Source: Bacteroidota bacterium (lineage in GTDB: Bacteria > Bacteroidota > Bacteroidia > Bacteroidales > GCA-2748055). Taken from it: a DNA stretch of 64,000 nucleotides. The notes below the pieces were generated by a model. That model was not told where the DNA came from. It searched no databases and worked only from the letters and a program-made list of their open reading frames with translations. Made by a program: the position numbers and the translations under genes. The first letter of the stretch is position 1, and every line of letters begins with the position of its first letter. Shown here piece after piece: positions 1 to 64,000 of this stretch. The stretch covers positions 13,226 to 77,225 of the forward strand of contig JBDLIQ010000003.1 of NCBI GenBank assembly GCA_039714775.1, read 5' to 3'.

Positions 1-126
1 CAGTTCGGCGTATTCGTTTGAACCGGTTTGTGTGCCGGATGTTTCTTTGTCCTTTTTCTTCTGTCCGCTACCACCACAACTCAGGAGCAGTACAGCCATT
101 ACCGGAAAGATTAGTTGTTTCATCAT
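1..126 (-). CDS. lipoprotein, N-terminal fragment (gene continues past the left edge)
   Basis: Reverse-strand ATGATG at 126-121 opens a frame that stays open to position 1: MMKQLIFPVMAVLLLSCGGSGQKKKDKETSG... It has a hydrophobic signal and an LLSC lipobox. It is absent from the ORF track because no stop lies inside the window. Confidence 0.5.
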   Translation of the reverse strand, partial: MMKQLIFPVMAVLLLSCGGSGQKKKDKETSGTQTGSNEYAEL

Positions 127-178
127 TATCTCAGGTTTTGGTTAGTGTTTATTCGGCTAATGTATGGATTTATTTAAT

Positions 179-1267
179 CTATTTGAGTTTAGTGATGATC
201 TCTTTCATCTTATCAAGCTTCGATTCGCCATCCTGTGCCAGTTTAAGCTGTGCCCTGGTTCTGACCAGGTTATGATCATCATATCCGGTTTTGTAATAGA
301 GATCGCCGTCAATGTAGTCGATCAGGAAACGGACCCCCTGCATGTAGGGGAAAAGCAGTCCGCCATAGAGCAATGCATCTTTCTCGGTTTCAGAGAGGAT
401 CTCGCGTGTGGAATCCAGGAAACCGGTGGCGAAGGCTTCGTAGAGCCCGATCTCCATGGTTACTTTGTCCAGCTCCCTGTCATCCTCCTCCCCGGTATTT
501 GTCAGGGTGCGGATCCCGTCACCGAAGTCGGAGGTGACATAGCCCGGCTGTATGGTATCCAGGTCGATCACACAGAGTCCCTTTTTATCCATATCGAAAA
601 GCACATTGCTGATCTTGGTGTCGTTGTGGGTGATGCGAAGGGGGATGGCTCCTTTCTCCCCTAGCTCGTGGACAGTGAGCATCATTTTTGCGCGCGATTC
701 GATATAACCGATCTCCTCTTTTACCTCCTTCATGCGGCCCGCTTTGTTATTTTTTATTGCCTCCTCCAGCTGGGTAAGCCTCCATTTCATGTTATGGAAG
801 TCGGGGATGATGGTGCCCACTTTTTCCGCCTTGAGATCGTTCAGCATCCTGGTGAACTCTCCGAATTTCAGTGCTCCCTGGTAAGCAATATCGGGATCTG
901 TGGTGCTGTCGAAAACCAGGTGGTCCTCAATAAAGCGGAGCACCCTCCAGTAGTTGCCTTCCGGGTCCCTGAAGAATGATCTCCCGTCCAATGCAGGAAT
1001 GATCTCCAGCGAACGCCTCTGGGGATCTTCCGGGTAGGCCTTTTTAACCTTTGCGGTTACATGGTCTGTCACAAGAACCATGTTTTGCATCAGCAGTTCT
1101 ACATCTTTGAATACATGGTGGTTGACCCGCTGCATGATGTAATCGGGTTTTCCCTTTGTAGTGTTGGTTAGCCTGTAGCTGTCGTTGATGTGTCCCCCGT
1201 GATGGGTTTTAATCTCGTTAATAGTGCCATCAGTGGCAAATTGCTTTGCAATGTCTGTTGGGTTCAT
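179..1267 (-). CDS. APH-fold sugar anomeric kinase (N-acetylhexosamine 1-kinase / AmgK-like phosphotransferase)
   Basis: 362-aa ORF. Catalytic loop ITHNDTKISNVLFD followed by VIDLDT, typical of the aminoglycoside/choline-kinase fold. I recall the HNDTK loop from NahK-type kinases. The size also fits (about 360 aa). Confidence 0.7.
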   Translation of the reverse strand: MNPTDIAKQFATDGTINEIKTHHGGHINDSYRLTNTTKGKPDYIMQRVNHHVFKDVELLMQNMVLVTDHVTAKVKKAYPEDPQRRSLEIIPALDGRSFFRDPEGNYWRVLRFIEDHLVFDSTTDPDIAYQGALKFGEFTRMLNDLKAEKVGTIIPDFHNMKWRLTQLEEAIKNNKAGRMKEVKEEIGYIESRAKMMLTVHELGEKGAIPLRITHNDTKISNVLFDMDKKGLCVIDLDTIQPGYVTSDFGDGIRTLTNTGEEDDRELDKVTMEIGLYEAFATGFLDSTREILSETEKDALLYGGLLFPYMQGVRFLIDYIDGDLYYKTGYDDHNLVRTRAQLKLAQDGESKLDKMKEIITKLK

Positions 1268-1325
1268 GTTATAGAAGATATAGATTCAAAGAATGTAATT
1301 CATCAGGTTCTCTTGTGACTGCGGG

Positions 1326-2174
1326 TCAAATTTCCATTTGAGAAATACAGAGGGCCGCTGCCCCGTAAAGTCCCGCGTTTTCCAGCTGCGCAGGAAGTAG
1401 TTGCACCCTTTCGCTAACCAGGGGGAACATGAATTTATCGATCTCCTCCCGCAGTGGTTGCTCCAGGAATTCCCATGACCGGGCTACGGCTCCTCCAATG
1501 ACAAAAGCCTCTGGGGAGACGATGAACATGGTCAGCCGCAACATTTCGCCCAGGTTACCGGCCAGCCGGTTGAACGCTTCACGGGATGTTGCATCTCCTG
1601 CCTTTGCCTCATTGAAAAGGTCGATCCCGTTTTTCTGGTAGGTATTTACAAAGAAGGCGTTGCTGCAGTAATCGTCACCGATCCCGTCATGGAAGGGGAC
1701 ACAGCCGATCTCCCCTGCACATCCGGCCACACCCGCGTGTACCCTTCGGTCGATGACGATACCACTTCCCAGGCCGGTACCCATGGTGACCCCCACCATG
1801 TGCCGGAAACCTTTCCCTGCTCCGTAATAGGCCTCTCCCAGGGCAAAGCAGTTGGCATCGTTGTTCTGGAATGTTGGCAAACCAAAGCGCTCCTCCACCG
1901 CCTTTTTCACAGAGACCCCTTTCAGGGCAGGGATGTTGTTGATGGCCAGGATCTCCCCGGTTTCGGTATCCATCAGGCCCGGCATCCCGATCCCGATACC
2001 CACCACCTCTTCGGTGATCAGGGGTCCGACCACGGAGAAGAGCGATTCCAGGATCTCTTTCACCGGCCGGTCCGCCCCGGTTGGGGTCTCTGCCTTTTCA
2101 AGCTGTTCGGTCTCAGAAAACCTGGCGGCCACAATGTTGGTCCCGCCAATATCGACTCCAATATATTCTCTCAT
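1326..2174 (-). CDS. ROK family sugar kinase
   Basis: 282 aa. N-terminal ATP-binding motif IGVDIGGTNI, then central GMPG and GTGLGSG motifs and a Cys-containing GCAGEIGC segment typical of ROK kinases. Confidence 0.85.
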   Translation of the reverse strand: MREYIGVDIGGTNIVAARFSETEQLEKAETPTGADRPVKEILESLFSVVGPLITEEVVGIGIGMPGLMDTETGEILAINNIPALKGVSVKKAVEERFGLPTFQNNDANCFALGEAYYGAGKGFRHMVGVTMGTGLGSGIVIDRRVHAGVAGCAGEIGCVPFHDGIGDDYCSNAFFVNTYQKNGIDLFNEAKAGDATSREAFNRLAGNLGEMLRLTMFIVSPEAFVIGGAVARSWEFLEQPLREEIDKFMFPLVSERVQLLPAQLENAGLYGAAALCISQMEI

Positions 2175-2205
2175 CTCTCCCGTTTTTAAACTATTATACT
2201 GAATA

Positions 2206-3459
2206 CTATTTCCCTGTCCCGGTTCTTATCTTATGTCCGTGCAGGGCAAAATAGAGCACGAAAATGTAACAGGGGACCATGATCCAGTAGGCAGACTGGT
2301 AGTTGGCAACCAGAGCCACCTCAGTGGTTTTAATGGCATCAACGATAAAACCGAAGATCAGTGGGATCACCGCACCGCCCACGATGGCCATCACCAGCAG
2401 TGACGCTCCCGCTTTGGTAAATTTCCCAAGGTCATTCATTGCCAGGGGCCAGATGGCGGGCCACATCAAAGAGTTGGCAAAACCGATCAGCAGAAAGGTG
2501 TAAATTGCTTTGTCTGCCGGGAGGTAAATAAGCAGGAGTGCCGAGACAATCCCCAGTGTTGCAAATGAGATCAGTGCTTTTGTCTGGGAGATGATTTTTG
2601 GAATGGCGATCGCACCAAATATATATCCGACCATCATTCCGATGGGTACATATTTGGCATAGGTGGCGATGTTCCCGGCCTCGCCGAAAGCTGCCTTTGC
2701 AAAATCAAGAATGGAGGCCAGTGCAAGTGTCTCAAATCCCACGTAGAGGAAGAGTGCAAACACACCAAGCAAAAGATGCGGAAACTGCAGGATACTGCTT
2801 TTCCCTGCTGCGTAAGAGGATACCTCTGAGCCCTCTTCATCCTCTTCTCCCCTGGCCTTCACTTCAGGCAGTGGTGCGAAATAGGCAAAGATCCCCAGCA
2901 CAACCAGGATTCCTGTCACAATATAAAAAGGGAGAATTATATCTGTAATCTGAACATCTTCCAAATCGATAAAGATTCCCAGGAACAGAGGAGCGACCCA
3001 CCACGCCATCTTGTTCATGATCCCCATCAGGCTGAATCTGGCTGCTGCGGTCTCCTGTGGTCCGAGGATCGTTATATAGGGATTGACGGCACCCTGCAAC
3101 AGGGTGTTACCGATTCCGCCCACGAAGAGGGCAAGCAGGAAGAGCGGAAAACTTGATGCGTTGGATGATGGTACAAACATCCACATCCCCAGTCCCATGA
3201 TAAGAAATGCCAGCACCATGGCAAGGCGGTAACCTATTTTTTTGATCACCCAGCCCGTTGGGCGCCCGAAGATCACAAAGGCCGAGAAGATGGCCGCGGT
3301 GACCAGGTAGGACTGACTGGTCGTCAGGCCAAAAGCCGACTTAAGTGCCGGGATCAGAAAGCTGCTGATTCCAAGTCCGAATCCGATAATAAAGAACATC
3401 ACGCCGATAATCATCAGCGGTACAATGGTGCCTCTTTTCTTAGGAAATGCTTGTGTCAT
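2206..3459 (-). CDS. MFS sugar transporter (glucose/galactose-FucP family)
   Basis: Polytopic membrane protein starting MTQAFPKKRGTIVPLMIIGVMFFIIGFGLG. The start is trimmed from the 525-aa track ORF to the ATG at 3459, because the longer form would overlap the divergent gene at 3571. Confidence 0.85.
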   Translation of the reverse strand: MTQAFPKKRGTIVPLMIIGVMFFIIGFGLGISSFLIPALKSAFGLTTSQSYLVTAAIFSAFVIFGRPTGWVIKKIGYRLAMVLAFLIMGLGMWMFVPSSNASSFPLFLLALFVGGIGNTLLQGAVNPYITILGPQETAAARFSLMGIMNKMAWWVAPLFLGIFIDLEDVQITDIILPFYIVTGILVVLGIFAYFAPLPEVKARGEEDEEGSEVSSYAAGKSSILQFPHLLLGVFALFLYVGFETLALASILDFAKAAFGEAGNIATYAKYVPIGMMVGYIFGAIAIPKIISQTKALISFATLGIVSALLLIYLPADKAIYTFLLIGFANSLMWPAIWPLAMNDLGKFTKAGASLLVMAIVGGAVIPLIFGFIVDAIKTTEVALVANYQSAYWIMVPCYIFVLYFALHGHKIRTGTGK

Positions 3460-3570
3460 AGTTGAAGTTTTATGATAAGCACGTAAAAGTAGCGTTTTAA
3501 ATATTACATGAAAATAATATGACCTTTTCGTGCTTTTGGAAACCTTGAAAGCTATAATTACTTTTGAGCC

Positions 3571-4479
3571 ATGAAAACAACACTTTTGATTTTGGCAGCC
3601 GGGATGGGCAGCCGTTATGGAGGAATGAAGCAGGTTGATCCATTCGGACCTTCGGGCGAGACCATTACCGACTATTCCATATATGATGCCCTGCAGGCAG
3701 GATTTGACCGCTTTGTATTCGTGATCTCCCCCCGCATGGAGGAGGATTTCAAAACCAGCTATGTGGAGAAATTTCCTTCGCACGTGGAGGTTGACTATGT
3801 GATCCAGTCGGTAGATGATATTCCGGACGGCTTAACCATGCCAGAGGAGCGGGTCAAGCCCTGGGGTACCGCACACGCGGTCCTGATGGCCAAAGATGCA
3901 ATCAAAGAGCCTTTCGCGGTAATCAATGCCGATGATTACTATGGAAAGAGGTCATACCAGATTATGCACGATTTCCTTATTCGGACCACCGAAGAGGTGC
4001 CGGGGCAGTATTGCATGGTTGGTTTTGAACTTCAAAAAACCGTATCCGAACATGGTTCTGTGGCCCGTGGGATCTGCCAGGTAAACGAACATGGTTTTCT
4101 TAATGGCATGATTGAGCGCACAAAAATTTTCCTGCAGAATGGAGAGATTGTGTTTGAAGAGGAAGATGGCCTGGTTCACAAGCTGGCTCCCATGGATACC
4201 GTCTCCATGAACCTCTTCGGATTTACCCCCGATTTTTTCGGTCACATCGAGACAACCTTTGTGGATTTCATTAAAGAGAACCTTCAAAACCCCAGAGCGG
4301 AACTCTACATCCCGCTGGTGGTTGACCAGCTGATCAACAAAGGTGTAGCCAGGATGTCGGTGCTCCAAACCCCCGAAAACTGGTTTGGTGTAACCTACCA
4401 GGAAGACAAACCAAAGGTGCTGAAGGCCATACGGGATCTTGTTGACAGTGGTGCCTACCCGGAATCGTTGTGGGGATAG
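3571..4479 (+). CDS. sugar-1-phosphate nucleotidyltransferase
   Basis: 302 aa. N-terminal LILAAGMGSRYGG signature (the G-x-G-[ST]-R NTP-binding loop of NTP_transferase enzymes). Confidence 0.8.
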   Translation: MKTTLLILAAGMGSRYGGMKQVDPFGPSGETITDYSIYDALQAGFDRFVFVISPRMEEDFKTSYVEKFPSHVEVDYVIQSVDDIPDGLTMPEERVKPWGTAHAVLMAKDAIKEPFAVINADDYYGKRSYQIMHDFLIRTTEEVPGQYCMVGFELQKTVSEHGSVARGICQVNEHGFLNGMIERTKIFLQNGEIVFEEEDGLVHKLAPMDTVSMNLFGFTPDFFGHIETTFVDFIKENLQNPRAELYIPLVVDQLINKGVARMSVLQTPENWFGVTYQEDKPKVLKAIRDLVDSGAYPESLWG

Positions 4480-4493
4480 TCCAAAAAAATAAG

Positions 4494-4501
4494 TAACTTT
4501 G
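4494..4501 (+). promoter_or_regulatory. candidate Bacteroidota -7 promoter box (TAACTTTG = TAnnTTTG)
   Basis: Exact match to TAnnTTTG, 32 nt upstream of the ATG at 4533, in an AT-rich intergenic region. Confidence 0.35.
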
Positions 4502-4532
4502 CATCAATTTTAATTAAACTATTAAACAGTAT

Positions 4533-4982
4533 ATGGGTAGATCACAAGAATCATTTCACAAGAAAGAGGTAAGAAAGAAAAAGGAGAAGAAAAGGAAGGA
4601 CAAAGAGAAGAAGAAACTGGAACGCAAAGAGAGCTCCACCAGTAGTTTCGATGATATGATCGCCTATGTGGATGAGAACGGCATGCTCACCAACACCCCG
4701 CCGGACCTGACAAAGAAAAAGAAGACAAAAGCTGAAGATATTGAAGTAAGCATACCCAAAAGAGATCCCAATGAACCGGGCCACAATGTATCCACTGGAA
4801 GGCTCTCATTCTTTAACGAGATCAAAGGGTATGGGTTTATCACCGAATCGGGATCAGGAAACAGTATCTTCGTACATATCAATGATTTCCAGGATGATAT
4901 TGTTAAAGGAGATCATGTAGACTTTGAAATCGGTAGTGGTCAGCGGGGTCCCGCAGCTTTTAATGTGAAACTTCATAAGTGA
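4533..4982 (+). CDS. cold-shock-domain protein with lysine-rich N-terminal extension
   Basis: The C-terminal 65 aa are GRLSFFNEIKGYGFITESGSGNSIFVHINDF..., carrying RNP1-like KGYGFI and RNP2-like IFVH. The N-terminus is KKEVRKKKEKKRKDKEKKKLERKE. Confidence 0.85.
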   Translation: MGRSQESFHKKEVRKKKEKKRKDKEKKKLERKESSTSSFDDMIAYVDENGMLTNTPPDLTKKKKTKAEDIEVSIPKRDPNEPGHNVSTGRLSFFNEIKGYGFITESGSGNSIFVHINDFQDDIVKGDHVDFEIGSGQRGPAAFNVKLHK

Positions 4983-4993
4983 TTTCGGAGCAA

Positions 4994-5017
4994 AAGCTTA
5001 TCTTTAGATAAGTTTTT
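4994..5017 (+). terminator. candidate rho-independent terminator
   Basis: AAGCTTATC-TTTA-GATAAGTTT forms a 9-bp stem (one G-U pair) with a 4-nt loop and runs into a T tract, 12 nt after the stop at 4982. Confidence 0.4.
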
Positions 5018-5020
5018 GCC

Positions 5021-7090
5021 ATGCGTCTTCATTCCCTAACATACCTGACAGGGCTATTTCTGTATGCCTTTTCGAGCGCATATGCTGTTGACTCGTCCCC
5101 TGTGGCCGAGCGTGGCGTGATCGATCTGAGGGAGTATAACTTCAAGATTGAAGGAGGGGTTGAACTTACCGGTGAATTTGAGTTCTACTGGAACCAGATG
5201 CTTAACCCCCTCCTTGAAGGTGATTCCGGGGTGGTCAACTACATCCAGGTCCCCGGATCGTGGTATAAGCTCAGAAGCGAGATACCCGAGATTTCCCGTT
5301 ACGGTTTTGCAACCTACCGCCTCACCCTCTTGCTTCCCAAAGGTGTGGATGAGCTCGCCTTTAAAATTTCAGGTATCTTTTCAGCTTCAGGATTTTTCCT
5401 CGATGGCAAGGCCATTGAATACCTTGGGTTCCCGGGGGTGAATAAGTATCAGACCCTGATTAAGTACAGCACTCCGCTGGTTACCGGAAAGGTACAAGGT
5501 GAGCAGGCCGAGCTGCTGATCAAGGTCTCCAACTATGACCACCAGTTCAGCGGCATTGTGGGAGGTATTACGGTTGGTCTGCCCGAACAGATGCAAACCC
5601 AGCGGCAAAATGAGCTGTTTCACGGACATTTCATGATCGGGGCATTTCTGATTATCGGGATCTATTTTCTTGGACTTTACCTGATCAGGACGGAGCAATA
5701 CAGGGTCTATTTCTCCATGATCTGTATGCTGATGGCCTTACGGGTAGCAATTTACACACAGCTTCCTTTTCTCAGTCAATTGAATATGAACGGTTTAATG
5801 ATGGTGCGGCTTGATTTTCTGCATATCTACTTTTTCGTACCCTTCTTTACGTTAATGATCAGATCCCTTTTTCCCTATGAATTTCCAAAACTGCTGTTCA
5901 GGCTGATCATGTGGATCTCTGCAGTTTTTGTTGTCATTGTGGTTGTGTCACCCATCAGTCTTTTCTCCTTTTCACTCACCTGGTTCTTTGTTTTCTTCCT
6001 GATGTTAAGCATGGTATTTCTCTATGTGCTGTTCCTTGCCTGGAGCAGGGGAAGAAGCTACGCACCTGCCTTCACCATCGGATTATTGATTCTCTTTCTC
6101 GGTGCACTGAATGATATGCTCATGGAGATTGATCTCATCGAAAGCCAGTTTCTCGGTCATTATGCCATGTTTGCTTACCTGCTGGTATACGCCTATATTT
6201 TCGCGGGCAAATCCAATGAGCTTCAAAAGAAGGCTAAAAAACTATCCGGTGAGCTTAACCAGGTTAGAAACAACCTGGAGGACCTGGTGGAGGAGCGTAC
6301 CACAGAATTGCAGTTGGTATCAAAGCAGCTGTCGCAACAGAAGAGGAAGCTTGAGGTTTCCAACCGGGACCTGGTTGAAGCCATGAATGCCAGGAACAGG
6401 CTTTTTGCCATTATAGGTCACGACGTGAGGGCACCCATCGGTTATACCAGACAGGCCCTGGAGATGCTCCTCGAAAACAAGGAGATGAAAAGACAGGAGC
6501 GGGATGACCTGCTCAGGATGATGGCCAGCTCCTCGGAGATTACATACAACCTCCTGGATAACCTGCTTGTATGGGGTCGTTCCCAGACCGGGAAACTTAA
6601 AGCAAACCCGGTATCATTCCCGCTGAAAGCACTGGTCGATGAGAGCCTGGAACTTGTGAATATCGGGATCAGGGAGAAAGAGCTGAAAATAGAGGTGGTG
6701 ATCAGCGATGAGCACTGTATCGAAGCGGACAGGGACCAGCTCTATGTTGTGATCAGGAACCTGCTCAGTAATTCCATTAAGTTCTCCCCCTGGAGGGGAA
6801 GCATTCGCATATCATCCGTTTCGACAAATGGTGAGGTGATTATTGACATTACGGATACCGGGATCGGAATCCCAGAGTCCATCCGGTCCAAACTGCTTGA
6901 TACAAAATCCCATATCACCACCAACGGAACAAAAGGTGAGAAGGGGTCGGGACTCGGGTTGAAGATCTGTAACGAAATCATCTACTCCAACAATGGATGG
7001 ATGGAGATTAAAAGTGAATCTGGCTCAGGGACCACAGTCAGGATCGGGATTAAGGCGGCAAAAAAGAGCACAAAAAAGACTACTCCTTAG
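5021..7090 (+). CDS. sensor histidine kinase, 7TMR-DISM type
   Basis: Signal peptide, an extracellular domain with the GEFEFYWNQML motif, about 7 TM helices and a coiled coil. H-box FAIIGHDVRAPIG, N-box RNLLSNSIKFS, G1 DTGIGIP, G2 GSGLGLKIC. No response regulator is adjacent. Confidence 0.9.
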   Translation: MRLHSLTYLTGLFLYAFSSAYAVDSSPVAERGVIDLREYNFKIEGGVELTGEFEFYWNQMLNPLLEGDSGVVNYIQVPGSWYKLRSEIPEISRYGFATYRLTLLLPKGVDELAFKISGIFSASGFFLDGKAIEYLGFPGVNKYQTLIKYSTPLVTGKVQGEQAELLIKVSNYDHQFSGIVGGITVGLPEQMQTQRQNELFHGHFMIGAFLIIGIYFLGLYLIRTEQYRVYFSMICMLMALRVAIYTQLPFLSQLNMNGLMMVRLDFLHIYFFVPFFTLMIRSLFPYEFPKLLFRLIMWISAVFVVIVVVSPISLFSFSLTWFFVFFLMLSMVFLYVLFLAWSRGRSYAPAFTIGLLILFLGALNDMLMEIDLIESQFLGHYAMFAYLLVYAYIFAGKSNELQKKAKKLSGELNQVRNNLEDLVEERTTELQLVSKQLSQQKRKLEVSNRDLVEAMNARNRLFAIIGHDVRAPIGYTRQALEMLLENKEMKRQERDDLLRMMASSSEITYNLLDNLLVWGRSQTGKLKANPVSFPLKALVDESLELVNIGIREKELKIEVVISDEHCIEADRDQLYVVIRNLLSNSIKFSPWRGSIRISSVSTNGEVIIDITDTGIGIPESIRSKLLDTKSHITTNGTKGEKGSGLGLKICNEIIYSNNGWMEIKSESGSGTTVRIGIKAAKKSTKKTTP

Positions 7091-9509
7091 TTTTAATCTT
7101 TACCCTTGATGGTCTGAGGCCATCGGCACTGGCACTGATAATCAGGTCTCCCGGTTCGCTTCCGGCCTGCAGGATCAGGAGCTGTTTTCCCTTTTTCATC
7201 TTCCTGGAGGAGGAGCCCGGAGGTGTATGATCGGCCAGGTCGCCATTGTCGATTACCCTGATTTTCCCCGGGCCGTTCAGCTGGTAACTCACCATGTGGT
7301 CGCTGTGGGGATTGAGGATTCCCAGGCTGTCTCTGACCTCGGTGGTGATATGTACCATGTCACGGTTTTCGGAGCTGACCTGCTCCCGGTCAGGATGCAT
7401 CGCCAGGGCATATGCTTCATAAGCGGTGGTCAGTGTATCGGAGACCTTAACCATTTTTCCACGTTCGTCATTATAGTAAGCATGGGCAACCAGTTGTCCC
7501 GGCTCAAAGGGGATCCTGGACTTGATCACCCCGTCGGTAAAGGCACTCCTGTTATGTGTGGCGATCAGGCTGTCATTCAGGTGTAATTCGATCTTTTCGC
7601 AATTGGTGAATACCACCACCTCTTTAGCTCCCGAACTCTTTTCAAAGGACCAGTGATCAACCAGCGGCGGGGCCACCCAACTTGCCTGCCAACCGGAGAT
7701 GTTGTTCAGGGAATCTGCCAGAACGGAATCTTTCACAGTCAGTTTAACGAGGGGGTCCTCCCTGTAATGTGATGCGATATACCAGGCGTGGGGCTTGATA
7801 AAGCCATTGGTAAGCATCAGTCCGTTCCTGAAGCCACGGTCGGGCCATCCGGCCGATTCGCCCAGGTAATCAATTCCTGCCCAGATAAATTGTCCGGCCA
7901 CAAAGGGTTCCATGTCATTCCATGAATTGTCACTGAAATCGATGACCTGGTAATCCTCCGGACGGTTGGTCCCGTAAATTTTAGTCTCTGAGGCAATGAA
8001 AACCTGGTCGGGATATTTCTCGTGCCAGGTTTTAAAAGAGTCGGTTCGGTAGTTGTACGAAACCACCGGCGAAACATGCATCATGCGGGAGGGAACCTCT
8101 TCTCCCTGGCTCTTTTCGCCGTGGTGCAGTGCACAGGTAACCTCACGGGAGGGATCGATGGATCTGACCAGTTGCATCAACTCTTTGTAGATTACCACAC
8201 CCCTGTCAGGATCATTCCGCTGTTCCAGGGTTTCGTTGCCTACACTCCAGAGCACCACCGACGGGTGGTTCCTGTCGCGCCGGATGAAATCGGCAAGATC
8301 GCTTTCCCAGTGATCTTTCATGATGGGATTCTCACCGCCTGCCTGCCAGTCAATTTCCCATTTGTCATACATCTCATCGATGACCAGAAATCCCATATGG
8401 TCACAAAGGTCGAGCAGGCCGGGAGCATGGGGATTGTGGGCCAGCCGGATTGCATTTACACCCAGTTCTTTCAGTTGTAACAACCTTCTTCTCCAGCTCT
8501 CCATCGGAACAGCAGCACCCAGTTCGCCTCCGTCGTGGTGCAGGCAGACACCCTTCAGGACCACCTTCTCACCGTTCAGCAAAAACCCACGGTCAGGATC
8601 AAATTCAGCACTGCGGATCCCGTGAAGGGTGCGGGTGTGGTCAATCTGACGGTTGTGGTCCATCAGGTAACAATTCACTGCATAGAGTTGTGGGGTTTGG
8701 GTGGACCACAGCATCGCCTCCTCAATGGAGAAGCTGTTTATTGCTGTATCCTTTTCGCCCGACTTCAGGAACCCGCTGCTTTTTCCTTCTGCCACCAGGC
8801 GTCCTTTCGGGTCCACAATATCATAACCAATCTCGAACCGCTGTGATTTCCTGCTATGGTTCTCAATCTCAAGAGATACCGACAGCGCTGCGTTCCCAAA
8901 GCTGTCCACACTGGAAACAACCGAGCTTCCCCAGACAGGAATGTGCAGCGAACTGGTGGCAATAAGCCTGACATGCCTGTAGATACCGGCTCCTGAATAC
9001 CACCTGTCCACAGGCACTCTGCTGCAATCGGTCCGTACAGCAATTACATTGAGTGAATCGGTCCTGACCAGGGATGAGACATCGTGGTAAAAGCTTGAAT
9101 AGCCATAGCGATGTTGTCCCAGGTGGGTACCGTTGAAGTAGATATCGGCATCCATGTAGACCCCCTCGAAAAGAAGGAAGAATTTATCCTTATCCTGGTA
9201 TTCACTCAAATCCAGATTTTTCCGGTACCACCCAATCCCTCCCGGGTAGTGACCACTGGCCACCGCAATGCCAGACCGGTTGGAGTGATCAACAGGATAC
9301 TCGATCATCCAGTCATGGGGAATCGAGATGTACTGCCACCGGGTGTCATCAAAGTCGGTCTCTCCGGCCCCCTCCTGGTCACCCTGGATAAACCGCCAGT
9401 TCAGATCGATGTTGGTTTCAACACGGGGCTGAGGCTCCCTGGTCCGGTAGACAAACCAGGTGGCCAACACCATGGTCATAATGAGTACGATCCAGTGAAT
9501 GATCTTCAT
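7080..9509 (-). CDS. glycoside hydrolase family 2 (beta-galactosidase/beta-glucuronidase-like)
   Basis: 809 aa. The GH2 sugar-binding domain shows GWYRK...LLFEGVYMDADIYFNG...RWYSGAGIYRHVRL. The TIM barrel shows NAIRLAHNPH and the acid/base motif VVLWSVGNE. Confidence 0.9.
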   Translation of the reverse strand: MKIIHWIVLIMTMVLATWFVYRTREPQPRVETNIDLNWRFIQGDQEGAGETDFDDTRWQYISIPHDWMIEYPVDHSNRSGIAVASGHYPGGIGWYRKNLDLSEYQDKDKFFLLFEGVYMDADIYFNGTHLGQHRYGYSSFYHDVSSLVRTDSLNVIAVRTDCSRVPVDRWYSGAGIYRHVRLIATSSLHIPVWGSSVVSSVDSFGNAALSVSLEIENHSRKSQRFEIGYDIVDPKGRLVAEGKSSGFLKSGEKDTAINSFSIEEAMLWSTQTPQLYAVNCYLMDHNRQIDHTRTLHGIRSAEFDPDRGFLLNGEKVVLKGVCLHHDGGELGAAVPMESWRRRLLQLKELGVNAIRLAHNPHAPGLLDLCDHMGFLVIDEMYDKWEIDWQAGGENPIMKDHWESDLADFIRRDRNHPSVVLWSVGNETLEQRNDPDRGVVIYKELMQLVRSIDPSREVTCALHHGEKSQGEEVPSRMMHVSPVVSYNYRTDSFKTWHEKYPDQVFIASETKIYGTNRPEDYQVIDFSDNSWNDMEPFVAGQFIWAGIDYLGESAGWPDRGFRNGLMLTNGFIKPHAWYIASHYREDPLVKLTVKDSVLADSLNNISGWQASWVAPPLVDHWSFEKSSGAKEVVVFTNCEKIELHLNDSLIATHNRSAFTDGVIKSRIPFEPGQLVAHAYYNDERGKMVKVSDTLTTAYEAYALAMHPDREQVSSENRDMVHITTEVRDSLGILNPHSDHMVSYQLNGPGKIRVIDNGDLADHTPPGSSSRKMKKGKQLLILQAGSEPGDLIISASADGLRPSRVKIKTKE

Positions 9510-10171
9510 CAGGTAGTGGATGTTTTTAGAAGGGTCTCAAACCGGTTAATGAATTTATGGATGGTATCAAAATGTGCAGCTTTTAACCTGCGGTTTACCG
9601 CCGGCTGTGAAATCCCCAGGCTCTGACTGATCTCCACCTGATTTTTTCCCGTCAGGTTCAGAAACATCGCTTCGGCCTGTTCGTCGGACCAGCTATGGAT
9701 CATGATATCCATAAAGCTGCAGGTGAGATCAAACTCTGCATTCAAAGCCTCTTCGGTGGTCAGAATGCTGATCCGCTGATTACGCTTCATCTTCTCTTTT
9801 CCATCTGTAGAGGTCCTGAAAGCCGTACCATCCGATTCCCTGAGATGGTCCTGTGCAAACTCCACGGGACCGATCCCGACAGATACCTTTAATTCGAGCC
9901 GTTCTCCAAGCTCTTTATAGGAGAGAAACCGGAATGCACTGAAGAACATCATCAACGAGTGAATGGAGTGGACCGGCGATTCTGAGAGTGCGAGAAATTC
10001 ATCCATCCGGATGATCTCATACTTCAGCAAGCCGGTTTCCGGAACCATCCTGTTTACAGCCTGGAAAGATGCCCTGATCAGGTCGGGGATCTTACTGAAC
10101 TGTTCGTCAGATACCTTGAAACCGGGGGCAAGTTCCCCAGCGACAACAGCGTAATGTGCCTTTTTCGTCAT
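9509..10171 (-). CDS. hypothetical protein with C-terminal HTH (sigma-70 region-4-like)
   Basis: 220 aa. The C-terminal segment is NQVEISQSLGISQPAVNRRLKAA. Its stop overlaps the GH2 start as ATGA on the minus strand at 9507-9511. Confidence 0.6.
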   Translation of the reverse strand: MTKKAHYAVVAGELAPGFKVSDEQFSKIPDLIRASFQAVNRMVPETGLLKYEIIRMDEFLALSESPVHSIHSLMMFFSAFRFLSYKELGERLELKVSVGIGPVEFAQDHLRESDGTAFRTSTDGKEKMKRNQRISILTTEEALNAEFDLTCSFMDIMIHSWSDEQAEAMFLNLTGKNQVEISQSLGISQPAVNRRLKAAHFDTIHKFINRFETLLKTSTT

Positions 10172-10232
10172 TTCTTGCTTAATAAATTTATTTCGGGTAT
10201 TCCTTGTACTATTAGGTAAAAAAGTTAGATGT

Positions 10233-10240
10233 CAAATATA
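10233..10240 (-). promoter_or_regulatory. candidate -7 promoter box for the HTH-GH2 operon (TATATTTG on the minus strand)
   Basis: Plus strand CAAATATA is the reverse complement of TAnnTTTG. It lies 62 nt upstream of the minus-strand ATG at 10171. Confidence 0.3.
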
Positions 10241-10429
10241 TAATAATAAAAGGTTATAATTCAAGTTTGTGATCATATATTGGCAATCAGGGGACATGTT
10301 GCATTCATTGCCTGATTTGCTAAGTGGTACAAAAACAGCCTCGTAAAGGTTGCTTCTGATATTTATTTAGAATCACTCTAATTAACAAGAGTGCTTCTTT
10401 GAATGAAAGGCTAAAAAGGCGATTAATAC

Positions 10430-10437
10430 TATTTTTG
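10430..10437 (+). promoter_or_regulatory. candidate -7 promoter box for the propeller operon (TATTTTTG)
   Basis: Matches TAnnTTTG, 43 nt upstream of the ATG at 10480, inside the longest intergenic region of the window (10172-10479, 308 nt, AT-rich). Confidence 0.3.
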
Positions 10438-10479
10438 GAGGTGTTCAGCTTTAAACGCTGGACTCTAAACATAAGAACG

Positions 10480-11790
10480 ATGAACCGAACCATTTTTATT
10501 ATATTTTTTTCCTTGATCCTGACAGGTTGCCCGGCTAAGAATCAGGAGCAGAGTCAGGAACAGAATCAGGAGCAGAGTCAGGAACAGAATCAGGATCAGG
10601 TGCAGGTGCAGAGCCAGGATCAGAATCAGGATCAGGTGCAGGGACCCACGCGCTGGAGGGGTCCTTCGGGCGATGGGATCTATCCGGATAAGGGGTTATT
10701 AACAGAGTGGCCGGCCAGAGGCCCTGAAGTGCTCTGGACCTATGAACAGCTTGGCCAGGGGCACTCTTCGGTGGTGGCCGATGGCGGTTTTCTATATACC
10801 ATGGGAATGATTGATACGACCGGATACCTGTTCAAGTTTGAAAAGGGTGGAGAGGTGGTCTGGAAAGAGACCTACGGACCTGAATTCTCAGAAAGCTACT
10901 ACGGTACCAGGGGTTCACCCGTTATCGCAGGCGATAAGATCTACCTTGAGAGTGGATACGGGAAGCTCGTATGCCTGAGCAATTCCGACGGATCGATCCT
11001 CTGGTCGAAAAAGTTGTTCGAGGATTTCGATGGCAAGAACATCAGATGGGGGGTGAACGAGACCCCGGTGGTGGATGGCGATATCGTCTATGCCACTCCG
11101 GGAGGAAAGATCAACAATGTTGTGGCGCTTGACCGCCACACCGGAAAGACGATCTGGAGCAGCAAGGCAAAAAGGGAGCAGACCGCCTACTGCACTCCGC
11201 TTCTGTTTGAACACAACGGAAGGAAGATACTGGCCACACATACAACCTCACACCTGATTGGACTGGATGCCGGAACCGGGGTGCTCCTTTGGTCGCATAA
11301 GCAGCCCAACAAGTACTCGGTTCATGCCAACACACCCATTTATCACAACGGATCGCTATACTACTTTAGCGGATACGGTCAGGGGGGAGGCTTGCTGAAA
11401 CTGAGCCAGGACGGGAGTTCAGTGACGCAAACCTGGTTTACTCCCAATCTGGACAGCCGCATGGGCGGCGCGGTACTGGTGGATGGTTATCTTTATGGTT
11501 CGGGGGATATGAACCGGCAATGGCGCTGCCTTGAGTGGGAAACCGGGAAGGAGATGTATGTCTCCACCGCCCTGGGCAAAGGGGTGGTCATCTACGCCGA
11601 CGGGATGCTCTACTGTTACAGCGAAAAGGGTGAGCTGGCTTTGGTTAAGGCTGATCCTTCAGCTTTTAAGGTGGTGAGCAAGACCCGGGTGACCCATGGC
11701 TCCGAACAGCACTGGGCCCACCCCATGATCCACGACGGTGTCCTCTATGTACGGCACGGAAAGGCACTGGTAGCGTATAAAGTCAGGTAG
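10480..11790 (+). CDS. BamB/PQQ-like beta-propeller lipoprotein, paralog 1
   Basis: The start is moved to the ATG at 10480 (MNRTIFIIFFSLILTGC, a lipobox). A Q/E/N-rich linker follows, then WRGPSGDGIYPD and repeated blade motifs (DG.LY, G..LW) ending in HDGVLYVRHGKALVAY. Confidence 0.85.
   Translation: MNRTIFIIFFSLILTGCPAKNQEQSQEQNQEQSQEQNQDQVQVQSQDQNQDQVQGPTRWRGPSGDGIYPDKGLLTEWPARGPEVLWTYEQLGQGHSSVVADGGFLYTMGMIDTTGYLFKFEKGGEVVWKETYGPEFSESYYGTRGSPVIAGDKIYLESGYGKLVCLSNSDGSILWSKKLFEDFDGKNIRWGVNETPVVDGDIVYATPGGKINNVVALDRHTGKTIWSSKAKREQTAYCTPLLFEHNGRKILATHTTSHLIGLDAGTGVLLWSHKQPNKYSVHANTPIYHNGSLYYFSGYGQGGGLLKLSQDGSSVTQTWFTPNLDSRMGGAVLVDGYLYGSGDMNRQWRCLEWETGKEMYVSTALGKGVVIYADGMLYCYSEKGELALVKADPSAFKVVSKTRVTHGSEQHWAHPMIHDGVLYVRHGKALVAYKVR
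10540..10641 (+). repeat. in-frame tandem repeat encoding a (Q-E/D/N/S/V-Q) linker
   Basis: AATCAGGAGCAGAGTCAGGAACAG occurs twice exactly (10540-10563 and 10564-10587). AATCAGGATCAGGTGCAG-type 18-nt units follow up to 10641. The translation is NQEQSQEQNQEQSQEQNQDQVQVQSQDQNQDQVQ. Confidence 0.85.
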
Positions 11791-11854
11791 TCAGGTAGTT
11801 GGGTAGTTGGAGTCTGGTAGTTCGGAGTTTTATTGTGAATCAAACAAATATGTC

Positions 11855-13114
11855 ATGAAAAAATTCGGATGTATCTTTCTGTTTGTTGCATTGTTGGTGG
11901 GTTGCTCGGCTGATAAAAAGAGCTGGACATCAGAACCCACAAGGTGGTTGGGTCCCTCTGCCGATGGCCACTATCCCGATACAGGTCTGCTGAAAACCTG
12001 GCCGGAGGAGGGGCCGGAGATCCTGTGGACCTTTGACAGCCTGGGTATTGGATTCTCCTCAGCGGTCATTCAGAATGGATTCCTCTATACCACGGGGATG
12101 ATTGACAGTACAGGGTACCTGTTTAAGCTGGATCTTGACGGTACACTTATCTACCGTGTGCCTTACGGTCCGGAATGGAATAGAAGTTATCCTGGTACCC
12201 GGGGATCACCCACGGTGGTTGGAGATAAAATCTACCTGGTAAGCGGAATGGGGAAGGTGATCTGTTTTAACATGGAGGATGGCTCCTTGCTCTGGAGCAA
12301 AGAGATGTTCAAGGATTTTGATGGTGAAAACATCAGGTGGGGAATTAATGAAGCCCCGGTGGTGGATGGGGAGAAGGTCTATGTAACTCCGGGGGGGGAG
12401 GAGAATAATGTGGTTGCCCTGAACAGGCACAGTGGAGAGGTTGTATGGAGTTGTGCAGGGAAAGGAGACCTCTCTGCCTACTGCACCCCGCTGCTCTTTG
12501 AGCACAACAAAAGGAAACTGCTGGTCACCTATTCAGCTGCCAGTTTGCTGGGAATTGATCCCGGTTCGGGGGAGCTGCTCTGGACCGTGGAGGTTCCATG
12601 GCGGTGGTCCGTACACGCCATTACACCCCTCTATCATGAAGGAAAGATCCTTTTTCCATCCGGATCAAATGTTGGTGGAGGTATGTTGCAGCTCAGCGAA
12701 GATGGTAGCTCGGTGGAGGTGCTCTGGAAAAACAGCGTTAGTGATTACAAGTATGCTGCGATACTTATTGATGGGTATGTTTATGAATCATACAGTGACA
12801 ACAAGGAGCTGTCATGGAGGTGTATAGAGTGGGAGACAGGCAATGAGGCCTGGAACTCAAAGGAGCTGGAGTTTGGCAAGGCCATCTGTGCAGATGGCAT
12901 GCTCTATCTCTATTGCGGAAAAGGTGAGCTGGCGCTTGTCAGACCTGATCCTGAGAGACTGGAGATCGTCAGCCAGATTGAAGTTACACATGGATCAGGA
13001 TTGCACCTGGCCGTTCCGGTAATGCATGATGGGGTCCTCTATATCAGGCACGGAGAGTCAATGATTGCATATAATGTCAGGCAGGGAACCACACCCCGGG
13101 AACTGAGCCGTTAG
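11855..13114 (+). CDS. BamB/PQQ-like beta-propeller lipoprotein, paralog 2
   Basis: ATG at 11855 gives MKKFGCIFLFVALLVGC (lipobox). Colinear with paralog 1 along its whole length, with about half the residues identical by eye, for example AYCTPLLFEHN, WRC.EWETG and VTHGS...HDGVLY.RHG. Confidence 0.85.
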   Translation: MKKFGCIFLFVALLVGCSADKKSWTSEPTRWLGPSADGHYPDTGLLKTWPEEGPEILWTFDSLGIGFSSAVIQNGFLYTTGMIDSTGYLFKLDLDGTLIYRVPYGPEWNRSYPGTRGSPTVVGDKIYLVSGMGKVICFNMEDGSLLWSKEMFKDFDGENIRWGINEAPVVDGEKVYVTPGGEENNVVALNRHSGEVVWSCAGKGDLSAYCTPLLFEHNKRKLLVTYSAASLLGIDPGSGELLWTVEVPWRWSVHAITPLYHEGKILFPSGSNVGGGMLQLSEDGSSVEVLWKNSVSDYKYAAILIDGYVYESYSDNKELSWRCIEWETGNEAWNSKELEFGKAICADGMLYLYCGKGELALVRPDPERLEIVSQIEVTHGSGLHLAVPVMHDGVLYIRHGESMIAYNVRQGTTPRELSR

Positions 13115-13157
13115 GTGAAGTATCTCATGAGGCGAATGCCGAATAAACAATGAAATA

Positions 13158-14420
13158 GTGAAGGATTCATTAAAGATAATAGCCATAGCAGGGTTCATCG
13201 CATCTCTTTTCGGTTGTGCTGATGCAGCAGCCCAGGATACCCAGTGGAGAGGTTTAAACAGGGATGGGATCTACCTGGATACCAGCCTATTGAGATCGTG
13301 GCCGGAGGAGGGGCCCGAACTGATCCTTAAAATGGAGGGGCTGGGAAATGGTTACTCCACACCGGTGCTCTACAAAGACAATCTGTTTATTACCGGAAGG
13401 AGGGACAGCCTGGATGTGATCACAAAGGTGAACCTGCAGGGGACCATCCAATGGGAGACTGTCTATGGGAAGGCATGGAACCAATCGTTCCAGGAGACCA
13501 GGGGGACTCCCACCATCGAAGATGACAGGATCTACCTGACAGGGGGGTTGGGAACGGTTGTCTGTATTGACTCAGGGACCGGAGCGGTGTTATGGAGCCG
13601 CAACACCCACCTGGAGTTTCAGGGGGAGTTCCACAGGTGGGGGATGGTGGAGTCGCTGCTGCTTACTGAAAAGGCGGTGATCTCTTCTCCGGTGGGAACT
13701 CAGACCGCGGTGGTTGCCCTGGATAAGATGAACGGATCCCTTTTGTGGAGATCCGATACGGTAGGAGGTGTCAGGTCTTACGCCTCACCAGTGATGATCA
13801 ATCACAAGGGACGCCGGATGATCCTCTTTACCTCCAACAAGGAGCTTTTTGCCGTGGATCCTGAGAAGGGTACCATATTGTGGGAAAAGGACCTTGTCAC
13901 CGGCTATACGGGTGACAGGAACAGCCGCATCAATACCAATACCCCCCTCTATTTTGACGGAGATGTTTTTATTACCTCCGGCTACAATGCCGAGGCCCTG
14001 ATGTTCACCATTGCACCGGATGGGAGTGATGCTACCCTGAAATGGAGCAGTGCTACACTCGATTCACACCATGGAAGTGTGATCCTGCTGGATGGCTACC
14101 TCTACGGAGCCAACTGGCTCAACAATGGCAACGGGAACTGGGTATGCCAGAGGTGGGAAACCGGGGAGGTGATGTACGAGGAGAAGTGGCACAACAAAGG
14201 GTCCATCATCTATGCCGATGGCATGCTCTACCTGTTTGAGGAGAAACGTGGTCATGTGGGACTTGTGGAGCCGGACCCCGGTTCCTTCAGGCTGGTCAGT
14301 TCGTTCAGGCTCGAAGGTGGATCGGGGCCCTTCTGGGCCCATATGTCCATCTATGACCAGAAACTTCTGATCAGACACGGGGAGGTACTTTTCGTTTACA
14401 ACATTTCAGCTGAGAATTGA
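13158..14420 (+). CDS. BamB/PQQ-like beta-propeller lipoprotein, paralog 3 (more divergent)
   Basis: GTG start giving MKDSLKIIAIAGFIASLFGC (lipobox). It has WRGLNRDGIYLD and the same blade architecture, ending LLIRHGEVLFVYN. Confidence 0.8.
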   Translation: MKDSLKIIAIAGFIASLFGCADAAAQDTQWRGLNRDGIYLDTSLLRSWPEEGPELILKMEGLGNGYSTPVLYKDNLFITGRRDSLDVITKVNLQGTIQWETVYGKAWNQSFQETRGTPTIEDDRIYLTGGLGTVVCIDSGTGAVLWSRNTHLEFQGEFHRWGMVESLLLTEKAVISSPVGTQTAVVALDKMNGSLLWRSDTVGGVRSYASPVMINHKGRRMILFTSNKELFAVDPEKGTILWEKDLVTGYTGDRNSRINTNTPLYFDGDVFITSGYNAEALMFTIAPDGSDATLKWSSATLDSHHGSVILLDGYLYGANWLNNGNGNWVCQRWETGEVMYEEKWHNKGSIIYADGMLYLFEEKRGHVGLVEPDPGSFRLVSSFRLEGGSGPFWAHMSIYDQKLLIRHGEVLFVYNISAEN

Positions 14421-15847
14421 GACTCAACAGCGCAAATATCACCACGGGAATCCTGGCATTGGCCGGTGCACTCTCCATTGCATGGTGGCTGGCAAAGGAT
14501 CCGGTGGCCGGTTTTATCACCACCCAACCGGGACTCGATAACAGGGGCGCCAAAGCTGTGGTCCCCGATATTAAGATCGGCGCCTTTTTTGAGGCTGTTG
14601 GAAATGTTGACTCCGACCTGAAGGAGAGCTGGCCACGGTTCCGGGGCGCCAACTTCGATAACATCAGCCGTTCCCGGGTTGCCCTGGTTGAGAAGTTCCC
14701 TGCCGGGGGTCCCCGGGTCATGTGGAAAGCGGATCTGGGGGAAGGATTTGCCGGAGCAGCAATTTACAAAGGGGTGGTCTATCTGCTCGATTATGATGAG
14801 GAGATGCGGGCCGATCTGCTTCGCGCTTTCTCGCTGGAGACCGGAGAGGCGTTGTGGAACCGGGGGTACTATATCAACCTGAAGCGGAACCACGGAATGT
14901 CCAGGACCGTCCCGGCAGTGACAGAGGAGCATATTGTGACCATCGGTCCCCGGGGACATGTGATGTGTGTTCGCCGGCAGGATGGGGAGCTTCTCTGGGG
15001 CCTCAATGTGGAGCTGGATTACCAGGCAGAGATCCCACTCTGGAATACGGGACAGTGTCCCCTGGTTGATAATGGGAAGGCGATCATCGCCACCGGGGGG
15101 AAGGCCCTGATGGTAGCGGTGGAGCTGGAGAGCGGTGAGGTGTTGTGGGAGACACCCAACAGGCATGGCTGGCAGATGTCGCACTCCTCCGTCATGCCCT
15201 GGGAATACCGGGGCGTGAAGATGTATGTTTACAGCGCTTTCGGCGGAGCGTGTGGAATTGCTGCAGAGGGTCCGCAGGCTGGGGAGGTACTCTGGGAGAC
15301 CACCGCATGGAACCACCAGACCGTGGCCCCTTCGCCGGTCTGCCTGCCAGATGGAAAGGTGTTTATGACAGCCGGTTACGGAGCCGGGAGCATGGTGTTG
15401 CAACTGCATGGGCAGGGGCCGCACTTTGATGCAGAGGTCATCGCCGAGTATGCCCCGAAGGAGGGGTTGGCCAGTGAGCAGCAGACACCAGTGGGTTTTG
15501 AGGGACACCTGCTGGGGATCCTTCCCAAGGATGCAGGCCCCTTAAGGAACCAACTTGTTTGCGTACATCCCGATGATTTTACACGGATTGTCTGGTCAAG
15601 CGGTCCTGAACACAGGTTTGGACTGGGACCCTATATGATTGCTGACAACAAACTTTTTATTGTGAGCGATGACGGCACACTTACCATCGTGAGACCCGGC
15701 ACCAGCAGGTACATGGAGCTGGACAGCTACAAGGTTCTGGAGGGGCACGATGCCTGGGGACCGTTGGCTGTGGCCGATGGTTACCTGGTGATGAGGGACT
15801 CAAAAACCATGGTATGCCTCGATATGGCTGTGGAGAGAAACAGATAG
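14417..15847 (+). CDS. membrane-anchored PQQ-like beta-propeller, paralog 4
   Basis: The TTG start overlaps the preceding stop (TTGA, 14417-14420). N-terminal TM helix ITTGILALAGALSIAWWLA, then WPRFRGANFDNIS and propeller repeats ending DGYLVMRDSKTMVCLD. Confidence 0.75.
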   Translation: MRLNSANITTGILALAGALSIAWWLAKDPVAGFITTQPGLDNRGAKAVVPDIKIGAFFEAVGNVDSDLKESWPRFRGANFDNISRSRVALVEKFPAGGPRVMWKADLGEGFAGAAIYKGVVYLLDYDEEMRADLLRAFSLETGEALWNRGYYINLKRNHGMSRTVPAVTEEHIVTIGPRGHVMCVRRQDGELLWGLNVELDYQAEIPLWNTGQCPLVDNGKAIIATGGKALMVAVELESGEVLWETPNRHGWQMSHSSVMPWEYRGVKMYVYSAFGGACGIAAEGPQAGEVLWETTAWNHQTVAPSPVCLPDGKVFMTAGYGAGSMVLQLHGQGPHFDAEVIAEYAPKEGLASEQQTPVGFEGHLLGILPKDAGPLRNQLVCVHPDDFTRIVWSSGPEHRFGLGPYMIADNKLFIVSDDGTLTIVRPGTSRYMELDSYKVLEGHDAWGPLAVADGYLVMRDSKTMVCLDMAVERNR

Positions 15848-15857
15848 AAACATCGAT

Positions 15858-16823
15858 ATGAAAAAGAGAAGTCTTACTGTAGTTGTACTCGTGATCCTGA
15901 CGCTGATCATTGTGGTGATCACGGTCGATTTCATGAACAACCGGCCCGACCGGCGGGGTGACAATCCTTTTAAACTGGAGGTGGAGCAGTATCGCAAAGT
16001 GGATCCGGCGCTGATCTCTCACAAGGAGAGCCGCAACCTCTCCCTGGGATCACTCAAGGCCACATGTATGGTCTATAACAACGGCCGTTTGTATGTTGCG
16101 GGAGACTCCTCCCTGGTGGTGATCCTCCCCGATGGAACGGCAGAGAAGCGGTACAACATCCTTCCCGGTCCAACCTCTCTGCTTGTGACAGAGAGCCGCT
16201 ATTACATCGGATATAAATCTTTCGTTACCGAATATAACCTGGAGGGAGATATGGTGAAGCGGTGGGATGACCTGGGCGCGCGCGCGGTTATCACCAACCT
16301 GGCAGGCGATGGTGAACAGCTCTATGTGGCCGATGCAGGGAACCGCAGGGTGGTTATCTATACCGCTGCGGGTAAAAGGGTTGGTGTGTTTGAGGGGAAA
16401 GCGGAGGCGGAATCCGGACACGGTTTCATCATTCCCAGTGGCAATTTCGACCTGGCAGTTAACAGCTACGGGGAGCTATGGGTGGTTAATCCGGGCAAAC
16501 ATGCACTGGAAAATTACAGTGACGATGGCCGGATGAGGGGGTTCTGGGAGAACTCCTCGGTGGATATCGAAGGATTCCTGGGGTGCTGCAACCCTGCCAG
16601 GATCACTGTGATGGAGGATGGATCGTTTATAACCAGTGAAAAGGGGCTGATCAGGATCAAGATCCATGACCAGTCGGGCAAGTTGAAAAGCGTGGTGGCA
16701 CCACCCTCCCTTTTTGAGGGGGAGAAGGCACCCGATCTCTGTGTAGATGAACAGGGTGTGGTGTATCTCCTCGATTTTGACCGCAATGTGATACGGATCT
16801 TTGAACCGAAGGAGAATGGATAG
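15858..16823 (+). CDS. membrane-anchored NHL-like six-bladed beta-propeller protein
   Basis: N-terminal TM helix LTVVVLVILTLIIVVITV. NHL-like blades are seen (LYVADAGNRRVVIYTAAGKRVGVF, GELWVVNPGKHALENYSDDG, VVYLLDFDRNVIRIF), plus an internal GCCNP motif. Confidence 0.65.
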   Translation: MKKRSLTVVVLVILTLIIVVITVDFMNNRPDRRGDNPFKLEVEQYRKVDPALISHKESRNLSLGSLKATCMVYNNGRLYVAGDSSLVVILPDGTAEKRYNILPGPTSLLVTESRYYIGYKSFVTEYNLEGDMVKRWDDLGARAVITNLAGDGEQLYVADAGNRRVVIYTAAGKRVGVFEGKAEAESGHGFIIPSGNFDLAVNSYGELWVVNPGKHALENYSDDGRMRGFWENSSVDIEGFLGCCNPARITVMEDGSFITSEKGLIRIKIHDQSGKLKSVVAPPSLFEGEKAPDLCVDEQGVVYLLDFDRNVIRIFEPKENG

Positions 16824-17034
16824 AAGGCGTTTTATAGAGCAGATGGCACGCGGGGGAGTGCTGGCGGGAATGGCCCTGGGAACCGGGTTTCTCCTGGTAA
16901 GGAGACAGGTGACCCTGCAACAGGATTGCGGACTGAACTACCAGTGCAGGGGCTGCAAAAAAATAGAAGAGTGCAGACTGCCCGAAGCCCGGGAGGAGCG
17001 GGCCACTCCAACTAAAACAGCTATTCCGGAATGA
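16816..17034 (+). CDS. small (72 aa) Tat-signal-like protein with a C-x5-C-x2-C-x5-C motif
   Basis: The ATG at 16816 is preceded by GGAG. Sequence MDRRRFIEQMARGGVLAGMALGTGFLLV, then CGLNYQCRGCKKIEEC. It overlaps the NHL gene by 8 nt and the next gene by ATGA (17031-17034). Confidence 0.55.
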   Translation: MDRRRFIEQMARGGVLAGMALGTGFLLVRRQVTLQQDCGLNYQCRGCKKIEECRLPEAREERATPTKTAIPE

Positions 17035-17612
17035 AAAAAGATAAGGCAACAGGCAGACGCGGGTTCATCAACAACGGGGTGAGGGTTACCCTGGGACTTG
17101 CTGTGGCCGGAACCGGTGCCCTGTCGTTGGTGCGATCGGCCAACCCGAAGGAGTATGTGTGGCAGATCGATCCCTTTAAATGTACCCAGTGCGGACGTTG
17201 TGCCACCGATTGTGTCAGGGCCGAATCGGCCGTCAAGTGTGTTCATGCGTATGATGTTTGCGGGTATTGTGATCTTTGTGGGGGCTATTTTAAACCGGGG
17301 GCCAGACTGGAGACCGGTGCAGAGAACCAGCTCTGTCCCACAGCCGCCATCCAGCGGAAATTTATCGAGGAGCCCTATTTCGAATACATCATCGACGAGG
17401 AACTCTGCATCGGATGTGCCAAATGTGTGAAGGGTTGTGACGCATTCGGAAACGGCTCCCTGCAGCTTCAGATCAGGCACGACCTCTGTCTGAACTGTAA
17501 CCAGTGCTCCATAGCCACAGTCTGTCCCTCCGATGCCATCAGCAGGGTGCCGGCATCCACGCCATACATTATCAAAGGACCTGGTACAAAAACCAAGGAG
17601 AAGAGAGGATAA
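17031..17612 (+). CDS. Tat-exported poly-[4Fe-4S] ferredoxin, NapG/NosG/MauM-like
   Basis: Twin-arginine signal TGRRGFINNGVRVTLGLAVAG. Cys clusters are CTQCGRCATDC, CGYCDLCGG, CIGCAKCVKGC and CLNCNQCSIATVCP. Confidence 0.8.
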   Translation: MKKDKATGRRGFINNGVRVTLGLAVAGTGALSLVRSANPKEYVWQIDPFKCTQCGRCATDCVRAESAVKCVHAYDVCGYCDLCGGYFKPGARLETGAENQLCPTAAIQRKFIEEPYFEYIIDEELCIGCAKCVKGCDAFGNGSLQLQIRHDLCLNCNQCSIATVCPSDAISRVPASTPYIIKGPGTKTKEKRG

Positions 17613-17613
17613 C

Positions 17614-18909
17614 ATGCCAGACAGAACCCCAACACGAACCCTTCTGATTATCCTGCTCCTGCTGCTTGCCGGCAGCCCGTTGCTTGCACAGTCTGATCCG
17701 GTTTCGCCCGACTCACATGCGCGGTTTCCCAAGCCCGATTTTGAATCGGGTTATCTGCAACCAACTCCAACCACCCCCGAACCCAGGAGCGTGGCCCTTG
17801 AGTACTTCGATGTTTTTGTCCTGCTGGCAGTTCTCTCCCTGGCCTCATGGCTGGCCATCAGGAGACGCTCCAGAAGGGGATTGCTCTGGCTCTCCCTTTT
17901 TTCACTGCTCTATTTCGGATTCTACCGCGATGGCTGCATCTGCTCCATTGGGGCCATCCAGAATGTGGCGCTTTCGATCTTTGATCCCGCCTATGCCATC
18001 TCCCTGGCCGCCCTTCTGTTTTTCCTGCTACCCCTTGTCTTCGCCCTTTTCTTCGGCCGCACCTTCTGTGCGGCAGCATGCCCCCTGGGTGTTATCCAGG
18101 ATCTGATTGTAATCAGTCCCGTCTCTCTGCCCAGCTGGATACGTAAGGCACTTGCCTTTATCCCGGTGGTCTACCTGGGACTTGCAGTGCTGCTGGCGGC
18201 AACAGGAAGCGACTTTATCATCTGCAGGTACGACCCCTTCGTGGGAATCTTCCGGATGGATGGCCCCTTTCTGATGATCTTCCTGGGGGTCACCTTTCTT
18301 TTGCTGGGCATGTTCTTCGCCCGGCCTTACTGCAGGGTGTTCTGTCCTTACGGGGTGCTGCTGGGGTGGATGTCCAGGTTTTCGAAATGGCACCTGAGCA
18401 TCACACCTTCGGAGTGCATCAGCTGCAAACTCTGCAAGGATTCCTGTCCCTTCGATGCCATCAATGTTCCGGAGGAGCAGGCGTACAGGAGACCCGAGGT
18501 AAGCAGGAAAAACCTGAAGCGGTTTGTTCTATACGTGGGACTGATCCCCCTGCTTACCCTGCTGGGAGGCTGGATCGGTAACAGGTCGCATATCTACCTG
18601 AGCAGGGCACATCCCGATCTCTACCTGGCCGAACAGCTAATCAGCAATCCGGGGTTGAGGGAGGATGAGGAGAACCTGGATGTGCAGGCTTTTCTTGAGT
18701 CAGGAAAAACCTTTGACCAGCTGGTGGAGGAGGCATCGGTCATCAGGGATAGATTTAGAAGGGGGAGCAGCTTACTGGGCGGTTTCCTGGGACTTGCACT
18801 GGGGATCACCCTGATGAACCAGGTGGTGTTCCGGCGAAGGGAGGATTACGAGCCCCACAGGGTCGATTGCTTCAGCTGCGGAAGGTGTATGGATTATTGT
18901 CCGGTGTAA
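17614..18909 (+). CDS. membrane polyferredoxin, NapH/NosH/MauN-like
   Basis: The ATG at 17614 lies one nt after the preceding stop. It has multiple TM helices, two CX3CP motifs (FCAAACPLG, YCRVFCPYG) and two CxxCxxCxxxCP motifs (CISCKLCKDSCP, CFSCGRCMDYCP). Confidence 0.8.
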   Translation: MPDRTPTRTLLIILLLLLAGSPLLAQSDPVSPDSHARFPKPDFESGYLQPTPTTPEPRSVALEYFDVFVLLAVLSLASWLAIRRRSRRGLLWLSLFSLLYFGFYRDGCICSIGAIQNVALSIFDPAYAISLAALLFFLLPLVFALFFGRTFCAAACPLGVIQDLIVISPVSLPSWIRKALAFIPVVYLGLAVLLAATGSDFIICRYDPFVGIFRMDGPFLMIFLGVTFLLLGMFFARPYCRVFCPYGVLLGWMSRFSKWHLSITPSECISCKLCKDSCPFDAINVPEEQAYRRPEVSRKNLKRFVLYVGLIPLLTLLGGWIGNRSHIYLSRAHPDLYLAEQLISNPGLREDEENLDVQAFLESGKTFDQLVEEASVIRDRFRRGSSLLGGFLGLALGITLMNQVVFRRREDYEPHRVDCFSCGRCMDYCPV

Positions 18910-18943
18910 TGCCGTAGTCAAATAATTGTGTCATTTTTGTAAA

Positions 18944-19477
18944 ATGATAGTTTCCGGCAAGCGCATTACATATCATAGCAAGGAATTCAAAGAGCTGTTC
19001 GATCAGTTGTTTCCTTCCATGTGCGTTGTGGCGTCTATGGTTCTCAAAGATGATGCAAAGGGAAAAGATGTCGCCCAGGAAGCTATGATTAAGCTCTGGC
19101 AAAAGCCGGATGAGAATTTCGCATCTGTGAATTCCCTGAAAGCATACTTATACGTACTGGTCAGGAATGCCTGTATAAGCCAGCTGCGGAAAGAGAAGGA
19201 TCTTCATTTTGACTCCATAGAGAATCATTATGAGCTTGTCAATGAAAAAGATCTTCTGCATGAAGTCCTGCGGGAGGAGACCTATAACCTGTTGCATAAG
19301 GCCATTGATGAATTATCCCCACAAGCCAGGAAGGTCATGCAGTTGACCATAAACGGGCTGACCAATAGTGAGATCTCTGATCGGATAGAAGTTTCAATCA
19401 ATACAGTGAAGACAGTGAAAAAGAGAGCCTATAAAACAGTAAGGGAAAAACTGGGGTCCCATTTTTTTTACAATTAG
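18944..19477 (+). CDS. ECF-type RNA polymerase sigma-70 factor
   Basis: Region 2 (DVAQEAMIKLW, YLYVLVRNACIS) and region 4 HTH (LTNSEISDRIEVSINTVKTVKKRA). The ATG at 18944 is preferred over the TTG at 18926. Confidence 0.85.
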   Translation: MIVSGKRITYHSKEFKELFDQLFPSMCVVASMVLKDDAKGKDVAQEAMIKLWQKPDENFASVNSLKAYLYVLVRNACISQLRKEKDLHFDSIENHYELVNEKDLLHEVLREETYNLLHKAIDELSPQARKVMQLTINGLTNSEISDRIEVSINTVKTVKKRAYKTVREKLGSHFFYN

Positions 19478-19545
19478 TAAGGTAACCATGTCACCCACCG
19501 TCTTTGTTTGCTGCGTCCTATTGGTGGGATAGAAAAAGTGAGTAA

Positions 19546-20757
19546 ATGGATTTGAAAAACAAAATATCACATCAGATACAAATCGCCAATCTTCTTGTAA
19601 AAGAGGCTTTTGGTACACTTACCGGGGAAGAGATATCAAGATTGGATATATGGAAAGAGGAACAATCCAATAAGCTTCTGTATGATGGGCTGTTTGAAGG
19701 TGATAAGAGGAAGAGAAGAGAGAAAATAGCAGATGGGATCGATCTGGAAAAGGAGTGGAGCACATTCCTTGAGGGACAGGAGGTCAAAAGAGGTATTGCA
19801 AGAAGAATCCAAAGGATCAGGCTATATGCTGCTGCAGCTTCAATAGCTGTGCTGATTGCTGTTTCTTCTGCTTTGATGTTGAGACAAGGGGGATTGAAAG
19901 GTCTGCTGCCAGTCTTGGTTTCCCAACCTGTAGTGATCCCTCCGGGACAAACCCGTGCTGAACTCATTCTGAATGATGGTGAAGTAATCTACCTGGAAGA
20001 TGTCAGAACTACCTTGATCCAGGATGATGAAATCGTGATCTCAAATGACTGCGGCATTCTGGAATATGAAAGCCGGGAAACAGAAGCTGAAACAGTGGCA
20101 TTGAATACGTTGAAGGTTCCGAGAGGAGGAGAGTATATGCTCATCCTGGAAGATAGTACAATTGTCTGGTTAAACTCGGAAACCCGGATAACCTACCCGG
20201 TTTACTTTTCGGGAAAAGAGCGGAAAGTAGAATTGACCGGAGAGGCCTTTTTCAAGGTGGCCAGGGACGAGCAAAGACCTTTTATTGTGGAGACCAATCA
20301 GCAAGAGGTGAAGGTGTTGGGAACAGCTTTCAATATCTCTGCATACCCCGGTGAAGAGAGTATTTACACGACCTTGGTAGAAGGTTCAGTGGAGGTTAGT
20401 TTTCCCGGGGAGGGTGACCAGCCGGTTAGAAAAGAGGTGATTGAGCCCAACCAGCAGCTGATCTATGGACACGCTTCTCACACTGTAGAACTTATTGAAG
20501 TATCCCCCTATTTGTATACCTCTTGGAAAGATGGCCGTTTTGTGTTCAGAAATGAGCCTCTCATCTCCATCATGGGGACCTTGTCAAGATGGTATGATAT
20601 TGATGTGGTATTCGAGGATGAGGGCATTAAGGAGGTTACATTCACCGGCGACTTGAAACGCTATTCAGATCTCACGGATCTGCTCAGGATCCTGGAATTG
20701 GAAATGTCGGTGAGAACGAAGATAGTGGACCATAACCGATTACTTATTAAGTACTGA
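19546..20757 (+). CDS. FecR-family anti-sigma factor
   Basis: 403 aa with a single central TM helix (LYAAAASIAVLIAVSSALML). The FecR periplasmic domain has GEAFFKVARDEQRPFIV and VLGTAFNISAY motifs. Confidence 0.85.
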   Translation: MDLKNKISHQIQIANLLVKEAFGTLTGEEISRLDIWKEEQSNKLLYDGLFEGDKRKRREKIADGIDLEKEWSTFLEGQEVKRGIARRIQRIRLYAAAASIAVLIAVSSALMLRQGGLKGLLPVLVSQPVVIPPGQTRAELILNDGEVIYLEDVRTTLIQDDEIVISNDCGILEYESRETEAETVALNTLKVPRGGEYMLILEDSTIVWLNSETRITYPVYFSGKERKVELTGEAFFKVARDEQRPFIVETNQQEVKVLGTAFNISAYPGEESIYTTLVEGSVEVSFPGEGDQPVRKEVIEPNQQLIYGHASHTVELIEVSPYLYTSWKDGRFVFRNEPLISIMGTLSRWYDIDVVFEDEGIKEVTFTGDLKRYSDLTDLLRILELEMSVRTKIVDHNRLLIKY

Positions 20758-20783
20758 TCGAGATATCTTTTCAATAAGCATTT

Positions 20784-23700
20784 ATGAAGCTGTTCAAGCC
20801 TTTTATTTTTCTGTTAGTGACCCTTTCCTCTATTCATTCTTACTCGCAAACGGCAAGGATCACTGTCAATGCCAACGATGTTGACATCAATTACATTTTT
20901 GATGAGATTCGGAAACAGGCAAACTATGGCTTCTTCTTTAACGATAATAGCGTATCTGATATTGATCATATTTCCATTAACAAAACAGATGTTACGGTAA
21001 AGGAGATTCTCGATCAGATTTTCGAGAACACCAGTTACACATATACGTTCATCGATGATACCATTGTGATCAATAAAAAGAAAGAATCAGCTAAAGAACC
21101 TCCTCCCCTGGTCATCAAAAGCAGAATCTTAGGGGTTGTTACAGATGAAGAGGGGAAACCACTTCCGGGGGCAAATATTGTAGTGAAGGAATCAGGCAGG
21201 GGAACAATCACAGATATAAATGGTCGGTTTCAGGTGTATGTCTCCGATTTGTCAGGTTATATAGTGGTCTCTTTTATCGGTTTTGAAACCCGGGAGGTGG
21301 AGATCTCAGGCAGAACCGTCCTGAATATTCAAATGAAATCATCCGCACAGGAATTGGGCGAGGTGGTAGCCACCGGTTACTATACAGTGGATAAACGGGA
21401 ATTGACCAGTTCAATTAGTGTTATTAAGAGTGACGAGTTAAAGGAAATAGGGGCCCTTACGGTTGATGAGATGCTGGTTGGTAAGGCTGCAGGACTGATG
21501 GTTACGAACCTGAGTGCCACACCAGGTGCTGCTGCCAAGATAAGGGTCCGCTCCAGCAGTACATTTACAGGAGTTCAGGCACCGTTATGGGTGGTAGATG
21601 GAGTGATTTATGAGGACCCGGTACCGCTTTCTGCAGCCGAGATAAACAGTTTTGATAATGTGAATATTATCGGGAATGCGCTATCCGGGTTGAATCCCCA
21701 GGATATTGAATCCATCAGTGTACTAAAGGATGCTTCAGCTACAGCCATTTATGGTACCAGGGCAGCAAATGGAGTCATCGCGATCACAACCAAACGGGGA
21801 AAAGTGGGAAAGCCGGTCCTGACATACCAGACCAGTGTTGGTTATATGGACAGGCCGAAGTATTCTGACATGTACCTGATGAACTCCAAAGAACGCATTG
21901 ACCTGTCGCGTGAGATGTATGAAAGAAACCTGGGCACCATTGTTGAATATAACAACCGGGACTACCTGGGTTACGAAGGAGCCCTGAAATTGCTGTGGAA
22001 TGGTACCTATACATATGAAGAGTTCCAGAACCAGGTAAGCAGGCTGGAGACGATGAACACAGATTGGTTCGGGGAATTATACCAACCGACAATTAACCAG
22101 CAACATGCCATCAGCGTTTCCGGTGGTTCAACAAATGCCAGGTACTATACCTCTCTGGGGTTGAATAAAGATAATGGGGTTGAAAATGGAGTCGGGCTTA
22201 ACAGGATTACCGGTATGGCAAAACTGGATCTTGACTTAAGCAAGAATATCCTGTTCTCCCTTAAAATTAACGGATCGATACAGAAGGCGCGATACAACCA
22301 CTCTTCAATTAATAGTTTCAACACCGCCTCCGCTACCAGCAGGGCTGTCCCGGTGTGGGATGAGAACGGGGAGCTGTTTACCCAGAGCCGGGAGATCTAC
22401 AGGCGTCAGACCGGGGGAGAGATTGTATATGCAGATTACAGCATTCTGAATGAGATGGAGAATTCAGAACGGAATATTAACAATAAGAGCTTTGCTATAA
22501 CAGGGAACTTCAACTGGAAATTCTTAAATGATTTCAGCTTCCGAAGCATGTTCAGCTTCCGAAATACCACAAACCTTTCGGAAGAGTGGATCACGGAAGA
22601 CACATACTATATTTCACGGCTAAGGACTTACAGCGACTTTAATGACCTTGTTATTGAGGATGTTGCCAATGCTGCAACGGTACCATTCGGCGGGTTGTAC
22701 TCCGGGGGAATGGTTACCCAGGATGCATTTTCAATTACCAATAAATTGAATTACAGAAAGATTATAAAGAGTGATCATGCCATTAACCTGCATCTTGCAC
22801 AGGAAGTAAGGTCAACCAAATACTGGGGAGTTTCCAACTGGATGGCTCCGGGATACAACCATTCACAAGGTAGGAGTTTTATTATGCTGCCCAGGATAGA
22901 GATGGTTCCTCATGTCGGGCTTGATGTGAACAGTTATGATTACAAAAACATGATCTCATGGATGACCAGCAGCTCTTCTGATATCTATCCTTCTATTACT
23001 GATAAGATCAGCAACAGCCTTTCCGTTTTCGGTGTATTTGATTATTCTTACAAAGGCCGTTATATTCTGAACTTCAACGTTCGCAGTGATGGTTCCAACG
23101 CATTTGGTCAGTACGAGCGATACAAGTTTAAGCCGGTGTGGTCGGTATCGTCCCGGTGGAATATACACCGTGAGTCATTCTTTAACCGAACCGGTATCCT
23201 GGAGGAGTTGTCCCTTCGGACCTCATACGGGTTCAGGGGAACGATGCCCAATGTCAGTCCCTATCTATTGATAAGTGATTATGGCAGAAACCTGGCGGAA
23301 TACTATCCGGAGAATGTAGCCAACTTCCAGGCTTTCCCCAATGCCACTTTGCGCTGGGAGAGAACCTCGACATATAATACAGGGTTAAATTACTCATTAT
23401 GGCAGGGCCGGCTCAGCGGTGTGTTTGATTACAGTTATTCTAAAAGCATTGATCTCTTACAGGCCAGGCCTGTTTCCCAGGTAAATGGGGCCAGCACGCT
23501 CTTCTATAATTCCGGGAGTAAGGATGTTCAGAGTTTTGAAATGAATATCCGTTCAGTAAACATCGATCGCCCGAACTTCAAATGGAGCACGAATTATAAC
23601 CTATCTTATGAGAAGGACCGGGTTTTAGAGGGATTTGAAGAGGGAGCAGACAATACTACGGTGTACAACTATTTGTCCGGTTCTATTTATAGAACAGGAT

Positions 23701-24413
23701 TCCCCTCAAGTGCTTTCTTTTCGTACCAGTTTAATGGACTGGATGAGCAGGGTCTTCCAACATTTAAGAACCTGTATGACGAAACCAACGGGAGTATCGA
23801 TGACCATTTAAAGAATGTGCTGGTTTATGAAGGAAGCAGGATTCCCAGGTTTTATGGTGGATTTGGAACAGAAATCAAATATAAGAGTATCATGATATCG
23901 ACCAGGTTCAGCTATAAACTTGGATATAGAACCAGGCTGCTGAAGCTATTTAACCAGAACCAGAGTATGCCGCTTCCCTATGAAAACTCACGTGCCGAAT
24001 TCAATGACCGGTGGAGAGAACCGGGCGACGAACTGTACACGGACATTCCGGTGCTGAGTGACCAGGTATTGCGGTTTTCCGAAAACCCGGACAATGAAGA
24101 GGCAATATTGGTAAGTAATGATGGGCTGATCGTTCCTTATGGAGCCAATGCCTGGTGGATGTATGATTTCAGTGACGTGCGTGTGGTGAAAGGGGATCAC
24201 ATTCGCTGGCAAACAATCGCCATATCCTACATCATCCCGGTGCAACTGCTTCAAAAGCTGAATATAAGCAGTGCAAATATCAGTATCAGAATGAGAAACA
24301 TCGCAGTATGGTCGCTGGATAAGAGGCTTTTGGGACAGGATCCTGAACAGATAATGGGGCTGGGTATGCCCACGCTTCCAAATTACGGGTTGAGTTTAAA
24401 CATGAGTTTTTGA
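20784..24413 (+). CDS. SusC/RagA-family TonB-linked outer-membrane transporter with N-terminal STN signalling domain
   Basis: 1209 aa. Signal peptide, STN-like segment (ITVNANDVDINYIFDEIRKQANYGFFF), carboxypeptidase-regulatory-like domain (GVVTDEEGKPLPGANIVV...TDINGRF), plug (GVIAITTKRGK) and a C-terminal aromatic residue (...LSLNMSF). Confidence 0.9.
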   Translation: MKLFKPFIFLLVTLSSIHSYSQTARITVNANDVDINYIFDEIRKQANYGFFFNDNSVSDIDHISINKTDVTVKEILDQIFENTSYTYTFIDDTIVINKKKESAKEPPPLVIKSRILGVVTDEEGKPLPGANIVVKESGRGTITDINGRFQVYVSDLSGYIVVSFIGFETREVEISGRTVLNIQMKSSAQELGEVVATGYYTVDKRELTSSISVIKSDELKEIGALTVDEMLVGKAAGLMVTNLSATPGAAAKIRVRSSSTFTGVQAPLWVVDGVIYEDPVPLSAAEINSFDNVNIIGNALSGLNPQDIESISVLKDASATAIYGTRAANGVIAITTKRGKVGKPVLTYQTSVGYMDRPKYSDMYLMNSKERIDLSREMYERNLGTIVEYNNRDYLGYEGALKLLWNGTYTYEEFQNQVSRLETMNTDWFGELYQPTINQQHAISVSGGSTNARYYTSLGLNKDNGVENGVGLNRITGMAKLDLDLSKNILFSLKINGSIQKARYNHSSINSFNTASATSRAVPVWDENGELFTQSREIYRRQTGGEIVYADYSILNEMENSERNINNKSFAITGNFNWKFLNDFSFRSMFSFRNTTNLSEEWITEDTYYISRLRTYSDFNDLVIEDVANAATVPFGGLYSGGMVTQDAFSITNKLNYRKIIKSDHAINLHLAQEVRSTKYWGVSNWMAPGYNHSQGRSFIMLPRIEMVPHVGLDVNSYDYKNMISWMTSSSSDIYPSITDKISNSLSVFGVFDYSYKGRYILNFNVRSDGSNAFGQYERYKFKPVWSVSSRWNIHRESFFNRTGILEELSLRTSYGFRGTMPNVSPYLLISDYGRNLAEYYPENVANFQAFPNATLRWERTSTYNTGLNYSLWQGRLSGVFDYSYSKSIDLLQARPVSQVNGASTLFYNSGSKDVQSFEMNIRSVNIDRPNFKWSTNYNLSYEKDRVLEGFEEGADNTTVYNYLSGSIYRTGFPSSAFFSYQFNGLDEQGLPTFKNLYDETNGSIDDHLKNVLVYEGSRIPRFYGGFGTEIKYKSIMISTRFSYKLGYRTRLLKLFNQNQSMPLPYENSRAEFNDRWREPGDELYTDIPVLSDQVLRFSENPDNEEAILVSNDGLIVPYGANAWWMYDFSDVRVVKGDHIRWQTIAISYIIPVQLLQKLNISSANISIRMRNIAVWSLDKRLLGQDPEQIMGLGMPTLPNYGLSLNMSF

Positions 24414-24501
24414 TTTTGTTATGATGAAACGGCCATTGAAATATTTTGCCTTCAGCGAGCTCGCAAGCTCGGTTCATCTTTTCACAAAGGGATATAAATA
24501 T

Positions 24502-25935
24502 ATGAAACGGGTACTGGTAATACTGGTGGCAACATCCTTTTGGGGATGTGGCGGTTTTCTGGACGAAGTGGATCAGGATTTGTTGGTACCTGAGAAGCCG
24601 GATCATTTTGCCGCACTGCTGCTAAAGGAATTCAACAGGGAGTATCCGATTTTCCGCACGGTGGATTATATGACCGATAACATGACCGAGATCGCCTCCA
24701 TGTCATCGAAAAGCAAAAAGGCGCAAAAAACCACCTACACATGGCAGAGGGAAATTGAGATAGATGAAGAGGGTGAAAGGGTGTTCCAGATCAACAATGC
24801 CTGGCAGAATGCTTACGAAGACATTGCCATCGCAAACTATGTGATTGAATTGATTGATGTTTCAGACGGCGACCAGGATGAGAAGGACTATATTAAAGGT
24901 GAAGCCTGTTTCATCAGAGCCCTCTCCTATTTCAACTTATTGAACCTGTATGGCAAACCCTTTGACCCCGCCACTGAAGATGCCGATCTGGGGGTGCCCT
25001 TAAGGACCAATGTTGCTATAGAGAAAGTATATTACAGGAATACCGTGAGCGAGTGTTACCAACAAATTGAAAATGATATTGTCGACGCTGTTGACTTAAT
25101 CGAAGGAAGTGGTATCGAGAAGTCGAAATGGCATCCTGATGCTCGTACTTGCAAGCTACTCATGTCCCGCGTTAAGCTATACCAGCAGAAATGGGATGAA
25201 GCAATTGTGTATGCTTCCGAGGTAATCGATGAAGCTTATTTATCCCGGATCTACCAGGGGAAGGCATTTATAACGGATGATAATGATGAGGTCCTGTACT
25301 CATTCTACACGGTGAACCCGGTCATGTCGATTTACAGCTACGATGGAAGTATCAATCAGATGAGCTACAGTGCAAGTGAGGAGTTGTACAATCTATACGA
25401 TTCTTTGGATCAGCGAAGGGAGGCCTTCTTCTCCGTGGAGGTACTGGGGCCTGATACCTATTATCACCCCACAAAGTACTCTAACATGTTCACCAAACTG
25501 GGATATGGTAATTTTCGCGTAGCCGAAGCCTACCTGAACCGGGCCGAAGCATATGCACAGCTTGATGATGTGACCGGGGCTATTGAGGACATCAGATCCA
25601 TATTATTGTACAGGTACACTGATGCATCCGGGATCGTTTATCCGGCTTCCAATCCGGAAGTTCTTGACTTTATACTAACAGAGCGCAGGAAGGAGTTGTG
25701 TTTTGAAGATCATCACCGCTGGTTCGATTTGCGAAGAATGGAAGATCAACCGGAGATCAAACACGCTTTTACGCTGGTTGATATTTTCGGGGCCACTTAC
25801 GGAAAGGAGATTTACACGCTGCTTCCCGGGGATAACAACTACACACTCTCTATCCCGTTAAAAGAGCGGGAAATAAATCCTTTGATCCGGAATAATGACA
25901 GGTTTGAGAAGATCCCGGAGATGGTAAACAGGTGA
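24502..25935 (+). CDS. SusD/RagB-family outer-membrane lipoprotein
   Basis: ATG at 24502 gives MKRVLVILVATSFWGCGG (lipobox). C-terminal SusD hallmarks are AEAYLNRAEAYAQL and ERRKELCFEDHHRWFDLRRM. Confidence 0.9.
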   Translation: MKRVLVILVATSFWGCGGFLDEVDQDLLVPEKPDHFAALLLKEFNREYPIFRTVDYMTDNMTEIASMSSKSKKAQKTTYTWQREIEIDEEGERVFQINNAWQNAYEDIAIANYVIELIDVSDGDQDEKDYIKGEACFIRALSYFNLLNLYGKPFDPATEDADLGVPLRTNVAIEKVYYRNTVSECYQQIENDIVDAVDLIEGSGIEKSKWHPDARTCKLLMSRVKLYQQKWDEAIVYASEVIDEAYLSRIYQGKAFITDDNDEVLYSFYTVNPVMSIYSYDGSINQMSYSASEELYNLYDSLDQRREAFFSVEVLGPDTYYHPTKYSNMFTKLGYGNFRVAEAYLNRAEAYAQLDDVTGAIEDIRSILLYRYTDASGIVYPASNPEVLDFILTERRKELCFEDHHRWFDLRRMEDQPEIKHAFTLVDIFGATYGKEIYTLLPGDNNYTLSIPLKEREINPLIRNNDRFEKIPEMVNR

Positions 25936-25964
25936 CTTTATCCCGATATGTGTAAAATGGAAAA

Positions 25965-27014
25965 ATGATGAAACCTACGATATACCTGATCATAATTGCC
26001 ATGGCAATGATCGCATGCTCAAGGGAGGAGGAGCTTACTCCTTCCATGAAAGATGTGGACAGGGTGGCTACTCAGATCGATTTGTCTAAACCGCTTGTGA
26101 AATTCTTATACGAGACCTATAACTGTGGGATCCTGTATGAGTTTGATTTTACCCTCGATTTTGCCTACCTGGCATCCAGCCGGAACATTGTTTACAATTG
26201 GCAGATGGTTAACCTGGAGAAGCTGGATTCCTCCGATGTGGATTTTGCACTGGGCTTCCTGGAAGACAATGTTTTTCAGTATTTTAAGGATGGAATTGAG
26301 TCTGAAGGATCCCTCTATCAATCAGATTATTTTTTAAACCAACTCCCTTTTAAGGTCCTGGTCTGCCGCGAAGTGAATACCACGAATGGTTTTCTTTTTG
26401 ATCCTTTGACCCTTTCAGATTCCAGGGCTACAGATAATGGGACCGGCGTTTTACACTCTATAGGGAACGACCATACTTTTGTTTTTGGCGTGGACAGGAG
26501 GACGATTCTTGCCAGCAGCAAAAACTTCCATAAGTATCGCAACGATAACTTTTTCCTTTTCATGGTTTATGTGATGGAAAAGCATCACATGTACGACCTG
26601 ATCCTATCTCAATTTTTTGAAACAAGTATTCAGTACTTCGGGGAGAATATTGGCGATATGTACAAAAACGAGGGGTACATTGTGGATGAATATGGCCTGG
26701 TTGATAAGGAGTGGTTCCTGAACAGGGGTTTTGTGGATGCCAGGTACTTTTACGGCAGAGAAGGTTTGCCTGATGTGACCATCGGTGACCTCACCATTGA
26801 AAAGGCCATTAAAGGAATTTTTTATTTTCCCTCTTCAAATGAAGATTTTGTAAACAGTTATCTGAACGAGCTGATACATACCAATAGCTCAAAACTGGAC
26901 ACCTATCCTGGAATCATAAAAGAGAAGTTTATAATCCTGATCGAACAATTCATGGAATGGGGTGTGGATATCGTAGCCTTTAATCCTGAACTTAATTCTC
27001 TGTACAATGAATAG
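25965..27014 (+). CDS. hypothetical lipoprotein (SusCD-locus accessory)
   Basis: MMKPTIYLIIIAMAMIACS is a lipobox. I recognise no catalytic motif. The gene overlaps the next one by 8 nt. Confidence 0.6.
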   Translation: MMKPTIYLIIIAMAMIACSREEELTPSMKDVDRVATQIDLSKPLVKFLYETYNCGILYEFDFTLDFAYLASSRNIVYNWQMVNLEKLDSSDVDFALGFLEDNVFQYFKDGIESEGSLYQSDYFLNQLPFKVLVCREVNTTNGFLFDPLTLSDSRATDNGTGVLHSIGNDHTFVFGVDRRTILASSKNFHKYRNDNFFLFMVYVMEKHHMYDLILSQFFETSIQYFGENIGDMYKNEGYIVDEYGLVDKEWFLNRGFVDARYFYGREGLPDVTIGDLTIEKAIKGIFYFPSSNEDFVNSYLNELIHTNSSKLDTYPGIIKEKFIILIEQFMEWGVDIVAFNPELNSLYNE

Positions 27015-28494
27015 GCGTGGTTTATTCAATATCAGTAAATATTATACTGCAGGAATCATCGCGATTTTCATCTTTTCCTGTAAGCAGGAGATCGTCTTCC
27101 CCGATCCCGGATTCGATATAAAGAGCAACAGGGAGGTTGAAGTTCGACGTGATACCGCTGACTTTTATGACATACAACTGGCTATGGATGTTCCCAACGG
27201 AGTGGAGAAAATTGAGGTTCTCAACGGAACGGATTACACTCCCATCGTGCAGATTACGGAGCACAAGGGTAAAACAAAATTCGATTTTGTATATCGGGTA
27301 GATATCAGTGAAATCGTGATTGATACTACATTATCATTCATTATCAAGGTCATTGATAAAGATAACCGGAGTTTCAACCGTGGTTTTGTGATCAAAGTTC
27401 TGAAGTTCTCCATACCGGAGGTTTTTCTTACCGGGGGAAATACCATTGCCGTAGTGGCACCTTCCTATATTCTAAAAGGGGAGGTAACTACAGGGATGTA
27501 CCCAATTGATTCCATCATGATCCTTTTTGAAGGTGTTCTTCAGACCATCCTTGTTCCAGACAGCCTGGTAACGGAATACCAGCTTAACGAGACCGTTTAT
27601 ATCGGGAACCTGGATCCTGCGCAGGAGTATCTTCTGCAGATTATTGTGGTGGATAGCAGGGGGGAAAGGTCTGCTACGAATGTGACAGTTATAAAAGGAG
27701 TATTTGAACAGCCTCGTCGGATCGTTTATAAAGACAACAGGATGAATAGGGAACATACGTTCGACTTCCATTATAACACAGAGAGCCGTTTGGACAGTTT
27801 TGTTTTTGTGTGGAATTCTGGGGGAATTTCTCAGTCCATCTACCAATATTATTTGAATTATGACGCGAATGGTAATGTAACTGAGATAGGATCAAGGACT
27901 TATGTGACAGCTTTTCCGGATGAGGGATACTACTGGTTTCATTTCAGGAATATTTTCTATTATGTGGATGGGACCAGTGAGCTGGTAAAGATCTCTTCCA
28001 ATGAAATCAGGTATTTTGATTCCGGATTAACCGAGGATGAGGGAGAGGAAGTTTTGGCACAGCAGTTTGTCTACCGGGAAGATGGAACGGTATCAAGCTA
28101 TGTGGGAGCTCGTTACGTTACTGATATTCAGTATGCAGATGGGTTTGGTGCAGGGGAGAAGATATTCGCGGAATATTGGTATTCCTATCCTTTCAATGAG
28201 ATTATTGACCAGAACAGAAGGCGCAGAACAGGCTTTGACCCGGTTTTTATGCCTACATATATTTACGGATTACCTCCTTTCCTTTTACTGCACCGGTCAC
28301 ATATGGTTCTATTCAACGACCTGTTTATGCATCAATATGTATTTACGGGGACAGAACTGTATGATCCTTTCGGAGCTGTCTCCCCGCTGAACTATACATA
28401 TACCAGTGATGAACAAGGGAGGCTGGTAAAGTTCTCACGGATTGAGACCAATAATGGATCAGAAGTTATATATGACTATTATATTGAATACTAA
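27007..28494 (+). CDS. hypothetical lipoprotein with YD-repeat-like C-terminal segments
   Basis: Lipobox AIFIFSC. The N-terminal half looks Ig-like. The C-terminal half has YD-like repeats (YLNYDANGNVTEIGSRTY, YTSDEQGRLVKFSRIE...IYDYYIEY). Confidence 0.55.
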   Translation: MNRRGLFNISKYYTAGIIAIFIFSCKQEIVFPDPGFDIKSNREVEVRRDTADFYDIQLAMDVPNGVEKIEVLNGTDYTPIVQITEHKGKTKFDFVYRVDISEIVIDTTLSFIIKVIDKDNRSFNRGFVIKVLKFSIPEVFLTGGNTIAVVAPSYILKGEVTTGMYPIDSIMILFEGVLQTILVPDSLVTEYQLNETVYIGNLDPAQEYLLQIIVVDSRGERSATNVTVIKGVFEQPRRIVYKDNRMNREHTFDFHYNTESRLDSFVFVWNSGGISQSIYQYYLNYDANGNVTEIGSRTYVTAFPDEGYYWFHFRNIFYYVDGTSELVKISSNEIRYFDSGLTEDEGEEVLAQQFVYREDGTVSSYVGARYVTDIQYADGFGAGEKIFAEYWYSYPFNEIIDQNRRRRTGFDPVFMPTYIYGLPPFLLLHRSHMVLFNDLFMHQYVFTGTELYDPFGAVSPLNYTYTSDEQGRLVKFSRIETNNGSEVIYDYYIEY

Positions 28495-28518
28495 CAGATT
28501 AAAATTCCTGAAATTCAA

Positions 28519-29958
28519 ATGAAGCGTAAATTTTCTTTGATTTTGACAATTTTTATTGTTCCTGTGTTGTTGTTGATGAGTTGTGAAAAACAGGCAACAT
28601 CGGCCGGAAAGGTTGTTGTTCATATCACTTTTGAAGATGAAGAGGCAGGGCGGGTTATTGTCCGGGGTATATATAATCTCTGGCTAAGGTTTGAGAAGTT
28701 TGCAAAAGAGAGCAGCAATGAAATTACGATTCGGAAAACCATAGAGAACCCTGAGTATTATTATATCAATTTTCCCGATAATTCCATGCATGATGTACAG
28801 TGTTTCCTTGAAAAGGGTGATTCTGTTTCCATTAGGTTAAAGGGGCGATCGGTGATTTTCGAGGGGGATGATATTCCTGCAAGGCAGAACCAGCTTCTGC
28901 AACAGATTCTGCAGGAAAAAGCACGCCATCATATCTACAAGCGTGAGATGAGTCTATACCAGATTATGAAGCAGCGTAATGACAATATAGAAGAACCTGA
29001 GTTAGTAACAATTGATATGATCTCTCACAATGTTGCCAGATTGATCGAGGATTTCCGAACCAACAACAAGGGCTATTCCGAATCATTTCTCAGGTTTGTG
29101 GAGATGGATATTAGACATTATAAAATACTTTCCGGGCTCGATTTGCCTCAATACAATGTAAAAACCTATTATCCGTTTTCAGATTCAGATCTTCTGTTGC
29201 TTGAAGATGTACTACAGGATACCAGGTATGATGAGGTTGTCTACTCATCAAATTTCAGACAACTATTAAATGCCTACCTGGATTATCTTCGCATTGAGGA
29301 TCCCAAAGATTTTCTGGGTGACGGAAAAGAGTATATTTTAAATGAAGTACGGCTGGCAGATTACATCGATAATCCTACTATTAAAGAGTATATCGTTGCA
29401 GGGAATCTTCTGTCGATGGTGTACGAAGAGTGCGATAACCCGGAATATATTAGTGCTATTAAAGAATATGGCGGACGATGGAAGGAGTTTCTGATGAAAG
29501 AGACAAATGAGAGAATAAATTTCATGGAGAAGAGAGAAGTTGGTACCCGGGAATTCCCGGCATTACAAGGGGTAACCTCTGGTGGTGACTCAGTTACTCT
29601 CGAACAGTATAGAGGCAGGTGGACCTACATTGATATCTGGGCAACCTGGTGTGGCCATTGTAATTTTGAACTCCCCTACCTTGAGGAGTTGGAGCACCGG
29701 TTGAGTGATTATCCAATTCAGTTTATTGGCATATCTGTTGATAGCGAAAAAGACATTCAAAAATGGAAAGATTTTCTCATTGAAAAGGGATTGGACAAAG
29801 ACCAGCTCCTTTGTACTGATAAGACTGCGGTCTATTCTCAATTTGGCATAAAAGGTATTCCCCATTTTGCAATTATTGACCCCGAGGGAAGATTGGTTTA
29901 TAAGAGTGCTCCAAGACCTTCCACCGGAATACCCGAGCGCCTGCTAAAGGCGTTGTAA
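28519..29958 (+). CDS. TlpA/AhpC-TSA family thiol:disulfide oxidoreductase lipoprotein
   Basis: Lipobox LLLMSC. The C-terminal thioredoxin fold carries WATWCGHC. A long N-terminal non-catalytic domain precedes it. Confidence 0.85.
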   Translation: MKRKFSLILTIFIVPVLLLMSCEKQATSAGKVVVHITFEDEEAGRVIVRGIYNLWLRFEKFAKESSNEITIRKTIENPEYYYINFPDNSMHDVQCFLEKGDSVSIRLKGRSVIFEGDDIPARQNQLLQQILQEKARHHIYKREMSLYQIMKQRNDNIEEPELVTIDMISHNVARLIEDFRTNNKGYSESFLRFVEMDIRHYKILSGLDLPQYNVKTYYPFSDSDLLLLEDVLQDTRYDEVVYSSNFRQLLNAYLDYLRIEDPKDFLGDGKEYILNEVRLADYIDNPTIKEYIVAGNLLSMVYEECDNPEYISAIKEYGGRWKEFLMKETNERINFMEKREVGTREFPALQGVTSGGDSVTLEQYRGRWTYIDIWATWCGHCNFELPYLEELEHRLSDYPIQFIGISVDSEKDIQKWKDFLIEKGLDKDQLLCTDKTAVYSQFGIKGIPHFAIIDPEGRLVYKSAPRPSTGIPERLLKAL

Positions 29959-29997
29959 GACAAGATTTTTATATTTCCATCCTTGAGTAATCCTGAT

Positions 29998-32754
29998 ATG
30001 AGGCACATCATCTTAACAGCACTCTTTTGTTTATTTTCTTTTCACAGTTACACGCAAACTACATCTGCAACTAACGGTTTGGTAACCGGTCAACTTGAAA
30101 ACGGGCTCGTCTACTATATCAATCCCAAAGGAGAAACCGGTAAAGTAAAACTGACCATGCAGTCAAAAGTAGGCGCTCTGGTGGAAACAAAAGATGAGCA
30201 TGGCTATGCACATTTCCTGGAGCACATGATGTTTAACGGAAGTGAAAACTATCCGGGACGCTCATGTTACCATGTGATGGAAGATATGGGAATGCGTCTG
30301 GGGGTAGAGTTTACAGCTTTTACCTCTTCGACCGACACGGAGTACAACCTGATTATTCCTGACAACAACGAAGCTTATCTCCGGGAAAGCCTGTTGCTGT
30401 TTAAAGACTGGATGTTCTTTCTTGACATGAAACAGGAGACCCTTGATCATGAAAGAAAAATTATCAAGGAGGAGATCAACCGCGGGGGCACACCGGCTTC
30501 CTATATGTTGTATGGAACAGAACTGGAGGGTCATGATGTGCTGGGAGACAAATCATCCATTGATAAAGTCAACCTGAAGCAATTGACCGGTTTCTACAAG
30601 AAGTATTATCGACCCGATATGCTGGCAGTTATCATTTATGGTGAGATAGACGAAAAGGTTGCCTTGAAGACCATTCAGGAAGTTTTTGGAACCATTTCGG
30701 AACCCACCACGGAAAAACCCCGGTTATTTCCTGATGTTTCGGGTAACAATGTCATTGACCGGACCAGGTTGCTGGGGACATCCGGAAACCGGTCCAGATT
30801 GTCTGTGTTGGCAAAATACCCTGCCAAAGAGATCTCATCGAGGGAGGATTTCAGGTCGGTTGTTGCTGTTTCTGTTTTCAAACAGATCATGGACCGAAGG
30901 TTGTCCGGGTCTTACACAGGTTCATACGTTTCCGGACAATGGAGAAACGCTTCCTTTCTACCGCACACCAGCTTCATGGGCGCTGAGATCTTTAGCAATA
31001 ATGGCAGTAGCTATAAAGATATGCTGAATGATCTTTGCTATGCATTTGCGCAGGCAAAGGAGCATGGTTTCAGCCAGGAGGAGATTGATTATGCAGTCAG
31101 AATCCAAATGAACTGGAAGGAAAAAAGCCGGAACAGGGAAGTTCTCGAGCTTGGAGAGATAAAGAGTGGATTCCTTCGTAATTCTGTAATTCTTTCAGGA
31201 AAAGAGAAGTATGAGCTCTATAAGAATTATACAAAGACCCTGAAACCGGCAGATATGGAAGCAATAACAGATCTTTTTCTGGCTTCAAAGAAGATCGTTT
31301 CTTTAGACAGCACAAGCGCTGCTTACTCCGGAGATCTTACGGATAATTATGTCTGGAACCAACTGGCTTCCATCGACTCCATTGACACAGAACCCTATCT
31401 GTTTAAGAGCCCCCCCGCTCCTGTAGGAGATGAAGATTCGATTGTTAACCTGGATGATCAGTTTATTTCAAAACCGGCTCCAGGATTGCTTCGGAAGGAG
31501 CATGTTGATAAGAACCTTGTACTTCTGGAATACGGGAATGGAGCAAAAGTGGTACTGCACAGAAATCCGAGGGAGAAAGTATCCGTGAAAATTGTCAGCC
31601 ATGGTGGATTGAACCTGATTCCTGTATCTGACCGGGCACTGTTCATGAACATGCTGCGGTACCTTGGAGAAGGATATGCAGGTATATCTGGAGAAACAGC
31701 TTTTCAGCTGGAAAGAGCGTGTGGTATCTACTTTTCTGAAAAGGCAGACCATTACAGCCATCAGGTAGAGATGAAGGGAACCCGGGAGCACTTTAAGGAG
31801 ATGTGCCAGGTACTCAATCTGAGGCTGACAGAAGCAAATGAATTGTCAGAAGAGGCATTTGAAGAGAAGCTTAGCATGGCAAAAAGGTACTTAATGATTG
31901 AGCAGGATATTGAGTATAAGGAGTATAAAGGTCGGGTGAATTTGTCGCGGGTAGAGATCGGACTCGATACTTCAAATGTTGCTGAATGTGCTGGCCGGTT
32001 TACCAAATACCGGAACAGACTGGTTGATCAGATGAACCATGGTGTTGTTTACATCAGTGGCGATCTGCCTGAAAGGGCTGAGGAGTACATTACAGCATAC
32101 CTTGCTTCGGTTTTCGGACCAGAGAACGAGCTTGAAGTGCCGGGCAGTGACCCGGATATTTTAGCAGATGAGGTTGTCATGAAGCAATTCACGTGGAGAA
32201 GAACGGTCTCTATTGTAGAATATTTGTTTACTACAATTCCGGATCAGGTTAAGTTGAAAGACTACCTGATCCTGGAGGGAATTGCACGGCATGCCAACAA
32301 CATGATGCTTAAAAAGTTAAGAGCAGAACACGGGTTGGTCTATTCAACCGGAACCACTGCATATACCAGAACATATCCAGATGATTTTACCTCACTGAGT
32401 ATCCGGTATATGATTGATCCCGAGAATATTGATACCTCCCTGATTGTGATGAACGATCTGTTGGATGGGATGAGTACAGGTACCATCTCACTGAAAGAGA
32501 CTGACCGGATTAAAGCCCTCCTTCAAACCATTTTCATTACATCGTTCTATGACCCGGAAACCCTGAGCACTGTCTGGGCAGACATGTTCATGAGTTTTGA
32601 TAAAGCGTTTTCGAGAGACGAGTTACAGGAAACCATTCATTCCATCTCTCCTGAGGATATTCAATCGGCATTGCACAGGATCTTGCAGATGAAGAACCAC
32701 TATATCCTGATCCGAAGGCCAGAGAGTACCAGTGGAAAAACAATTGATAAATAA
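29998..32754 (+). CDS. M16 (pitrilysin/insulinase) family zinc peptidase, double-domain
   Basis: ATG at 29998 gives the signal peptide MRHIILTALFCLFSFHSYTQ. The inverted zinc motif HFLEHMMFNGS (HxxEH) is present. The size, about 920 aa, indicates fused active and inactive halves. Confidence 0.85.
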   Translation: MRHIILTALFCLFSFHSYTQTTSATNGLVTGQLENGLVYYINPKGETGKVKLTMQSKVGALVETKDEHGYAHFLEHMMFNGSENYPGRSCYHVMEDMGMRLGVEFTAFTSSTDTEYNLIIPDNNEAYLRESLLLFKDWMFFLDMKQETLDHERKIIKEEINRGGTPASYMLYGTELEGHDVLGDKSSIDKVNLKQLTGFYKKYYRPDMLAVIIYGEIDEKVALKTIQEVFGTISEPTTEKPRLFPDVSGNNVIDRTRLLGTSGNRSRLSVLAKYPAKEISSREDFRSVVAVSVFKQIMDRRLSGSYTGSYVSGQWRNASFLPHTSFMGAEIFSNNGSSYKDMLNDLCYAFAQAKEHGFSQEEIDYAVRIQMNWKEKSRNREVLELGEIKSGFLRNSVILSGKEKYELYKNYTKTLKPADMEAITDLFLASKKIVSLDSTSAAYSGDLTDNYVWNQLASIDSIDTEPYLFKSPPAPVGDEDSIVNLDDQFISKPAPGLLRKEHVDKNLVLLEYGNGAKVVLHRNPREKVSVKIVSHGGLNLIPVSDRALFMNMLRYLGEGYAGISGETAFQLERACGIYFSEKADHYSHQVEMKGTREHFKEMCQVLNLRLTEANELSEEAFEEKLSMAKRYLMIEQDIEYKEYKGRVNLSRVEIGLDTSNVAECAGRFTKYRNRLVDQMNHGVVYISGDLPERAEEYITAYLASVFGPENELEVPGSDPDILADEVVMKQFTWRRTVSIVEYLFTTIPDQVKLKDYLILEGIARHANNMMLKKLRAEHGLVYSTGTTAYTRTYPDDFTSLSIRYMIDPENIDTSLIVMNDLLDGMSTGTISLKETDRIKALLQTIFITSFYDPETLSTVWADMFMSFDKAFSRDELQETIHSISPEDIQSALHRILQMKNHYILIRRPESTSGKTIDK

Positions 32755-32770
32755 ACAGATAACAGTTCAC

Positions 32771-34144
32771 ATGCAACTTCTAAATAAACACATGCACAAC
32801 AAGATAACCCTGTTATTCATGCTTCTTCTTCTTCCCTTCATGGGAGATTTAGCTGCACAGGGAGTTCAATTCAGGGAGATTACATTTGAGGAGGCCCTGG
32901 AACGGGCAGAGGAGGAGAATAAATTGATCTACATCGATTTTTATACAGACTGGTGCGGGCCGTGCAAATCCATGACCCATCATGTCTTTCCGGATGCCGA
33001 AGTCGGTGCTTTATACAACAAGCATTTTATTAACCTGAAAATTAACCCGGAAAAGCAGGGTCGTCCCACTGCAGGTAAATATGGTGTGGGTGCCTATCCA
33101 ACCTCTCTGTTCGTTGACCACAATGGAGATATTGTTTACAGAATGGTGGGAGGCCTGAGCATCGAGGGTATGTTGGAGATGGGCAAAACCAGCCTGGAAT
33201 CAGTGCAGAGCAACTATAGTTTGCCGAAACTGCAAGCGCTTTTCCCCGAAAAACAGGATGATGAGGAGTTCCTGAAAATGTATTTCACCAAAATGATCGC
33301 GAATGGAGAGTCACCCGTGGTTGGAATTGAGGCCTGGTTGAAGGTGCAAACCAGTATCAGGGAGAGCGATGTGGACATGATGGAGTTTTTGTTGGATCAT
33401 TCAAAGTACTTGATCGTCGATGGGAAGGCAGAGGAGATATTTGATGCCAATTATGATGAATACTGGGATATCGCTACGCGTCATGAAGAGCTGGCTTTGA
33501 AACAGATGAGAGGGTTGATGATCCAAAACACCAAAAAACTGGCTTATCAAAAGGAGGATCCCCTGCTGATGCATAGCTTCATTGCAAACTGGAAGGAACT
33601 TCCGGAGGCGACCCGGAATGGGAATCTGAACGATTTTGAGCTGGATGCTTTATGGTTTGAGAAGAATACAGAAGATTATAAGATACTGGCAACCAGATAT
33701 CTGGATAGCATCATTACTGCAAAAACCCTTGATCAGATCAGGAGTGAGGATCAGGAAGCCTATGAAGCGTTTGTTGCAAAAATGGGCAACAGGCAAAGCC
33801 TGATAGGTAATTATATAAAGGAGAATCTCAGGCAGGGCAAAGAAGCCCGTCTCCAGATGTTTGCCATTGTCAAGACCGGAAGAAAATACCTTGACCTTGC
33901 CGAACAAAGGTCAGATTACAGAAAGCTGAATGAATGGATAGAATATGGTTTGAATCTTGTACCGGTAGCATATGATATGGAAAATTTCCAGGCCAGTGTG
34001 CTCTACAAACAGGGGAAGGTTAAAAAGGCCATCAAAGCAAAAGAATCTGCTTTGTCCAAAATGCCGGAGGATCATAAGAAAAGGGGAACAGTGAAGCGGG
34101 AGTTGGAGAGGATGAGAACCGGGCTTTCGAGTTCACACCAGTAA
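32771..34144 (+). CDS. exported thioredoxin-domain protein with helical C-terminal domain
   Basis: Signal peptide ...KITLLFMLLLLPFMGDLAAQ and the canonical DWCGPC motif. The start is ambiguous (32771 or 32792). The 32732 start would overlap the M16 gene. Confidence 0.8.
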   Translation: MQLLNKHMHNKITLLFMLLLLPFMGDLAAQGVQFREITFEEALERAEEENKLIYIDFYTDWCGPCKSMTHHVFPDAEVGALYNKHFINLKINPEKQGRPTAGKYGVGAYPTSLFVDHNGDIVYRMVGGLSIEGMLEMGKTSLESVQSNYSLPKLQALFPEKQDDEEFLKMYFTKMIANGESPVVGIEAWLKVQTSIRESDVDMMEFLLDHSKYLIVDGKAEEIFDANYDEYWDIATRHEELALKQMRGLMIQNTKKLAYQKEDPLLMHSFIANWKELPEATRNGNLNDFELDALWFEKNTEDYKILATRYLDSIITAKTLDQIRSEDQEAYEAFVAKMGNRQSLIGNYIKENLRQGKEARLQMFAIVKTGRKYLDLAEQRSDYRKLNEWIEYGLNLVPVAYDMENFQASVLYKQGKVKKAIKAKESALSKMPEDHKKRGTVKRELERMRTGLSSSHQ

Positions 34145-34203
34145 AATGTTTTTATGGTAAGTTAAACAAGGCCAATTTATTAACTTAATTATTTTCTTGT
34201 AAA

Positions 34204-35535
34204 ATGAGGATATATATTATACTCTGGATGATTGCTCTGCCGTTCATGGCAATGGCACAGGGAATTCATTTTGAGAAAGGGACCTTTGACGAGGCGCTGG
34301 GAAAAGCAAAAGCTGAAAACAAACTTCTTTTCGTGGACGGGTATGCAGTTTGGTGCAGCCCCTGCCTGGCGATGGCAAATACCGTATTCAAAGATGAAGA
34401 GGTAGGAAAATACTTTGATGAATACCTGGTTGCCATTAAAGTTGATGTAGAAAAAGGGGAGGGGCCTGCCATTTCAAAGCGATATGGAATCGTGGGCCTG
34501 CCAGGCTATGTGTTTATCGATGGGGATGGTTTGGTGGTTTACCGGTTTTCATCTTCCATGCCTGCGGCTGATTTTATGAGAGAGGTAAAGCTGGCCGTTT
34601 CGTATGCAGATGATCCAAACAGCGTGGGCCGCCTGGGTGAACGTTATAAAGTGGAAAAGAGCGATACTGCTTTGGTGAAGCTCTATCTTGATAAATTGAA
34701 GGAGAGCAAATCAACGGGTTATACCAATGTACTGGAACACTACCTGTCTGTTCAGACCACCATGGCAGATTCAAGTAAAGAGATGGTTGTATTCCTGGCA
34801 GATCATTATCGTGAAATCATACTGGGCGGGGAGGCAGAACGGATTACCCGGGATAACTATGGTTCGGACGCGTGGAAATTGTATGTCAGGAAAGATATCC
34901 GGGAAGTGTATCAGAGGCTGGAGCACGGAATTGTAGAAAACACCATCAGGTATGCGACCGAAAACAGAGATACTGTAATGCTGGAGCTCGCTCTTCAGCG
35001 TGAGGAAGAGATCAATGCCGGGAAAGGGATGAAGACCAACCCGTCACAACGCAGAAGAGTATATGCCAGATATTACCTGGAAACAAACATGGGTGAGAAG
35101 TACAAAGCCCTGGTCAGAGATGAGAATGAGGCATTCATCAATCAGCTGAATGCAGAGGAGTTGCGTTCGGGATATCTTGACTGGCAGAAAAGGAAAGCCG
35201 CAGGAGAAGAAAAAGCACAATACACAAGGCCACATTCAATAAGAACAAGCCTGCAAATTCAAAACATGGTTAAAAATTATGGCCGGTTCGTCACCACCGG
35301 GCAGGAGAAGCAAGACGTGCTTCGTTGGGCGAAGAGAGGCTATGACATTATACCGGGAGATCCGGCCATGATGAGTGTATATGCTGATCTTTTGTATCTG
35401 TTTGATAACAGGGAAGCGGGTTTAAAAGAGAAAGAGGAGGCATTTCGAATTGCTTCTGAAAGACAGTATGAGGGAAGATGGAAAATCGAACAGAACCTGG
35501 AATTAATGAGAAAAGGAGAACATATCTCATTGTGA
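34204..35535 (+). CDS. exported thioredoxin-domain protein, paralog of the preceding gene
   Basis: Signal peptide MRIYIILWMIALPFMAMAQG and motif VWCSPC. The architecture matches 32771-34144. Confidence 0.8.
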   Translation: MRIYIILWMIALPFMAMAQGIHFEKGTFDEALGKAKAENKLLFVDGYAVWCSPCLAMANTVFKDEEVGKYFDEYLVAIKVDVEKGEGPAISKRYGIVGLPGYVFIDGDGLVVYRFSSSMPAADFMREVKLAVSYADDPNSVGRLGERYKVEKSDTALVKLYLDKLKESKSTGYTNVLEHYLSVQTTMADSSKEMVVFLADHYREIILGGEAERITRDNYGSDAWKLYVRKDIREVYQRLEHGIVENTIRYATENRDTVMLELALQREEEINAGKGMKTNPSQRRRVYARYYLETNMGEKYKALVRDENEAFINQLNAEELRSGYLDWQKRKAAGEEKAQYTRPHSIRTSLQIQNMVKNYGRFVTTGQEKQDVLRWAKRGYDIIPGDPAMMSVYADLLYLFDNREAGLKEKEEAFRIASERQYEGRWKIEQNLELMRKGEHISL

Positions 35536-35549
35536 AAAAAACCGAAAAA

Positions 35550-38363
35550 ATGATGAAACGTTATTATATTCTTACAGCCATTTCCCTGATTATTTCAGTG
35601 AATTTAAGTGCACAATTTGAAGATTTGTCACAGCCCATTCCGTTTGACCCTGAAGTCAGGACGGGTGTACTTGAGAATGGGTTGACCTATTATATTCGTC
35701 ATAATGAGCAGCCCAGGGAGCGGGCAAGTTTCTATATCATTCAGAATGTGGGAGCCATCCTGGAAGAGGAGGATCAGAACGGACTGGCGCACTTTCTGGA
35801 GCACATGGCCTTTAATGGTACGCAGCATTTCCCCGGGAAGAGTATGCTGAATACACTTGAACACCATGGAATAAAATTCGGGCGTGATATCAATGCATAT
35901 ACCTCCACTGATGAGACAGTTTATAACATCAGCAATGTGCCGGTTACTGACAATTTGCTGGATACCTGCCTGTTGATACTGAACGACTGGTCGAACTACC
36001 TGTTGCTTACAGAAGAGGAGATTGATGCAGAACGGGGTGTTATATCCGAGGAGTGGAGAACCCGCCGAGATGCTGGTTTCAGGATCCGTGCACAAATCGC
36101 ACCGCTCCTGTATAACCATTCCAAGTATGCAAAACGCGATGTTATAGGAGATTTAAATGTAATTCAGAACTTCGACCCTGAAACGCTGAGGGCATTTTAC
36201 CACGACTGGTACCGCACCGACCTGCAGGCTATTGCAATAGTCGGGGATGTGGATGTTGATGAAGTTGAGAAGAAAATAGAAGCACTCTTTTCAAAGATCC
36301 CCCCGGTTGAGCATCCGAAAGAGAGGTTATATGTCGAGATTGAAGATAACCCAGCTCCAAACTTCGTTTTAGCCACAGATAAAGAGTTGCAAAAATCAAA
36401 CATTAGCCTGCTCATCCGGCATAAAAAAGAGGAAAAACCGAATCTTGCAAAGTTAAGGGATAAGTATATCCGGTCGGCCTTTAACCAGTTGATGAGTGCG
36501 AGAATAGCCGAACTGGTGCAAAATGGTGATGCACCCTTCCTGAATGGTACTGTTCAGGTGAGTGGATTTAAGCATGGATATGATCTCTTTAACATCAGTG
36601 CCACTGCCAATGAGGGAGAAGAAGCTGAAGCACTCCTGGGTGTTCTGGTGGAGCTGGAAAGAGTCTTGCGACATGGCTTTACCAATTCCGAGCTGGAGCG
36701 TGTGAAGACCAATATGCAGGTGGGTGCTGAGATGAAATACAAAAAAAGGGGGCAGATCAGCAATGACGCATTTTGTAAGTCGCTGAAGTCTGTTTACCTG
36801 GATCAGGAAGTACTTTTAGGCAGTGAGTTTGTATATGAATTTTCACAATATGCCATTCCCTCGCTTACACTTGAGGAGGTATCCTCCCAGGCTGGCAAGT
36901 GGTACGCCGAGATGAACCAGACCATTATTATTACAGGGCCGGAGAAGGAGGGCATACACATAGACAGGCAAAAAGTATCTGCCCTTTTTGATGAAGTGAA
37001 GAATCTGGAGATTGATCCATATAAGGATGAGTTTACCGGTACCGACCTTCTCAACGGAACCATATCAGCCGGGGGGGAAGTTGTAGAAGAAAGGAGACTG
37101 GAGGAATTTGATGCCGTTGAATGGAAACTATCCAATGGAGCGACCGTAATACATCGGTTTGCCGATTTTGAGAAAGAGAGTATTGCCCTGTACGCTTTCA
37201 GTTACGGAGGCTCCTCCCTGTACGAAGATGTAGATGTCCCTTCGGTATCAGTTGTGGGCAGCTTCGTGGGTTCCTATGGTATTGGCGAGTACGATATGAC
37301 CTCTTATCGTAAGGTAATGACAGGCTCTACCGCCAGATGCAATTTTGGAATCGGCTCATATACCGAAACCCTCAACGGAACTTCCTCTCCGAAAGATTTC
37401 GAAGAGATGTTGCAGCTTGCATACATGCGATTCGAGATGCCACGCTTCGATATGGATGTATTCGAGAATCTGATGGAGAGAAATTATGAGTCGGTAAAGA
37501 ACAGATCTGTCAATCCATCCACGATCATGCGTGATACACTGAACCATATTCTCACCGATGGCCACCCCCGTGTGAGGAGATTCGATAGTATATTCCTGAG
37601 TGATGTTGATTTTCATCGCATTGAAGAGATCTATCGTGATCGCATCACCGATGCAAGCGATTTCACCTTCATAATCGTGGGAGATATCCCGGAAGAGACT
37701 GCAAAACCCCTGGTGGCAAAGTACATTGGCGGAATAAAAGATATAGACCGGCAGGAGAGCTGGAAGGATCGCCAGGTGAACTTTCCGGAAGGAAGACAAA
37801 AAAGAGAGATTGCCATTCCTATGACCGAGGCAAAATCTACTGTGGTGATTAAAATGCAAATGGATGCTCCTTATACCCGCGAGAATATCATTCACCAGTC
37901 GATCCTGGCCTCTATCCTCCGTTTGCGGTATACCGAGGAGATCCGTGAAAAGGAGGGTGGAACTTATGGGGTCAGTGTGAAAGCCGGCTCATCGAGGTTA
38001 CCCAAAGGAAAATTGAGCCTCTCCATTCAGTTTGATTGTGATCCTGACAAAGCCGAATACTTAACCAGCCTGGTGTACAAGGAGCTTGAACATATTAAGA
38101 CCCATGTTAACGATGATGACCTTAATAAGGTGGTGAGGAATTTGAGAAAGAACAGCGAACAGTCCAAGCCCCATAATAGCTACTGGATGAACGCTTTAAA
38201 CGCCTATTATATGACCGGAATGAATGCATTGGAACCAGCTTATTTTGACGACATTGTAAACAATGTTACAGTTCAGGATATTCAGGATGCGGCGAAATGG
38301 TTCCTGGAGCATTCAGATGAGGTCCAGGTGATCTTTTATCCTGAAAAGGCAAATAATTCCTGA
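35550..38363 (+). CDS. M16 family zinc peptidase, double-domain (second copy)
   Basis: ATG at 35550 gives MMKRYYILTAISLIISVNLSAQ. It has HFLEHMAFNGT (HxxEH) and the downstream glutamate region ERGVISEEWR. Confidence 0.85.
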   Translation: MMKRYYILTAISLIISVNLSAQFEDLSQPIPFDPEVRTGVLENGLTYYIRHNEQPRERASFYIIQNVGAILEEEDQNGLAHFLEHMAFNGTQHFPGKSMLNTLEHHGIKFGRDINAYTSTDETVYNISNVPVTDNLLDTCLLILNDWSNYLLLTEEEIDAERGVISEEWRTRRDAGFRIRAQIAPLLYNHSKYAKRDVIGDLNVIQNFDPETLRAFYHDWYRTDLQAIAIVGDVDVDEVEKKIEALFSKIPPVEHPKERLYVEIEDNPAPNFVLATDKELQKSNISLLIRHKKEEKPNLAKLRDKYIRSAFNQLMSARIAELVQNGDAPFLNGTVQVSGFKHGYDLFNISATANEGEEAEALLGVLVELERVLRHGFTNSELERVKTNMQVGAEMKYKKRGQISNDAFCKSLKSVYLDQEVLLGSEFVYEFSQYAIPSLTLEEVSSQAGKWYAEMNQTIIITGPEKEGIHIDRQKVSALFDEVKNLEIDPYKDEFTGTDLLNGTISAGGEVVEERRLEEFDAVEWKLSNGATVIHRFADFEKESIALYAFSYGGSSLYEDVDVPSVSVVGSFVGSYGIGEYDMTSYRKVMTGSTARCNFGIGSYTETLNGTSSPKDFEEMLQLAYMRFEMPRFDMDVFENLMERNYESVKNRSVNPSTIMRDTLNHILTDGHPRVRRFDSIFLSDVDFHRIEEIYRDRITDASDFTFIIVGDIPEETAKPLVAKYIGGIKDIDRQESWKDRQVNFPEGRQKREIAIPMTEAKSTVVIKMQMDAPYTRENIIHQSILASILRLRYTEEIREKEGGTYGVSVKAGSSRLPKGKLSLSIQFDCDPDKAEYLTSLVYKELEHIKTHVNDDDLNKVVRNLRKNSEQSKPHNSYWMNALNAYYMTGMNALEPAYFDDIVNNVTVQDIQDAAKWFLEHSDEVQVIFYPEKANNS

Positions 38364-38470
38364 AGTCCGGATAATAAGTGTCATACCCTTGTCACCTGCT
38401 TACTATGTTTTTTGCGTCATACTAAATAGATAGTTGTATTATTTGAACAACCTTTAATTAACTAAAAGCT

Positions 38471-41140
38471 ATGAGAAAAATTTACTTATTCCTGGTATTG
38501 CTCATTGCCGTGAGTACAGCGTCATACGGGCAATATGCCAACATGGTAATTAATGCAGCTGATTCCACGAATGGAAGCTTCATTAGTAACCTGACAAACC
38601 TGAATGGCACTTTGCTTTACAAGGCAAACGGTAAGTCTTACGGATACTGGAGCCTACGTTTTGGAAACTATGCATGGAATACAAGATGGGAGAACGAGGT
38701 CTGGATGTCTGACGGGACTGAAGCTGGAACAAGCATGATTGAGATCAACACCGCTACAGAAGAGAAACAGGATGCACTTGATTCCACCTATACAGTATAC
38801 AAAGGGGCTTCAATGAACGCTGCCTTTGTTTTTAATGATGCGTTGTATTTCAGTGCATATGATGCTACAGCAGCAGGGGGTGGTGAGTATAAAATGGATG
38901 CCAGCGGAAATTATACAAAGATTGCCGATTGGGATATGTCTTATAATCCTATCGTAGGAGATGATGGTAAGGTCTATTATTGCACTGCAGATTACAGAAA
39001 CGGGGAAGGCCGGGCCATTATTGCATGGGATGGAGTTAATGCCCCCGATACCTTGCCATATCAAAAGGAAAACTATACAACAAATGGTATTTTTTATAAG
39101 TTTGGCGATAAGTTTCTTGTTACGGCAAATCTCTTAAGCGACGATCCAGATGTTGGAACAGAGTTGGTATTATATGATCCGACCGATCCGGCAGGACCGC
39201 AAGTGTTAATGAATATTGATACACAGCCGAACAAACACGGAGTGCCAAAATCATATACTCAGGTTGGGAATAAAGTGTTTTTCAGAGCGCAGCACTACAG
39301 GCAGTATCCTGATAAGACAAAGTATTTAATCTATGAGACAGATGGTACACCTGGAGGAACACAGGAAATAACCGCCATTTCAACACTGGTGGACAGCCTC
39401 TATCTTGAGATTCTTGGTGCATGGAAAGACAAACTCTATTTTGCTGCCACCAATACTGGTGCAACGGATTTTAGTGCAAAGTACCATGCACAGATGTACC
39501 AGTATGATCCTGCTGCCGGAACAGTGGTTCAGGTATCAGACATTCTAAAGCATTACCCGATGGCTTTTGATACAGCCAAGTCTGTTCTTGACGGCTGGTT
39601 GTATTATCCCGGGAGCATGGTTCTTCCCAGCACGGATTGGAATTACAGGTACCTGTTCCGCACGGATGGATCTACTGTTGAAATAGTAGACACGGTTGCA
39701 ATGAATATCGGCGATATTGTTGTGAAGGATGGGAAAGTCTACTTCGAGGGAGAATTGCCAGGTGTTTCATTGTTAAGTGATGGGACATTGGATTACAGTG
39801 GTTATGAGTTGATGGTGTACGATCCCAACTCATTGATCTCAAATAATGCATTTCTCACGGAGTTGACAATAGCCGATACTGTTGCCACTGTTTTTCATAA
39901 ATACAATACGAAATATACCATCTATCTACCCAAGGAGACCGTGGCTTCACCTCAGGTTGGTGGTGTGGCAGAAGATGCTGTCAAAGCAAGCGTAGTGGTT
40001 ACACAGGCCTCATCCTTCCCGGGTACAGCCACTATTGTAGTTACTGCTGAGGACGGAACCAGTTCCAATACGTACACTGTTGAGTTTGCAAAGGCTCCTT
40101 CAATAATTTCCAGCTTATCAGAAATATTGATTGATGATGTGGCTCTTGAAGGGTTTGATACGGACACTCTGGAATATACCTTTGGATTACCCTATGGACA
40201 TCCAACTAATACCATTCCGAATGTAACCTGTACCCCGACCGATGCGGATGCCACCTTTGTGATTACGGATCCGACTGAATTGCCGGATACAACGGTTATT
40301 GTAGTTACTGCAGAAGATGGGATCTCACAAACAATCTATGAGGTTATTTTCGAGATCAATCCACCTTCAACTGATTCTACATTATCGGGTATTACCATAG
40401 ATGGTATGGCACTTGAAGGATTTGATGCGGCGACACTGGCATATACGGTTCATTTGCCTTATGGGCATTCTGCCAATACCATTCCAGTGGTTGTCGGTAC
40501 ACTATCGGATGCAAATGCCACAATGACTGTGACCGATCCTGCTTCAATTCCAGGTACAACTTCGGTTGTCGTTCTTGCGGAAGACGGTATAGCGGAAACA
40601 ACTTATACCATTGATTTCCAGATCATGGATCCTTCGGACGTATGCACGTTGTCAGCAATAACCATTGATGGTGAGGCGCTTGCAGGCTTTGATCCGGACC
40701 TGTTGTTCTACGATGTGAAATTACCATCCGGGCATGCATCTGATGTCATTCCGGTTGTTGTGGCTACCCAGGTTGACCCCAATTCAACAGTGAATATCAC
40801 GAATCCCGAATCAATACCGGGATCAGCCGTTATTCTGGTTACTGCAGAGGATGGTGTATCCTATACTAACTACACGATCGATTATTCAATCGCTATAGGT
40901 ATTGATCATTCGGCACAAGCTTCACCAAAGGTCTATCCAACAATGTCTGATAACCATTTCAATGTTGAGTTGGGCCAAAACGGAGGAGCTGTGAAGGTGT
41001 ATAACATGTTTGGTCAAATGGTTCTGGATAAGGAGCTTAATACATCTAATGCCCGGATTCATTTAGAGCACTCAGGCATGTATATCATGGTCATTTCAAA
41101 TGGTGTTGAGGAAGCTGTTTACAGGATAGTGAAGAGGTAA
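38471..41140 (+). CDS. T9SS-secreted surface protein with ELWxxDGT-type repeats, four cadherin-like domains and a Por C-terminal sorting domain
   Basis: Signal peptide. Motifs EVWMSDGTEAGT, LIYETDGTPGGT and YLFRTDGSTVEIV. Four domains of about 90 aa follow. The C-terminus KVYPTMSDNHFNVEL...VKVYNMFGQMV...GMYIMVISNG...YRIVKR is typical of a T9SS CTD. Confidence 0.8.
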   Translation: MRKIYLFLVLLIAVSTASYGQYANMVINAADSTNGSFISNLTNLNGTLLYKANGKSYGYWSLRFGNYAWNTRWENEVWMSDGTEAGTSMIEINTATEEKQDALDSTYTVYKGASMNAAFVFNDALYFSAYDATAAGGGEYKMDASGNYTKIADWDMSYNPIVGDDGKVYYCTADYRNGEGRAIIAWDGVNAPDTLPYQKENYTTNGIFYKFGDKFLVTANLLSDDPDVGTELVLYDPTDPAGPQVLMNIDTQPNKHGVPKSYTQVGNKVFFRAQHYRQYPDKTKYLIYETDGTPGGTQEITAISTLVDSLYLEILGAWKDKLYFAATNTGATDFSAKYHAQMYQYDPAAGTVVQVSDILKHYPMAFDTAKSVLDGWLYYPGSMVLPSTDWNYRYLFRTDGSTVEIVDTVAMNIGDIVVKDGKVYFEGELPGVSLLSDGTLDYSGYELMVYDPNSLISNNAFLTELTIADTVATVFHKYNTKYTIYLPKETVASPQVGGVAEDAVKASVVVTQASSFPGTATIVVTAEDGTSSNTYTVEFAKAPSIISSLSEILIDDVALEGFDTDTLEYTFGLPYGHPTNTIPNVTCTPTDADATFVITDPTELPDTTVIVVTAEDGISQTIYEVIFEINPPSTDSTLSGITIDGMALEGFDAATLAYTVHLPYGHSANTIPVVVGTLSDANATMTVTDPASIPGTTSVVVLAEDGIAETTYTIDFQIMDPSDVCTLSAITIDGEALAGFDPDLLFYDVKLPSGHASDVIPVVVATQVDPNSTVNITNPESIPGSAVILVTAEDGVSYTNYTIDYSIAIGIDHSAQASPKVYPTMSDNHFNVELGQNGGAVKVYNMFGQMVLDKELNTSNARIHLEHSGMYIMVISNGVEEAVYRIVKR
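39842..40900 (+). repeat. four tandem ~270-nt coding repeats (cadherin-like beta-sandwich domains)
   Basis: The protein repeats share L(S/T).I.IDG.AL.GFD...L.Y.V.LP.GH....IP.V......DANAT..(I/V)T.P.(S/E)(I/L)PG...(V/I)(V/L)V.AEDG.....Y.(I/V).F. Copies 2 to 4 are clearly related and copy 1 is divergent. Confidence 0.75.
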
Positions 41141-41167
41141 TAATTAGCAAATACTCATTTTTAAAGG

Positions 41168-41205
41168 GATCATCTGGCATTTGTCAGGTGATCTTTTTAT
41201 TTTTG
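41168..41205 (+). terminator. rho-independent terminator after the T9SS cargo gene
   Basis: GATCATCTG-GCATTTGT-CAGGTGATC forms a 9-bp stem (one G-U pair) and is followed by TTTTTATTTTT. Confidence 0.65.
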
Positions 41206-41249
41206 GGAATCATGTTCTCAGAAAGTACTTATCTGTTTTTTATAAAAAA

Positions 41250-42095
41250 ATGAAAAAATATATATTCCTGATCACGCTTAGCAGCTTCGTAATAGGTGGA
41301 ATGGCTCAGGAGACATTTCAATCACATTGTGAGTTGGGGCAGATGGAGGTGGATCGCCAGAATTACCATGGGGCCTTAAAACACTACGATAAGGCCTTAG
41401 AAGCAGGAAGCGATGATACGCTGTCAGTGATCTGGGCAGCAATGGTCTCAAGCATGTGTGCTATCCATGTGGGAGATGAGTTGCTGGCGATGAAATACAA
41501 TAACATTGCGATAGATTACGGATCTGAAGATCTATTCATGATTGATCAGCAATTGCAACTGGCCAAACAGCATCAGGACCCTGAAACCACGGAACGGGTC
41601 TTGTTGGCTGTAAAGAGCATAGAGGGTGCAGAAGAGAAGTACACCACCATGCTGCTTCGCTTCTATTATAGCAGCAAGCAATATACGGAGACCATTGAAC
41701 TGGCAGAAGAGATACTAAGCCATGATCCTGATCATATCAGTTCTATGTACTATAAAGGAATGGGATTGCTGAGGACAGGCAAGGAGGATGAGGCACTGCA
41801 GGCATTTTTTGATATCCTGAAGAGGGAGCCCGATCACGAAAAAGTGAATATGCAGGTGGGATTCATCTATTACTACAGGGCTGGAGCCCTGTATAAAAAG
41901 GTGAATGATAATTATTCAGAAATAGAGAAACCAACAAAGCAGGATTATGCCAGGTACCGTGAGGGACTTCAAAAATCAATCAAGGATTACGACACTTCTA
42001 TTCCTTACCTTGAGAAATATCATGGGAAAAGCTATCAGGAGGATGTGACTGACGCGCTGGCCAAAGCAAAAAGACGCAGTGAATATTTGAAGTAG
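41250..42095 (+). CDS. TPR-repeat protein with signal peptide
   Basis: The ATG at 41250 (MKKYIFLITLSSFVIGGMAQ) lies downstream of the terminator. TPR-like helical repeats are visible (YHGALKHYDKALEAG, EDEALQAFFDILKREPDHEK). Confidence 0.7.
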   Translation: MKKYIFLITLSSFVIGGMAQETFQSHCELGQMEVDRQNYHGALKHYDKALEAGSDDTLSVIWAAMVSSMCAIHVGDELLAMKYNNIAIDYGSEDLFMIDQQLQLAKQHQDPETTERVLLAVKSIEGAEEKYTTMLLRFYYSSKQYTETIELAEEILSHDPDHISSMYYKGMGLLRTGKEDEALQAFFDILKREPDHEKVNMQVGFIYYYRAGALYKKVNDNYSEIEKPTKQDYARYREGLQKSIKDYDTSIPYLEKYHGKSYQEDVTDALAKAKRRSEYLK

Positions 42096-42124
42096 AGGGT
42101 AATATAGATTGATCTCGTAAAAAT

Positions 42125-43957
42125 ATGGAAAATGGAACCAGGATCAGACTGGCACACAGGATTACCCTTGTATCGGGGATCTTTTGTGGCGTAGTGGCAC
42201 TTCTTCTTCTGCTCAATTTCTGGCAGATGAAGCAGCATGAACCCCTTGAAAGCAAAACCATCGAGGTGCTGGTTGAGCGGCTCTCACAGGAGCCCAACAA
42301 CGAGGAGCTCAAGGAGGAGATACGCAGCTTTGACCTGCTGGCCCGCAAAGCCTATTTCACCAGTCAGTGGCAGGTGAAGACAGGAACCTGGCTTCTGCTT
42401 ATCGGAGGTGTGGTGCTGGCCGTCTCCCTGAAAATCTATACCGACCTCAGGGCACGGATCAGTCTGCCGGAGGAGACCACCGAGGAGTTATTGAGGGCAC
42501 GGGCCAATGCACAGTACTGGATCCTTCTGACCGGGGGACTTGTCCTTGGATTTGCGTTGGTGGCAGCCTGGCTGAGTAACGATTTATTAAAAGAGTATCG
42601 GGAGATGGGAGCTTCAGAGAGCGCCGTAACAGCGGATCCGGAGGTGGAGGTGATCGAGGTGTTTGCTTCTGAAGAGAAAGCAACAACCGGGGAGCCGGAG
42701 GCAGGGGAATCTGACACCTCCACCGCATCTGACAGCACCACCTCCTCTTCTGTCACCACCACCACTTCCGCCCCCGCTGCCCCTGCCACCATCCCGTTCA
42801 ACCGGGAGGATCATATGAAAAACCAGAGCTCCTTCAGGGGCTATATGGGGCTGGGTATCTCCTACCATAAAAACATTCCCGAGCAGTGGAACGGTGCTTC
42901 CGGGGAGAACATCAAGTGGAAAGTGGCCCTCTCCAAACCAGGGTACAACTCCCCGGTTATCTGGGGTGACAGACTGTTTCTTTCGGGCGGGGACCAGGCT
43001 GCCAGGATCGTGGCATGCTATAACCGCCATACGGGTCAGCTGATCTGGGAGCAGGAGGTGAAAGGGATCTCCGGATCGCCTGCATCGCCGCCAAAGGTGA
43101 CCGACGATACAGGACTGGCTGCACCCACCATGGCTGTGGACGGGAAGCGGGTCTATGCCATCTTTGGCACAGGTAATGTGGTTGCATTCAGCCTGGATGG
43201 AAAAATGGTCTGGGGACGGAACCTGGGTGTTCCGAAAAACCACTACGGACACTCGTCATCGCTTATTGTCTGGGGAAACCTGCTGGTGGTGCAGTACGAC
43301 ACCAACACAAAGGGGAGGATGCTGGCCCTCAATACAGCCACAGGGGAGAGCGTCTGGGATGTGGATCGTCCGGTGAAAATCTCATGGGCCTCTCCGGCAC
43401 TCATCGAGGTGAAGGGTAAGATCCAGGTGGTCACATCGGCCGATCCCTATGTTTCGGGTCACGACCTTGAGACCGGGGCCGAATTGTGGAAGGTGGAGGC
43501 GATGATGGGAGAGGTGGCGCCATCGATTGGTTATGAAGAGGGGCTGGTCTTTGCCACAAACGAGTATGCCCGCCTGGTGGCTGTGAAGCCTGAACCGGAT
43601 GCAGAATTCAAATGGGAGCAGGATGAATACCTGGCCGAGGTGGCAAGTCCCGTGGCCCATAACGGACTGCTCTATGTAGCCACAAGTTATGGCGTGCTGG
43701 TCTGTTATGACACAAAGAGTGGGGAGAAACAGTGGGAAAAGGAGTTTAATGAAGGGTTCTATTCATCGCCCATGATTGCCGACGGGAAGCTCTATATCAT
43801 CGATATGGGCGGGATGATGCATATCCTGAAGACAGATAAAGCGGGGACCGTTATCGCGGAGCCTGAACTGGGGGAGGCGGGATTTGCCCTGCCAGTGTTT
43901 GCCGACGGGGTGGTCTATATCCGGGGAGAGAAGAATTTGTATTGTATAGGGAAGTAG
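42125..43957 (+). CDS. polytopic-anchored PQQ-like beta-propeller, paralog 5
   Basis: Three predicted TM helices (ITLVSGIFCGVVALLLLL, WLLLIGGVVLAVSL, ILLTGGLVLGFALVAAWL). An acidic and Ser/Thr-rich linker follows (ESDTSTASDSTTSSSVTTTTSAPAAPA), then FRGYMGLG and propeller blades ending DGVVYIRGEKNLYCIG. Confidence 0.8.
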   Translation: MENGTRIRLAHRITLVSGIFCGVVALLLLLNFWQMKQHEPLESKTIEVLVERLSQEPNNEELKEEIRSFDLLARKAYFTSQWQVKTGTWLLLIGGVVLAVSLKIYTDLRARISLPEETTEELLRARANAQYWILLTGGLVLGFALVAAWLSNDLLKEYREMGASESAVTADPEVEVIEVFASEEKATTGEPEAGESDTSTASDSTTSSSVTTTTSAPAAPATIPFNREDHMKNQSSFRGYMGLGISYHKNIPEQWNGASGENIKWKVALSKPGYNSPVIWGDRLFLSGGDQAARIVACYNRHTGQLIWEQEVKGISGSPASPPKVTDDTGLAAPTMAVDGKRVYAIFGTGNVVAFSLDGKMVWGRNLGVPKNHYGHSSSLIVWGNLLVVQYDTNTKGRMLALNTATGESVWDVDRPVKISWASPALIEVKGKIQVVTSADPYVSGHDLETGAELWKVEAMMGEVAPSIGYEEGLVFATNEYARLVAVKPEPDAEFKWEQDEYLAEVASPVAHNGLLYVATSYGVLVCYDTKSGEKQWEKEFNEGFYSSPMIADGKLYIIDMGGMMHILKTDKAGTVIAEPELGEAGFALPVFADGVVYIRGEKNLYCIGK

Positions 43958-46329
43958 GGGAATTAAGGAATTGTGTAATTGAGAAATTGGAGGTTGAATT
44001 AAGAGACATAGAGGCGATTGTGGAGGAGTTCGGGACGGCGCCGCGTGCTGTGATCCCCATTCTCCAGGCCATCCAGGGACGGTATAACTACCTGCCGGAG
44101 GAGGCGTTGAGGAGGGTGTGCGAGATCACGGAGATCACCCCGGCGCAGATCACCGGCGTGGCCAGTTTCTACTCCCAGTTTCGTTTCAAACCTGCAGGCG
44201 AGCACATCATCAGGGTCTGTGTTGGAACAGCCTGTCACGTGAAGGGGGCCGAGCTGGTACACGATGCAGTGAAGCGCGAGCTTGCGCTGGATGAGACGGA
44301 AGATACCACTGCAACGGGAACATACACCATTGAAAAGGTCAACTGCCTGGGTTGTTGCACCCTGGCTCCTGTGGTGCAGATCGACCAGGTCACCTATGGT
44401 CATGTAACCACATCGCAGGTGGCATCCATTCTTTCCGATTTTGAGAGCAGGGGAGGGGAGTCGCCCGGGAAACAATACAGGTATGCCGACGGAAGTGAGG
44501 TGGAGGGTGAGATCCGGATCGGGCTCGGGTCGTGTTGTGTGGCCAGCGGAAGCGATGAGATCCGTGATGCGGTGAAAGAGACCATCGACATCAAAGGGCT
44601 CAATGTAAAGCTGAAGCATGTAGGGTGTGTGGGGATGTGCCACCAGGTACCCCTGGTGGAGATAGTTCCGGCCGATGGAGAGGCGATCCTCTACTCGAAG
44701 GTGGATGCGGCCGATGTGGATCAGATCGTTGAACAGCACTTCAGGCCGGATGGATGGTTCAGGCGGATCACCGGCAGGCTGTTGCAGGTGGCCGATACCG
44801 TAAGGGATGACAGCCGGTGGGTGGGAGTGGACCGCTACTCCCTCGATGTGAGGGAGAGGCATGTCTCCTCTTTCCTGGACAAACAGGTTCCCATGGCCAC
44901 CGAATTCAGGGGAGTCATCAATCCGGTGGACCTGGAGGAGTACAAAGCGCGGAATGGATTCAGGGGGCTTGCCAGGGTACTGAAGAAGATGACCCCGGAT
45001 GAGCTGGTATCCGAGATTGCGGAGAGCGGCATGCGTGGAAGGGGAGGTGCCGGATTTCCTACCGGTGAGAAATGGCGAATGGTTGCCGAAGCCGAAAGTG
45101 AAACGAAATACATCATTTGCAACGGTGATGAGGGGGATCCGGGGGCATTTATGGACCGTATGTTGCTGGAGTCATACCCCTACCGGATCATCGAAGGGAT
45201 CATCGCCGCCGGATATGCCGTGGGGGCCCGCGAGGGGATCCTCTACATCAGGGCAGAGTATCCCCTGGCGGTAGGAAGGATTCAACAGGCCCTGGAGAGA
45301 TGCCGTGAAGAGGGTCTTCTTGGCGAAGGAATCATGGGAACGTCGTTTAGTTTTGACCTCTCAGTCTACCAGGGAGCCGGTGCTTTTGTTTGCGGTGAAG
45401 AGACCGCCCTGATGGAGTCGATCGAAGGAGCGCGCGGATTCCCCAGGGTTCGTCCCCCATTCCCTGCAGTGAAGGGGTTGTGGGGCTATCCCACCCTGAT
45501 AAACAATACCGAGACATTTGCACAGATCGCCTATATTCTCAAGAACGGGGCTGCAGCATTTAACCGCATCGGAAAAGGTGCCTCCCAGGGAACCAAGGTG
45601 TTTGCACTGGCGGGGAAGGTGGCCCGTGGCGGACTGATCGAGGTGCCCATGGGGATGACCATCAGGGAGGTGGTGGAGGAGATTGGTGGCGGGGTGGCCG
45701 GTGACCGCTCTTTTAAGGCGGTTCAGATCGGCGGACCCTCCGGTGGATGTGTCCCTTCGTGGGAATCGGATACCCCCATCGATTTTGAGTCCCTGAACAA
45801 GGTGGGAGCCATGATGGGTTCCGGGGGACTGGTGGTGCTGGATGACAGCGACTGCATGGTGGATATCGCCAGGTACTTCCTTACGTTTACCCAGAACGAA
45901 GCGTGTGGGAAATGCAGTTTCGGGCGCATCGGCACCAAACGGATGCTTGAGATCCTTGAGAAGATCACCACCGGAAAGGGAACAGCAGAAGATCTTGAGA
46001 AGCTGGAGCAGCTGGCAGAGTGGACCCGGAAGGGCAGCCTATGCGGCTTGTGCCGTACCGCACCCAATCCTGTTCTCTCTACCCTGAAGTACTTCAGGGA
46101 TGAGTATGAGGCCCACATCAGGGGAGAGTGCCCGGCAGGGCGGTGCAAGGAGCTGATCCGTTATGAGATCACCGACGACTGCATCGGCTGTACACTCTGT
46201 GCACAGGAGTGCCCCGTGGAGGCCATTGCATTCAGGCCCCACGAAAAGCACGAGGTGGACAGTGAATTGTGTATAGCGTGCGATGGCTGCAGGCAGGTTT
46301 GTCCGGAAAATGCAGTAATTGTAAAGTAG
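43942..46329 (+). CDS. fused NuoE-like / NuoF-like NAD(H)-binding Fe-S flavoprotein (HydB/HndC/StnAB-type)
   Basis: NuoE [2Fe-2S] motifs CVGTACH...CLGCC and a second thioredoxin-like [2Fe-2S] domain (GSCCVASG...CVGMCH). NuoF FMN/NADH site GRGGAGFPTGEKW, an N3-type cluster (CGKCSFGR...SLCGLC) and two C-terminal ferredoxin motifs (CIGCTLCAQECP, CIACDGCRQVCP). There is no in-frame ATG near the 5' end. The start must be TTG at 43942 (overlapping the propeller gene by 16 nt) or TTG at 43987. Confidence 0.85.
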   Translation: MYREVGELRNCVIEKLEVELRDIEAIVEEFGTAPRAVIPILQAIQGRYNYLPEEALRRVCEITEITPAQITGVASFYSQFRFKPAGEHIIRVCVGTACHVKGAELVHDAVKRELALDETEDTTATGTYTIEKVNCLGCCTLAPVVQIDQVTYGHVTTSQVASILSDFESRGGESPGKQYRYADGSEVEGEIRIGLGSCCVASGSDEIRDAVKETIDIKGLNVKLKHVGCVGMCHQVPLVEIVPADGEAILYSKVDAADVDQIVEQHFRPDGWFRRITGRLLQVADTVRDDSRWVGVDRYSLDVRERHVSSFLDKQVPMATEFRGVINPVDLEEYKARNGFRGLARVLKKMTPDELVSEIAESGMRGRGGAGFPTGEKWRMVAEAESETKYIICNGDEGDPGAFMDRMLLESYPYRIIEGIIAAGYAVGAREGILYIRAEYPLAVGRIQQALERCREEGLLGEGIMGTSFSFDLSVYQGAGAFVCGEETALMESIEGARGFPRVRPPFPAVKGLWGYPTLINNTETFAQIAYILKNGAAAFNRIGKGASQGTKVFALAGKVARGGLIEVPMGMTIREVVEEIGGGVAGDRSFKAVQIGGPSGGCVPSWESDTPIDFESLNKVGAMMGSGGLVVLDDSDCMVDIARYFLTFTQNEACGKCSFGRIGTKRMLEILEKITTGKGTAEDLEKLEQLAEWTRKGSLCGLCRTAPNPVLSTLKYFRDEYEAHIRGECPAGRCKELIRYEITDDCIGCTLCAQECPVEAIAFRPHEKHEVDSELCIACDGCRQVCPENAVIVK

Positions 46330-46348
46330 TGAAGTCGAAAGTTACAGG

Positions 46349-47902
46349 ATGGTAAAACTGAAGATCGATAACAGGGAGGTTGAGGCAAAGAGGGGTGCCG
46401 TGCTGATGGCAACCATCCGGGGGATGGGTGTGGAGGTTCCCTCTATGTGCTACCTGGAGGGTGAACCCCACCTTGCCTCCTGTATGGTCTGTGTGGTGAA
46501 GGATAATAAAACAGGAAAGCTGATCCCCTCCTGCTCATTTGAGGTAGAAGAGGGAATGGATATTATTAGCGGGGATGAGGAGGTGATGGAGGCCCGCAGA
46601 ATGGCCCTGGAGCTGCTGTTGAGCGAACATGTTGGTGATTGCGAAGCACCGTGCCAGGTGAGCTGTCCGGCCCACATGAACATCCCGCTGATGAACCGGC
46701 TGCTGGCGAAAGGTGCATTTGATGAGGCCCTGCGGGTGGTGAAACGGGACATTGCCCTGCCCTCGGTACTTGGCAGGATCTGTCCCGCACCCTGCGAGGG
46801 GGCATGCCGGAGAAAGTCCATCGATGAGCCGGTCTCCATCTGCCTGCTGAAACGATTTGCCGGCGATACCGACCTCTTCAGCGAACAACCCTGGATGCCA
46901 CCAATGGAAAAAGCGACCGGTAAAAAGGTGGCGGTGATCGGGGCTGGACCCGGGGGACTGGCGGCAGCGTGGCACCTGGCCCTGAAGGGGCACCGGGTTA
47001 CGGTGACCGACCGCAACGAAAAGGCCGGGGGCAGTCTGCTGAAGGAGGTGCCTGAGGCGGAACTTCCGCCAGAGGTGCTGGAGCGTGAGCTTGATCTGAT
47101 CCGAAAGGCGGGTGTGAAATTTCAGCTTGGTGAGGCGGTGGATGCAGCAAAGTTCAGAGAGATATCAAAAGCGAGCGACGCTGTGGTTGTGGCGGTAGGA
47201 AAAGGAGAGAGCGGCATCGAAACCTGGGGAGTTCCCATGCACGACAAAGGGGTGGAAGCGGATCGCTCCACCTACCGGGTGGGGGAGACCACTCTTTTTG
47301 TAGTGGGCAGTGCACTGAGGCCCTCCCGCATGGCCATCCGGGCACTTGGACAGGGCAAGGAGGTGGCCTTCAGCGTGGACCAGTTTCTAAGCGGTGAACC
47401 GGTTACAGGCGAAAAGTTCAGGTTCAACTCCAGGTTCGGAAAGCTGGTTCAGGAGGAGTATGGTGAGTACCTGAAGGAGTCAAAACCGGGAGCCCGCCTG
47501 GAGCCTGAGATACCGGCGAAAGGATTAACAGAGGCGCAGGTGATGGAGGAGGCTGCCCGCTGTCTGCACTGCGACTGCCGCGATCTGGATAACTGCAAGC
47601 TTCGCCTCCACGCTGATGCGTACAATGCCCAACAGAGAAGGTTTAAACCTGAGGAGCGGGCCATCTGCCGGAAGATCGACCAGCACGAGCTTGTGATCTA
47701 CGAACCCTCCAAATGCATCAGGTGCGGCATCTGCATCAGGGTCGCCGAAAAATACAGGGAGGAGATAGGCCTCACCTTTATCGGCAGGGGATTTGAGATG
47801 GTGGTGGAGGTCCCCTTCAACGAACCCATAAGCAACGGCCTCAAAAAAGCGGCGGCCGAGGTGGCTCAGGCGTGCCCCACAGGAGCCATTAGCCGAAAAT
47901 AA
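46349..47902 (+). CDS. Fe-S flavoprotein with NuoG/HydA-N-terminal-like [2Fe-2S] and Fe-S domains fused to a GltD-like FAD/NAD(P)H oxidoreductase (StnC/NfnB-like)
   Basis: N-terminus MVKLKIDNREVEA...CYLEGEPHLASCMVCVV, then HVGDCEAPCQVSCP. GltD-type segment RICPAPCEGACRR and dinucleotide fold KKVAVIGAGPGGLAAAWHLA. C-terminal Cys clusters CLHCDC and CIRCGICIRV...CPTGAI. No [FeFe]-hydrogenase H-cluster motifs. Confidence 0.8.
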   Translation: MVKLKIDNREVEAKRGAVLMATIRGMGVEVPSMCYLEGEPHLASCMVCVVKDNKTGKLIPSCSFEVEEGMDIISGDEEVMEARRMALELLLSEHVGDCEAPCQVSCPAHMNIPLMNRLLAKGAFDEALRVVKRDIALPSVLGRICPAPCEGACRRKSIDEPVSICLLKRFAGDTDLFSEQPWMPPMEKATGKKVAVIGAGPGGLAAAWHLALKGHRVTVTDRNEKAGGSLLKEVPEAELPPEVLERELDLIRKAGVKFQLGEAVDAAKFREISKASDAVVVAVGKGESGIETWGVPMHDKGVEADRSTYRVGETTLFVVGSALRPSRMAIRALGQGKEVAFSVDQFLSGEPVTGEKFRFNSRFGKLVQEEYGEYLKESKPGARLEPEIPAKGLTEAQVMEEAARCLHCDCRDLDNCKLRLHADAYNAQQRRFKPEERAICRKIDQHELVIYEPSKCIRCGICIRVAEKYREEIGLTFIGRGFEMVVEVPFNEPISNGLKKAAAEVAQACPTGAISRK

Positions 47903-47998
47903 AATATCGGAATTTTATTCCTAAGTTGTAGGTCATTTGAAGCAACGGCAGGATAATGAGCAAAACTGTTGATTTTTGGAATTGTATTGATCTTAATC

Positions 47999-49243
47999 AT
48001 GAACAAAATGAATGATGCGACATCTGCTAATTATATGAGGATTGTCATATTGAGTTTATATTTAGCCACCCTGTTAATTGGCTGTACACATAAAAATCCG
48101 GAAACCTTAAAGGTAAAGGCAGTACCTGTTTACGGGAAAGTAAACGGCAACATTCTTTCAGGCTCCTCAGTTTTGAATGATCCTGACCGGTTTGTTTGGG
48201 GTGGCAGTGTAATTCAAGGGTCCGATAACAGATACCACATGCTTTATGCTACCTGGGAGTGCGGCGATTCAATTCCGGAGTTTTCAACCTCATGGCTGTT
48301 GCATTCTAAAATTGCTTATGCTGTTTCTGATTATCCTGACAGAGATTTTAAATTCCAAAAAATTGTTTTGCGAGGAAGATCTTTAGAAGGGGACTCAACA
48401 GCATGGGATGCTCAAACGGTTCATAATCCCCACATTAAACAGTTTGACAACAAGTATTACTTGTACTATGTTGGAGCAAAAGATCCAGGTGTTCAGCCAG
48501 TTGGTTCAAAAGGAGAGCAGGTCAACAGACGTAACAGGGTTCAACAGAGTCAATGCATTGGTGTTGTTGTATTCAACAGTTTTGAAGAGTTGCTGAATGG
48601 GAACTTCAGAAGATCAGAGGCTCCTGTTCTGGTACCAGGAACAAGGGTAAAACCGGATCATATTGTAAAGCCCTCACCTGAAGGAACAGAACCCAGGCCT
48701 GACAACATCATTGTAGTTAATCCTTCAGTTGTCCAGCGTCATTCGGATGGAAAATACCTGTTATACTTCAAGGGGAACTTTTACAATCCCGGATGGAGAG
48801 GAGTACACGGGGTTGCCATAGCTGACTCACCAGAAGGGCCATTTACGGCAACAGATCATTTTGTATTTGATATACGTCATGAAGATGGAAAAATAGCCAG
48901 TGGTGAAGATCCTTATGTCTGGTATCATCACGCACATGAAAAATACTATGTAGTGCTCAAGGATTTCACAGGAAGAATAACAGGAGAAGAAGCCGGATTG
49001 GCCCTGCTGGAATCTCTGGATGGAATCAGGTGGACAAAACCTGACAACCCTCTCTTTATGAAAAAAGAGGTTGTTCTTCACAGCGGAGATACCATCATGG
49101 TGAAACGACTGGAACGCCCCCAGATCCTAAGTGATGAGAATGGTAATCCAAAAGTTTTATATTGTGCGTGTGCATTGGTTGATATTAATACCCGTAAAGA
49201 CGGGGTTTCATTTAATGTTCAGATTCCACTAAGATTGGAATGA
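47999..49243 (+). CDS. GH43/GH117-like five-bladed beta-propeller glycosidase-like lipoprotein
   Basis: Lipobox LATLLIGC. Blade-like motifs WDAQTVHNPHIKQFDNKYYLYYVG, VVNPSVVQRHSDGKYLLYFKG, GEDPYVWYHHAHEKYYVVLKD and ERPQILSDENGNPKVLY. The family assignment is from memory only. Confidence 0.55.
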   Translation: MNKMNDATSANYMRIVILSLYLATLLIGCTHKNPETLKVKAVPVYGKVNGNILSGSSVLNDPDRFVWGGSVIQGSDNRYHMLYATWECGDSIPEFSTSWLLHSKIAYAVSDYPDRDFKFQKIVLRGRSLEGDSTAWDAQTVHNPHIKQFDNKYYLYYVGAKDPGVQPVGSKGEQVNRRNRVQQSQCIGVVVFNSFEELLNGNFRRSEAPVLVPGTRVKPDHIVKPSPEGTEPRPDNIIVVNPSVVQRHSDGKYLLYFKGNFYNPGWRGVHGVAIADSPEGPFTATDHFVFDIRHEDGKIASGEDPYVWYHHAHEKYYVVLKDFTGRITGEEAGLALLESLDGIRWTKPDNPLFMKKEVVLHSGDTIMVKRLERPQILSDENGNPKVLYCACALVDINTRKDGVSFNVQIPLRLE

Positions 49244-49292
49244 AAGTTGTTAAAGGGTTACAGACTACAGAATGTTGCATAGAGATCTTCGC

Positions 49293-50426
49293 ATGAGATT
49301 AAAAACCTCCTGGTTCCTGTTGTTGCTGGTCTCTGGTGGACTACTCCTATCGGGATCGTTGGTTCGGGCACAGACAGACGGATGCTGGGGGAACGCCAGG
49401 GGGGATGCGCAGTTGACCGGTGTGAGCCGTTCCGCTCTGCCGGGCCAGTTGGAACTGCTCTGGAGCTTTAAGACCGGCGACGGGATCAAGGCGGCCCCGG
49501 TGGTCTGCAACGGGGTGATCGTGGTGGGTACGGTAAGCGGTAAACTGTATGGTATCAACAGCGACGGGACCCTCAAATGGAAGATCATCTCAGAAAACGG
49601 CATCGAGGCACCTGCCCTTATTGTGGAGGATGTGGTCTATGCCGGGAACCTGGATGGTACCCTCTATGCCATCGACCTTGAGAGCGGGAATGTCCGTTGG
49701 ACCTACAGGACAGAGGGTCAGATTATGGGAGCCCCCACCTTTTACAGATCCGGCAACAGGCAGGTTCTGATGGTGGGCAGTTATGATTACTACCTGCATG
49801 GGATCGATCCCAAAACCGGCAGGGGATTATGGAAATATGAGACCTGGAATTACATCAACGGGACCTGTGCAATCTACGACGGGAAAGCGGTTTTCGGGGG
49901 GTGTGACGGTTTTATCCACATGGTGGATGCCCTGAGCGGAAGCGCAGTGGCAAGCCTGGAGATCTCCACCTATGTGGCCAGTTCGGGCTGCATAGACGGC
50001 AATCATGCCTATGTGGGGGACTACGACGGGCGGTTTTCGGCGGTTAACCTGGAGGCACAGGAGGTGAGCTGGCAGTTTGAAAACAGCGAGGCCCACCTCC
50101 CCTTCATCGGATCACCTGCTATCATAGGAAGTCGCGTATACATAGGGAACAGGGACAAACAGATGTACTGTCTTGATAAAGAGGATGGATCGCTGGTGTG
50201 GAGATACAACACAGGGAGCCGGGTCGATGCCTCCCCGGTAATTGTGGGGGACAACGTGCTGACTGCCAACATGAGGGGTGATCTCTTCCTGCTGGATAGC
50301 AAATCTGGCAAACCCGCCTGGAGCTATGAGCTTGGGAGCCCTATTCATGCCAATCCGGCAGTGGCCGGGGGGCGCATCTATGTGGCCGCAGATGACGGCA
50401 GGGTTTACTGTTTTGGGAACAAATAG
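49293..50426 (+). CDS. BamB/PQQ-like beta-propeller, paralog 6 (exported)
   Basis: ATG at 49293 gives MRLKTSWFLLLLVSGGLLLSGSLVRAQ. It has WGNARGDAQLTG and very regular blades (G.LY(A/G)I(D/N)...G...W). Confidence 0.85.
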   Translation: MRLKTSWFLLLLVSGGLLLSGSLVRAQTDGCWGNARGDAQLTGVSRSALPGQLELLWSFKTGDGIKAAPVVCNGVIVVGTVSGKLYGINSDGTLKWKIISENGIEAPALIVEDVVYAGNLDGTLYAIDLESGNVRWTYRTEGQIMGAPTFYRSGNRQVLMVGSYDYYLHGIDPKTGRGLWKYETWNYINGTCAIYDGKAVFGGCDGFIHMVDALSGSAVASLEISTYVASSGCIDGNHAYVGDYDGRFSAVNLEAQEVSWQFENSEAHLPFIGSPAIIGSRVYIGNRDKQMYCLDKEDGSLVWRYNTGSRVDASPVIVGDNVLTANMRGDLFLLDSKSGKPAWSYELGSPIHANPAVAGGRIYVAADDGRVYCFGNK

Positions 50427-50454
50427 TTGGATTTAGTCTCAAAGTTTAGTATCA

Positions 50455-51807
50455 ATGAAAATAATGCACATCATACCCGGATCGGGGGGAAGTTTTTACT
50501 GCGGCAATTGTCTGCGGGACTCGAAATATGTGGAGGCCCTTCGAAAGTCGGACCACCAGGTGGTGAAATTGCCCATGTACCTGCCGCTGTTTGCCGATGA
50601 GCACGACCTGACACGGGAGATCCCTGTCTTTTACGGGGCCATCAGCATCTACCTGAAACAACGCTTCCCGCTTTTCAGAAGGGCACCGGGATGGGTCGAC
50701 CGGGCCCTCAACTCAAAGCCGATGCTGAAGCTGGCCTCAAAATTCGCGGGTTCTACCCGTGCCAAAGGGTTGGAGGAGATGACCGTCTCCATGCTCCTGG
50801 GTGAAGAGGGACAACAGGGCGAAGAGCTTGAGAAGATGGTGGATTGGATCGTCGACAACTGCAATCCCGATGTGATCCACCTCTCCAACGCACTGCTGCT
50901 GGGGCTGGCCCGGCAGCTCTCCACCCGCCTGAATGTACCGGTGATCTGTTCCCTCCAGGACGAAGATGTATGGGTGGATGTGATGAAACCATCGGCCAGG
51001 GAGAGCGTCTGGAAGCTGATGTCAAAAAAGGCAGCAGATGTGAGTTCCTTCATACCGGTAAGTGATTATTATGCGGATGTGATGAGGGAGAAGATGGAGA
51101 TCCCCCCGGGGAAGATGGAGAAGGTACACATTGGTGTTGATCCGGCCGATTACAGCTTCAGTCCGGTTTCCAAAAAGGGTCGGAACATCGGGTTCGTCTC
51201 CCGCATGTGTCACGGAAACGGCCTTGATATCCTGGTGGATGCATTTATCATGATCAGGCAAAAACCGGAATTTGATGATGTCCGGCTGGTGCTTACAGGA
51301 GGCTCTACAGGCGATGACCGGAAATTCCTGCATGATATGAAGAGAGAGATCAGGGAGCACGGACTGCAGGAGCAGGTGGAGTTTCACGAGGAGTTTGAGG
51401 AGGAGGGGCTGAGGGAGTTCCTGGAGAAGGTCTCCATGGTGTCGGTCCCGGTCAGGAACGGAGAGGCATTCGGGATCTACCTGCTGGAGTGCATGGTATC
51501 GGGGGTGCCGGTGGTGCAGCCTGCACTGGGTGCATTCCCGGAGATTATCGGGCTAACCGGCGGGGGTGTGGTGTATGACTCCAACACCCCGGAGCAGCTG
51601 GCCCAATCGCTGGAGAAGCTGTTATCAGACCCTGTCTTGCTGGAGCGTCTGAGCTGGAAGGGTGCCAGGGGGGTGGAGGAACATTTTCACATTGATATGC
51701 AGGCCAAACAGATGGTTGAGGTGTATGAAGAGGCCATCCGGAAGGCGGAGCATGCCCAACAGGACCCAACCGGGCCTATCTCCAAAACTAACCCACCATC
51801 TCACTAA
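50455..51807 (+). CDS. GT4-family (GT-B fold) glycosyltransferase
   Basis: MKIMHIIPGSGGSFYCGNC..., with the C-terminal donor-binding motif VPVRNGEAFGIYLLECMVSGVPVV (E-x7-E-like). Confidence 0.8.
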   Translation: MKIMHIIPGSGGSFYCGNCLRDSKYVEALRKSDHQVVKLPMYLPLFADEHDLTREIPVFYGAISIYLKQRFPLFRRAPGWVDRALNSKPMLKLASKFAGSTRAKGLEEMTVSMLLGEEGQQGEELEKMVDWIVDNCNPDVIHLSNALLLGLARQLSTRLNVPVICSLQDEDVWVDVMKPSARESVWKLMSKKAADVSSFIPVSDYYADVMREKMEIPPGKMEKVHIGVDPADYSFSPVSKKGRNIGFVSRMCHGNGLDILVDAFIMIRQKPEFDDVRLVLTGGSTGDDRKFLHDMKREIREHGLQEQVEFHEEFEEEGLREFLEKVSMVSVPVRNGEAFGIYLLECMVSGVPVVQPALGAFPEIIGLTGGGVVYDSNTPEQLAQSLEKLLSDPVLLERLSWKGARGVEEHFHIDMQAKQMVEVYEEAIRKAEHAQQDPTGPISKTNPPSH

Positions 51808-51826
51808 CCTTCTAACTCACTGTCAT

Positions 51827-52504
51827 ATGCTTCTGTCGCTGAAGAACATCACCAAAGGATTCGGAAATCCCGGGGAGCTCTCCCACCGGAAGGTGCTGGA
51901 GGATCTTTCACTGGATGTGGAACAGGGGGAAAGCATCGCCATCCTGGGACCGTCGGGTTCGGGAAAGACCACACTGTTGAATGTTATCGGGGGACTGGAC
52001 CATCCCGACCGGGGATCGGTGCGTTTTATGGGAGAGGAGATCTCCGCATTTTCCACCTCTGCAATGGACCGATACAGGAACAGGGAGATCGGGTTTGTCT
52101 TTCAGTTCCACCACCTGCTTCCACAATGCACGCTGCTTGAAAATGTCCTGATCCCCACACTGGTGAATCCAAAGGCCGGTGAGGGAAGCAATGAGCGTGC
52201 CGAAGGGTTGATGAAGCGGGTGGGGATCTGGGAGTACCGGGACAAACTGCCAGGGAAGGTGTCGGGAGGAGAGTGCCAGCGTGCCGCCGTGGTGAGGGCC
52301 ATGATCAATGCACCCTCCCTGCTGCTGGCCGATGAACCCACCGGGGCACTCGACAGGGAGAATGTGGAGACCATGGCCGATCTGCTGCTGGAGCTGAACC
52401 GGGAGGATGGATTGACACTTCTGATGGTTACCCACTCCACCGTCCTGGCAAAACGGATGGGAAGGACCCTTGAGCTGACAGGTGGGAACCTTCGTGAAAT
52501 CTGA
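51827..52504 (+). CDS. ABC transporter ATP-binding protein (LolD/MacB/YbbA family)
   Basis: ATG at 51827. Walker A GPSGSGKTT, Q-loop FVFQ, signature VSGGECQR, Walker B LLLADEPTGALD and H-loop VTHS. Confidence 0.9.
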   Translation: MLLSLKNITKGFGNPGELSHRKVLEDLSLDVEQGESIAILGPSGSGKTTLLNVIGGLDHPDRGSVRFMGEEISAFSTSAMDRYRNREIGFVFQFHHLLPQCTLLENVLIPTLVNPKAGEGSNERAEGLMKRVGIWEYRDKLPGKVSGGECQRAAVVRAMINAPSLLLADEPTGALDRENVETMADLLLELNREDGLTLLMVTHSTVLAKRMGRTLELTGGNLREI

Positions 52505-52525
52505 TTCACTGACTGAGATACGGAT

Positions 52526-55500
52526 ATGAATATCAGACGACTCATATGGAGAAACCTGGCCTTCTACTGGAAGAAGCACCTGCTTCTTGCGCTGGGCGTA
52601 GCCGTTAGCGGGGCGGTTATCACCGGTGCCCTGATGGTGGGCGATTCCGTGAAATATAGTCTGAACCAGATCGTGGAGCAGCGGTTGGGAGAGGTGACCC
52701 ATGTGTTGAAAGCGGGGGAGAGGTACTTCACCACCGGTCTGGCTGAAAAGGTGGAACAGGAGTTGTCGATCCCTGTAGCTTCACTCCTGTTGCAGGAGGG
52801 GAGTGCAGTGGCCGGTGGCGGGAAGTTGCGGATCAACAACCTGAGGGTGTACGGGGTGGATGGTGCATTTGACAGGATGGCTGGACTGCATCGGTTTTAC
52901 AGCACGCTGTCGGGCGACAGCATCATCATCAGCCATAACCTGGCCAGCCGGCTCAATGTGGAGCGCGGGGATGAGATCCTTCTGAGGATCGAAAAGGCGA
53001 GCCTGATCCCTCTGAATGCACCCTTTGTTTCCGATGCGGAGGCGACCCTGTCGTTCAGGGCCACCATCAGTGATGTGGCGGATGAGGAGCAGATGGGACG
53101 CTTTAACCTGAATGTTTCGCAGACAGCCCCCTTCAATGTGTTTCTCTCACGAACCAGACTGCAGGAGCTGATGGATTTTTCCGGCAGGGCCAATGTGATG
53201 CTGTTCAGTGCGGGGGATCACACAGAGAGTGAAGAGATTATTGCCGCGGTTGACCACCACCTCTCGGCTGCCGATGCGGGGTTAAGGCTCTCCAGTGTGG
53301 AGGATCTTCAGCAGCTGGAGATCACCAGCGACAGGGTATTTATCGATGATGTTCTCTCCGCTCCCCTGTTTGATGCTGCCGCCGGAGAAGCCATCGTCAC
53401 CTATTTTGTGAATTCAATCGGGTGCGAAACCCGAAGCACCCCCTACTCATTTGTCTCCACCCTTCCCGACAGCTGGCTCAGCCCCGGGGAGGTGATCATC
53501 AACAGGTGGCTGGCAGATGATCTGGAGGCGGGGGAGGGTGACACCATCCGGATGACCTATTTTGAAGTCGGACCTCTGCGGGAGCTTGAGGAGGCAACCA
53601 CCCCTTTCGTGGTTAAGGCGGTTGTTCCCATGGAGGGTAGGTTTGGGGATGCTACCCTGATGCCCGCTCTGCCTGGGCTCTCCGATGCCGGGAATTGCCG
53701 GGACTGGGATACCGGTGTGCCCATTGAGCTGGAGCGTATCCGGGACAGGGATGAAGACTACTGGGATCGCTACGGAGGAGTCCCCAAAGCATTTGTCTCT
53801 GTTGCAATGGGAGCCAGGATGTGGGAGAACCGCTTTGGAACCTACACCGCTTTCAGGTATCAAACCTCCGGGACAGAAGATCCGGGCATCTCTCAACTGG
53901 AGGCGGCCATTATGGAGCAGATTGATCCCGCCATGCTGGGATTTGTTCCCGAGCCTGTTCGGTCGAAGGGGCTGGATGCCGCCGCAAGCGGGGTCGATTT
54001 CAGTCAGCTGTTCGGAGGACTCAGCTTCTTCCTCCTGCTGGCGGGGATCCTGTTGATTGTCCTGCTCTTCCTGCTAAACATCGAGAGCAGGGAGGAGCAG
54101 CTGGGAACCCTGGTGGTGATGGGAATCCCGGTGCGGATGGTGAGGCGGATCATGTTTATCGAGGGTGTGGCCGTATCCATCCTGGGGGCCCTGGCCGGAC
54201 TGGCCCTCGCCATAGTATACAACCGGCTGGTATTTCATGCACTGAACGGAATATGGCGGGATGTGGTGCGGACAGAGATGATGCATGTGGATGTGCGGAC
54301 CATTACCCTGGTTACGGGCTGGACAGTCACCGTGACCATCGCACTGGTGGCCCTCTGGTTTCCACTCAGCAGAAAGCTGAAGCGGAAGAGTCTCCGTTAC
54401 AGGAAAAGAGCCGCCCAGGGGGAGCACCGCACTGGGCTGATCACCGCAAGGGTGGCCGCCCTGCTCTTTGCTGTAACCGGTATTGCAGCCCTGGCGCTGA
54501 TCGGTTCACAGCTGATCAGGGGAGAGCTGGTTAATGTGCCGGTTTTCTTTGCAGCCGGTGGATTGCTGCTGGTCTCGGCAGTCTCACTTTTTCTCTGGTA
54601 CCTGGGGAAGAGACAGGAGCCGGCCGGCTCCCGGTTTGATCTTACCATGCTGAGCTGGAAAAATGCCACCAGGAACCGCACCCGCAGCATGGGCATTGTG
54701 ATCCTCTTTGCCATTGGTGCCTTCCTTGTGATCTCCACGGGCAGCAACAGGAAGGACCTCTTTGTCAACGCCGCTGATCCCACCAGTGGTACCGGAGGAT
54801 TCCTCTACTATGGCGAAACCACGGTGCCGGTACTTCAGCAGCTTAATGAGCCAGCCGTAAGGAGTGGGTTCGGACTGGACGGGGAGTACGGCTTTGTGCA
54901 GCTCCGCAGAGCCGATGGCGATGATGCCAGCTGTCTGAACCTGAACAGGATCGTAAATCCCCGCATACTGGGAGTGGACCCGGAGCAGATGGAGGGGCGG
55001 TTTTCATTTGTCACCCGCACCCCCTTCCTGGATGAGGCGAACCCCTGGCGTTCGCTGGACCGGGACCTGCCCGGCGGATTGATCCCTGCCATTGCCGACG
55101 AGACCGCCATCAAGTGGGGATTGGGATTGAGTGTGGGGGATACCCTGCACTATACCAACTCCGGAGGAGAACGAATGGAGCTGCTGCTGATCGGGGGAGT
55201 GGCCCCATCCATATTCCAGGGCAGTGTGATCATCTCCGGCAACCGGTTTCTTGAGCAGTTCCCCGGAAGCAGCGGTACCCGTCTGTTCCTTGTGGAGGGT
55301 GAGGCGGCCGACACCGCCCTTATCAAATCAGAGCTTAACCGGGGATTGCGCGACCTGGGATTGGAGCTGCAGCTGGCCTCGGAACGGTTGACCGAATTTA
55401 ATTCGGTGACCAACGCCTACCTCTCCATCTTTATGGTGATGGGGGCACTGGGACTTCTGCTGGGAACCTTTGGACTGGTGGTTGTGCTCTCCAGGAGCAT

Positions 55501-55798
55501 CCTTGAGAGGCGAAAGGAGATTGCCCTGCTGAAAGCGGTGGGATATGAACAGAAGAAGATCCGAAGGGTGATCACCAGGGAGTATATGCTCCTTCTGTTT
55601 GCAGGAGTGGGGGCCGGGTTTGGTACAGCCATCATCGCCACACTGCCCTCCATTGCGAGTGCCCACACCGGCACTTCGGTTACCTCCATCCTGCTCTGGC
55701 TGGCCCTGCTTATGGTCAACGGATGGCTCTGGATCCAGGTAATCACCAGGAGCGCACTGAAAGAGCGGGTACTCAACAAAGAATTGCGGAATGAGTAA
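52526..55798 (+). CDS. double FtsX-domain ABC permease (YbbP-like), 1090 aa
   Basis: An N-terminal TM helix plus a large periplasmic domain, then a 3-TM FtsX bundle (about aa 500-610). A second periplasmic domain follows and a second FtsX bundle at the C-terminus (EIALLKAVGYEQKKIRRVI...). Confidence 0.85.
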   Translation: MNIRRLIWRNLAFYWKKHLLLALGVAVSGAVITGALMVGDSVKYSLNQIVEQRLGEVTHVLKAGERYFTTGLAEKVEQELSIPVASLLLQEGSAVAGGGKLRINNLRVYGVDGAFDRMAGLHRFYSTLSGDSIIISHNLASRLNVERGDEILLRIEKASLIPLNAPFVSDAEATLSFRATISDVADEEQMGRFNLNVSQTAPFNVFLSRTRLQELMDFSGRANVMLFSAGDHTESEEIIAAVDHHLSAADAGLRLSSVEDLQQLEITSDRVFIDDVLSAPLFDAAAGEAIVTYFVNSIGCETRSTPYSFVSTLPDSWLSPGEVIINRWLADDLEAGEGDTIRMTYFEVGPLRELEEATTPFVVKAVVPMEGRFGDATLMPALPGLSDAGNCRDWDTGVPIELERIRDRDEDYWDRYGGVPKAFVSVAMGARMWENRFGTYTAFRYQTSGTEDPGISQLEAAIMEQIDPAMLGFVPEPVRSKGLDAAASGVDFSQLFGGLSFFLLLAGILLIVLLFLLNIESREEQLGTLVVMGIPVRMVRRIMFIEGVAVSILGALAGLALAIVYNRLVFHALNGIWRDVVRTEMMHVDVRTITLVTGWTVTVTIALVALWFPLSRKLKRKSLRYRKRAAQGEHRTGLITARVAALLFAVTGIAALALIGSQLIRGELVNVPVFFAAGGLLLVSAVSLFLWYLGKRQEPAGSRFDLTMLSWKNATRNRTRSMGIVILFAIGAFLVISTGSNRKDLFVNAADPTSGTGGFLYYGETTVPVLQQLNEPAVRSGFGLDGEYGFVQLRRADGDDASCLNLNRIVNPRILGVDPEQMEGRFSFVTRTPFLDEANPWRSLDRDLPGGLIPAIADETAIKWGLGLSVGDTLHYTNSGGERMELLLIGGVAPSIFQGSVIISGNRFLEQFPGSSGTRLFLVEGEAADTALIKSELNRGLRDLGLELQLASERLTEFNSVTNAYLSIFMVMGALGLLLGTFGLVVVLSRSILERRKEIALLKAVGYEQKKIRRVITREYMLLLFAGVGAGFGTAIIATLPSIASAHTGTSVTSILLWLALLMVNGWLWIQVITRSALKERVLNKELRNE

Positions 55799-56867
55799 AG
55801 CGGTTCGAAAGGATTATTATTGTAACTTACTGATACAAAAAGAGAAACCAGTGTCGTCAACCAGCCGCATAATAGTTGTCGGGGGAACCGGATTGCTGGG
55901 GTATCACGCCAGCCTGGAGTTCCTTCGCAGGGGGTACCTGGTCACCTCCCTGGCCATTGACGATATCGACCTGGAGGGATGGTATCCAAAAGAGATCACA
56001 ACGGTGACAGGCGATGTGTTCTCCATGACAAAAGATGAGCTAAAGGCCCAATTTGAAGGATTCTATGCCATGGTCTATGCGGTTGGTCCGGACGACAGGA
56101 CCATACCCGATGCTCCTGCCTACCTGTTTTTCCGGAAGAGGCTGGTGGTGGCAGCTGCCCGGGTGTTTGAAGCTGCCCGTGAGGCTGGTGTTAAGCGGGC
56201 TGTTCTGCTTGGATCGTACCTGAACTACTTTAACCGCCAATGGCCCCAGCTGCAGCTGACCCAAAGGCACCCCTACATCAAAGCCAGGGCAGAGCAGTCC
56301 GAAGCGGTATTGCTCGCTTCAGGAGATGAAATGGAGACCATGGTCCTTGAACTACCCTATATTTTCGGCACCATGCCCAAACGCACTCCACTCTGGAAAG
56401 ATGCCTTTTTTGACCGGTTGCTGAAGATGAATCCGGTCCTCTATCCCGACGGTGGCTCATCCATGGTTTGTGCGGGAAATGTGGCTGAAGCCATTGCCGG
56501 GGCTGTTGAGCTTGGAGAGAAGGGGACCATGTATGCGATAGGTGATCAGAATATGCGCTGGAGTGAACTGTTCTCCATCATGTTCCACGCCATCGGGGTA
56601 AACCGCAGACTGATCCATATTCCACACTGGATGGCGGGAATAGCCGGCCGGTTCATCATGTGGAGGGAGCGTCGGAATGACAGGGAGCCGGGGCTGAACC
56701 TCGCATATATATTTGATGACATCATCAGCAGGGAGTATTACCTGGACGGAGCCCAATCGGCTGCACTCCTGGGCCATGGTTCATGTGACGTGAGAGCGGC
56801 CATTGTGAAGACTGCAAAAGCGTGTTATCCTGATGGGTTTAATCGAAAGAGACGAAATCGAAAGTGA
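55791..56867 (+). CDS. NAD(P)-dependent epimerase/dehydratase-family (extended SDR) protein
   Basis: Rossmann motif IIVVGGTGLLGYH. The ATG overlaps the permease stop by 8 nt. A GTG at 55851 is an alternative start. Confidence 0.75.
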   Translation: MSKAVRKDYYCNLLIQKEKPVSSTSRIIVVGGTGLLGYHASLEFLRRGYLVTSLAIDDIDLEGWYPKEITTVTGDVFSMTKDELKAQFEGFYAMVYAVGPDDRTIPDAPAYLFFRKRLVVAAARVFEAAREAGVKRAVLLGSYLNYFNRQWPQLQLTQRHPYIKARAEQSEAVLLASGDEMETMVLELPYIFGTMPKRTPLWKDAFFDRLLKMNPVLYPDGGSSMVCAGNVAEAIAGAVELGEKGTMYAIGDQNMRWSELFSIMFHAIGVNRRLIHIPHWMAGIAGRFIMWRERRNDREPGLNLAYIFDDIISREYYLDGAQSAALLGHGSCDVRAAIVKTAKACYPDGFNRKRRNRK

Positions 56868-56875
56868 AAGGTGAT

Positions 56876-58366
56876 ATGAACGAGCGGGTTTTACTGACGG
56901 GGGCATCCGGATCGATGGGTTTCGAGGCCTTCAAGCTGCTATGGGAGAGACGTGAGAGGTATGAAATTGTCCTGCTGCTCCGCCCTTCGAAAAAGAACAG
57001 GCGGTTGTTCAGACCCTATGAACGGGATGGAGCCGGTTTGAAGATCGTCTGGGGTGATGCACTGAACCGGGAGGATGTGGAGGAGGCGTGCCGGGGGATC
57101 GACTGGTGCCTTCATACCATGGCACTGATCCCGCCTGCGGCGGACAGGGATCCCGAAATGGTATACCGGGTGAACCTGCAGGGTACCCGCCACATTGTGG
57201 AGGCCATCGAGGCAGAGAACCCCGAACATACCAGGATGGTCCATATCGGATCGGTGGCGCAGTACGGAGACCGGTTGCCCCCGGTGCATGTGGGGCGTAC
57301 CGGCGATCCCATCCTTCCAAGTGTCGGTGACCATTATGCCCTTTCGAAGATCAGCGCCGAACTGGTTGTGATGCAGTCCCGCATCAGGCACCGGGTCTCC
57401 CTGAGGCAGACCTTCATCATGATACCCGGGATCTTCTCCCTCATGGACCCCATCATGTTCCACCAACCGCTGCACACCTGCATGGAGAACATCACTGTCA
57501 GGGATGCGGGCCGTTTGCTGGTCAGCTGCCTGGAGGTGCCAGGCGATTCCGGTTTCTGGGGCGGGTACTTCAACATCTCGGGGGGAGCTCAGTGCAGGAC
57601 CACCTACATCGGGTTTCTGGAGAGGATCTACCGGATGCTGGGGCTTGATGCACGGAAGGTGATGAAACGCCACTGGTTTGCGCTGAAGAACTTTCATCAG
57701 CAGTTTTATGATGATGCCACACAGCTCAATAAGTACCTGCAACACTGGGGCGGAGGAGAGAGCCAGGAGGATTTCTACCGGGAGGTTTGGAGTACATTCC
57801 CATGGTACCTGCAGCTCACCGCATGGTGCAATAGATATGTACCACCCTTCAGGTGGCTGGTTGGCGTCATCACATACAGTCAGCTGAAAAAACTTGCACT
57901 GAAACCCCGGGGAGCCCTTCGCTGGATCAGGGAGGATGACCGGGGAAGGATCGATGCATTCTTCGGATCGAAGGAGGCCTGGGAGAATATTCCGGACTGG
58001 GACGCTCCCTTCCCCCCGCTGGATCATGATCAGCCATACACCAGGCTGGATCACGGCTACGATGAATCGAAGAGGAAACTGGAGATGGCAGATCTTCAGA
58101 AGGCGGCCGGGTTCAGGGGCGGATCGCTTCTCAACGGATCTCCCGATGGTGCAGGAACTCCCGGGGATGCCAGTTGGAGCGGAGAGATAGATATGAAACT
58201 CACATGGAGCTGCTGCCAGGGACACACCTTCGAGATGACCCCCCATGCGGTGCTAAAGGGCGGACACTGGTGCCCTGAGTGCATTGCGCCACCCTGGAGT
58301 TATGATGCCGTTGCCACAAAGAGTGGATTTGCAGCACAGGTGCTGAAGCCATCTGCACTCTCATAA
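56876..58366 (+). CDS. extended SDR (epimerase/dehydratase-like) with a C-terminal zinc-ribbon-like extension
   Basis: Rossmann VLLTGASGSMGF and catalytic YALSK (YxxxK). The C-terminal approx. 90 aa contain W-S-C-C-Q-G-H...H-W-C-P-E-C. Confidence 0.75.
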   Translation: MNERVLLTGASGSMGFEAFKLLWERRERYEIVLLLRPSKKNRRLFRPYERDGAGLKIVWGDALNREDVEEACRGIDWCLHTMALIPPAADRDPEMVYRVNLQGTRHIVEAIEAENPEHTRMVHIGSVAQYGDRLPPVHVGRTGDPILPSVGDHYALSKISAELVVMQSRIRHRVSLRQTFIMIPGIFSLMDPIMFHQPLHTCMENITVRDAGRLLVSCLEVPGDSGFWGGYFNISGGAQCRTTYIGFLERIYRMLGLDARKVMKRHWFALKNFHQQFYDDATQLNKYLQHWGGGESQEDFYREVWSTFPWYLQLTAWCNRYVPPFRWLVGVITYSQLKKLALKPRGALRWIREDDRGRIDAFFGSKEAWENIPDWDAPFPPLDHDQPYTRLDHGYDESKRKLEMADLQKAAGFRGGSLLNGSPDGAGTPGDASWSGEIDMKLTWSCCQGHTFEMTPHAVLKGGHWCPECIAPPWSYDAVATKSGFAAQVLKPSALS

Positions 58367-58406
58367 ACAGATAGTTGCAACAAGGCCCACTCAACGTGGG
58401 GTCTGT

Positions 58407-58649
58407 TCAGCGCCTGGCTTTACGCACGAGTCCCCCGGAAAACTGTCCCAGGAAAAAGGCCCCCACCAGCACAGGGTAGGTGGTGAAGCCGAATCCGATA
58501 TCGGAAAAGATGCGAAGTGCGATCACCATTGGAACAGGGATGTGAATGGCCAGGAACCATTGGGCCGAGAATCTTTTTGTATTGGCTCTCCAGTAACCGA
58601 AGGGGAGATTTATCAGGAATACGATCAGGGCAACAATCCAGAGGTTCAT
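58407..58649 (-). CDS. small membrane protein (80 aa, 3 predicted TM helices)
   Basis: MNLWIVALIVFLINLPFGYW...; strongly hydrophobic, convergent with the SDR gene. Confidence 0.5.
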   Translation of the reverse strand: MNLWIVALIVFLINLPFGYWRANTKRFSAQWFLAIHIPVPMVIALRIFSDIGFGFTTYPVLVGAFFLGQFSGGLVRKARR

Positions 58650-58805
58650 TCCTTAAAAGTAGCAGAACGATGCGAATAATGTAAAAAAAGTTACGATAAA
58701 ACCGGTTTGGTGAGGCTGATATTATCGGGCATTAACACATAAAACAATGTTCAGTGAACTTTAATATGTTGTATTATTTGTATCTTTCGCATACCTGAAT
58801 CGGTC

Positions 58806-59039
58806 ATGAAAACAGAGGAAATCATAAAGGAGATCAAGAAACTTCCGATTCGTATGCGGAAGATTGTCATTAAGGAAGCCATTGGTTCAATTCGTGAGGA
58901 TGAACCCAAGGATGGGCTCTCAACAGCTGCAGATTCTTTGGCAGCTGAGTACAGAACCAATCAAGAGTTAACGGCCTTTAATGATATTGACCAGGATGAT
59001 TTCTATGAAACAGGGCGAGATATGGATAATCAATCTTAA
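58806..59039 (+). CDS. putative antitoxin of the MazF-like toxin
   Basis: 77 aa, acidic C-terminus (LTAFNDIDQDDFYETG). It overlaps the toxin gene by 35 nt. The position and size fit a type II antitoxin. Confidence 0.55.
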   Translation: MKTEEIIKEIKKLPIRMRKIVIKEAIGSIREDEPKDGLSTAADSLAAEYRTNQELTAFNDIDQDDFYETGRDMDNQS

Positions 59040-59343
59040 TCCGACTATTGGATCGGAAATCAAGAAAACAAGGCCGGCAGTAATTGTTAATGATGATGCT
59101 CTTGGGAAGTTACCATTGAGAATAATTGTGCCACTTACTGATTGGAAAGAAAGATTTCGATCAGCTCCATGGATGATCATGATAAAGCCATCTGTTTTGA
59201 ATGGTCTTGTAAAAGTTTCTTCAGCAGATTGTTTTCAAATTCGATCGGTGTCACAGGTCCGTTTTGTTAAGAGAATTGGAGAAATATCAGATAATAACCT
59301 TGGTCAGATTAAAATTGGACTAAAAAAGGTCCTTTCAATGTAA
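59005..59343 (+). CDS. mazF: PemK/MazF-family endoribonuclease toxin
   Basis: MKQGEIWIINLNPTIGSEIKKTRPAVIVNDD...RIIVPLT is the canonical MazF/PemK N-terminal signature. The ATG at 59005 is preferred. Confidence 0.8.
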   Translation: MKQGEIWIINLNPTIGSEIKKTRPAVIVNDDALGKLPLRIIVPLTDWKERFRSAPWMIMIKPSVLNGLVKVSSADCFQIRSVSQVRFVKRIGEISDNNLGQIKIGLKKVLSM

Positions 59344-59371
59344 AATGCTTGACATCTTTGAAGAATGTACT

Positions 59372-59379
59372 TAAATTTG
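59372..59379 (+). promoter_or_regulatory. candidate -7 promoter box (TAAATTTG) for yefM-yoeB
   Basis: Exact TAnnTTTG, 28 nt upstream of the ATG at 59407. This supports the shorter start. Confidence 0.35.
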
Positions 59380-59406
59380 TATAAAATAATGTACAAAAAA
59401 AGCAAC

Positions 59407-59661
59407 ATGTTAAGCACAACCATGTCAGATTTCAGGAAGGAGATAAAGAGGTACCTGGACCTGGTAATTGATGATTATGAGACCCTGATTATTAACCGGG
59501 GAAAGGACAGTGGCGTGGTGGTTATCTCATTGGACGAGTATAACTCCATCAAGGCAACCGAACATGAATTGTCCTCAAAAGCCAATGCACGTTGGCTTGA
59601 TGAATCTATTGAACAATTTGAAAAGGGTAACTATTTCGAAAAAGATCTCATTGACCCATGA
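59407..59661 (+). CDS. yefM: Phd/YefM-family antitoxin
   Basis: MLSTTMSDFRKEIKRYLDLVIDDYETLIINRGKDSGVVVISLDEYNSI is the typical YefM N-terminal fold sequence. Its stop overlaps the toxin start (ATGA at 59658-59661). Confidence 0.85.
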   Translation: MLSTTMSDFRKEIKRYLDLVIDDYETLIINRGKDSGVVVISLDEYNSIKATEHELSSKANARWLDESIEQFEKGNYFEKDLIDP

Positions 59662-59915
59662 GGATTGTTTTCAATGAAAAATCATGGACGGACTATCTCT
59701 TCTGGCAACGAACCGACAAGAAGATGCTCAAACGCATCAATGCTCTGCTTAAAGAGATTTCAAGAGATCCCTTTAAGGGACCTGGAAAACCCGAGCCCCT
59801 GAAACACAACTACAATAGATATTGGTCCCGTCGAATTGACGGGGAACACAGGCTGATTTACCAGGTGAATGACGATGAAATCCGCATTATAAAGTGCAGG
59901 TTTCACTATGACTGA
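59658..59915 (+). CDS. yoeB: YoeB/Txe-family toxin
   Basis: 85 aa with W.DYLFWQ..DKKMLKRIN.LLKEI.RDPF.G.GKPEPLK......YWSRRID.EHRLIY and a C-terminal RFHY. Confidence 0.9.
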   Translation: MRIVFNEKSWTDYLFWQRTDKKMLKRINALLKEISRDPFKGPGKPEPLKHNYNRYWSRRIDGEHRLIYQVNDDEIRIIKCRFHYD

Positions 59916-59969
59916 GTTGCCCAAAGAATCAGAACAGCCTGTTGTCCCAAAAACAGGCCTCTGTACGGA

Positions 59970-60728
59970 TCAAGGCTCTGTTTTAACCCGCCGCCTGTAG
60001 AGCGCAATGGTGGCAAGGATTATCCCTTCTCCTATACAGAAGATCCACCAGGGAAACCGGTTTGGAATGTAGCTGGTGGCCACCTCAAGCACCTCCGGGT
60101 TTTTCACCTGAAGCATGCCAAAGAGGGAGAAGTGGGCCAGCATGTGTTGTGAATAGTCAAATACAAATCCGAAGATCAGAACCAGCGACCCGAGAATCAG
60201 CCCCATCCACTCCAGCCTCCGGATGCGGGTCTGTGTTCCGCGCTCAGCACAGACCAGGATCACCATAGCCAGCAAAATCATGGTCAGCGATACAACTACC
60301 GGCGAGAGTACCGGTCCCGTCCAGGTGGTGGGGATCAGGAAGAGCACATCCCAGGTCATCAGCGACTGGGGCCAGCCTAACAACAGCTTGAGAAAGACAT
60401 AGTAGAAGATGTCCCAGATGGCAAAGCTGTAGATAAACCAGGCAAAACCGGTGGAGAACCTCCCGGAGGCACTTTCCCCGCCGGTTGTCATCCCGTTAGC
60501 TGATATCATTCTGTTGGCCGCCACCATTCCGATGGTGACCAGCATCACCAGGGTGGCCACCTCCCTGAGCAGCTCGGTGATGGCCAGGTTGACCGGGATG
60601 GGGGAGAGGGGGAACTCAAATCCGCCCGGGTAGAGGAGCTCCCTCATGTAGACCACCACGGCCGATTCGAGGAATCCCATGGCGATGGCAAAGGCGGTGA
60701 CGACGACAAGCAGCTTGCGAAGGTTCAT
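59970..60728 (-). CDS. polytopic membrane protein of unknown function
   Basis: 252 aa with about 7 hydrophobic segments and no recognisable motif. Confidence 0.6.
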   Translation of the reverse strand: MNLRKLLVVVTAFAIAMGFLESAVVVYMRELLYPGGFEFPLSPIPVNLAITELLREVATLVMLVTIGMVAANRMISANGMTTGGESASGRFSTGFAWFIYSFAIWDIFYYVFLKLLLGWPQSLMTWDVLFLIPTTWTGPVLSPVVVSLTMILLAMVILVCAERGTQTRIRRLEWMGLILGSLVLIFGFVFDYSQHMLAHFSLFGMLQVKNPEVLEVATSYIPNRFPWWIFCIGEGIILATIALYRRRVKTEP

Positions 60729-60988
60729 ATGGTAAAGTTAAGTTATTGTGTGTTGATTCTCTTTGCCTGTTCTCTATTTAAGAAACTTCAGCTGTCCGGT
60801 AATATTTTGCCTTTAAGGTTTTTTTGCATTTGCTGTTATGACAGTTATTTTGAAAAAAAAAGAGCCGGTTGTGATAAGTTCGGCAAAGTTTAGGGATTGT
60901 GTTTAGCAGTAGTTGCTAAATTTAACCTGTATATGACGCTGCAACCCAGAGCGGGTCGTAAGAGGTCAGTATATAAACAGCTGGAACA

Positions 60989-62191
60989 GTGAATAAAGAG
61001 AAGGTCATTCTTGAAGGGATCCATTATAAAACCGGGCGGGTGATCCGCCTGGGGATCTTCAATGGTCTTATTTTCAGCATAACCGATATCAACTCGCTCT
61101 ACAGGGCGGCCGGGAGCAAAAGGGCAAAGCTTCCTGTAATCGCCCCCGGACTGGTGGATTTGCAGGTCAATGGCTACAAAGGAGTTGATTTTAATGACCG
61201 GCAGCTAACCCCTGAACAGGTCGAACAGGCATCGGAGGAGTTGCTGAAGACAGGGGTGACAAAGTACTTTCCGACCCTGATAACCGGATCAAAGAAAAAG
61301 AGCAGCGAACTACTCAAAACCCTGGCAGAGGCGTCGGGCGGGCGAGGGCTCTCTGCCCGGATGATCGGGGGAATCCATATCGAAGGTCCCTTTATCTCGA
61401 AGGAGGAGGGTCCGAGGGGTGCCCATCCCAAACGCTACTGCATCAATCCCGACCCGGAGCTTATCGAACAGTGGCAGGCCGAATCGGGCGGGATGATCAG
61501 GATCATTACCCTGGCCCCTGAGCTGCCCGGAAGCGAGGAGCTGATCAGGGCAGCTGTTGAGATGGGGATGGTGGTTGCCCTGGGCCATACGGATGCTGAC
61601 AGCGCGTCTGTCCGAAGGGCCGTGGAGGCGGGAGCCACCCTCTCGACACACCTGGGGAACGGCTGTCACCCGCTCCTGCCCCGTCATCCAAACTATATCT
61701 GGGACCAGCTGGCCGAAGATCGCCTCTATGCCAGCATGATTGCCGACGGATTTCACCTGCCTGATGCTGTTCTGAAGGTTTTTGGAGCTGTGAAAGGGGA
61801 GAGGGCGGTTCTTGTGAGCGACTCCATGACCTATGCAGGTTTGAAGCCGGGATTATATGATTCTCCTGCCACAGGAAAGGTGCGGCTCACAGAGGAGGGG
61901 AGGCTTCATCTGGAGAGGAACCCGAAAAGCCTTGCGGGATCGGCAGGCAACCTGCTCGGCGGGGTTGGGAAGATGGCTGGGATTGCAGGATTCTCCCACG
62001 CCTGGGATATGGGATCGGTAAACCCGTCAGAGTTGCTGAACCAAAACAACCTGCACGGACTCCAGGTGGGTGCCCATGCCGACCTGGTGCTGCTGGATCC
62101 CGACCTGGAGCATCCCTCAGTCAGGAGGGTGTTGCCTTTTTACGGTAACGGTTATAGGAGAGGTAGAAAGCCAACCAGACCACCAGGATGA
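60989..62191 (+). CDS. nagA: N-acetylglucosamine-6-phosphate deacetylase-like amidohydrolase
   Basis: GTG start. GLVDLQVNGYKGVDFND, HIEGPFIS, LAPE, ALGHTDA, THLGNG and a C-terminal ADLVLLD are the NagA landmarks as I remember them. The last approx. 23 aa overlap a convergent gene. Confidence 0.75.
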   Translation: MNKEKVILEGIHYKTGRVIRLGIFNGLIFSITDINSLYRAAGSKRAKLPVIAPGLVDLQVNGYKGVDFNDRQLTPEQVEQASEELLKTGVTKYFPTLITGSKKKSSELLKTLAEASGGRGLSARMIGGIHIEGPFISKEEGPRGAHPKRYCINPDPELIEQWQAESGGMIRIITLAPELPGSEELIRAAVEMGMVVALGHTDADSASVRRAVEAGATLSTHLGNGCHPLLPRHPNYIWDQLAEDRLYASMIADGFHLPDAVLKVFGAVKGERAVLVSDSMTYAGLKPGLYDSPATGKVRLTEEGRLHLERNPKSLAGSAGNLLGGVGKMAGIAGFSHAWDMGSVNPSELLNQNNLHGLQVGAHADLVLLDPDLEHPSVRRVLPFYGNGYRRGRKPTRPPG

Positions 62192-62546
62192 TGATGAGCA
62201 GTACAGAGTAGTTTGTGTGGTATAAAGCGGAGAAGGTGACGATGCAGCTTTTGGATGGATTATTCCGTTTGTAGATCACGATCACCTTTTTCCCATAGGT
62301 GAGCGGGTAGTTTATCGGACCATGGGTCATACAGATGCTGTCACCAGCTGTGAAAAACACCTCGCTGGCATGTTCCAGTACCTGCCCTTCGAAGTATGCT
62401 TCATGCCACATTGGTGCAAACTCCCCCACGGTCCCGGTGGTTCTCTCCCCTCCAAACATCAATTTCCAGTGCCTGGAGGGGGGCAGCAGCAGAATGAGCA
62501 GGACAATCCCCCAGAAAGCGGGTTTGCTGATGCTGTAGACTTTCAT
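62121..62546 (-). CDS. DUF3592-like membrane protein (two TM helices flanking a small beta domain)
   Basis: MKVYSISKPAFWGIVLLILLL...TTGTVGEF...VLLIIILVVWLAFYL. Confidence 0.55.
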   Translation of the reverse strand: MKVYSISKPAFWGIVLLILLLPPSRHWKLMFGGERTTGTVGEFAPMWHEAYFEGQVLEHASEVFFTAGDSICMTHGPINYPLTYGKKVIVIYKRNNPSKSCIVTFSALYHTNYSVLLIIILVVWLAFYLSYNRYRKKATPS

Positions 62547-62549
62547 ATT

Positions 62550-62557
62550 TAGCTTTG
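62550..62557 (+). promoter_or_regulatory. candidate -7 promoter box (TAGCTTTG)
   Basis: Matches TAnnTTTG, 74 nt upstream of the ATG at 62631. Confidence 0.25.
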
Positions 62558-62630
62558 TTTGCTTTTCATAAGTAATATATTGCTTATTTTTACATCTGGC
62601 ACAACCATTTCAACATTAAAACCCATCACC

Positions 62631-64000
62631 ATGAAGAACTTTCTTGTTCTCTTTAGCGCCATGATCCTGATGGCATCCTGTTCGGATGTTCAGAAACCGG
62701 AATCAACCAATCAATCACCAGTCGATGAATCAACCATTAAAACATTAGCAGAGAAGCTGGTTGAAGCGTATGGGGTGGCTCAGTCTGAAAGGATAGAAAA
62801 AGGGGTAAACCAGGCAGCCTCCCTCTGGAGAGCAGATAACGGGGATGAGGATGCCTTTCACTCCTTTGTAATGGATAACTATATCGGTGATCCGGAGGAG
62901 CTTGACCAGGTATTTGAAAAAGTCTCAAGGAATATTGAAATTCTGTTCGGCCATTTTAATAAGATCGGCCTGGACCTGCAGTCTCCCCTGCACCTTGATA
63001 TGGGACCGATTCATAAGATCGACCAGGATTTTGGCGCTTACAATCCGGGCGCTCATCTCTCTGAAGACCTTTACAATAACAGAATTGCATTCATGATCGC
63101 CCTGAACTTCCCAGGGTACAGTCTTGACGAAAAGAACGAGCTGGGTGCCTCCTGGTCCAGGAAGCAGTGGGCATATGCCCGCCTGGGAGATCTCTTTACA
63201 TCCAGGATCCCTCCTGAACTGATGCAAAACTACGCCCAGGTCTCCACCAATTCCGAAATATACATCTCCGGGTATAATATTTTCGTGGGGCAACTGCTGG
63301 ACCGGGAAAACAATGCACTTTTCGATCCCGGCATGCAACTTTTACTCCACTGGAATCTGAGGGATGAGATAAAATCCAACTACAACGAGGAGGGACTTGA
63401 AAAACAACGTCTCATCTACGAAGCGATGAAGCGGATCATTTACCAGGAGATCCCCGCAGCGGTTATCAATAGCGAGGAGTACACCTGGAATCCTTACACC
63501 AATGAAACCTTCAAGGATGGAAACCGGCTTGACCTCGCGCCGGAGGATAATGAGCGCTACAACCAGATCCTTGGGAATTTCAGGGCGCTGAAAGCCATGG
63601 ACCCCTATGAGCCCGAAATGAATACATTTCTCAAAAGAAGCTTCGCCGGGGAGAAAGAGATCTCACAGGAGGATGTGACAAAGCTTTTTACTGAATTTGC
63701 ATCATCGCCCCTGTTAAAAGAGGTGGCCGGGCTGATCAAAAAGGAGCTGGGCCGGGATCTGGAGGCCTATGACATATGGTATGACGGATTTAAGCCCCGC
63801 AGCGGAATTGATGCGGCCAGACTTGACGACATGACCAGTAAGAAATATCCCTCTCCTGAAGCTTTTGAAAAAGACCTTCCGGAAATACTGGTTAAACTGG
63901 GATTCGATACCGGGAGTGCCAGGGAGATCACCTCCCACATTGTGGTAGACGCGGCCCGGGGGTCGGGACATGCCTGGGGCGCCTCCATGAAATCTGAAAA
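62631..64000 (+). CDS. lipoprotein of unknown function, C-terminally truncated by the window edge
   Basis: The ATG at 62631 opens a frame with no stop up to 64000: MKNFLVLFSAMILMASCSDVQKPEST... (lipobox MASC). It is not in the ORF track because it lacks a stop. Antisense track ORFs at 62925-63338 and 63714-63988 are shadows. Confidence 0.7.
   Translation, partial: MKNFLVLFSAMILMASCSDVQKPESTNQSPVDESTIKTLAEKLVEAYGVAQSERIEKGVNQAASLWRADNGDEDAFHSFVMDNYIGDPEELDQVFEKVSRNIEILFGHFNKIGLDLQSPLHLDMGPIHKIDQDFGAYNPGAHLSEDLYNNRIAFMIALNFPGYSLDEKNELGASWSRKQWAYARLGDLFTSRIPPELMQNYAQVSTNSEIYISGYNIFVGQLLDRENNALFDPGMQLLLHWNLRDEIKSNYNEEGLEKQRLIYEAMKRIIYQEIPAAVINSEEYTWNPYTNETFKDGNRLDLAPEDNERYNQILGNFRALKAMDPYEPEMNTFLKRSFAGEKEISQEDVTKLFTEFASSPLLKEVAGLIKKELGRDLEAYDIWYDGFKPRSGIDAARLDDMTSKKYPSPEAFEKDLPEILVKLGFDTGSAREITSHIVVDAARGSGHAWGASMKSE

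Follow-up and report, generated by a model that had tools for sequence, protein, structure and literature searches.

A divided propeller and iron-sulfur gene cluster in a Bacteroidota bacterium and its candidate role in envelope electron transfer

Within the 64,000-nucleotide stretch of Bacteroidota DNA analyzed here (the window), a run of β-propeller genes is followed by a pair of genes resembling NapG and NapH, raising the question of what an electron-transfer module of this kind might serve. The original prediction described the locus as an undescribed periplasmic or cell-surface redox system, and no characterization of such a propeller and iron-sulfur cluster was found in databases or the searched literature, in agreement with that description. 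Our computational analysis suggests that the eight genes are the opening part, about half, of a conserved redox system of the envelope that comprises some 17 genes and in which an iron-sulfur conduit fed by NAD(P)H would supply periplasmic propellers; the probability of this reading is estimated at roughly 40%.

Gene content of the eight-gene block

ORF calling on the window sequence gave eight coupled genes on one strand at 10480-18909 (Table 1). Their products are three lipoprotein PQQ_2 propellers, a fourth propeller with a membrane anchor (P4), an NHL propeller, a small Cys4 protein, a ferredoxin with a Tat signal, and a NapH-like polyferredoxin. All sequence-level claims made earlier about this block were borne out by the ORFs, DNA junctions, and motifs. 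The stop of P3 and the start of P4 overlap as TTGA (14417-14420), followed by an 8-nt overlap at 16816-16823, ATGA at 17031-17034, and TAAC-ATG at 17610-17616; the three lipoboxes, the N-terminal hydrophobic anchors of P4 and the NHL protein, and the twin-arginine motifs DRRRFIE and GRRGFIN are present, as are the two CX3CP and two CxxCxxCxxxCP motifs of the NapH-like protein (CAAACP, CRVFCP, CISCKLCKDSCP, and CFSCGRCMDYCP). In HMM searches, P1-P4 scored 83-96 bits against PQQ_2 (cut-off 27.6 bits), the fifth protein matched NHL, the seventh Fer4 families, and the eighth two copies of Fer4_5 together with Fer4. The eight genes gave no match to any molybdopterin, cupredoxin, or cytochrome family, and a motif scan found no CxxCH haem motif in any cluster protein.

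Table 1. Features of the cluster and its surroundings in the window
Feature	Position	Strand	Description
220-aa protein, C-terminal HTH	9509..10171	-	Divergently transcribed; weak HTH_24 and Sigma70_r4 matches
P1	10480..11790	+	Lipoprotein PQQ_2-type 8-bladed propeller; lipobox LTGC; Q/E-rich tether; PQQ_2 96 bits
P2	11855..13114	+	Lipoprotein PQQ_2 propeller; lipobox LVGC; PQQ_2 92 bits
P3	13158..14420	+	Lipoprotein PQQ_2 propeller; lipobox LFGC; PQQ_2 83 bits
P4	14417..15847	+	N-terminally membrane-anchored PQQ_2 propeller; 91 bits; conserved core
NHL	15858..16823	+	Membrane-anchored 6-bladed NHL propeller; NHL family match; core component
Small Cys4 protein, 72 aa	16816..17034	+	Tat-signal-like or anchor N-terminus; knuckle C-x5-C-x2-C-x6-C, then LPEA
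NapG-like	17031..17612	+	Tat-signal periplasmic ferredoxin; Fer4 family matches
NapH-like	17614..18909	+	Membrane polyferredoxin; signal peptide; Fer4_5 x2 and Fer4
Inserted SusC/SusD locus	18926..42095	+	23.2 kb, low GC; splits cluster, non-member
P610	42125..43957	+	Three N-terminal hydrophobic (predicted transmembrane) segments, acidic/Ser-Thr linker, PQQ_2 8-bladed propeller; 107 bits
NuoE-NuoF fusion	43942..46329	+	HydB/StnB/NfnB type, cytoplasmic; Pfam matches
GltD/NfnA/StnC-like flavoprotein	46349..47902	+	Fer2_4, Fer4_20, FAD/NAD(P) domain, Nqo3-like Fe-S domain
Lipoprotein gene	47969..49243	+	GC 0.416; second small insertion, non-member; homologue in 1/240 loci; weak GH43-like match, below GH43 cut-off
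P384	49272..50426	+	Secreted PQQ_2/ACSF4-type propeller; Beta-prop_ACSF4 223 bits, PQQ_2 169 bits; conserved
GT4 glycosyltransferase	50455..51807	+	Glycos_transf_1 and Glyco_transf_4 matches; usual cluster member
ABC ATPase, LolD/YbbA/DevA-like	51827..52504	+	LolD model 240 bits, under 308 cut-off; start set at ATG 51827
FtsX/MacB-type permease, duplicated, 1090 aa	52526..55798	+	FtsX x2 and MacB_PCD; weak match to ADOP duplicated permease family
Two NAD-dependent epimerase/dehydratase-fold genes	55791..58366	+	Epimerase/3Beta_HSD matches; candidate members

The lipoprotein propellers, prominent in the original prediction, turned out to be the variable part of the system, ranging from 0 to 4 copies among loci, with a P2-type copy in only 13 of 240 and P1 sharing 52% identity with P2 and 36% with P3. 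P1-P3 are accessory, lineage-specific paralogues of P4, and the conserved propellers are P4, NHL, P610, and P384. The upstream HTH protein is a possible regulator of uncertain cluster membership; its gene and a GH2 gene adjoin the cluster only in the closest relatives (25/240 loci).

A conserved gene order interrupted in the window

The operon had been taken as complete at 18909, and the first reading missed its continuation, which resumes at 42125 and extends to 55798 behind the 23.2-kb insertion that follows the NapH-like gene. The inserted locus encodes an ECF sigma factor, FecR, SusC, SusD, two M16 peptidases, thioredoxin/TlpA-like proteins, and a TPR protein, with a GC content of 0.438 versus 0.54-0.57 in the flanks. 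None of its genes occurs in 240 related loci, where P610 lies at most 2.6 kb from the NapH-like gene (median gap 87 nt). In the window, the insertion may have uncoupled expression of the two halves, a point against the proposed system.

The same 240 fetched loci served for the comparison of gene order. P4 lies upstream of NHL in 174 of 177 loci from several phyla, NHL precedes the NapG-like gene in 192 of 195, and the NapG-like gene directly precedes the NapH-like gene in all 205. The order continues directly from NapH-like to P610 (196/199), from P610 to NuoE-NuoF (163/167), and from NuoE-NuoF to the GltD-like gene (150/152), then to P384 in 108/138 loci, including those of KSB1, Calditrichota, Pirellulales, and Lentisphaeria; P384/GT4 leads to the ABC ATPase in 39/43 and the ATPase to the FtsX permease in 14 of the 15 loci with enough sequence. 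The components co-inherited in fixed order are NuoE-NuoF, the GltD-like, NapH-like, and NapG-like proteins, the Cys4 protein, and propellers P4, NHL, P610, and P384, usually accompanied by the GT4 glycosyltransferase (100/240 loci, several phyla; no specific NCBIfam assignment) and the LolD/FtsX-type ABC system. The two epimerase-fold genes, which have weak HpnA-like matches, continue the coupling from the FtsX gene with overlaps of 8 nt and 4 nt; the flanks of the related loci stop at the FtsX gene and so leave them out.

This arrangement is far beyond chance. The system occurs in hundreds of anaerobic bacteria of more than 10 phyla with its order kept, so that the idea of a synteny peculiar to this genome fails decisively and the propellers and NapG/NapH-like pair form a real conserved functional unit, as proposed. 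The claim that a catalytic partner is missing holds in part: no NapA, NosZ, cytochrome, or cupredoxin was found when cluster genes of the 240 loci were examined, but NuoE-NuoF, the GltD-like protein, P610, and P384 are present beyond the insertion.

Conserved motifs and structural relatives

Of 69 P4 sequences, at least 95% retain the motifs KRNHGMSRT, MSHSS, EQQT, KD, and RD, and in both P4 and P610 invariant polar/His motifs lie in loops immediately ahead of inner blade strands. The NHL protein, whose AlphaFold2 model (pLDDT 82) has NHL domains as top structural matches, bears an invariant GCCNP motif with vicinal cysteines (C243-C244-N245-P246 in 64/64 sequences); a Verrucomicrobia homologue retains GCCNP and carries its own Tat signal, SRRRFVE. 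For the small Cys4 protein, the ORF begins with TTG at 16801, and the Met that is conserved lies at 16816. This protein has no Pfam or NCBIfam match; its four cysteines and R8 are shared by 95% or more of 45 orthologues, the second Arg is replaced by Lys in some, and divergent four-Cys versions occur in Kiritimatiellales, Lentisphaeria, and Verrucomicrobia.

The NapG-like protein has 16 conserved cysteines, consistent with four [4Fe-4S] clusters; these and the Tat RR are invariant, and an alignment of 77 sequences conserves the RR pair and 17 Cys. All Cys motifs of the NapH-like protein are retained across phyla, with conserved cysteines at both predicted membrane faces (two CX3CP on one side, GCxC and IC.YDPF on the other), a conserved periplasmic motif RFPxPxF..GY, and an insert of about 130 aa with two hydrophobic segments between its two ferredoxin motifs. 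Its relatives form 403 clusters (50% identity) at E<1e-30 and include, in other phyla, NapH-like::P610 fusions of about 1000 aa (P0123 and P0148). On the basis of hydrophobic segments and the positive-inside rule, the fusion topology would be consistent if the NapH-like C-terminal ferredoxin motif and the P610 N-terminus were both cytoplasmic. P610 is a core component and the probable physical partner of the NapH-like protein.

The NuoE-NuoF fusion comprises a [2Fe-2S] thioredoxin-like domain, an FMN/NADH site, a NuoF [4Fe-4S] region, and a C-terminal 2x[4Fe-4S] domain, with NfnB (9n5u_B, 3e-207) and 8oh5_B (8e-207) as closest solved relatives. Those of the GltD-like protein are 9bov_A, 8oh5_C, and 9n5u_A (963-1178 aa; best-scoring stretch residues 1-296); the GltD-like protein lacks the C-terminal molybdopterin-like domain. 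Both proteins are nearest to subunits of the bifurcating StnABC/NfnABC enzymes; Stn is a characterized bifurcating NADH/NADPH/ferredoxin enzyme (PMC7483475).

Proposed function and alternatives

In the proposed conduit, the Stn/Nfn-like module would oxidize NAD(P)H, possibly by a bifurcation yielding low-potential electrons, and the NapH-like protein would accept the electrons at its 2x[4Fe-4S] domain in the cytoplasm. They would cross the membrane through this protein and reach the NapG-like ferredoxin in the periplasm, possibly also the Cys4 protein, for use by the membrane-tethered propellers in a periplasmic reductive reaction; no quinol would be needed. NapH-like proteins have been described as modular transmembrane electron conduits whose partners are various periplasmic enzymes, including PQQ propeller dehydrogenases (PMC8238504).

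Several observations weigh against the conduit. The propellers contain no recognizable redox cofactor site, haem, or His cluster, and in a Rikenellaceae locus (L106) NuoE-NuoF and the GltD-like gene are missing in cis. The P610 model (AlphaFold2, pLDDT 79, 8 blades) has as top matches the non-enzymatic scaffold BamB and tetrathionate hydrolase, which fit equally well. In favour of a function beyond scaffolding, P610 has a conserved loop, NHYGHSS, just ahead of a blade. The analogy with NosZ, a propeller offered earlier as a precedent, stays loose because the cluster has neither a His cluster in its propellers nor a cupredoxin.

The earlier identification of the NapG/NapH-like pair as a quinol dehydrogenase is unproven and less likely, as scores with the NapH models (36.8 and 29.6 bits) fall far short of their cut-offs (213 and 234), NapG/MauM models give no match, and the near-constant adjacency to the cytoplasmic, NAD(P)H-oxidizing Stn/Nfn-like module favours NAD(P)H as the likelier source of electrons.

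Regarding what the conduit would reduce, the cluster in Kiritimatiellales, Lentisphaeria, Auribacterota, and Bacteroidales is joined through overlapping start and stop codons to genes for a polyprenyl-diphosphate synthase, a class-II terpene-cyclase-like protein (DxDDTA; VPDADDTA kept in 11/12 sequences), and a radical SAM protein. Against a lipid substrate, only about 10% of the loci whose upstream sequence is visible (12/116) have this isoprenoid module next to the cluster, and it is absent from the window and the visible flanks of close relatives; the GT4, with no specific assignment, also counts against it. The main rival to a lipid substrate is an electron sink for fermentation. LolD and DevA, to which the ABC ATPase is similar, work with extractors of lipoproteins and glycolipids. 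Because the cluster is translationally coupled to isoprenoid-type genes in four phyla, our leading, still doubtful, candidate for the substrate class is a glycolipid or isoprenoid lipid of the envelope that is exported, the GT4 and ABC/FtsX module making and extracting it.

Organisation and conservation of the gene cluster

In the original prediction, the eight genes running from P1, the first of three lipoprotein propellers (P1–P3), to the gene of a NapH-like membrane polyferredoxin were regarded as an operon with no known catalytic partner. These genes lie on the same strand with tight spacing, as established from the ORF table and the junction sequences, and the proposed couplings are present in the DNA (TTGA at 14417, an 8-nt overlap at 16816-16823, ATGA at 17031, and TAAC-ATG at 17610). 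Three lipoboxes, two N-terminal anchors, the motifs DRRRFIE and GRRGFIN, and the two CX3CP and two CxxCxxCxxxCP motifs of the last protein were also recovered, and CxxCH is absent from every cluster protein, as had been stated. The eight genes do not form a complete unit, since a second half sits at 42125-55798, encoding the membrane-anchored propeller P610, a NuoE–NuoF fusion (NuoEF), a GltD-like flavoprotein, the secreted propeller P384, a GT4 glycosyltransferase, and an ABC ATPase with its FtsX permease.

Positions of the cluster genes, of the two insertions, and of the upstream isoprenoid module in related loci
Feature	Sequence	Position (nt)	Setting	Pfam match	GC content
P1	Window	10480-11790	Same strand as other seven	PQQ_2	
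P2	Window	11855-13114	Same strand as other seven	PQQ_2	
P3	Window	13158-14420	Same strand as other seven	PQQ_2	
P4	Window	14417-15847	Same strand as other seven	PQQ_2	
NHL	Window	15858-16823	Same strand as other seven	NHL	
Small Cys4 protein	Window	16816-17034	Same strand as other seven	None	
NapG-like ferredoxin	Window	17031-17612	Same strand as other seven	Fer4 families	
NapH-like polyferredoxin	Window	17614-18909	Same strand as other seven	Fer4_5 x2 + Fer4	
SusC/SusD locus, 23.2 kb	Window	18926-42095	Between NapH-like and P610 genes		0.438
P610	Window	42125-43957			
NuoEF	Window	43942-46329			
GltD-like	Window	46349-47902			
Second insertion, 424-aa lipoprotein gene	Window	47969-49243	Between GltD-like and P384 genes		0.416
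P384	Window	49272-50426			
GT4	Window	50455-51807			
LolD-like ABC ATPase	Window	51827-52504			
Duplicated FtsX permease, 1090 aa	Window	52526-55798			
Isoprenoid module	L240	130-5550			
Isoprenoid module	L093	1322-6678			
Isoprenoid module	L131	2165-7143			
Isoprenoid module	L114, L128, L144, L159, L163-L165				

The two halves are separated by a locus encoding an ECF sigma factor, FecR, SusC, SusD, two M16 peptidases, cadherin-like and TPR proteins, and three thioredoxin/TlpA-like proteins, the GC content of which (0.438) is below that of its flanks (0.54-0.57). None of its genes was found in any related locus of the 240-locus set, and in 225 loci the matches to NapH-like and P610 lie a median of 87 nt, and at most 2.6 kb, apart; the 23.2-kb locus is therefore an insertion that splits the cluster in the window, probably disrupting co-transcription of its halves. 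In Draconibacterium orientale, for example, the NapH-like gene is followed by genes for a membrane-anchored PQQ_2 propeller of 624 aa, a NuoE-NuoF fusion of 780 aa, a GltD-like protein, another propeller, and a GT4. The lipoprotein encoded by the second insertion matches GH43 below threshold and has a homologue in one of the 240 related loci.

The arrangement is not confined to the present genome and is conserved over 240 loci in many phyla. A scan of GTDB species representatives anchored on the NapH-like protein returned 519 relatives, and in the best 80 of these 519 loci the order is one to four lipoprotein propellers, the membrane-anchored propeller P4, the membrane-anchored NHL propeller, the small protein, NapG-like, and NapH-like, with further genes following at once. 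Further anchored scans gave 240 loci in total, and adjacency was counted where enough sequence was visible. The NapG-like gene lies upstream of the NapH-like gene in 205/205 loci, NHL upstream of NapG-like in 192/195, and P4 upstream of NHL in 174/177. Downstream, NapH-like is followed by P610 (196/199), P610 by NuoEF (163/167), NuoEF by GltD-like (150/152), GltD-like by P384 (108/138), P384 by the ABC ATPase (39/43), and the ATPase by FtsX (14/15); in one Pirellulales locus the halves are permuted yet contiguous. An exhaustive profile search recovered the full-length NapH-like architecture in 403 clusters at 50% identity (E<1e-30).

Carriers in the 240-locus set include Bacteroidota (Prolixibacteraceae, Rikenellaceae, Tannerellaceae, Prevotellaceae, and Cytophagales), KSB1, Calditrichota, Latescibacterota, Chitinispirillales, Aminicenantes/Acidobacteriota, Hydrogenedentota, Auribacterota, Omnitrophota, Armatimonadota, Planctomycetota (Pirellulales, Phycisphaerae, and Sedimentisphaerales), Verrucomicrobiota, Kiritimatiellales/Pontiellaceae, and Lentisphaeria/Victivallales. 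The variable part of the cluster consists of P1–P3, present in zero to four copies per locus; P1 and P2 share 52% identity, either of them about 36% with P3, and each about 24% with P4. Database names of the homologues are limited to 'hypothetical', 'PQQ-binding-like', 'BamB', '4Fe-4S binding', 'polyferredoxin', and 'NosR/NirI', and neither a description of the cluster in the full-text literature searched nor any database name for it was found.

Several further features border or interrupt the cluster. Upstream and divergent are the genes of a GH2 glycosidase and of an HTH protein of 220 aa (7080-10171, minus strand), a pair that adjoins the cluster in its closest relatives only (24-25 loci). 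In Draconibacterium orientale (L052, 3381-5154) and about 15 loci, the first lipoprotein propeller gene is separated from the second by a LytTR-type two-component system of histidine kinase and response regulator, which may be a lineage-specific regulator. Long antisense ORFs (264-435 aa) lie inside high-GC cluster genes, at 14396-15508, 16938-17732, 43999-44862, and 56939-58246 on the minus strand; the GC-rich coding sequence there probably gives rise to them artefactually. In the Verrucomicrobia locus L081, an upstream ORF of 649 aa was discarded as spurious, being attributable to high GC content. Just past the cluster, a 120-aa ORF (58981-59343; GEIWIINLNPTIGSEIKKTRPAVIV) encodes a putative PemK/MazF-type toxin. 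An Rfam scan of the whole window returned no match and hence no riboswitch clue, and nothing suggested a defence system or a mobile element.

Iron-sulfur proteins and the cytoplasmic module

The Pfam assignments, which place PQQ_2, NHL, Fer4, and Fer4_5 families on the cluster proteins and leave the sixth protein unmatched, are in line with the families originally proposed. In the NapH-like protein, the motifs CAAACP, CRVFCP, CISCKLCKDSCP, and CFSCGRCMDYCP are present and conserved, and all Cys motifs are kept across phyla. The protein has a signal peptide followed by a conserved RFPxPxF..GY motif, about six core hydrophobic segments, and roughly 130 residues with two more hydrophobic segments between its two ferredoxin motifs; a GCxC pair and the cysteine of IC.YDPF are also kept in loops predicted to be periplasmic. 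The nearest NCBIfam models, those of NapH/MauN, score far below their cut-offs (TIGR02163, 36.8 against 213.05 bits; NF007013, 29.6 against 234 bits). The NapG-like ferredoxin retains an RR pair and 16 cluster cysteines in all 77 sequences, fitting a Tat signal and four [4Fe-4S] motifs, and matches generic Fer4 models with no NapG/MauM match in NCBIfam at E<=0.01. "NapGH-like" thus denotes an architectural resemblance rather than family membership. Sequence searches of solved structures gave generic ferredoxin or BamB matches only for the NapH-like, P4, and NapG-like proteins, with no close solved relative of the last. In the 72-aa Cys4 protein, the four cysteines are always present with spacing that varies among orthologues, and the second arginine of the "twin-arginine" motif is replaced by lysine in some of them, so that the protein has the appearance of an anchored metal- or cluster-binding knuckle.

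A physical connection of the membrane protein to a propeller is suggested by gene fusions. NapH-like::P610 fusions of about 1000-1136 aa occur in Verrucomicrobia-like, high-GC organisms (P0123 and P0148; L081, 10001-13050), and a Planctomycetaceae locus (L101, 3649-6708) encodes a P610 of 1019 aa. Three hydrophobic segments lie at the N-terminal end of P610; should they span the membrane as helices, this end would be on the cytoplasmic side together with the C-terminal ferredoxin motif of NapH-like, making such a fusion topologically sensible. The fusions and the predicted topology argue that the two proteins form one physical unit.

Compared with NapGH, NosGH, and MauMN, the cluster shares a two-CX3CP membrane protein with a cytoplasmic 2x[4Fe-4S] domain, a Tat-exported four-cluster ferredoxin, and modular use with a periplasmic enzyme, which in nos clusters is a beta-propeller accompanied by an ABC system. 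It differs in the cleavable signal peptide with the conserved periplasmic N-terminal motif, in the additional cysteines predicted on the periplasmic face, in the 130-aa two-segment insert of the ferredoxin domain, and in the propeller fusion found in some phyla. A NapA, NosZ, or MauB partner is missing, and an NAD(P)H-oxidising module flanks the conduit; the absence of a NapA/NosZ-type partner, already claimed in the original prediction, was borne out, as the cluster genes and the adjacent ORFs inspected in the fetched loci contained neither NapA/NapB nor NosZ nor a methylamine dehydrogenase. NapH-like proteins are recognised as conduits of modular use, and the periplasmic enzymes with which they are paired are varied, PQQ alcohol dehydrogenases among them (Meheust et al. 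2021, PMC8238504). [quoted passage not shown] It differs from known NapH-like conduits in having no flavinylated domain, a Bfu-type NAD(P)H module, and a fused or adjacent membrane-anchored propeller, as well as several conserved propellers, the Cys4 protein, and an ABC extractor, GT4, and sometimes a terpene-cyclase module alongside.

The flanking module is assigned by its closest solved relatives, namely NfnB 9n5u_B (3e-207) and 8oh5_B (8e-207) for NuoEF, and 9bov_A, 8oh5_C, and 9n5u_A (2e-79 to 2e-92) for the GltD-like protein, which belong to the Bfu-type StnABC/NfnABC bifurcating transhydrogenases (PMC7483475). According to Pfam and NCBIfam, NuoEF consists of a NuoE-like and a HydB-type NuoF-like part with an extra [2Fe-2S] and a C-terminal 2x[4Fe-4S], as in StnABC/NfnABC and the sulfur oxidoreductase Nso; here, however, the two parts are fused. 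The GltD-like protein likewise corresponds to the FAD/NADPH subunit with an N-terminal NuoG-type [2Fe-2S] domain. It comprises 517 aa, whereas its relatives are chains of 963-1178 aa, the first 296 or so residues of which align with its best-scoring residues 1-296; no molybdopterin family match was found in Pfam, and the C-terminal molybdopterin-like domain of StnC/NfnA is missing. A further difference is that the module is encoded inside an envelope cluster, beside a membrane polyferredoxin that could replace the soluble ferredoxin of Bfu-type enzymes. This gene context favours NAD(P)H as the donor to the NapH-like protein. In a Rikenellaceae MAG (L106), the NapH-like, P610, P384, GT4, ABC ATPase, and FtsX genes are present and both NuoEF and GltD-like are absent between them, so that the NAD(P)H module is not obligatorily encoded in cis.

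Propellers and lipid-related neighbours

The propellers P1–P4 match PQQ_2 at 83-96 bits (Pfam). BamB models are the best NCBIfam matches and score 31-133 bits against a cut-off of 285 (TIGR03300) and 21-110 against 423 (NF008351) on the cluster propellers. The structural model of P610 has eight blades (pLDDT 79), and in Foldseek BamB and tetrathionate hydrolase match it equally well (E about 1e-16 to 1e-17); TM-scores to BamB of about 0.7 denote fold similarity only, and the match to tetrathionate hydrolase 6l8a (E about 3e-16, 18% identity) is likewise at the fold level. The NHL model is confident and six-bladed (pLDDT 82) and retrieved generic NHL domains only, and fold searches with the two models do not separate enzyme from scaffold. 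BamB and tetrathionate hydrolase, which are 8-bladed PQQ_2-type propellers without PQQ, have the 8-bladed fold and the PQQ_2 family in common with the cluster; P4 and P610 differ from them in being anchored to the inner membrane by N-terminal helices, in carrying their own invariant loop motifs, and in a genomic context that is redox, not Bam. These polar/His motifs, KRNHGMSRT in P4 and NHYGHSS in P610, lie just before inner strands and are unlike a featureless scaffold, and they may possibly serve catalysis. In the NHL protein, a GCCNP motif is invariant and is kept in Verrucomicrobia, where the protein has its own Tat signal.

Two enzyme classes were rejected for the propellers. The models of PQQ-dependent dehydrogenases (TIGR03075/TIGR03074, cut-off 480 bits) score 22-59 bits on P1-P4, 48 on P610, and 78 on P384, and no pqq biosynthesis genes occur in the loci. 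A NosZ-like Cu enzyme was discarded given the lack of a His cluster and of a cupredoxin: only two to four histidines are conserved per propeller, and no cluster protein has a Pfam match to NosZ, cupredoxin, NosD, or NosL. The precedent once drawn from NosZ consequently holds as a resemblance in organisation and does not extend to the CuZ His ligands, cupredoxin, NosD, or NosL, which were not found in the cluster.

The neighbouring genes point towards lipids. Of 116 loci with visible upstream sequence, 12 have a same-strand module ahead of the cluster, with overlapping start/stop codons, that encodes a radical SAM protein, a DUF116::polyprenyl-diphosphate-synthase fusion, a prenyltransferase-fold protein, and a squalene-hopene-cyclase-like protein; the carriers belong to four phyla (Kiritimatiellales, Lentisphaeria, Auribacterota, and several Bacteroidales). 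Of 12 sequences of the cyclase-like protein, 11 retain the class-II motif DxDDTA as VPDADDTA, and its scores with the squalene-hopene cyclase model are 63-77 bits (cut-off 431). This module is missing from the window, in which two weakly HpnA-like epimerases are coupled to the FtsX gene and the ATPase is LolD/DevA-like. Each of the two epimerase-fold genes overlaps its upstream neighbour by 4-8 nt, and the second protein (56864-58366, 500 aa) has a Cys-rich, zinc-ribbon-like tail (WSCCQGH...HWCPEC). Taken together, the isoprenoid module, GT4, the LolD/DevA-like ATPase with FtsX, and the HpnA-like epimerases suggest an exported glycolipid or isoprenoid lipid. Hopanoid loci (SHC, HpnH, HpnA, glycosyltransferases, and exporter) offer a parallel in the polyprenyl synthase, DxDDTA cyclase-like, and radical SAM genes coupled in four phyla, and in the GT4, epimerases, and lipid-extractor-type ABC system of the window; they differ in that an HpnCDE or HpnG-K set was not seen here and that the window lacks the isoprenoid module. 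To our knowledge, no hopanoid locus with propellers or a NapGH/NuoEF chain has been reported.

Proposed electron route, alternatives and implications

The conduit components are co-inherited, in part fused, and defined in topology and family, and the best-supported scheme for them is an NAD(P)H-fed Fe-S conduit, for which we infer which way the electrons flow, what donates them, and by what chemistry the chain ends. The Stn/Nfn-like cytoplasmic module would take electrons from NAD(P)H and pass them to the cytoplasmic clusters of the NapH-like protein, through which they would cross the membrane to the periplasmic NapG-like ferredoxin, and perhaps to the Cys4 protein, with the tethered propellers P4, NHL, P610, and P384 as the presumed end point. 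For the terminal step, a reduction of an envelope glycolipid or terpenoid is tentatively favoured, with a probability of about 0.3. A wider and more speculative formulation, which should be taken as a conjecture, envisages a new class of haem-free, quinone-independent envelope machine in which a bifurcation-type NAD(P)H module would supply low-potential electrons through the NapH-like/propeller unit to periplasmic propeller reductases operating with a new cofactor or with GCCNP/Cys4 thiol chemistry, serving either S0/Fe(III)/humic-quinone reduction in fermentative PVC and FCB bacteria or the export of a cyclic terpenoid glycolipid that is made anaerobically and tailored by reduction.

The main rival, although rather doubtful, is that the chain serves as an electron sink for fermenters, leading from NAD(P)H to polysulfide or elemental sulfur, Fe(III) chelates, or humic quinones, with the propellers as terminal reductases by virtue of the vicinal Cys pair of NHL and the tetrathionate-hydrolase-like PQQ_2 folds. 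Fermentative anaerobes from the FCB and PVC groups make up most of the carriers, which include the Pontiellaceae isolates B1224 and B12227 as well as MAGs; the system is without haem, the modelled P610 fold resembles 6l8a, and the cytoplasmic module belongs to the same Bfu family as the NADPH-dependent sulfur oxidoreductase Nso (PMC7483475). Studies of Kiritimatiellales also count in favour of this reading, as these bacteria reduce S0, ferric citrate, and AQDS during fermentation, no polysulfide reductase or molybdoenzyme was found in the strains studied, and K. glycovorans reportedly lacks quinones and c-type cytochromes yet reduces AQDS and metals; S0 reduction has been reported for Planctomycetes too, by a mechanism stated to be unknown (PMC7356697). 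This support is purely correlative, however, and when K. glycovorans and the two Pontiella type strains were sought among the carriers, only the two Pontiellaceae isolates and MAGs could be identified. Additionally, the co-conserved GT4, ABC/FtsX, and terpene-cyclase genes are left unexplained, and an outer-membrane route for insoluble acceptors is not evident.

The model of the original prediction, a NapGH-type menaquinol dehydrogenase feeding the propellers as terminal respiratory enzymes from the quinone pool, with NuoEF and GltD-like merely adjacent, is considered unlikely. The two CX3CP and two ferredoxin motifs and the Tat-signal four-cluster partner are consistent with it, as are the precedents of NapGH, NosGH, and MauMN, and NapH-like proteins are thought to be quinol-fed in some systems (PMC8238504). 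Against it stand the scores of 37 and 30 bits where 213 and 234 are required for NapH, the lack of any NapG/MauM match, and the ferredoxin-domain insert, extra hydrophobic segments, and P610 fusion, none of which is a NapH feature. NuoEF and GltD-like, moreover, adjoin in nearly every locus, across phyla, in which their adjacency was counted (163/167 and 150/152), and in many cases the start and stop positions overlap or lie close together.

An inward flow, in which the propellers act as periplasmic dehydrogenases of, for example, sugars, alcohols, or reduced sulfur and deliver electrons, by way of NapG-like and NapH-like, to the Stn/Nfn-like module for NAD(P)+ reduction by confurcation, is decidedly improbable. 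The relatedness of the PQQ_2 and PQQ families, the reversibility of Bfu-type enzymes (PMC7483475), and the gene clusters in which genome analysis pairs NapH-like proteins with the PQQ alcohol dehydrogenase ExaA (PMC8238504) are in its favour; however, no cluster propeller exceeds 78 of the 480 bits of the PQQ-dehydrogenase cut-off, pqq biosynthesis genes were not found in the loci, NAD(P)+ is thermodynamically hard to reduce from such donors, and the GT4 and ABC/FtsX genes are left unexplained. Very little probability is also given to a non-catalytic arrangement of BamB-like propeller platforms for an FtsX/ABC-driven envelope assembly or trafficking machine with the Fe-S proteins as redox sensor or regulator, for although BamB tops the Foldseek list of the P610 model, BamB models are the best NCBIfam matches despite falling under their cut-offs, and the ATPase is LolD-like, about a dozen Fe-S clusters and two flavins are a heavy investment for a sensor, the invariant polar/His/Cys motifs of P4, P610, and NHL are of the type usual at active or binding sites, and Tat export of the ferredoxin (and of NHL in Verrucomicrobia) points to cofactor-loaded periplasmic proteins.

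If the NAD(P)H-fed conduit is correct, anaerobic polysaccharide degraders from sediments, rumen, and digesters, among them Bacteroidota, Planctomycetota, Kiritimatiellota, Lentisphaerota, KSB1, Aminicenantes, Hydrogenedentota, and others, would export reducing power without quinones or cytochromes by a widespread route. The Bfu (Stn/Nfn) family would gain a membrane-coupled role, and the very large 'PQQ-like / BamB-like' propeller families of PVC and FCB bacteria, at present generically annotated, would obtain a first functional handle. The reduction of sulfur, iron, and AQDS by Kiritimatiellales, a question left explicitly open (PMC7356697), would become directly testable; alternatively, a terpenoid-lipid pathway of a new kind would be revealed. 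Culturable carriers suited to genetics are available in Draconibacterium, Mariniphaga, Labilibaculum, Gaoshiqia, and the Pontiellaceae isolates.

Follow-up and report, generated by a model that had tools for sequence, protein, structure and literature searches.

Gene content and boundaries of the locus

The window analysed here is a stretch of 64,000 nucleotides, and the locus occupies positions 18,944–38,363 on its + strand. It encodes an ECF sigma factor, a FecR anti-sigma factor, a SusC with an STN domain, a SusD, two lipoproteins (LP1 and LP2), a TlpA-fold lipoprotein, two M16 peptidases (M16a and M16b) and two long thioredoxins (TrxLa and TrxLb). Domain and motif searches recovered every gene that an earlier note on this DNA had named, each in its place and on the + strand, and the short gaps on one strand that it described correspond to an intergenic spacing of -8 to 88 nt. 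Its statement that all products carry signal peptides does not hold for the sigma and anti-sigma factors, which are not exported, whereas its statement that the locus lacks CAZymes does: none of the locus proteins matched a CAZyme family. Neither an inner-membrane transporter nor a TonB gene is present in the locus, and the 64 kb of the window encode no DsbD or DsbD-N.

The first gene (18,944–19,477) encodes a cytoplasmic regulator, an ECF-type sigma-70 factor with Sigma70_r2, r4_2 and Sigma70_ECF matches (TIGR02937, 84.9 bits, cut-off 42.9). It is followed by a FecR-type anti-sigma factor (19,546–20,757; FecR and FecR_C) with a single transmembrane segment, the hydrophobic stretch at about residues 92-113. 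The SusC/RagA TonB-dependent transporter (20,784–24,413) matches TIGR04056 with 635 bits, where the cut-off is 368, bears the TIGR04057 signature, CarboxypepD_reg and Plug, and has an N-terminal STN signalling domain (33.1 bits, cut-off 28.4). From this domain content, the locus may be induced through an STN/FecR/ECF relay. The SusD-family lid lipoprotein (SusD-like_3, SusD_RagB) lies in a reading frame that opens at 24,421, with the likely lipobox start, MKRVLVILVATSFWGC, at 24,502 and the end at 25,935. The nearest solved structure to the SusC is ButC (8YPT/8YPU, E 1.6e-97), and the nearest to the SusD is ButD (8YPT_A, E 1.1e-27). The other comparisons for SusC were weaker, with E values of 1e-60 or worse for glycan SusCs, 1e-43 for RagA and 4.5e-27 for BT2264.

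LP1 (25,965–27,014; lipobox IACSREEE) belongs to a small family and has no NCBIfam match and no Pfam match even at E<=1. Its AF2 model (pLDDT 85) gave a sole credible fold match, the putative Zn metallopeptidase lipoprotein 4l7a of Bacteroides, with a probability of 0.93 but a weak TM of 0.33-0.42. The family alignment contains no invariant His or Cys, and NE[LM]I[H/F] stands in place of HExxH. LP1 may be a degenerate zincin-like fold without a metal site; it is probably surface-exposed, and we propose that it could bind substrate. LP2 (27,007–28,494; lipobox FIFSC) consists of two Ig/FN3-like domains and a DUF4595-like, YD-repeat-like beta domain. The window protein has no Pfam or NCBIfam match, and weak RHS-repeat matches occur in 9 of 30 LP2 members. 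The AF2 model (pLDDT 89) matched FN3, cadherin and adhesin modules, the 'porin-like' BACUNI_01323 (4ghb) and an SGBP-B. We propose LP2 as a candidate surface binding protein.

The TlpA/ResA-fold lipoprotein (28,519–29,958) combines a 335-aa N-terminal domain without an assigned fold and, at the C-terminus, a thioredoxin fold that carries the motif WCGHC (AhpC-TSA, Redoxin and Thioredoxin_8 at residues 345-467); its score against NF047696 TlpA, 56.6 bits, is below the cut-off of 230. TrxLa (likely start 32,792, end 34,144; Thioredoxin, Thioredoxin_7 and DsbH) is a periplasmic protein in which the thioredoxin domain precedes a C-terminal helical domain, about 300 aa long, that contains TPR-like repeats. 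It matches the structure 2kuc (E 3e-32), and the Cys pair of its WCGPC motif are the only two Cys of the protein. The paralogue TrxLb (34,204–35,535; WCSPC) has the same architecture and location.

Both M16 proteins are exported four-domain metallopeptidases. M16a (likely start 29,998, end 32,754; Peptidase_M16 and M16_C) begins with the signal peptide MRHIILTALFCLFSFHSYT followed by Q, has HFLEH within HFLEHMMFNG and ERKIIKEE about 80 residues downstream, and resembles PqqL (6ofs, E 4e-44). M16b (likely start 35,550, end 38,363), with HFLEHMAFNG and ERGVISEE, falls in the PqqL/FusC clade, matching 9ldy (E 2.5e-175), PqqL over its full length (E 1.5e-75) and FusC (E 9e-40). Its conservation is the highest among the enzymes of the module, with orthologue identities of 40-57%. 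HxxEH and the downstream Glu are kept across the M16 peptidases compared, and M16a and M16b are both predicted to be active.

The range given in the earlier note contained the right genes but stopped short of the functional and compositional unit, which probably reaches ~41.2-42.1 kb and includes a recurrent gene for a T9SS-secreted protein. From 18,944 to 42,095 the sequence is a low-GC island. Within it, the gene at 38,471–41,140 (+) encodes a protein whose N-terminal domain (about 450 aa) has ELWxxDG-like repeats (weak ELWxxDGT matches) and is probably a propeller; cadherin-like repeats and a Por_Secre_tail follow. The product is a probable extracellular or surface accessory. Directly downstream, a strong intrinsic-terminator-like hairpin (41,162–41,199, +), with a 17-bp stem followed by a T-run, likely marks the end of the transcription unit, and the unit probably extends to this gene and hairpin. 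No comparable hairpin occurs between 19.4 and 38.4 kb, and promoter and terminator scans within the locus performed no better than on shuffled sequence. The final gene of the island (41,250–42,095, +) encodes an exported TPR protein, with a GC3 of 0.51 compared with 0.66 for the next gene. Its membership in the system is uncertain. Mangrovibacterium also has a TPR protein 3' of M16b, only 25% identical over 141 aa to that of the window, and the Maribellus locus has no counterpart.

Conservation across Bacteroidota

With LP2 as the family anchor, the survey yielded 32 informative, non-redundant loci from at least five Bacteroidota families. The SusCD importer and both surface lipoproteins are linked in all of them (LP1, 32/32), the FecR anti-sigma factor is found in 29 and the ECF sigma factor in 27. 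Long thioredoxins, in 2–4 copies, occur in 27/32 loci, as do M16 peptidases (27/32). Synteny spans Prolixibacteraceae, Marinilabiliaceae, Flavobacteriaceae, Algoriphagus, Sphingobacterium and Prevotella, and the carriers are mostly marine, often algae-associated. Even where the redox/protease module is inverted and divergently transcribed, as in Flavobacterium granuli, the linkage is kept. By these counts the arrangement is conserved far above chance, and it is apparently a gene cluster of marine Bacteroidota not previously described.

TrxLb adjoins TrxLa in every case, and WCxPC is intact in all 64 of the TrxLa and TrxLb orthologues checked. A profile search identified the C-terminal domain as TPR-like; among 1.84e9 proteins its family has 50 representatives, in this architecture only, and the most distant member examined also lies within a SusCD locus. 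A DsbD or a stand-alone DsbD-N adjoins seven loci, which points to the reductive direction. In two of the surveyed loci (L020 and L023) the order on one strand is Trx-Trx-S1 protease-M16-DsbD-N-DsbD. In contrast, full-length orthologues of the TlpA-like protein occur in only about eight loci, their motifs being WSGQS, WSGPS, WCGAC or none, and the CxxC is gone in the nearest relatives (WSGQS/WSGPS) as well as in others. Because of this narrow distribution and frequent loss of the CxxC, the TlpA-like protein is not core to the redox chemistry; judged by its orthologues, it is an optional accessory. The gene and its WCGHC are as the earlier note described them, but the protein is no conserved redox component.

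Other components vary as well. The N-terminal domain of the T9SS-secreted protein is present in 11/32 loci, though not always in the same place; one of its positions is between LP2 and the TlpA-like gene. A Prevotella locus (L031) lacks M16 and has a trypsin-like protease after the thioredoxin pair. The four most divergent loci (L005, L026, L027 and L034, mostly from gut Bacteroidales) contain the SusCD-LP1-LP2 core with no thioredoxin or M16 nearby, so the core can work, or be encoded, without the module.

Comparison with known import systems

The Fus system of Pectobacterium (FusA/FusB/FusC/FusD) and YddB/PqqL of E. coli are protease-associated import systems, and redox partners for the proteins they import have already been suggested (Grinter et al. 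2019, PMC6793856). They resemble the present locus in the genetic linkage of a TonB-dependent outer-membrane transporter with a PqqL/FusC-clade M16 protease that is exported and has four domains. The distribution is likewise sporadic and niche-linked, and the concept, too, is the import of a small folded protein for processing in the periplasm. Whereas those systems, described in Proteobacteria only, use a FusA/YddB-type barrel, the locus here has SusC/SusD with two accessory lipoproteins, two M16 paralogues, and a dedicated pair of thioredoxin-plus-TPR-like reductases, to which DsbD is linked in some loci. Fus is known to be under Fur/iron control, in contrast to the ECF/FecR/STN regulators found here, and FusB and FusD equivalents are absent.

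ButCD of Bacteroides fragilis is a SusCD importer of the ubiquitin homologue BfUbb, an 8-kDa, disulfide-containing protein (PMC11467351; 8YPT/8YPU). It is the nearest solved homologue of both SusC and SusD of the window, transports a small disulfide-containing protein, and its locus likewise lacks CAZymes and carries a metallopeptidase-type gene. BfUbb, however, is a toxin exploiting ButCD. The ButCD locus lacks the ECF/FecR pair, LP1 and LP2, the thioredoxins and the M16 peptidases, and its neighbour is a ZnMc protease.

The SusC/SusD pairs RagAB of Porphyromonas gingivalis and BT2261-2264 of B. thetaiotaomicron bind or import oligopeptides, not glycans. Two extra surface lipoproteins accompany BT2261-2264 too, and one surveyed locus with long thioredoxins (L039) carries DUF4843 and PKD_2 lipoproteins, which may be of the BT2261/2262 type. 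Both pairs are far more distant from the window in sequence (see the E values above), and we know of no linked reductase/M16 module or trans-envelope signalling described for them. Classical trans-envelope-signalling polysaccharide utilisation loci share the ECF sigma, anti-sigma, STN-SusC, SusD and accessory surface lipoproteins, but the only enzymes here are reductases and peptidases.

A model for import, reduction and cleavage

The sequences show directly which genes are present, that their linkage is conserved, that the catalytic motifs are intact, that export signals are there and to which families the proteins belong; the redox direction, the sequence of events, the type of substrate and the control of the locus we infer. 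The reading we favour, to which we give a probability of about 55%, is that of a SusCD-based protein or peptide utilisation locus, functionally equivalent in Bacteroidota to the protease-associated import systems of Proteobacteria but extended by a reductive module. A small Cys-rich disulfide-bonded protein, or disulfide-cross-linked peptide fragments, would be captured at the surface by SusD, LP1 and LP2, possibly aided by the T9SS-secreted propeller protein. Binding would be signalled from the STN domain of SusC to FecR, releasing the ECF sigma factor and inducing the locus, and the ButC-like SusC would bring the substrate in, powered by TonB. Once in the periplasm, the substrate would be bound by two or three dedicated thioredoxin-plus-TPR-like proteins, which would reduce its disulfides and would themselves be kept reduced by DsbD and DsbD-N. 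The unfolded chain would then be cut within the chambers of the two PqqL/FusC-type M16 peptidases, and general peptide transporters would take up the products. The reduce-and-cleave uptake proposed in the earlier note gains strong support from the comparative evidence (linked CxxC-invariant thioredoxins, PqqL/FusC-type M16, DsbD and a ButCD-like SusCD), but without TlpA as its core; the toxins, knottins and inhibitors it offered as a substrate class are purely speculative.

The same proteases could instead serve a Fus-like piracy of metal or cofactor, in which an imported small metalloprotein with a Cys-held metal, such as an algal [2Fe-2S] ferredoxin, a rubredoxin-like protein or metallothionein, would yield Fe, Zn or S rather than amino acids. 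The M16 pair falls in the PqqL/FusC clade, whose characterised member cuts imported ferredoxin and releases iron; iron-uptake transporters typically use ECF/FecR/STN signalling; most carriers are marine and often associated with algae; and Grinter et al. put forward small iron proteins as a general class of substrate and mention redox-active partners. We nevertheless consider it unlikely, as the loci examined contain no iron gene (no Fur-regulated marker, FusD-like ABC iron transporter or TonB-like FusB), the SusC is outside the FusA/YddB family, and canonical WCGPC with DsbD linkage fits disulfide reduction most simply. Quite unlikely, too, is a role in envelope defence or quality control, with an ECF stress regulon repairing or degrading the cell's own damaged or mis-disulfide-bonded proteins or destroying imported antimicrobial peptides or bacteriocins. 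ECF sigma/anti-sigma pairs do often control envelope stress, a toxin does enter through ButCD-type transporters, and CnoX/YbbN chaperedoxins, which protect proteins in oxidative stress, are built like the long thioredoxins, with an N-terminal thioredoxin domain joined to helical TPR-type repeats by which unfolded clients are bound (PMC10998233, PMC6282202). CnoX, however, is cytoplasmic, whereas the long thioredoxins have signal peptides, a canonical WCxPC and a small family of their own, with no detectable close relationship to CnoX. Moreover, a sigma factor paired with an STN-SusC is the signature of ligand-induced trans-envelope signalling, not stress sensing, the 32/32 linkage to SusCD and two surface lipoproteins is hard to square with internal repair, and deliberate import of a toxin would be costly.

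Utilisation of a glycan or glycoprotein, with CAZymes encoded elsewhere and the thioredoxins and M16 processing the protein part of a glycoconjugate or present by coincidence, appears very improbable, even though glycans are the target of most SusCD loci and LP2 is similar in domain build to surface glycan-binding proteins. The Mangrovibacterium cluster is followed by genes for a SASA esterase and a GH27 protein, and elsewhere in the window lie one GH2 gene and one weakly GH43-like gene, both outside the low-GC island. Among about 36 loci, however, no CAZyme was found inside and none recurred in the flanks, proteases and reductases being the sole recurrent enzymes, and the SusCD is nearest to the protein importer ButCD, in agreement with the earlier note's view that this is not a classical polysaccharide utilisation locus. 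Least credible of all, and hardly to be expected, is maturation or recycling of an own peptide (a RiPP or bacteriocin), with M16 cutting leader peptides and the thioredoxins handling disulfides. M16 pairs do occur in some RiPP clusters (AlbE/AlbF-like, for example; a weak AlbF match was obtained here), and in Tenacibaculum the stretch from M16a to the thioredoxins contains two small ORFs, of 62 and 85 aa. Against this, there is no conserved precursor gene or recurring small-ORF family, biosynthetic and export genes are absent, the gap between M16a and TrxLa in the window is only about 37 nt, and the transporter works inward and carries a signalling domain.

Gene content and transporter

All genes that the earlier note had listed at 18,944-38,363 on the plus strand were borne out by Pfam and NCBIfam profiles and by motifs. 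The ECF sigma factor and the FecR-type anti-sigma factor, both confirmed by Pfam and NCBIfam, are encoded directly upstream of a SusC gene (20,784-24,413) whose product carries an N-terminal STN domain (33.1 bits against a cut-off of 28.4), and the related loci share this layout. The protein scores above the curated cut-off for the SusC/RagA barrel (TIGR04056, 635.1 bits against 368) and for the TIGR04057 signature (65 bits against 46.2), and its Plug domain was matched at E 1.8e-14. The SusD gene (24,502-25,935) was confirmed as well, so the SusC/SusD pair of a classical polysaccharide utilisation locus is present. The CAZymes of such a locus were not found: Pfam and NCBIfam gave no GH, PL or CE family in the 13 genes of the compositional island that holds the locus, and no CAZyme was seen inside about 36 related loci or recurring in their surroundings. 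The sole glycan-related neighbour among all loci seen is in Mangrovibacterium lignilyticum (L037), where a SASA-family esterase gene and a GH27 (melibiase) gene lie at 18,548-21,238, 3' of the M16b-TPR genes and on the same strand. With the likely true start codons, the intergenic gaps of the window locus range from -8 to 88 nt. A Gln at the mature N-terminus is the usual pattern of signal-peptidase-I substrates in Bacteroidota, and the exported non-lipoproteins of the locus all begin with it (…SYS/Q, …SYT/Q, …LAA/Q, …LSA/Q and …SYG/Q).

Which known transporter does this SusC resemble? Among solved structures the closest is ButC (8YPT/8YPU), with an E value of 1.6e-97, as compared with 1e-60 and 2e-53 for glycan SusCs, 1e-43 for RagA and 4.5e-27 for BT2264. 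The closest solved structure to SusD is ButD (E 1.1e-27). ButCD of B. fragilis takes up BfUbb, a small disulfide-containing ubiquitin homologue, and its locus is without CAZymes (PMC11467351). A lead towards BT2260-2268 turned out to be irrelevant. In an uncultured Saccharicrinis (L004/L010) the SusD gene at 7,426-8,875 is broken into ORFs of 261 and 238 aa, which points to a frameshift or pseudogene or else to a long-read sequencing error; the SusC of a Marinifilum locus (L030) is split in much the same way.

Conservation across Bacteroidota

Homologues of LP2, the second of two accessory lipoproteins (LP1 and LP2) encoded after SusD, were the entry point for a survey of marine and other Bacteroidota, which comprised nine gene neighbourhoods for which Pfam annotation was already available and a genome-wide scan yielding 31 loci. 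Every surveyed locus was scored against the window proteins, and the counts refer to those 32 non-redundant loci whose downstream sequence was long enough. SusC-SusD-LP1-LP2 was found in all 32 and FecR in 29. The co-occurrence of SusCD with thioredoxins and M16 peptidases, which the earlier note had proposed as a check on its reading, was seen widely: long thioredoxins, proteins with a thioredoxin domain and a C-terminal helical domain, are encoded in two to four copies in 27/32 of these SusCD-LP1-LP2 loci, M16 peptidases in 27/32, and one or both in 28/32. The carriers include Maribellus, Draconibacterium, Mangrovibacterium, Saccharicrinis, Carboxylicivirga, many Flavobacteriaceae, Algoriphagus, Sphingobacterium and a Prevotella. 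Four loci, mostly of gut Bacteroidales (L005, L026, L027 and L034), have neither thioredoxin nor M16 and are among the most divergent, with an LP2 identity of at most 34%.

In Flavobacterium granuli the TlpA-like-M16-Trx-Trx-M16 module is divergent from the sigma-SusCD-LP1-LP2 unit, and a DsbD gene follows LP2. The module is inverted yet adjacent, which indicates that the linkage is robust to rearrangement. Judged from these genome sequences, the gene cluster is a conserved system and no chance neighbourhood.

The regions upstream of susC, including that of F. granuli with its inverted module, are too divergent and their start sites too uncertain for a shared ECF-promoter motif to be compared among loci. 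In eight loci of Marinilabiliales (L009, L010, L011, L016, L017, L018, L030 and L033) a hairpin rich in GC, GGGTGTTGGCGCACCC with its variants, is conserved right behind the fecR stop codon. This hairpin may be a terminator or attenuator that parts the regulator genes from susC. The 26-nt gap between fecR and susC in the window is without it.

Long thioredoxins and the TlpA-like protein

The two long thioredoxins of the window, TrxLa (32,792-34,144) and TrxLb (34,204-35,535), are paralogues, each about 445 aa long, whose thioredoxin domain is N-terminal and reads WCGPC and WCSPC, respectively. Both the Thioredoxin and Thioredoxin_7 families were matched, the PDB entry 2kuc was hit at E 3e-32, and the proteins thus combine a thioredoxin fold with CxxC. 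The motif WC[GASVK]PC is kept in 64/64 orthologues of the related loci, and this type of motif also in 15/15 distant family representatives, one of which reads WCIPC. In TrxLa and TrxLb the cysteines of CxxC are the only ones. The long thioredoxins are the conserved redox component of the locus.

The C-terminal domain of about 300 aa has no match in Pfam. An exhaustive HMMER search found it in 50 cluster representatives among 1.84 billion, and the full-length ones are nearly all of the same length and layout. Its profile matches consensus TPR proteins over the last 70 or so residues only. A thioredoxin domain joined to TPR is known from CnoX/YbbN, a cytoplasmic chaperedoxin (PMC10998233, PMC6282202). 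The long thioredoxins are like it in having a TPR-like helical domain, but a close sequence relationship is lacking, as YbbN is not among the best 60 of the 213 PDB sequence matches. We treat the resemblance as an analogy of architecture and not as membership. The most distant long-thioredoxin relative examined also sits in a SusCD locus. A Logan contig (L039) carries a pair of convergent SusCD loci, both of which finish with a distant relative of the long thioredoxins. A 300-aa lipoprotein is encoded in one of them and DUF4843 and PKD_2 lipoproteins in the other, and M16 is in neither. Thioredoxin-plus-TPR proteins may serve more SusCD systems than the LP1/LP2 family.

In which direction would these proteins act? 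DsbD passes cytoplasmic electrons to periplasmic reductases, and a gene for full-length DsbD or for a stand-alone DsbD-N (alpha-domain) protein adjoins 7/32 loci. In two Flavobacteriaceae (L020 and L023) the order …LP2-Trx-Trx-S1 protease-M16-DsbD-N-DsbD lies on one strand. Because DsbD or DsbD-N adjoins loci, reduction is favoured over oxidation; motif type together with DsbD context argues for a reductive role. Neither DsbD nor DsbD-N is encoded within the 64-kb window, which counts against the model set out below.

The earlier note had made the TlpA-type protein (28,519-29,958) its headline feature, an emphasis that the comparison with other loci does not sustain. AhpC-TSA and Redoxin were matched at its C-terminal residues 345-467, which contain WCGHC; with E values of 2e-20 for 2lja and 9e-12 for TlpA itself (1jfu), it has a TlpA-like fold with CxxC. 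The TlpA equivalog NF047696, however, was matched at 56.6 bits, below its cut-off of 230, and the N-domain has no match in Pfam. Full-length orthologues are present in only about eight loci, and the nearest relatives, in Maribellus and Draconibacterium, read WSGQS or WSGPS where CxxC is expected. Of the orthologues elsewhere, three are without any cysteine motif and one has WCGAC; GYS also occurs among the orthologues. Given its presence in about eight loci only and the frequent loss of CxxC, the TlpA-like gene is an optional accessory whose redox role is dispensable elsewhere.

M16 peptidases and other proteases

M16a (29,998-32,754) reads HFLEHMMFNG and M16b (35,550-38,363) reads HFLEHMAFNG; both are four-domain M16 peptidases. 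An active M16 was taken to have HxxEH and, about 75-80 residues downstream, a Glu as third zinc ligand. Both proteins have them (HFLEH...ERKIIKEE in M16a and HFLEH...ERGVISEE in M16b). HxxEH is present in every full-length (>700 aa) orthologue checked, and the downstream Glu motif E[R/K]xxxxEE in all M16b orthologues and most M16a orthologues. The alignment of M16b to E. coli PqqL covers the full length (E 1.5e-75), and Pectobacterium FusC is matched as well (E 9e-40); M16a is closest to PqqL (E 4e-44). A very close match of M16b, at E 2.5e-175, is to 9LDY, an M16 structure of 916 residues, which may be informative and may stem from a related system of Bacteroidota. Both M16 peptidases carry signal peptides, and with M16 in 27/32 loci a PqqL/FusC-type protease is linked to a TonB-dependent transporter. 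In FusC/PqqL systems, described in Proteobacteria only, a TonB-dependent transporter brings in a small protein for cleavage by the M16 enzyme (PMC6793856); possible redox partners for protease-associated import systems were noted in the same work.

Other proteases also occur in this position. An exported trypsin-like (GSSGGP) protease of about 300 aa is encoded after the thioredoxin pair in L020, L023 and the Prevotella locus L031, and in the last of these M16 is absent and the trypsin-like protease follows the pair instead. In Tenacibaculum aestuarii (L003/L013) two small ORFs of 62 and 85 aa, which are not conserved elsewhere, lie at 14,584-15,050 between M16a and the thioredoxin pair. The idea of a RiPP system with a conserved small-peptide gene was dropped, as no small-ORF family recurs across the loci.

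Surface lipoproteins LP1 and LP2

LP1 (25,965-27,014, plus strand) and LP2 (27,007-28,494, plus strand) each have a lipoprotein signal peptide and no family match. The structural homology search proposed in the earlier note was rewarding for LP2 and of little help for LP1. In the LP2 model (pLDDT 89) a pair of Ig/FN3-like domains is accompanied by a beta domain that resembles DUF4595 and YD repeats, a predicted build of the kind typically seen in the surface binding proteins of SusCD systems. For LP1, neither Pfam nor NCBIfam gave a match over all members even at E<=1, and its profile matches nothing in PDB. The single credible fold match to its model (pLDDT 85) is 4l7a, a putative zinc-metallopeptidase lipoprotein of Bacteroides, with a probability of 0.93 yet a TM score of 0.33-0.42. 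The LP1 family has the motif NE[LM]I[H/F], and neither an invariant His nor HExxH. An assignment to Peptidase_Mx1 or to the SusCD-associated zinc metallohydrolase lipoproteins was rejected, since there is no sequence match, HExxH is missing and the fold likeness to 4l7a is weak. With low confidence, the model suggests that LP1 may be a binding protein whose zincin-like fold has degenerated.

Proposed mechanism and alternatives

The best-supported model has five steps. A substrate would be captured at the cell surface, the locus would be induced through the STN/FecR/ECF relay, and the ButC-like SusC would import the substrate in a TonB-dependent manner; the thioredoxin-plus-TPR pair, fed by DsbD, would then reduce and unfold it, and the M16 chambers would cleave the unfolded product. 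The loci themselves show which genes are present and linked, their motifs and export signals, and the families to which the proteins belong; the substrate, the regulation and the order of steps are inferred. The general import-reduce-cleave idea of the earlier note holds up well in it; the weight given to TlpA, the boundaries and the specific substrates that it named do not. Two further observations count against the model, namely that the locus encodes no inner-membrane transporter and that core-only SusCD-LP1-LP2 loci exist (the four that have neither thioredoxin nor M16).

Among known systems the nearest in concept are Fus and YddB-PqqL, protease-associated import systems that have in common with the window an exported M16 protease of the PqqL/FusC type whose gene is linked to that of a TonB-dependent transporter. 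Fus-like piracy of a metalloprotein would account for this common feature. The window transporter, however, belongs to the SusC/RagA family and not to the FusA/YddB family, and Grinter et al. class SusC as a separate, highly divergent group (PMC6793856). Unlike Fus, neither the window locus nor the related loci have a gene for a TonB-like protein (FusB) or an ABC transporter (FusD). We regard such piracy as an unlikely explanation, and a role in envelope stress or defence as slightly less likely again. A glycoconjugate utilisation locus with its CAZymes encoded elsewhere would agree with the SusC/SusD pair; ButC is closer to the transporter than the glycan SusCs are, and we consider this reading improbable. 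The processing of a self-made peptide is the most doubtful of all and deserves very little weight.

We class the locus with the protease-associated import systems, as a member that is based on SusCD and has an additional reductive step. To our knowledge, SusCD systems have been studied nearly only as glycan importers, and in the searchable literature no paper links SusCD with thioredoxins and M16 peptidases. The parts are all of known kinds; what is new, within that literature, is a signalling SusCD with LP1/LP2 combined with a thioredoxin-plus-TPR family, PqqL-type proteases and a DsbD linkage. With a probability of roughly 0.4, marine and other Bacteroidota hold a distinct SusCD class, a "protein utilisation locus", whose hallmark would be a dedicated periplasmic disulfide-unfolding machine in which paired thioredoxin-plus-TPR reductases, fed by DsbD and DsbD-N, hand over to PqqL-type chamber proteases. 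If so, folded, disulfide-stabilised and proteolysis-resistant proteins could be imported and catabolised. Protein import and processing would be extended to Bacteroidota, periplasmic reductive unfolding would be added as a new pathway step, and a new, very small thioredoxin-plus-TPR family would gain a testable role. The "protein utilisation locus" reading would likewise hint at what the ButCD-like transporter clade does natively and give a handle on the role of those of its members that bacterial toxins exploit. It bears on the recycling of protease-resistant, cysteine-rich proteins by marine Bacteroidota, and hence on nitrogen and sulfur turnover. Because culturable carriers exist, among them Flavobacterium granuli DSM 19729, Zhouia amylolytica and Algoriphagus zhangzhouensis, the idea is directly testable.

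Extent of the unit and its surroundings

The earlier note had ended the unit at 38,363. The unit is larger and probably takes in a T9SS-secreted propeller protein (38,471-41,140), whose N-terminal domain of about 450 aa recurs in 11/32 loci at varying places, in some between LP2 and the TlpA-like gene. This protein might be an extracellular capture factor. Directly 3' of its gene is a terminator-like hairpin with a 17-bp stem (41,162-41,199), the only one of the terminator candidates that stands out. Inside the locus, sigma-70 promoter and terminator scans gave the same counts as shuffled sequence, and the scan does not cover Bacteroidota promoters.

From the sigma factor to a TPR protein, 13 genes form an island of low GC (18,944-42,095) with a GC3 of 0.41-0.55, as compared with 0.61-0.70 on either side. 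The compositional steps are sharp (18,909-18,944 and 42,095-42,125), and the junction gaps are just 34 and 29 nt. A chimeric assembly was ruled out as the source of the GC step, because contigs of independent assemblies cross both junctions with uniform coverage. Neither an integrase nor a tRNA or flanking repeat was seen at the island ends, and the window has no tRNA genes or Rfam matches. The closest relatives of the island are in low-GC Prolixibacteraceae, at 45-68% protein identity. The island looks like a single unit in which the whole locus was acquired horizontally long ago. Each protein flanking it is the sole member of its sequence cluster. Among sequencing runs, only two marine DNA metagenomes contain the locus sequence, and no RNA run matched.

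The island breaks into an unrelated run of PQQ-like propeller, Fe-S and NuoEF-type genes. Upstream (10,399-18,909) this host cluster encodes a tandem series of four PQQ_2/BamB-like beta-propeller proteins, of which some have a lipobox, together with an NHL-repeat protein and two 4Fe-4S proteins; a NapH-like polytopic Fer4_5 protein is one of these two. Downstream (42,125-47,902) it includes a further propeller, a fusion of NuoE to NuoF that carries ferredoxin domains, and a GltD-like Fe-S flavoprotein. The interrupted host cluster may be an envelope-spanning electron-transfer system. Two of its Fe-S ORFs (17,031-17,612 and 17,533-18,909) overlap by 80 nt as listed, and the true start of the second is probably a downstream internal Met near MPDRTPTRTLLIILLLLLAG. 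A second low-GC insert (47,969-49,243; GC 0.42, GC3 0.36) lies between high-GC genes and consists of a single gene, which encodes a lipoprotein with a weak GH43-like match below the Pfam threshold.

Follow-up and report, generated by a model that had tools for sequence, protein, structure and literature searches.

A conserved gene cluster joining anchored propellers to Bfu-type flavoproteins, tentatively read as a trans-envelope redox system

Results

The window analyzed here, a stretch of 64,000 nt from a Bacteroidota bacterium (GCA-2748055; assembly GCA_039714775.1, contig JBDLIQ010000003.1, positions 13,226-77,225, forward), carries a membrane-anchored propeller gene followed by two Fe-S flavoprotein genes, which are part of a 12-15 gene cluster kept in Bacteroidota, Planctomycetota, and Poribacteria (Table 1).

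Table 1. Genes of the cluster and intervening segments in the window
Feature	Coordinates	Strand	Remarks
Propeller lipoprotein 1 (PQQ_2)	10399..11790	+	Pfam PQQ_2 3.5e-27; lipobox
Propeller lipoprotein 2 (PQQ_2)	11807..13114	+	Pfam; lipobox LLVGC
Propeller lipoprotein 3 (PQQ_2)	13158..14420	+	Pfam; lipobox SLFGC
Signal-anchored propeller "prop4TM" (PQQ_2)	14417..15847	+	Pfam; one N-terminal hydrophobic segment
Signal-anchored NHL-repeat protein	15858..16823	+	Pfam NHL; G-x-G-C-C-N-P at residues ~240-246
Small Tat-type 4-Cys protein	16801..17034	+	RRxF, hydrophobic stretch, C-x6-C-x2-C-x5/6-C-x-LPxA
Tat-exported polyferredoxin (NapG-like)	17031..17612	+	16-17 conserved Cys
NapH-like integral-membrane polyferredoxin	17533..18909	+	Pfam Fer4_5 1e-12; probable start ~17611
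Insertion splitting the cluster here	18926..42095	.	~23 kb, lower GC; outside the system
3-TM-anchored 8-bladed propeller	42125..43957	+	610 aa; predicted N-in, C-out
BfuC(NuoE)-BfuB(NuoF/HydB) fusion	43987..46329	+	780 aa from TTG 43987; longest ORF from 43942
BfuA-like subunit	46349..47902	+	[2Fe-2S] N-terminal domain, NfnL/GltD-like FAD domain, C-terminal clusters
GH43-like ORF	47969..49243	+	Weak Glyco_hydro_43 match; GC 0.47; outside the system
Secreted propeller 5 (PQQ_2/Beta-prop_ACSF4)	49272..50426	+	Pfam 7e-66; signal peptide; GGCD(G)
GT4 glycosyltransferase	50455..51807	+	Pfam; conserved N-terminal YCGNC motif
LolD-like ABC ATPase	51662..52504	+	Probable start near 51800; NCBIfam LolD 7.2e-72, below cut-off; synteny
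Duplicated FtsX/MacB-type permease	52526..55798	+	1090 aa; Pfam FtsX, MacB_PCD

As originally predicted, the 3-TM propeller protein has three hydrophobic segments (residues 13-31, 84-102, and 133-151), an acidic Ser/Thr-rich linker (~160-222), and a PQQ_2-type propeller (Pfam 1.7e-30). Three TM segments were present in 58/61 and 30/32 of its orthologs, whose N-terminus had a net charge of +2.1 and whose first 40 residues past TM3 had one of -6.2, and the propeller is predicted to be periplasmic. An AlphaFold2 model showed eight blades and a disordered linker, and its Foldseek matches were BamB-like folds (BamB, E ~3e-20; tetrathionate hydrolase, ~7e-16). The BamB family model was matched with 89 bits, its cut-off being 285. 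All propellers of the cluster carry export signals; no redox cofactor site was recognizable in them, and their nearest likeness was to BamB.

The ORF at 43942-46329 encodes the expected NuoE-like 2Fe-2S_thioredx, Complex1_51K, NADH_4Fe-4S, and C-terminal 2x[4Fe-4S] domains, and it has no early ATG, the first internal Met lying at approximately residue 232. TTG 43942 had been taken as its sole upstream start, giving a 16-nt overlap with the propeller gene, but TTG 43987 and GTG 44020 are also in frame. TTG 43987 is the most likely start, judging from a 65-sequence ortholog alignment in which the consensus Met falls on this codon and from the resulting 2343 nt, the commonest ortholog length; the overlap is thereby replaced by a 29-nt gap after the propeller stop. 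Across 60 loci the spacing between the two genes ranged from -1 to 286 nt, plus five loci at 0.7-1.2 kb; the tight linkage is conserved, but the overlap is not. No terminator- or promoter-like site was found at 43900-44000, where a mapped terminator or independent promoter had been named as evidence against coupling.

The best PDB matches of the fusion were NfnB (9n5u_B, 2.8e-207) and StnB (8oh5_B). Every Cys ligand set and the FMN/NADH motifs are conserved in the orthologs, and by its sequence the BfuBC core is intact, with an FMN/NADH site and a full cluster-ligand set; a compensatory Cys swap in this core argues that the cluster is held under selection. After a 19-nt gap, the BfuA-like protein contains Fer2_4, Fer4_20, an FAD Rossmann motif, and Fer4_Nqo3, as anticipated, the FAD domain having its two [4Fe-4S] clusters and two more lying C-terminally. 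The proposed GltD-like FAD/NAD(P)H domain held for the FAD part, but the protein lacks the ~125 aa of the NAD(P)H-binding subdomain. The protein aligned with 9bov_A in two blocks (query 1-296 to 3-296 and 271-514 to 421-671) that skip ~125 residues of the latter, and its Pyr_redox_2 match covered profile positions 1-73 of 291 alone. This deletion, giving an ~520-aa form, was common to 142 of the 151 sequences compared (the window and the top 150 representatives), and the Fdh-like domain was also missing from all of the orthologs. Their Cys ligands and GxGxxG are invariant. At the "GD" position of the FAD motif, however, the window has Ser instead of Asp, and the family as a whole does not conserve the Asp, which makes FAD binding no more than probable.

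The top Foldseek matches of the BfuA-like protein were 9bov_A, 8oh5_C, and 9n5u_A. The flavoprotein pair is thus of the Bfu/HydABC type, as proposed, with NfnABC/StnABC subunits as its closest solved relatives, and domain searches of the two ORFs found no H-cluster or molybdopterin domain. Its suggested identity as a Sporomusa-type Nfn did not hold up, because two parts of NfnA/StnC are lacking, the subdomain that binds NADP(H) and the Fdh-like domain.

The operon at 10.4-18.9 kb encodes further propellers together with exported and membrane Fe-S proteins. Propeller lipoprotein 1 probably starts at the Met ahead of a signal peptide ending in LILTGC, and its counterpart lies directly upstream of the remaining cluster in loci L001-L003. 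The core member prop4TM was encoded no more than 10 kb ahead of the BfuA-like gene in 45/56 and 24/26 loci. The G-x-G-C-C-N-P of the NHL protein was invariant in 76 orthologs from several phyla, and 59 of 84 loci had, between their NHL and NapG-like genes, an ORF like that for the small 4-Cys protein. The NapG-like protein, whose twin-arginine pair and Cys motifs were invariant in 84 orthologs, had weak generic ferredoxin matches alone in NCBIfam and PDB, and its sequence is consistent with up to four [4Fe-4S] clusters. The NapH-like protein (NCBIfam NapH/MauN, 36.8 bits against a cut-off of 213) has two CX3CP motifs, a 2x CxxCxxCxxxCP domain that a TM hairpin divides, and conserved Cys residues also in predicted periplasmic loops.

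In approximately 165 related loci, the gene order was anchored propeller, NHL protein, small Tat-type 4-Cys protein, Tat-exported polyferredoxin, NapH-like membrane polyferredoxin, 3-TM propeller, NuoEF fusion, and NADP-domain-less BfuA, along with further propellers, the GT4 glycosyltransferase, and the LolD/duplicated-FtsX ABC transporter. The NuoEF gene was immediately upstream of the BfuA-like gene in 60/69 genome loci and 46/47 distant metagenome loci (38-49% identity), and the complete core was present in 50/56 and 22/26, respectively. The 3-TM propeller gene lay within 5 kb in 58/62 of the genome loci and in 29/32 of the distant metagenome loci, and these span three phyla, indicating that the propeller/flavoprotein coupling is no accident; loss of this adjacency in related genomes had been set beforehand as a refuting test, and it is kept. 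Phycisphaerales, Brocadiia, Poribacteria, and one further Planctomycetota genome carry the same gene set. Cultured carriers include Maribellus luteus, Mariniphaga sediminis, and Gaoshiqia sediminis. MAGs labeled Lewinellaceae/Phaeodactylibacter have the cluster too, a group that we presume to be aerobic, which is unexpected for a ferredoxin-dependent enzyme.

Genes matching the 10.4-18.9 kb operon abut the 3-TM propeller gene in L001-L003, and because of this direct contiguity we regard the two parts as one cluster; the NapH-like gene immediately precedes the propeller gene in these loci and in 53/60 genome loci. The insertion that separates them in the window has a GC content of 0.41-0.47, against 0.54-0.575 in the cluster, and encodes (Pfam) an ECF sigma factor, FecR, SusC/SusD, thioredoxin-like proteins, M16 peptidases, an 889-aa protein, and a TPR protein. 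Splitting is tolerated elsewhere as well, between NuoEF and BfuA in L056, L068, L069, and L078. The GH43-like ORF is a second, local insertion, being absent between the BfuA-like and propeller 5 genes in L001-L003. Propeller 5 was downstream of the BfuA-like gene in 61 of 63 loci, with its GGCD(G) motif conserved. The GT4 gene is syntenic in Bacteroidota and linked in Planctomycetota and Poribacteria, and in distant loci the duplicated FtsX permease gene followed GT4-ABC or else preceded prop4TM.

Discussion

We tentatively read the three genes as the center of a conserved, multi-phylum trans-envelope redox system. NADH, probably with reduced ferredoxin, would be oxidized at the BfuBC core, and the electrons would leave through the BfuA Fe-S chain and its exposed FAD, and not to NADP+. 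The wire of NfnA runs FAD-A7-A6-A3-A2-A1 (PMC11829005), and Bfu enzymes have a variable third substrate fed through BfuA, with membrane-bound forms predicted (PMC9304861). Electrons may then enter the NapH-like protein at its cytoplasmic clusters, traverse the membrane, and move on to the Tat-exported polyferredoxin, ending at a periplasmic site made of propeller and NHL proteins, with candidates for this site in the Cys-Cys invariant in the NHL protein and in the Cys conserved in propeller 5; the 3-TM propeller would tie this periplasmic assembly to the membrane complex. To our knowledge, no established route takes electrons across the membrane in proteins of the NapH type, NapGH included. 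The flow is presumed to be outward, and a thiol/disulfide or sulfane-sulfur terminal chemistry is only a guess. The earlier proposal that the propellers take part in redox chemistry rather than acting like BamB fits better, since the upstream operon, which belongs to the same cluster in relatives, encodes Tat-exported and NapH-like polyferredoxins.

The coupling could instead be indirect, through the quinone pool, with the Bfu-like module as a membrane-associated NADH/ferredoxin:menaquinone reductase. The FAD, which loss of the NADPH subdomain would expose, would be the quinone site, as in ETF-QO/EtfC, and the NapH/NapG-like pair would be a quinol dehydrogenase, as NapGH is regarded to be, feeding the periplasmic proteins. 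Both CX3CP motifs are kept in the NapH-like protein, the cluster survives being split between its modules, and EtfABCX is reported to bifurcate NADH to quinone and ferredoxin. A quinone-linked Bfu form, Nuo-Bfu, has already been predicted (PMC9304861). However, the flavoproteins have no identifiable quinone-binding element, membrane anchor, or hydrophobic segment, the NapH-like score is far under the NapH cut-off, and cross-phylum linkage to the other genes is hard to explain for a dedicated quinone reductase, so we consider this unlikely. Rather less likely is a system mainly for envelope biogenesis or export, in which the redox module would work in maturation or regulation, such as the reduction of Cys pairs or the loading of clusters into exported proteins, and not as a catabolic electron sink. 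GT4, the LolD-like ATPase, and the duplicated FtsX permease are cluster-linked in every phylum examined, three propellers are lipoproteins, and BamB is the nearest propeller fold, but for maturation a chain of seven Fe-S/flavin proteins, including an entire Bfu core, would be costly, and the Tat-exported polyferredoxin suggests sustained electron flow.

Inward flow, with periplasmic propellers oxidizing a low-potential substrate and the Bfu module bifurcating to NAD+ and ferredoxin, would draw on the reversibility of Bfu enzymes, whose third substrate is the donor in Nfn or hydrogenases. We hold it to be improbable, as a periplasmic donor near -400 mV besides H2 or formate is hard to name, Pfam searches of the cluster ORFs revealed no hydrogenase or formate dehydrogenase domain, and the carriers, by their organism labels, are presumably mainly heterotrophs. 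As for a stand-alone Stn/Nfn-type transhydrogenase merely beside BamB-like scaffold genes, NfnABC/StnABC do give the best sequence and fold matches, but this is already contradicted, and thus very improbable, by the loss of the NADP(H)-binding subdomain and by synteny with membrane/periplasmic Fe-S proteins and propellers that persists to ~40% identity and across phyla.

No published description or curated family was found for a propeller-linked electron-transfer cluster, and parallels exist for its parts. NfnABC/StnABC (PDB 9bov, 9n5u, and 8oh5), the Bfu-family NADH-dependent ferredoxin:NADP+ oxidoreductase, share the BfuB part end to end (E ~1e-207), with the FMN/NADH site, N-terminal thioredoxin-like site, C-terminal 2x[4Fe-4S], and NuoE-like [2Fe-2S], as well as the BfuA [2Fe-2S] N-terminal domain, the NfnL/GltD-like FAD domain with two [4Fe-4S], and two further clusters. 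They differ in having the ~125-aa NADP(H)-binding Rossmann subdomain and an ~500-aa Fdh/NuoG-like domain, whereas here BfuC and BfuB are fused and the genes are set among membrane and periplasmic proteins. The predicted Nuo-Bfu/Mbh-Bfu systems (Schut et al. 2022, PMC9304861) likewise join a BfuBC core to a membrane complex that it would feed or drain, but theirs are proton-pumping modules of the complex-I or Mbh type in place of NapH/NapG-like polyferredoxins and propellers, and domain and synteny analysis found no Nuo or Mbh membrane subunits in the cluster.

NapGH, and also NosGH and MauMN, pair a Tat-exported polyferredoxin with a membrane polyferredoxin serving periplasmic enzymes. The cluster resembles NapGH in the Tat signal and about four [4Fe-4S] motifs, and in a Fer4_5 membrane protein with two CX3CP and 2x[4Fe-4S] motifs predicted to face the cytoplasm. 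Its proteins nevertheless score far under the family cut-offs (NapH, 36.8 against 213), its NapH-like protein is extended at the N-terminus by a periplasmic segment and interrupted in its ferredoxin domain by a TM hairpin, and no nap, nos, or mau genes lie near the cluster. The Uet extracellular electron-uptake cluster also places NHL-repeat proteins (UetHI) in an envelope electron-transfer cluster (PMC10734462), an analogy only, as Uet is built on multiheme cytochromes and a porin and no cytochrome is recognizable in the present cluster. The propellers share their fold and Pfam PQQ_2 matches with BamB and other PQQ_2 eight-bladed propellers, among them the cofactor-less tetrathionate hydrolase (6l8a); unlike BamB, the 3-TM propeller has a 3-TM anchor and acidic linker in place of a lipid anchor, and its genomic context is redox, not BAM.

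A flavoprotein pair of the Bfu type without the NADP(H)-binding subdomain

The three ORFs of the original prediction, a membrane-anchored propeller, a NuoEF-like fusion, and a protein with a GltD-like domain, are present as it described them (see the table). At the sequence level, the two flavoproteins have the defining features of the Bfu family. The NuoEF fusion matched NfnB (9n5u_B) with an E value of 2.8e-207, spanning 6-593 of 602 residues, and StnB (8oh5_B) was a comparably strong match. The C1 [2Fe-2S] site of its BfuC part (2Fe-2S_thioredx, 6e-52), here fused to BfuB, has invariant Cys 93/98/135/139, and the NuoF-like FMN/NAD(H) site of the BfuB part (Complex1_51K, 1.7e-43) has GRGGAGFPTG and NGDEGDPGAFMDR conserved in 65 orthologs. 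The extra sites of BfuB are also present, namely the thioredoxin-like N-terminal B5, B2, and the C-terminal 2x[4Fe-4S] (B3/B4), with Cys 198/199/229/233, 730/735, 747-757, and 777-787 invariant in the 65 orthologs (795-aa numbering); these metal sites distinguish a bifurcating BfuB from a plain NuoF (PMC9304861). Conserved motifs and Cys ligands thus indicate an intact Bfu core. In the NuoF-type [4Fe-4S] motif, the window clade has Gly in place of the third Cys of C-x2-C-x2-C and Cys in place of a Gly 43 residues on (CGKCSFG...LCxLC, versus CGKCTFC...LCGLG in all others). The two positions covary perfectly (59 C/G and 6 G/C sequences), and the exchange looks like a ligand swap that keeps the cluster.

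Features of the gene cluster and its insertions
Feature	Position	Strand	Description
220-aa protein	9509-10171	-	divergent; C-terminal helix-turn-helix-like segment, no Pfam match
NHL protein	15858-16823		anchored
Small 4-Cys ORF	16801-17034		Tat-like RRxF signal, C-x6-C-x2-C-x5/6-C-x-LPxA; between the NHL and polyferredoxin genes
NapG-like protein	17031-17612		193 aa
NapH-like protein	17533-18909		
Insertion	18926-42095		~23 kb; between the NapH-like and 3-TM propeller genes; splits the cluster
Hairpin	41162-41199		terminator-like, 17 pairs and a T-run; between the genes for the 889-aa protein and the TPR protein
3-TM propeller	42125-43957		610 aa; three hydrophobic segments, acidic Ser/Thr-rich linker, PQQ_2-type propeller
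NuoEF fusion	43987-46329		780 aa; NuoE-like [2Fe-2S] protein (BfuC) fused to HydB/NfnB-type BfuB
Cys/Gly exchange	45922-45924, 46051-46053		residues 661 and 704 of the 795-aa ORF
BfuA-like subunit	46349-47902		517 aa
GH43-like ORF	47969-49243		GC 0.47; small insert between the BfuA-like and propeller 5 genes, absent in three related loci (L001-L003)
Propeller 5	49272-50426		
GT4	50455-51807		glycosyltransferase

The best matches of the BfuA-like subunit, by both sequence and fold, were the BfuA subunits of NfnABC and StnABC (9bov_A, 2.4e-92, then 8oh5_C and 9n5u_A). However, it aligns with 9bov_A in two blocks that skip residues ~297-420 (about 125), which make up the NADP(H)-binding Rossmann subdomain; Pyr_redox_2 of Pfam covers only profile positions 1-73 of 291, and the protein is shorter than PRK12814 (657 aa). 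Its C terminus falls at about residue 671 of 9bov_A, where the ~500-residue Fdh-like domain of NfnA starts, and the Fdh/NuoG-like C-terminal domain is absent (NfnA and StnC have 950-1180 aa). The subunit keeps the [2Fe-2S] N-terminal domain, the GltD-type pair of [4Fe-4S] clusters, the probable FAD-binding part, and another two clusters. These remaining parts correspond to the FAD-A7-A6-A3-A2-A1 wire that runs to the BfuBC core in NfnA (PMC11829005). Across 167 sequences, GxGxxG and the Cys ligands were invariant, and the NfnL/GltD-like FAD domain, whose two [4Fe-4S] clusters are A6/A7, was matched by Fer4_20 (1.6e-18) and modeled with a pLDDT of 85-97 over residues 180-350. Because the "GD" of the FAD motifs reads GS and GIPxFR is lost, we rate FAD binding as probable at most.

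All 84 BfuA-like orthologs have 513-582 aa. In an exhaustive representative search, the NADP-subdomain deletion was found, in a ~520-aa form, in 142 of 151 sequences (the window plus the top 150 cluster representatives), and more than 140 of the 150 best 50%-identity clusters belong to the deleted-form subfamily. Judged from these alignments, this BfuA has lost its NADP site. The original prediction had read the pair as a HydABC-type Bfu module with a third subunit like that of Stn; the features of a Bfu-type core held up, but assignment to Nfn-Bfu/Stn did not, since the NADP(H) subdomain and the Fdh-like domain, two defining features, are missing. Database names of the relatives are generic ("FAD-dependent oxidoreductase," "(2Fe-2S)-binding protein," or "glutamate synthase beta subunit-like"), and labeling the BfuA-like and NuoEF genes as Nfn or glutamate synthase subunits would be a misannotation. 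One match of the representative search (P0274, 867 aa) is an apparent fusion of a BfuA-like protein without the NADP domain, a hydrophobic helix, and a propeller 5-like domain. Such a protein is topologically feasible, with a cytoplasmic domain, a TM helix, and a periplasmic propeller, and it could reflect a Rosetta-stone link or, alternatively, the loss of a stop codon.

Conservation of the gene cluster across phyla

The original prediction considered the three genes together with the operon at 10.5-18.9 kb, and in related contigs the two form one cluster. On contigs with ~70%-identity propeller homologs, the window's 10.4-18.9 kb genes lie directly upstream of the 3-TM propeller gene, followed downstream by the genes for the NuoEF fusion, the BfuA-like subunit, a propeller, GT4, an ABC ATPase, and a duplicated FtsX permease. 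Searching species-representative genomes with the BfuA-like protein as query yielded 168 relatives. The best 80 loci belong to MAGs of Bacteroidales and Saprospirales and to Prolixibacteraceae, and include the cultured Mariniphaga sediminis (SY21), Maribellus luteus (XSD2), Maribellus sp. CM-23, and Gaoshiqia sediminis (A06).

We mapped the window proteins on genome loci and on distant metagenome loci (38-49% identity to their query). The NuoEF gene was directly upstream of the BfuA-like gene in 60/69 genome loci and 46/47 distant metagenome loci. The predicted adjacency of the propeller and the Bfu-like pair proved to be recurrent, with the 3-TM propeller gene lying within 5 kb in 58 of 62 genome and 29 of 32 distant metagenome loci. 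The core (NHL, NapG-like, NapH-like, TM-propeller, and NuoEF) was found in 50/56 and 22/26 loci, respectively, and propeller 5 was downstream in 61 of the 63 genome loci. Planctomycetota and Poribacteria formed the largest distant group, and the same gene set was present in a Phycisphaerales chromosome, a Brocadiia MAG, another Planctomycetota chromosome, and a Poribacteria contig; most of these four annotated neighborhoods also had GT4, ABC, and FtsX genes, in a sometimes changed order. The cluster is conserved across phyla.

The exceptions were four Bacteroidota loci with heme biosynthesis genes, not NuoEF, upstream and several lineages with small inserts. Heme biosynthesis or URO-D-like genes adjoin the BfuA-like gene in some loci (L069, 1419-9336; L086, 13773-14792), and one representative-search protein (P0256) is a BfuA-like protein fused to a URO-D-like domain, a link that may be coincidental. 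A missed catalytic subunit was sought by clustering the leftover ORFs of the loci. This returned lineage-specific inserts (ThuA, GDSL lipase, 23S-IVP protein, and NDH-2) and, recurrently in Planctomycete-type loci, FMN_red; no cytochrome, molybdopterin, hydrogenase, or other recognizable catalytic subunit was recurrent in the cluster. The FMN_red gene (PF03358) is divergent and adjoins the BfuA-like gene in L084 (11585-12307, minus strand), L128 (2188-3138, minus strand), and seven other metagenome loci.

Organization of the cluster in the window

The ~23 kb insertion has a GC content of 0.41-0.47, compared to 0.54-0.575 in the cluster, and relatives lack it at that site. It carries genes for an ECF sigma factor, FecR, SusC/SusD, three thioredoxin/AhpC-like proteins, two M16 peptidases, an 889-aa repeat protein, and a TPR protein. 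The hairpin near its end is the strongest terminator-like site in the 41-50.6 kb region. The cluster (10.4-18.9, 42.1-47.9, and 50.4-58 kb) has a GC content of ~0.54-0.575, versus ~0.42-0.50 in neighboring genes; this contrast, together with the presence of the cluster in several phyla, hints at horizontal transfer. The 220-aa protein has an 81%-identical copy at the same position beside the cluster in L001-L003 and may therefore be a regulator. An Rfam scan of the whole window found no riboswitch or other RNA family at the gathering score.

The propeller gene had been thought to overlap by 16 nt the only possible start of the NuoEF gene, TTG 43942. That codon does open the longest ORF, but the in-frame TTG 43987 and GTG 44020 come next, and most of the 65 aligned orthologs start at a Met matching window codon 16, TTG 43987. 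From there the gene has 2343 nt, the commonest ortholog length. The ortholog Met and this length make TTG 43987 the likely start, which would leave a 29-nt gap after the propeller gene. Spacing between the two genes ranged from -1 to 286 nt among 60 loci, plus five larger gaps, so that linkage is kept but overlap is not; with this variation and the start at 43987, translational coupling through the overlap was rejected. A promoter and terminator scan of 41000-50600, based on sigma-70 consensus motifs that may not suit Bacteroidota, found no such site at the propeller/NuoEF junction, including the 43900-44000 interval where one would have spoken against the predicted coupling.

Exported propellers and Fe-S proteins

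In the AlphaFold2 model of the 3-TM propeller (mean pLDDT 64; propeller part 75-90), three long N-terminal helices and a disordered linker precede eight four-stranded blades. Of the orthologs, 58/61 Bacteroidota-type and 30/32 distant ones have three TM segments; the N terminus has a net charge of +2.1, and the 40 residues past TM3 have one of -6.2. The conserved segments and this charge pattern favor an N-in, C-out topology that would place the propeller in the periplasm, as originally predicted. Foldseek placed BamB nearest, with the cofactor-less tetrathionate hydrolase lower in the list. However, the BamB model TIGR03300 gave only 89.4 bits (cutoff, 285.2), and three TM helices take the place of a lipobox; with a score so far under the cutoff, BamB orthology was rejected, the fold alone being common to both. 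The identity as a PQQ dehydrogenase was also rejected on family-model scores, as the quinoprotein dehydrogenase model TIGR03075 gave 48 bits (cutoff, 480) and the PF01011 match spanned one repeat only. By family scores, the cluster propellers are thus neither BamB nor quinoprotein dehydrogenases.

Every cluster propeller has a lipobox, signal peptide, or signal anchor, and export signals can be recognized in the cluster's Fe-S proteins as well as in its propellers. The NapG-like protein, in which a twin-arginine motif and 16-17 Cys are invariant, is read as a Tat-exported polyferredoxin of up to four clusters. Ahead of its gene, 59 of 84 loci encode a Tat-type protein of 60-80 aa with C-x6-C-x2-C-x5/6-C, which had no family match and occurs across phyla. 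In the NapH-like protein, Fer4_5 and two CX3CP motifs accompany a 2x[4Fe-4S] domain broken by a TM hairpin, and conserved Cys also lie within predicted periplasmic loops. GCCNP is an invariant motif of the anchored NHL protein (76 orthologs, several phyla), and propeller 5 has a conserved GGCD motif. An N-terminal PGxGGxxYCGNCxRD is conserved in 81 sequences of the GT4; we know of no such YCGNC-type motif in GT4 enzymes. PDB sequence searches with the NHL, NapG-like, and NapH-like proteins returned only generic NHL, ferredoxin, and NuoI matches, and NCBIfam gave only generic below-cutoff matches for 15 cluster proteins and no system-level model.

Discussion

Bfu-type enzymes have a central part in anaerobic energy metabolism, in which the role of each is set by its "third substrate." We describe here a large Bfu subfamily without the NADP site, nearly always encoded beside membrane and Tat-exported Fe-S proteins and exported propellers. 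We infer that the third partner of the window's Bfu enzyme is not a pyridine nucleotide but those members of the cluster that lie in the membrane and periplasm. In the cytoplasm, NADH would be oxidized, probably together with reduced ferredoxin, and electrons would pass from BfuA via the NapH-like protein and the Tat-exported polyferredoxin to a propeller/NHL assembly, where the vicinal Cys-Cys of the NHL protein is a candidate terminal site. We tentatively propose that the cluster encodes a redox machine that spans the envelope, belongs to a class not recognized before, and is widespread among Bacteroidota, Planctomycetota, and Poribacteria; we consider this joint reading possible rather than probable. 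Its NADH/ferredoxin-confurcating Bfu core, having shed the NADP site, would be hard-wired across the inner membrane by Fe-S proteins alone, without cytochromes. Cofactor-poor propeller and NHL proteins would provide the terminal periplasmic catalytic site, with the vicinal Cys pair as its candidate center, and assembly would depend on a dedicated Lol/MacB-type exporter and the glycosyltransferase.

Coupling could instead run via the quinone pool, which seems rather unlikely to us. The NapH/NapG-like pair recalls the NapGH quinol dehydrogenase, but family-level membership and nap association are both absent, as the NapH/MauN model gave the NapH-like protein 36.8 bits (cutoff, 213), the NapG-like protein had generic ferredoxin matches only, and no nap genes were found in the window or the compared loci. 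That the redox module serves maturation or biogenesis, in a cluster that also encodes an exporter and a glycosyltransferase, is a less probable reading still, and an inward flow of electrons appears quite improbable. A stand-alone Nfn/Stn transhydrogenase, to which the best matches of the pair would point, is practically excluded by the missing NADP domain.

If an envelope-spanning machine of this kind is correct, it would be the first Bfu enzyme whose third substrate is periplasmic. Periplasmic chemistry would then come within the reach of electron bifurcation/confurcation, many "BamB-like/PQQ-like" proteins of organisms reported mainly from sediments and sponges would gain a function, and reducing power would have a cytochrome-free path of export. 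Since Maribellus, Mariniphaga, and Gaoshiqia are cultured carriers (Draconibacterium orientale is represented here as a MAG only), the question is directly testable. We found no description of the cluster in NCBIfam, Rfam, or the literature, the search of which covered open-access papers. The nearest concept is that of Nuo-Bfu and Mbh-Bfu, predicted membrane-bound Bfu enzymes whose membrane modules differ from those of the cluster.
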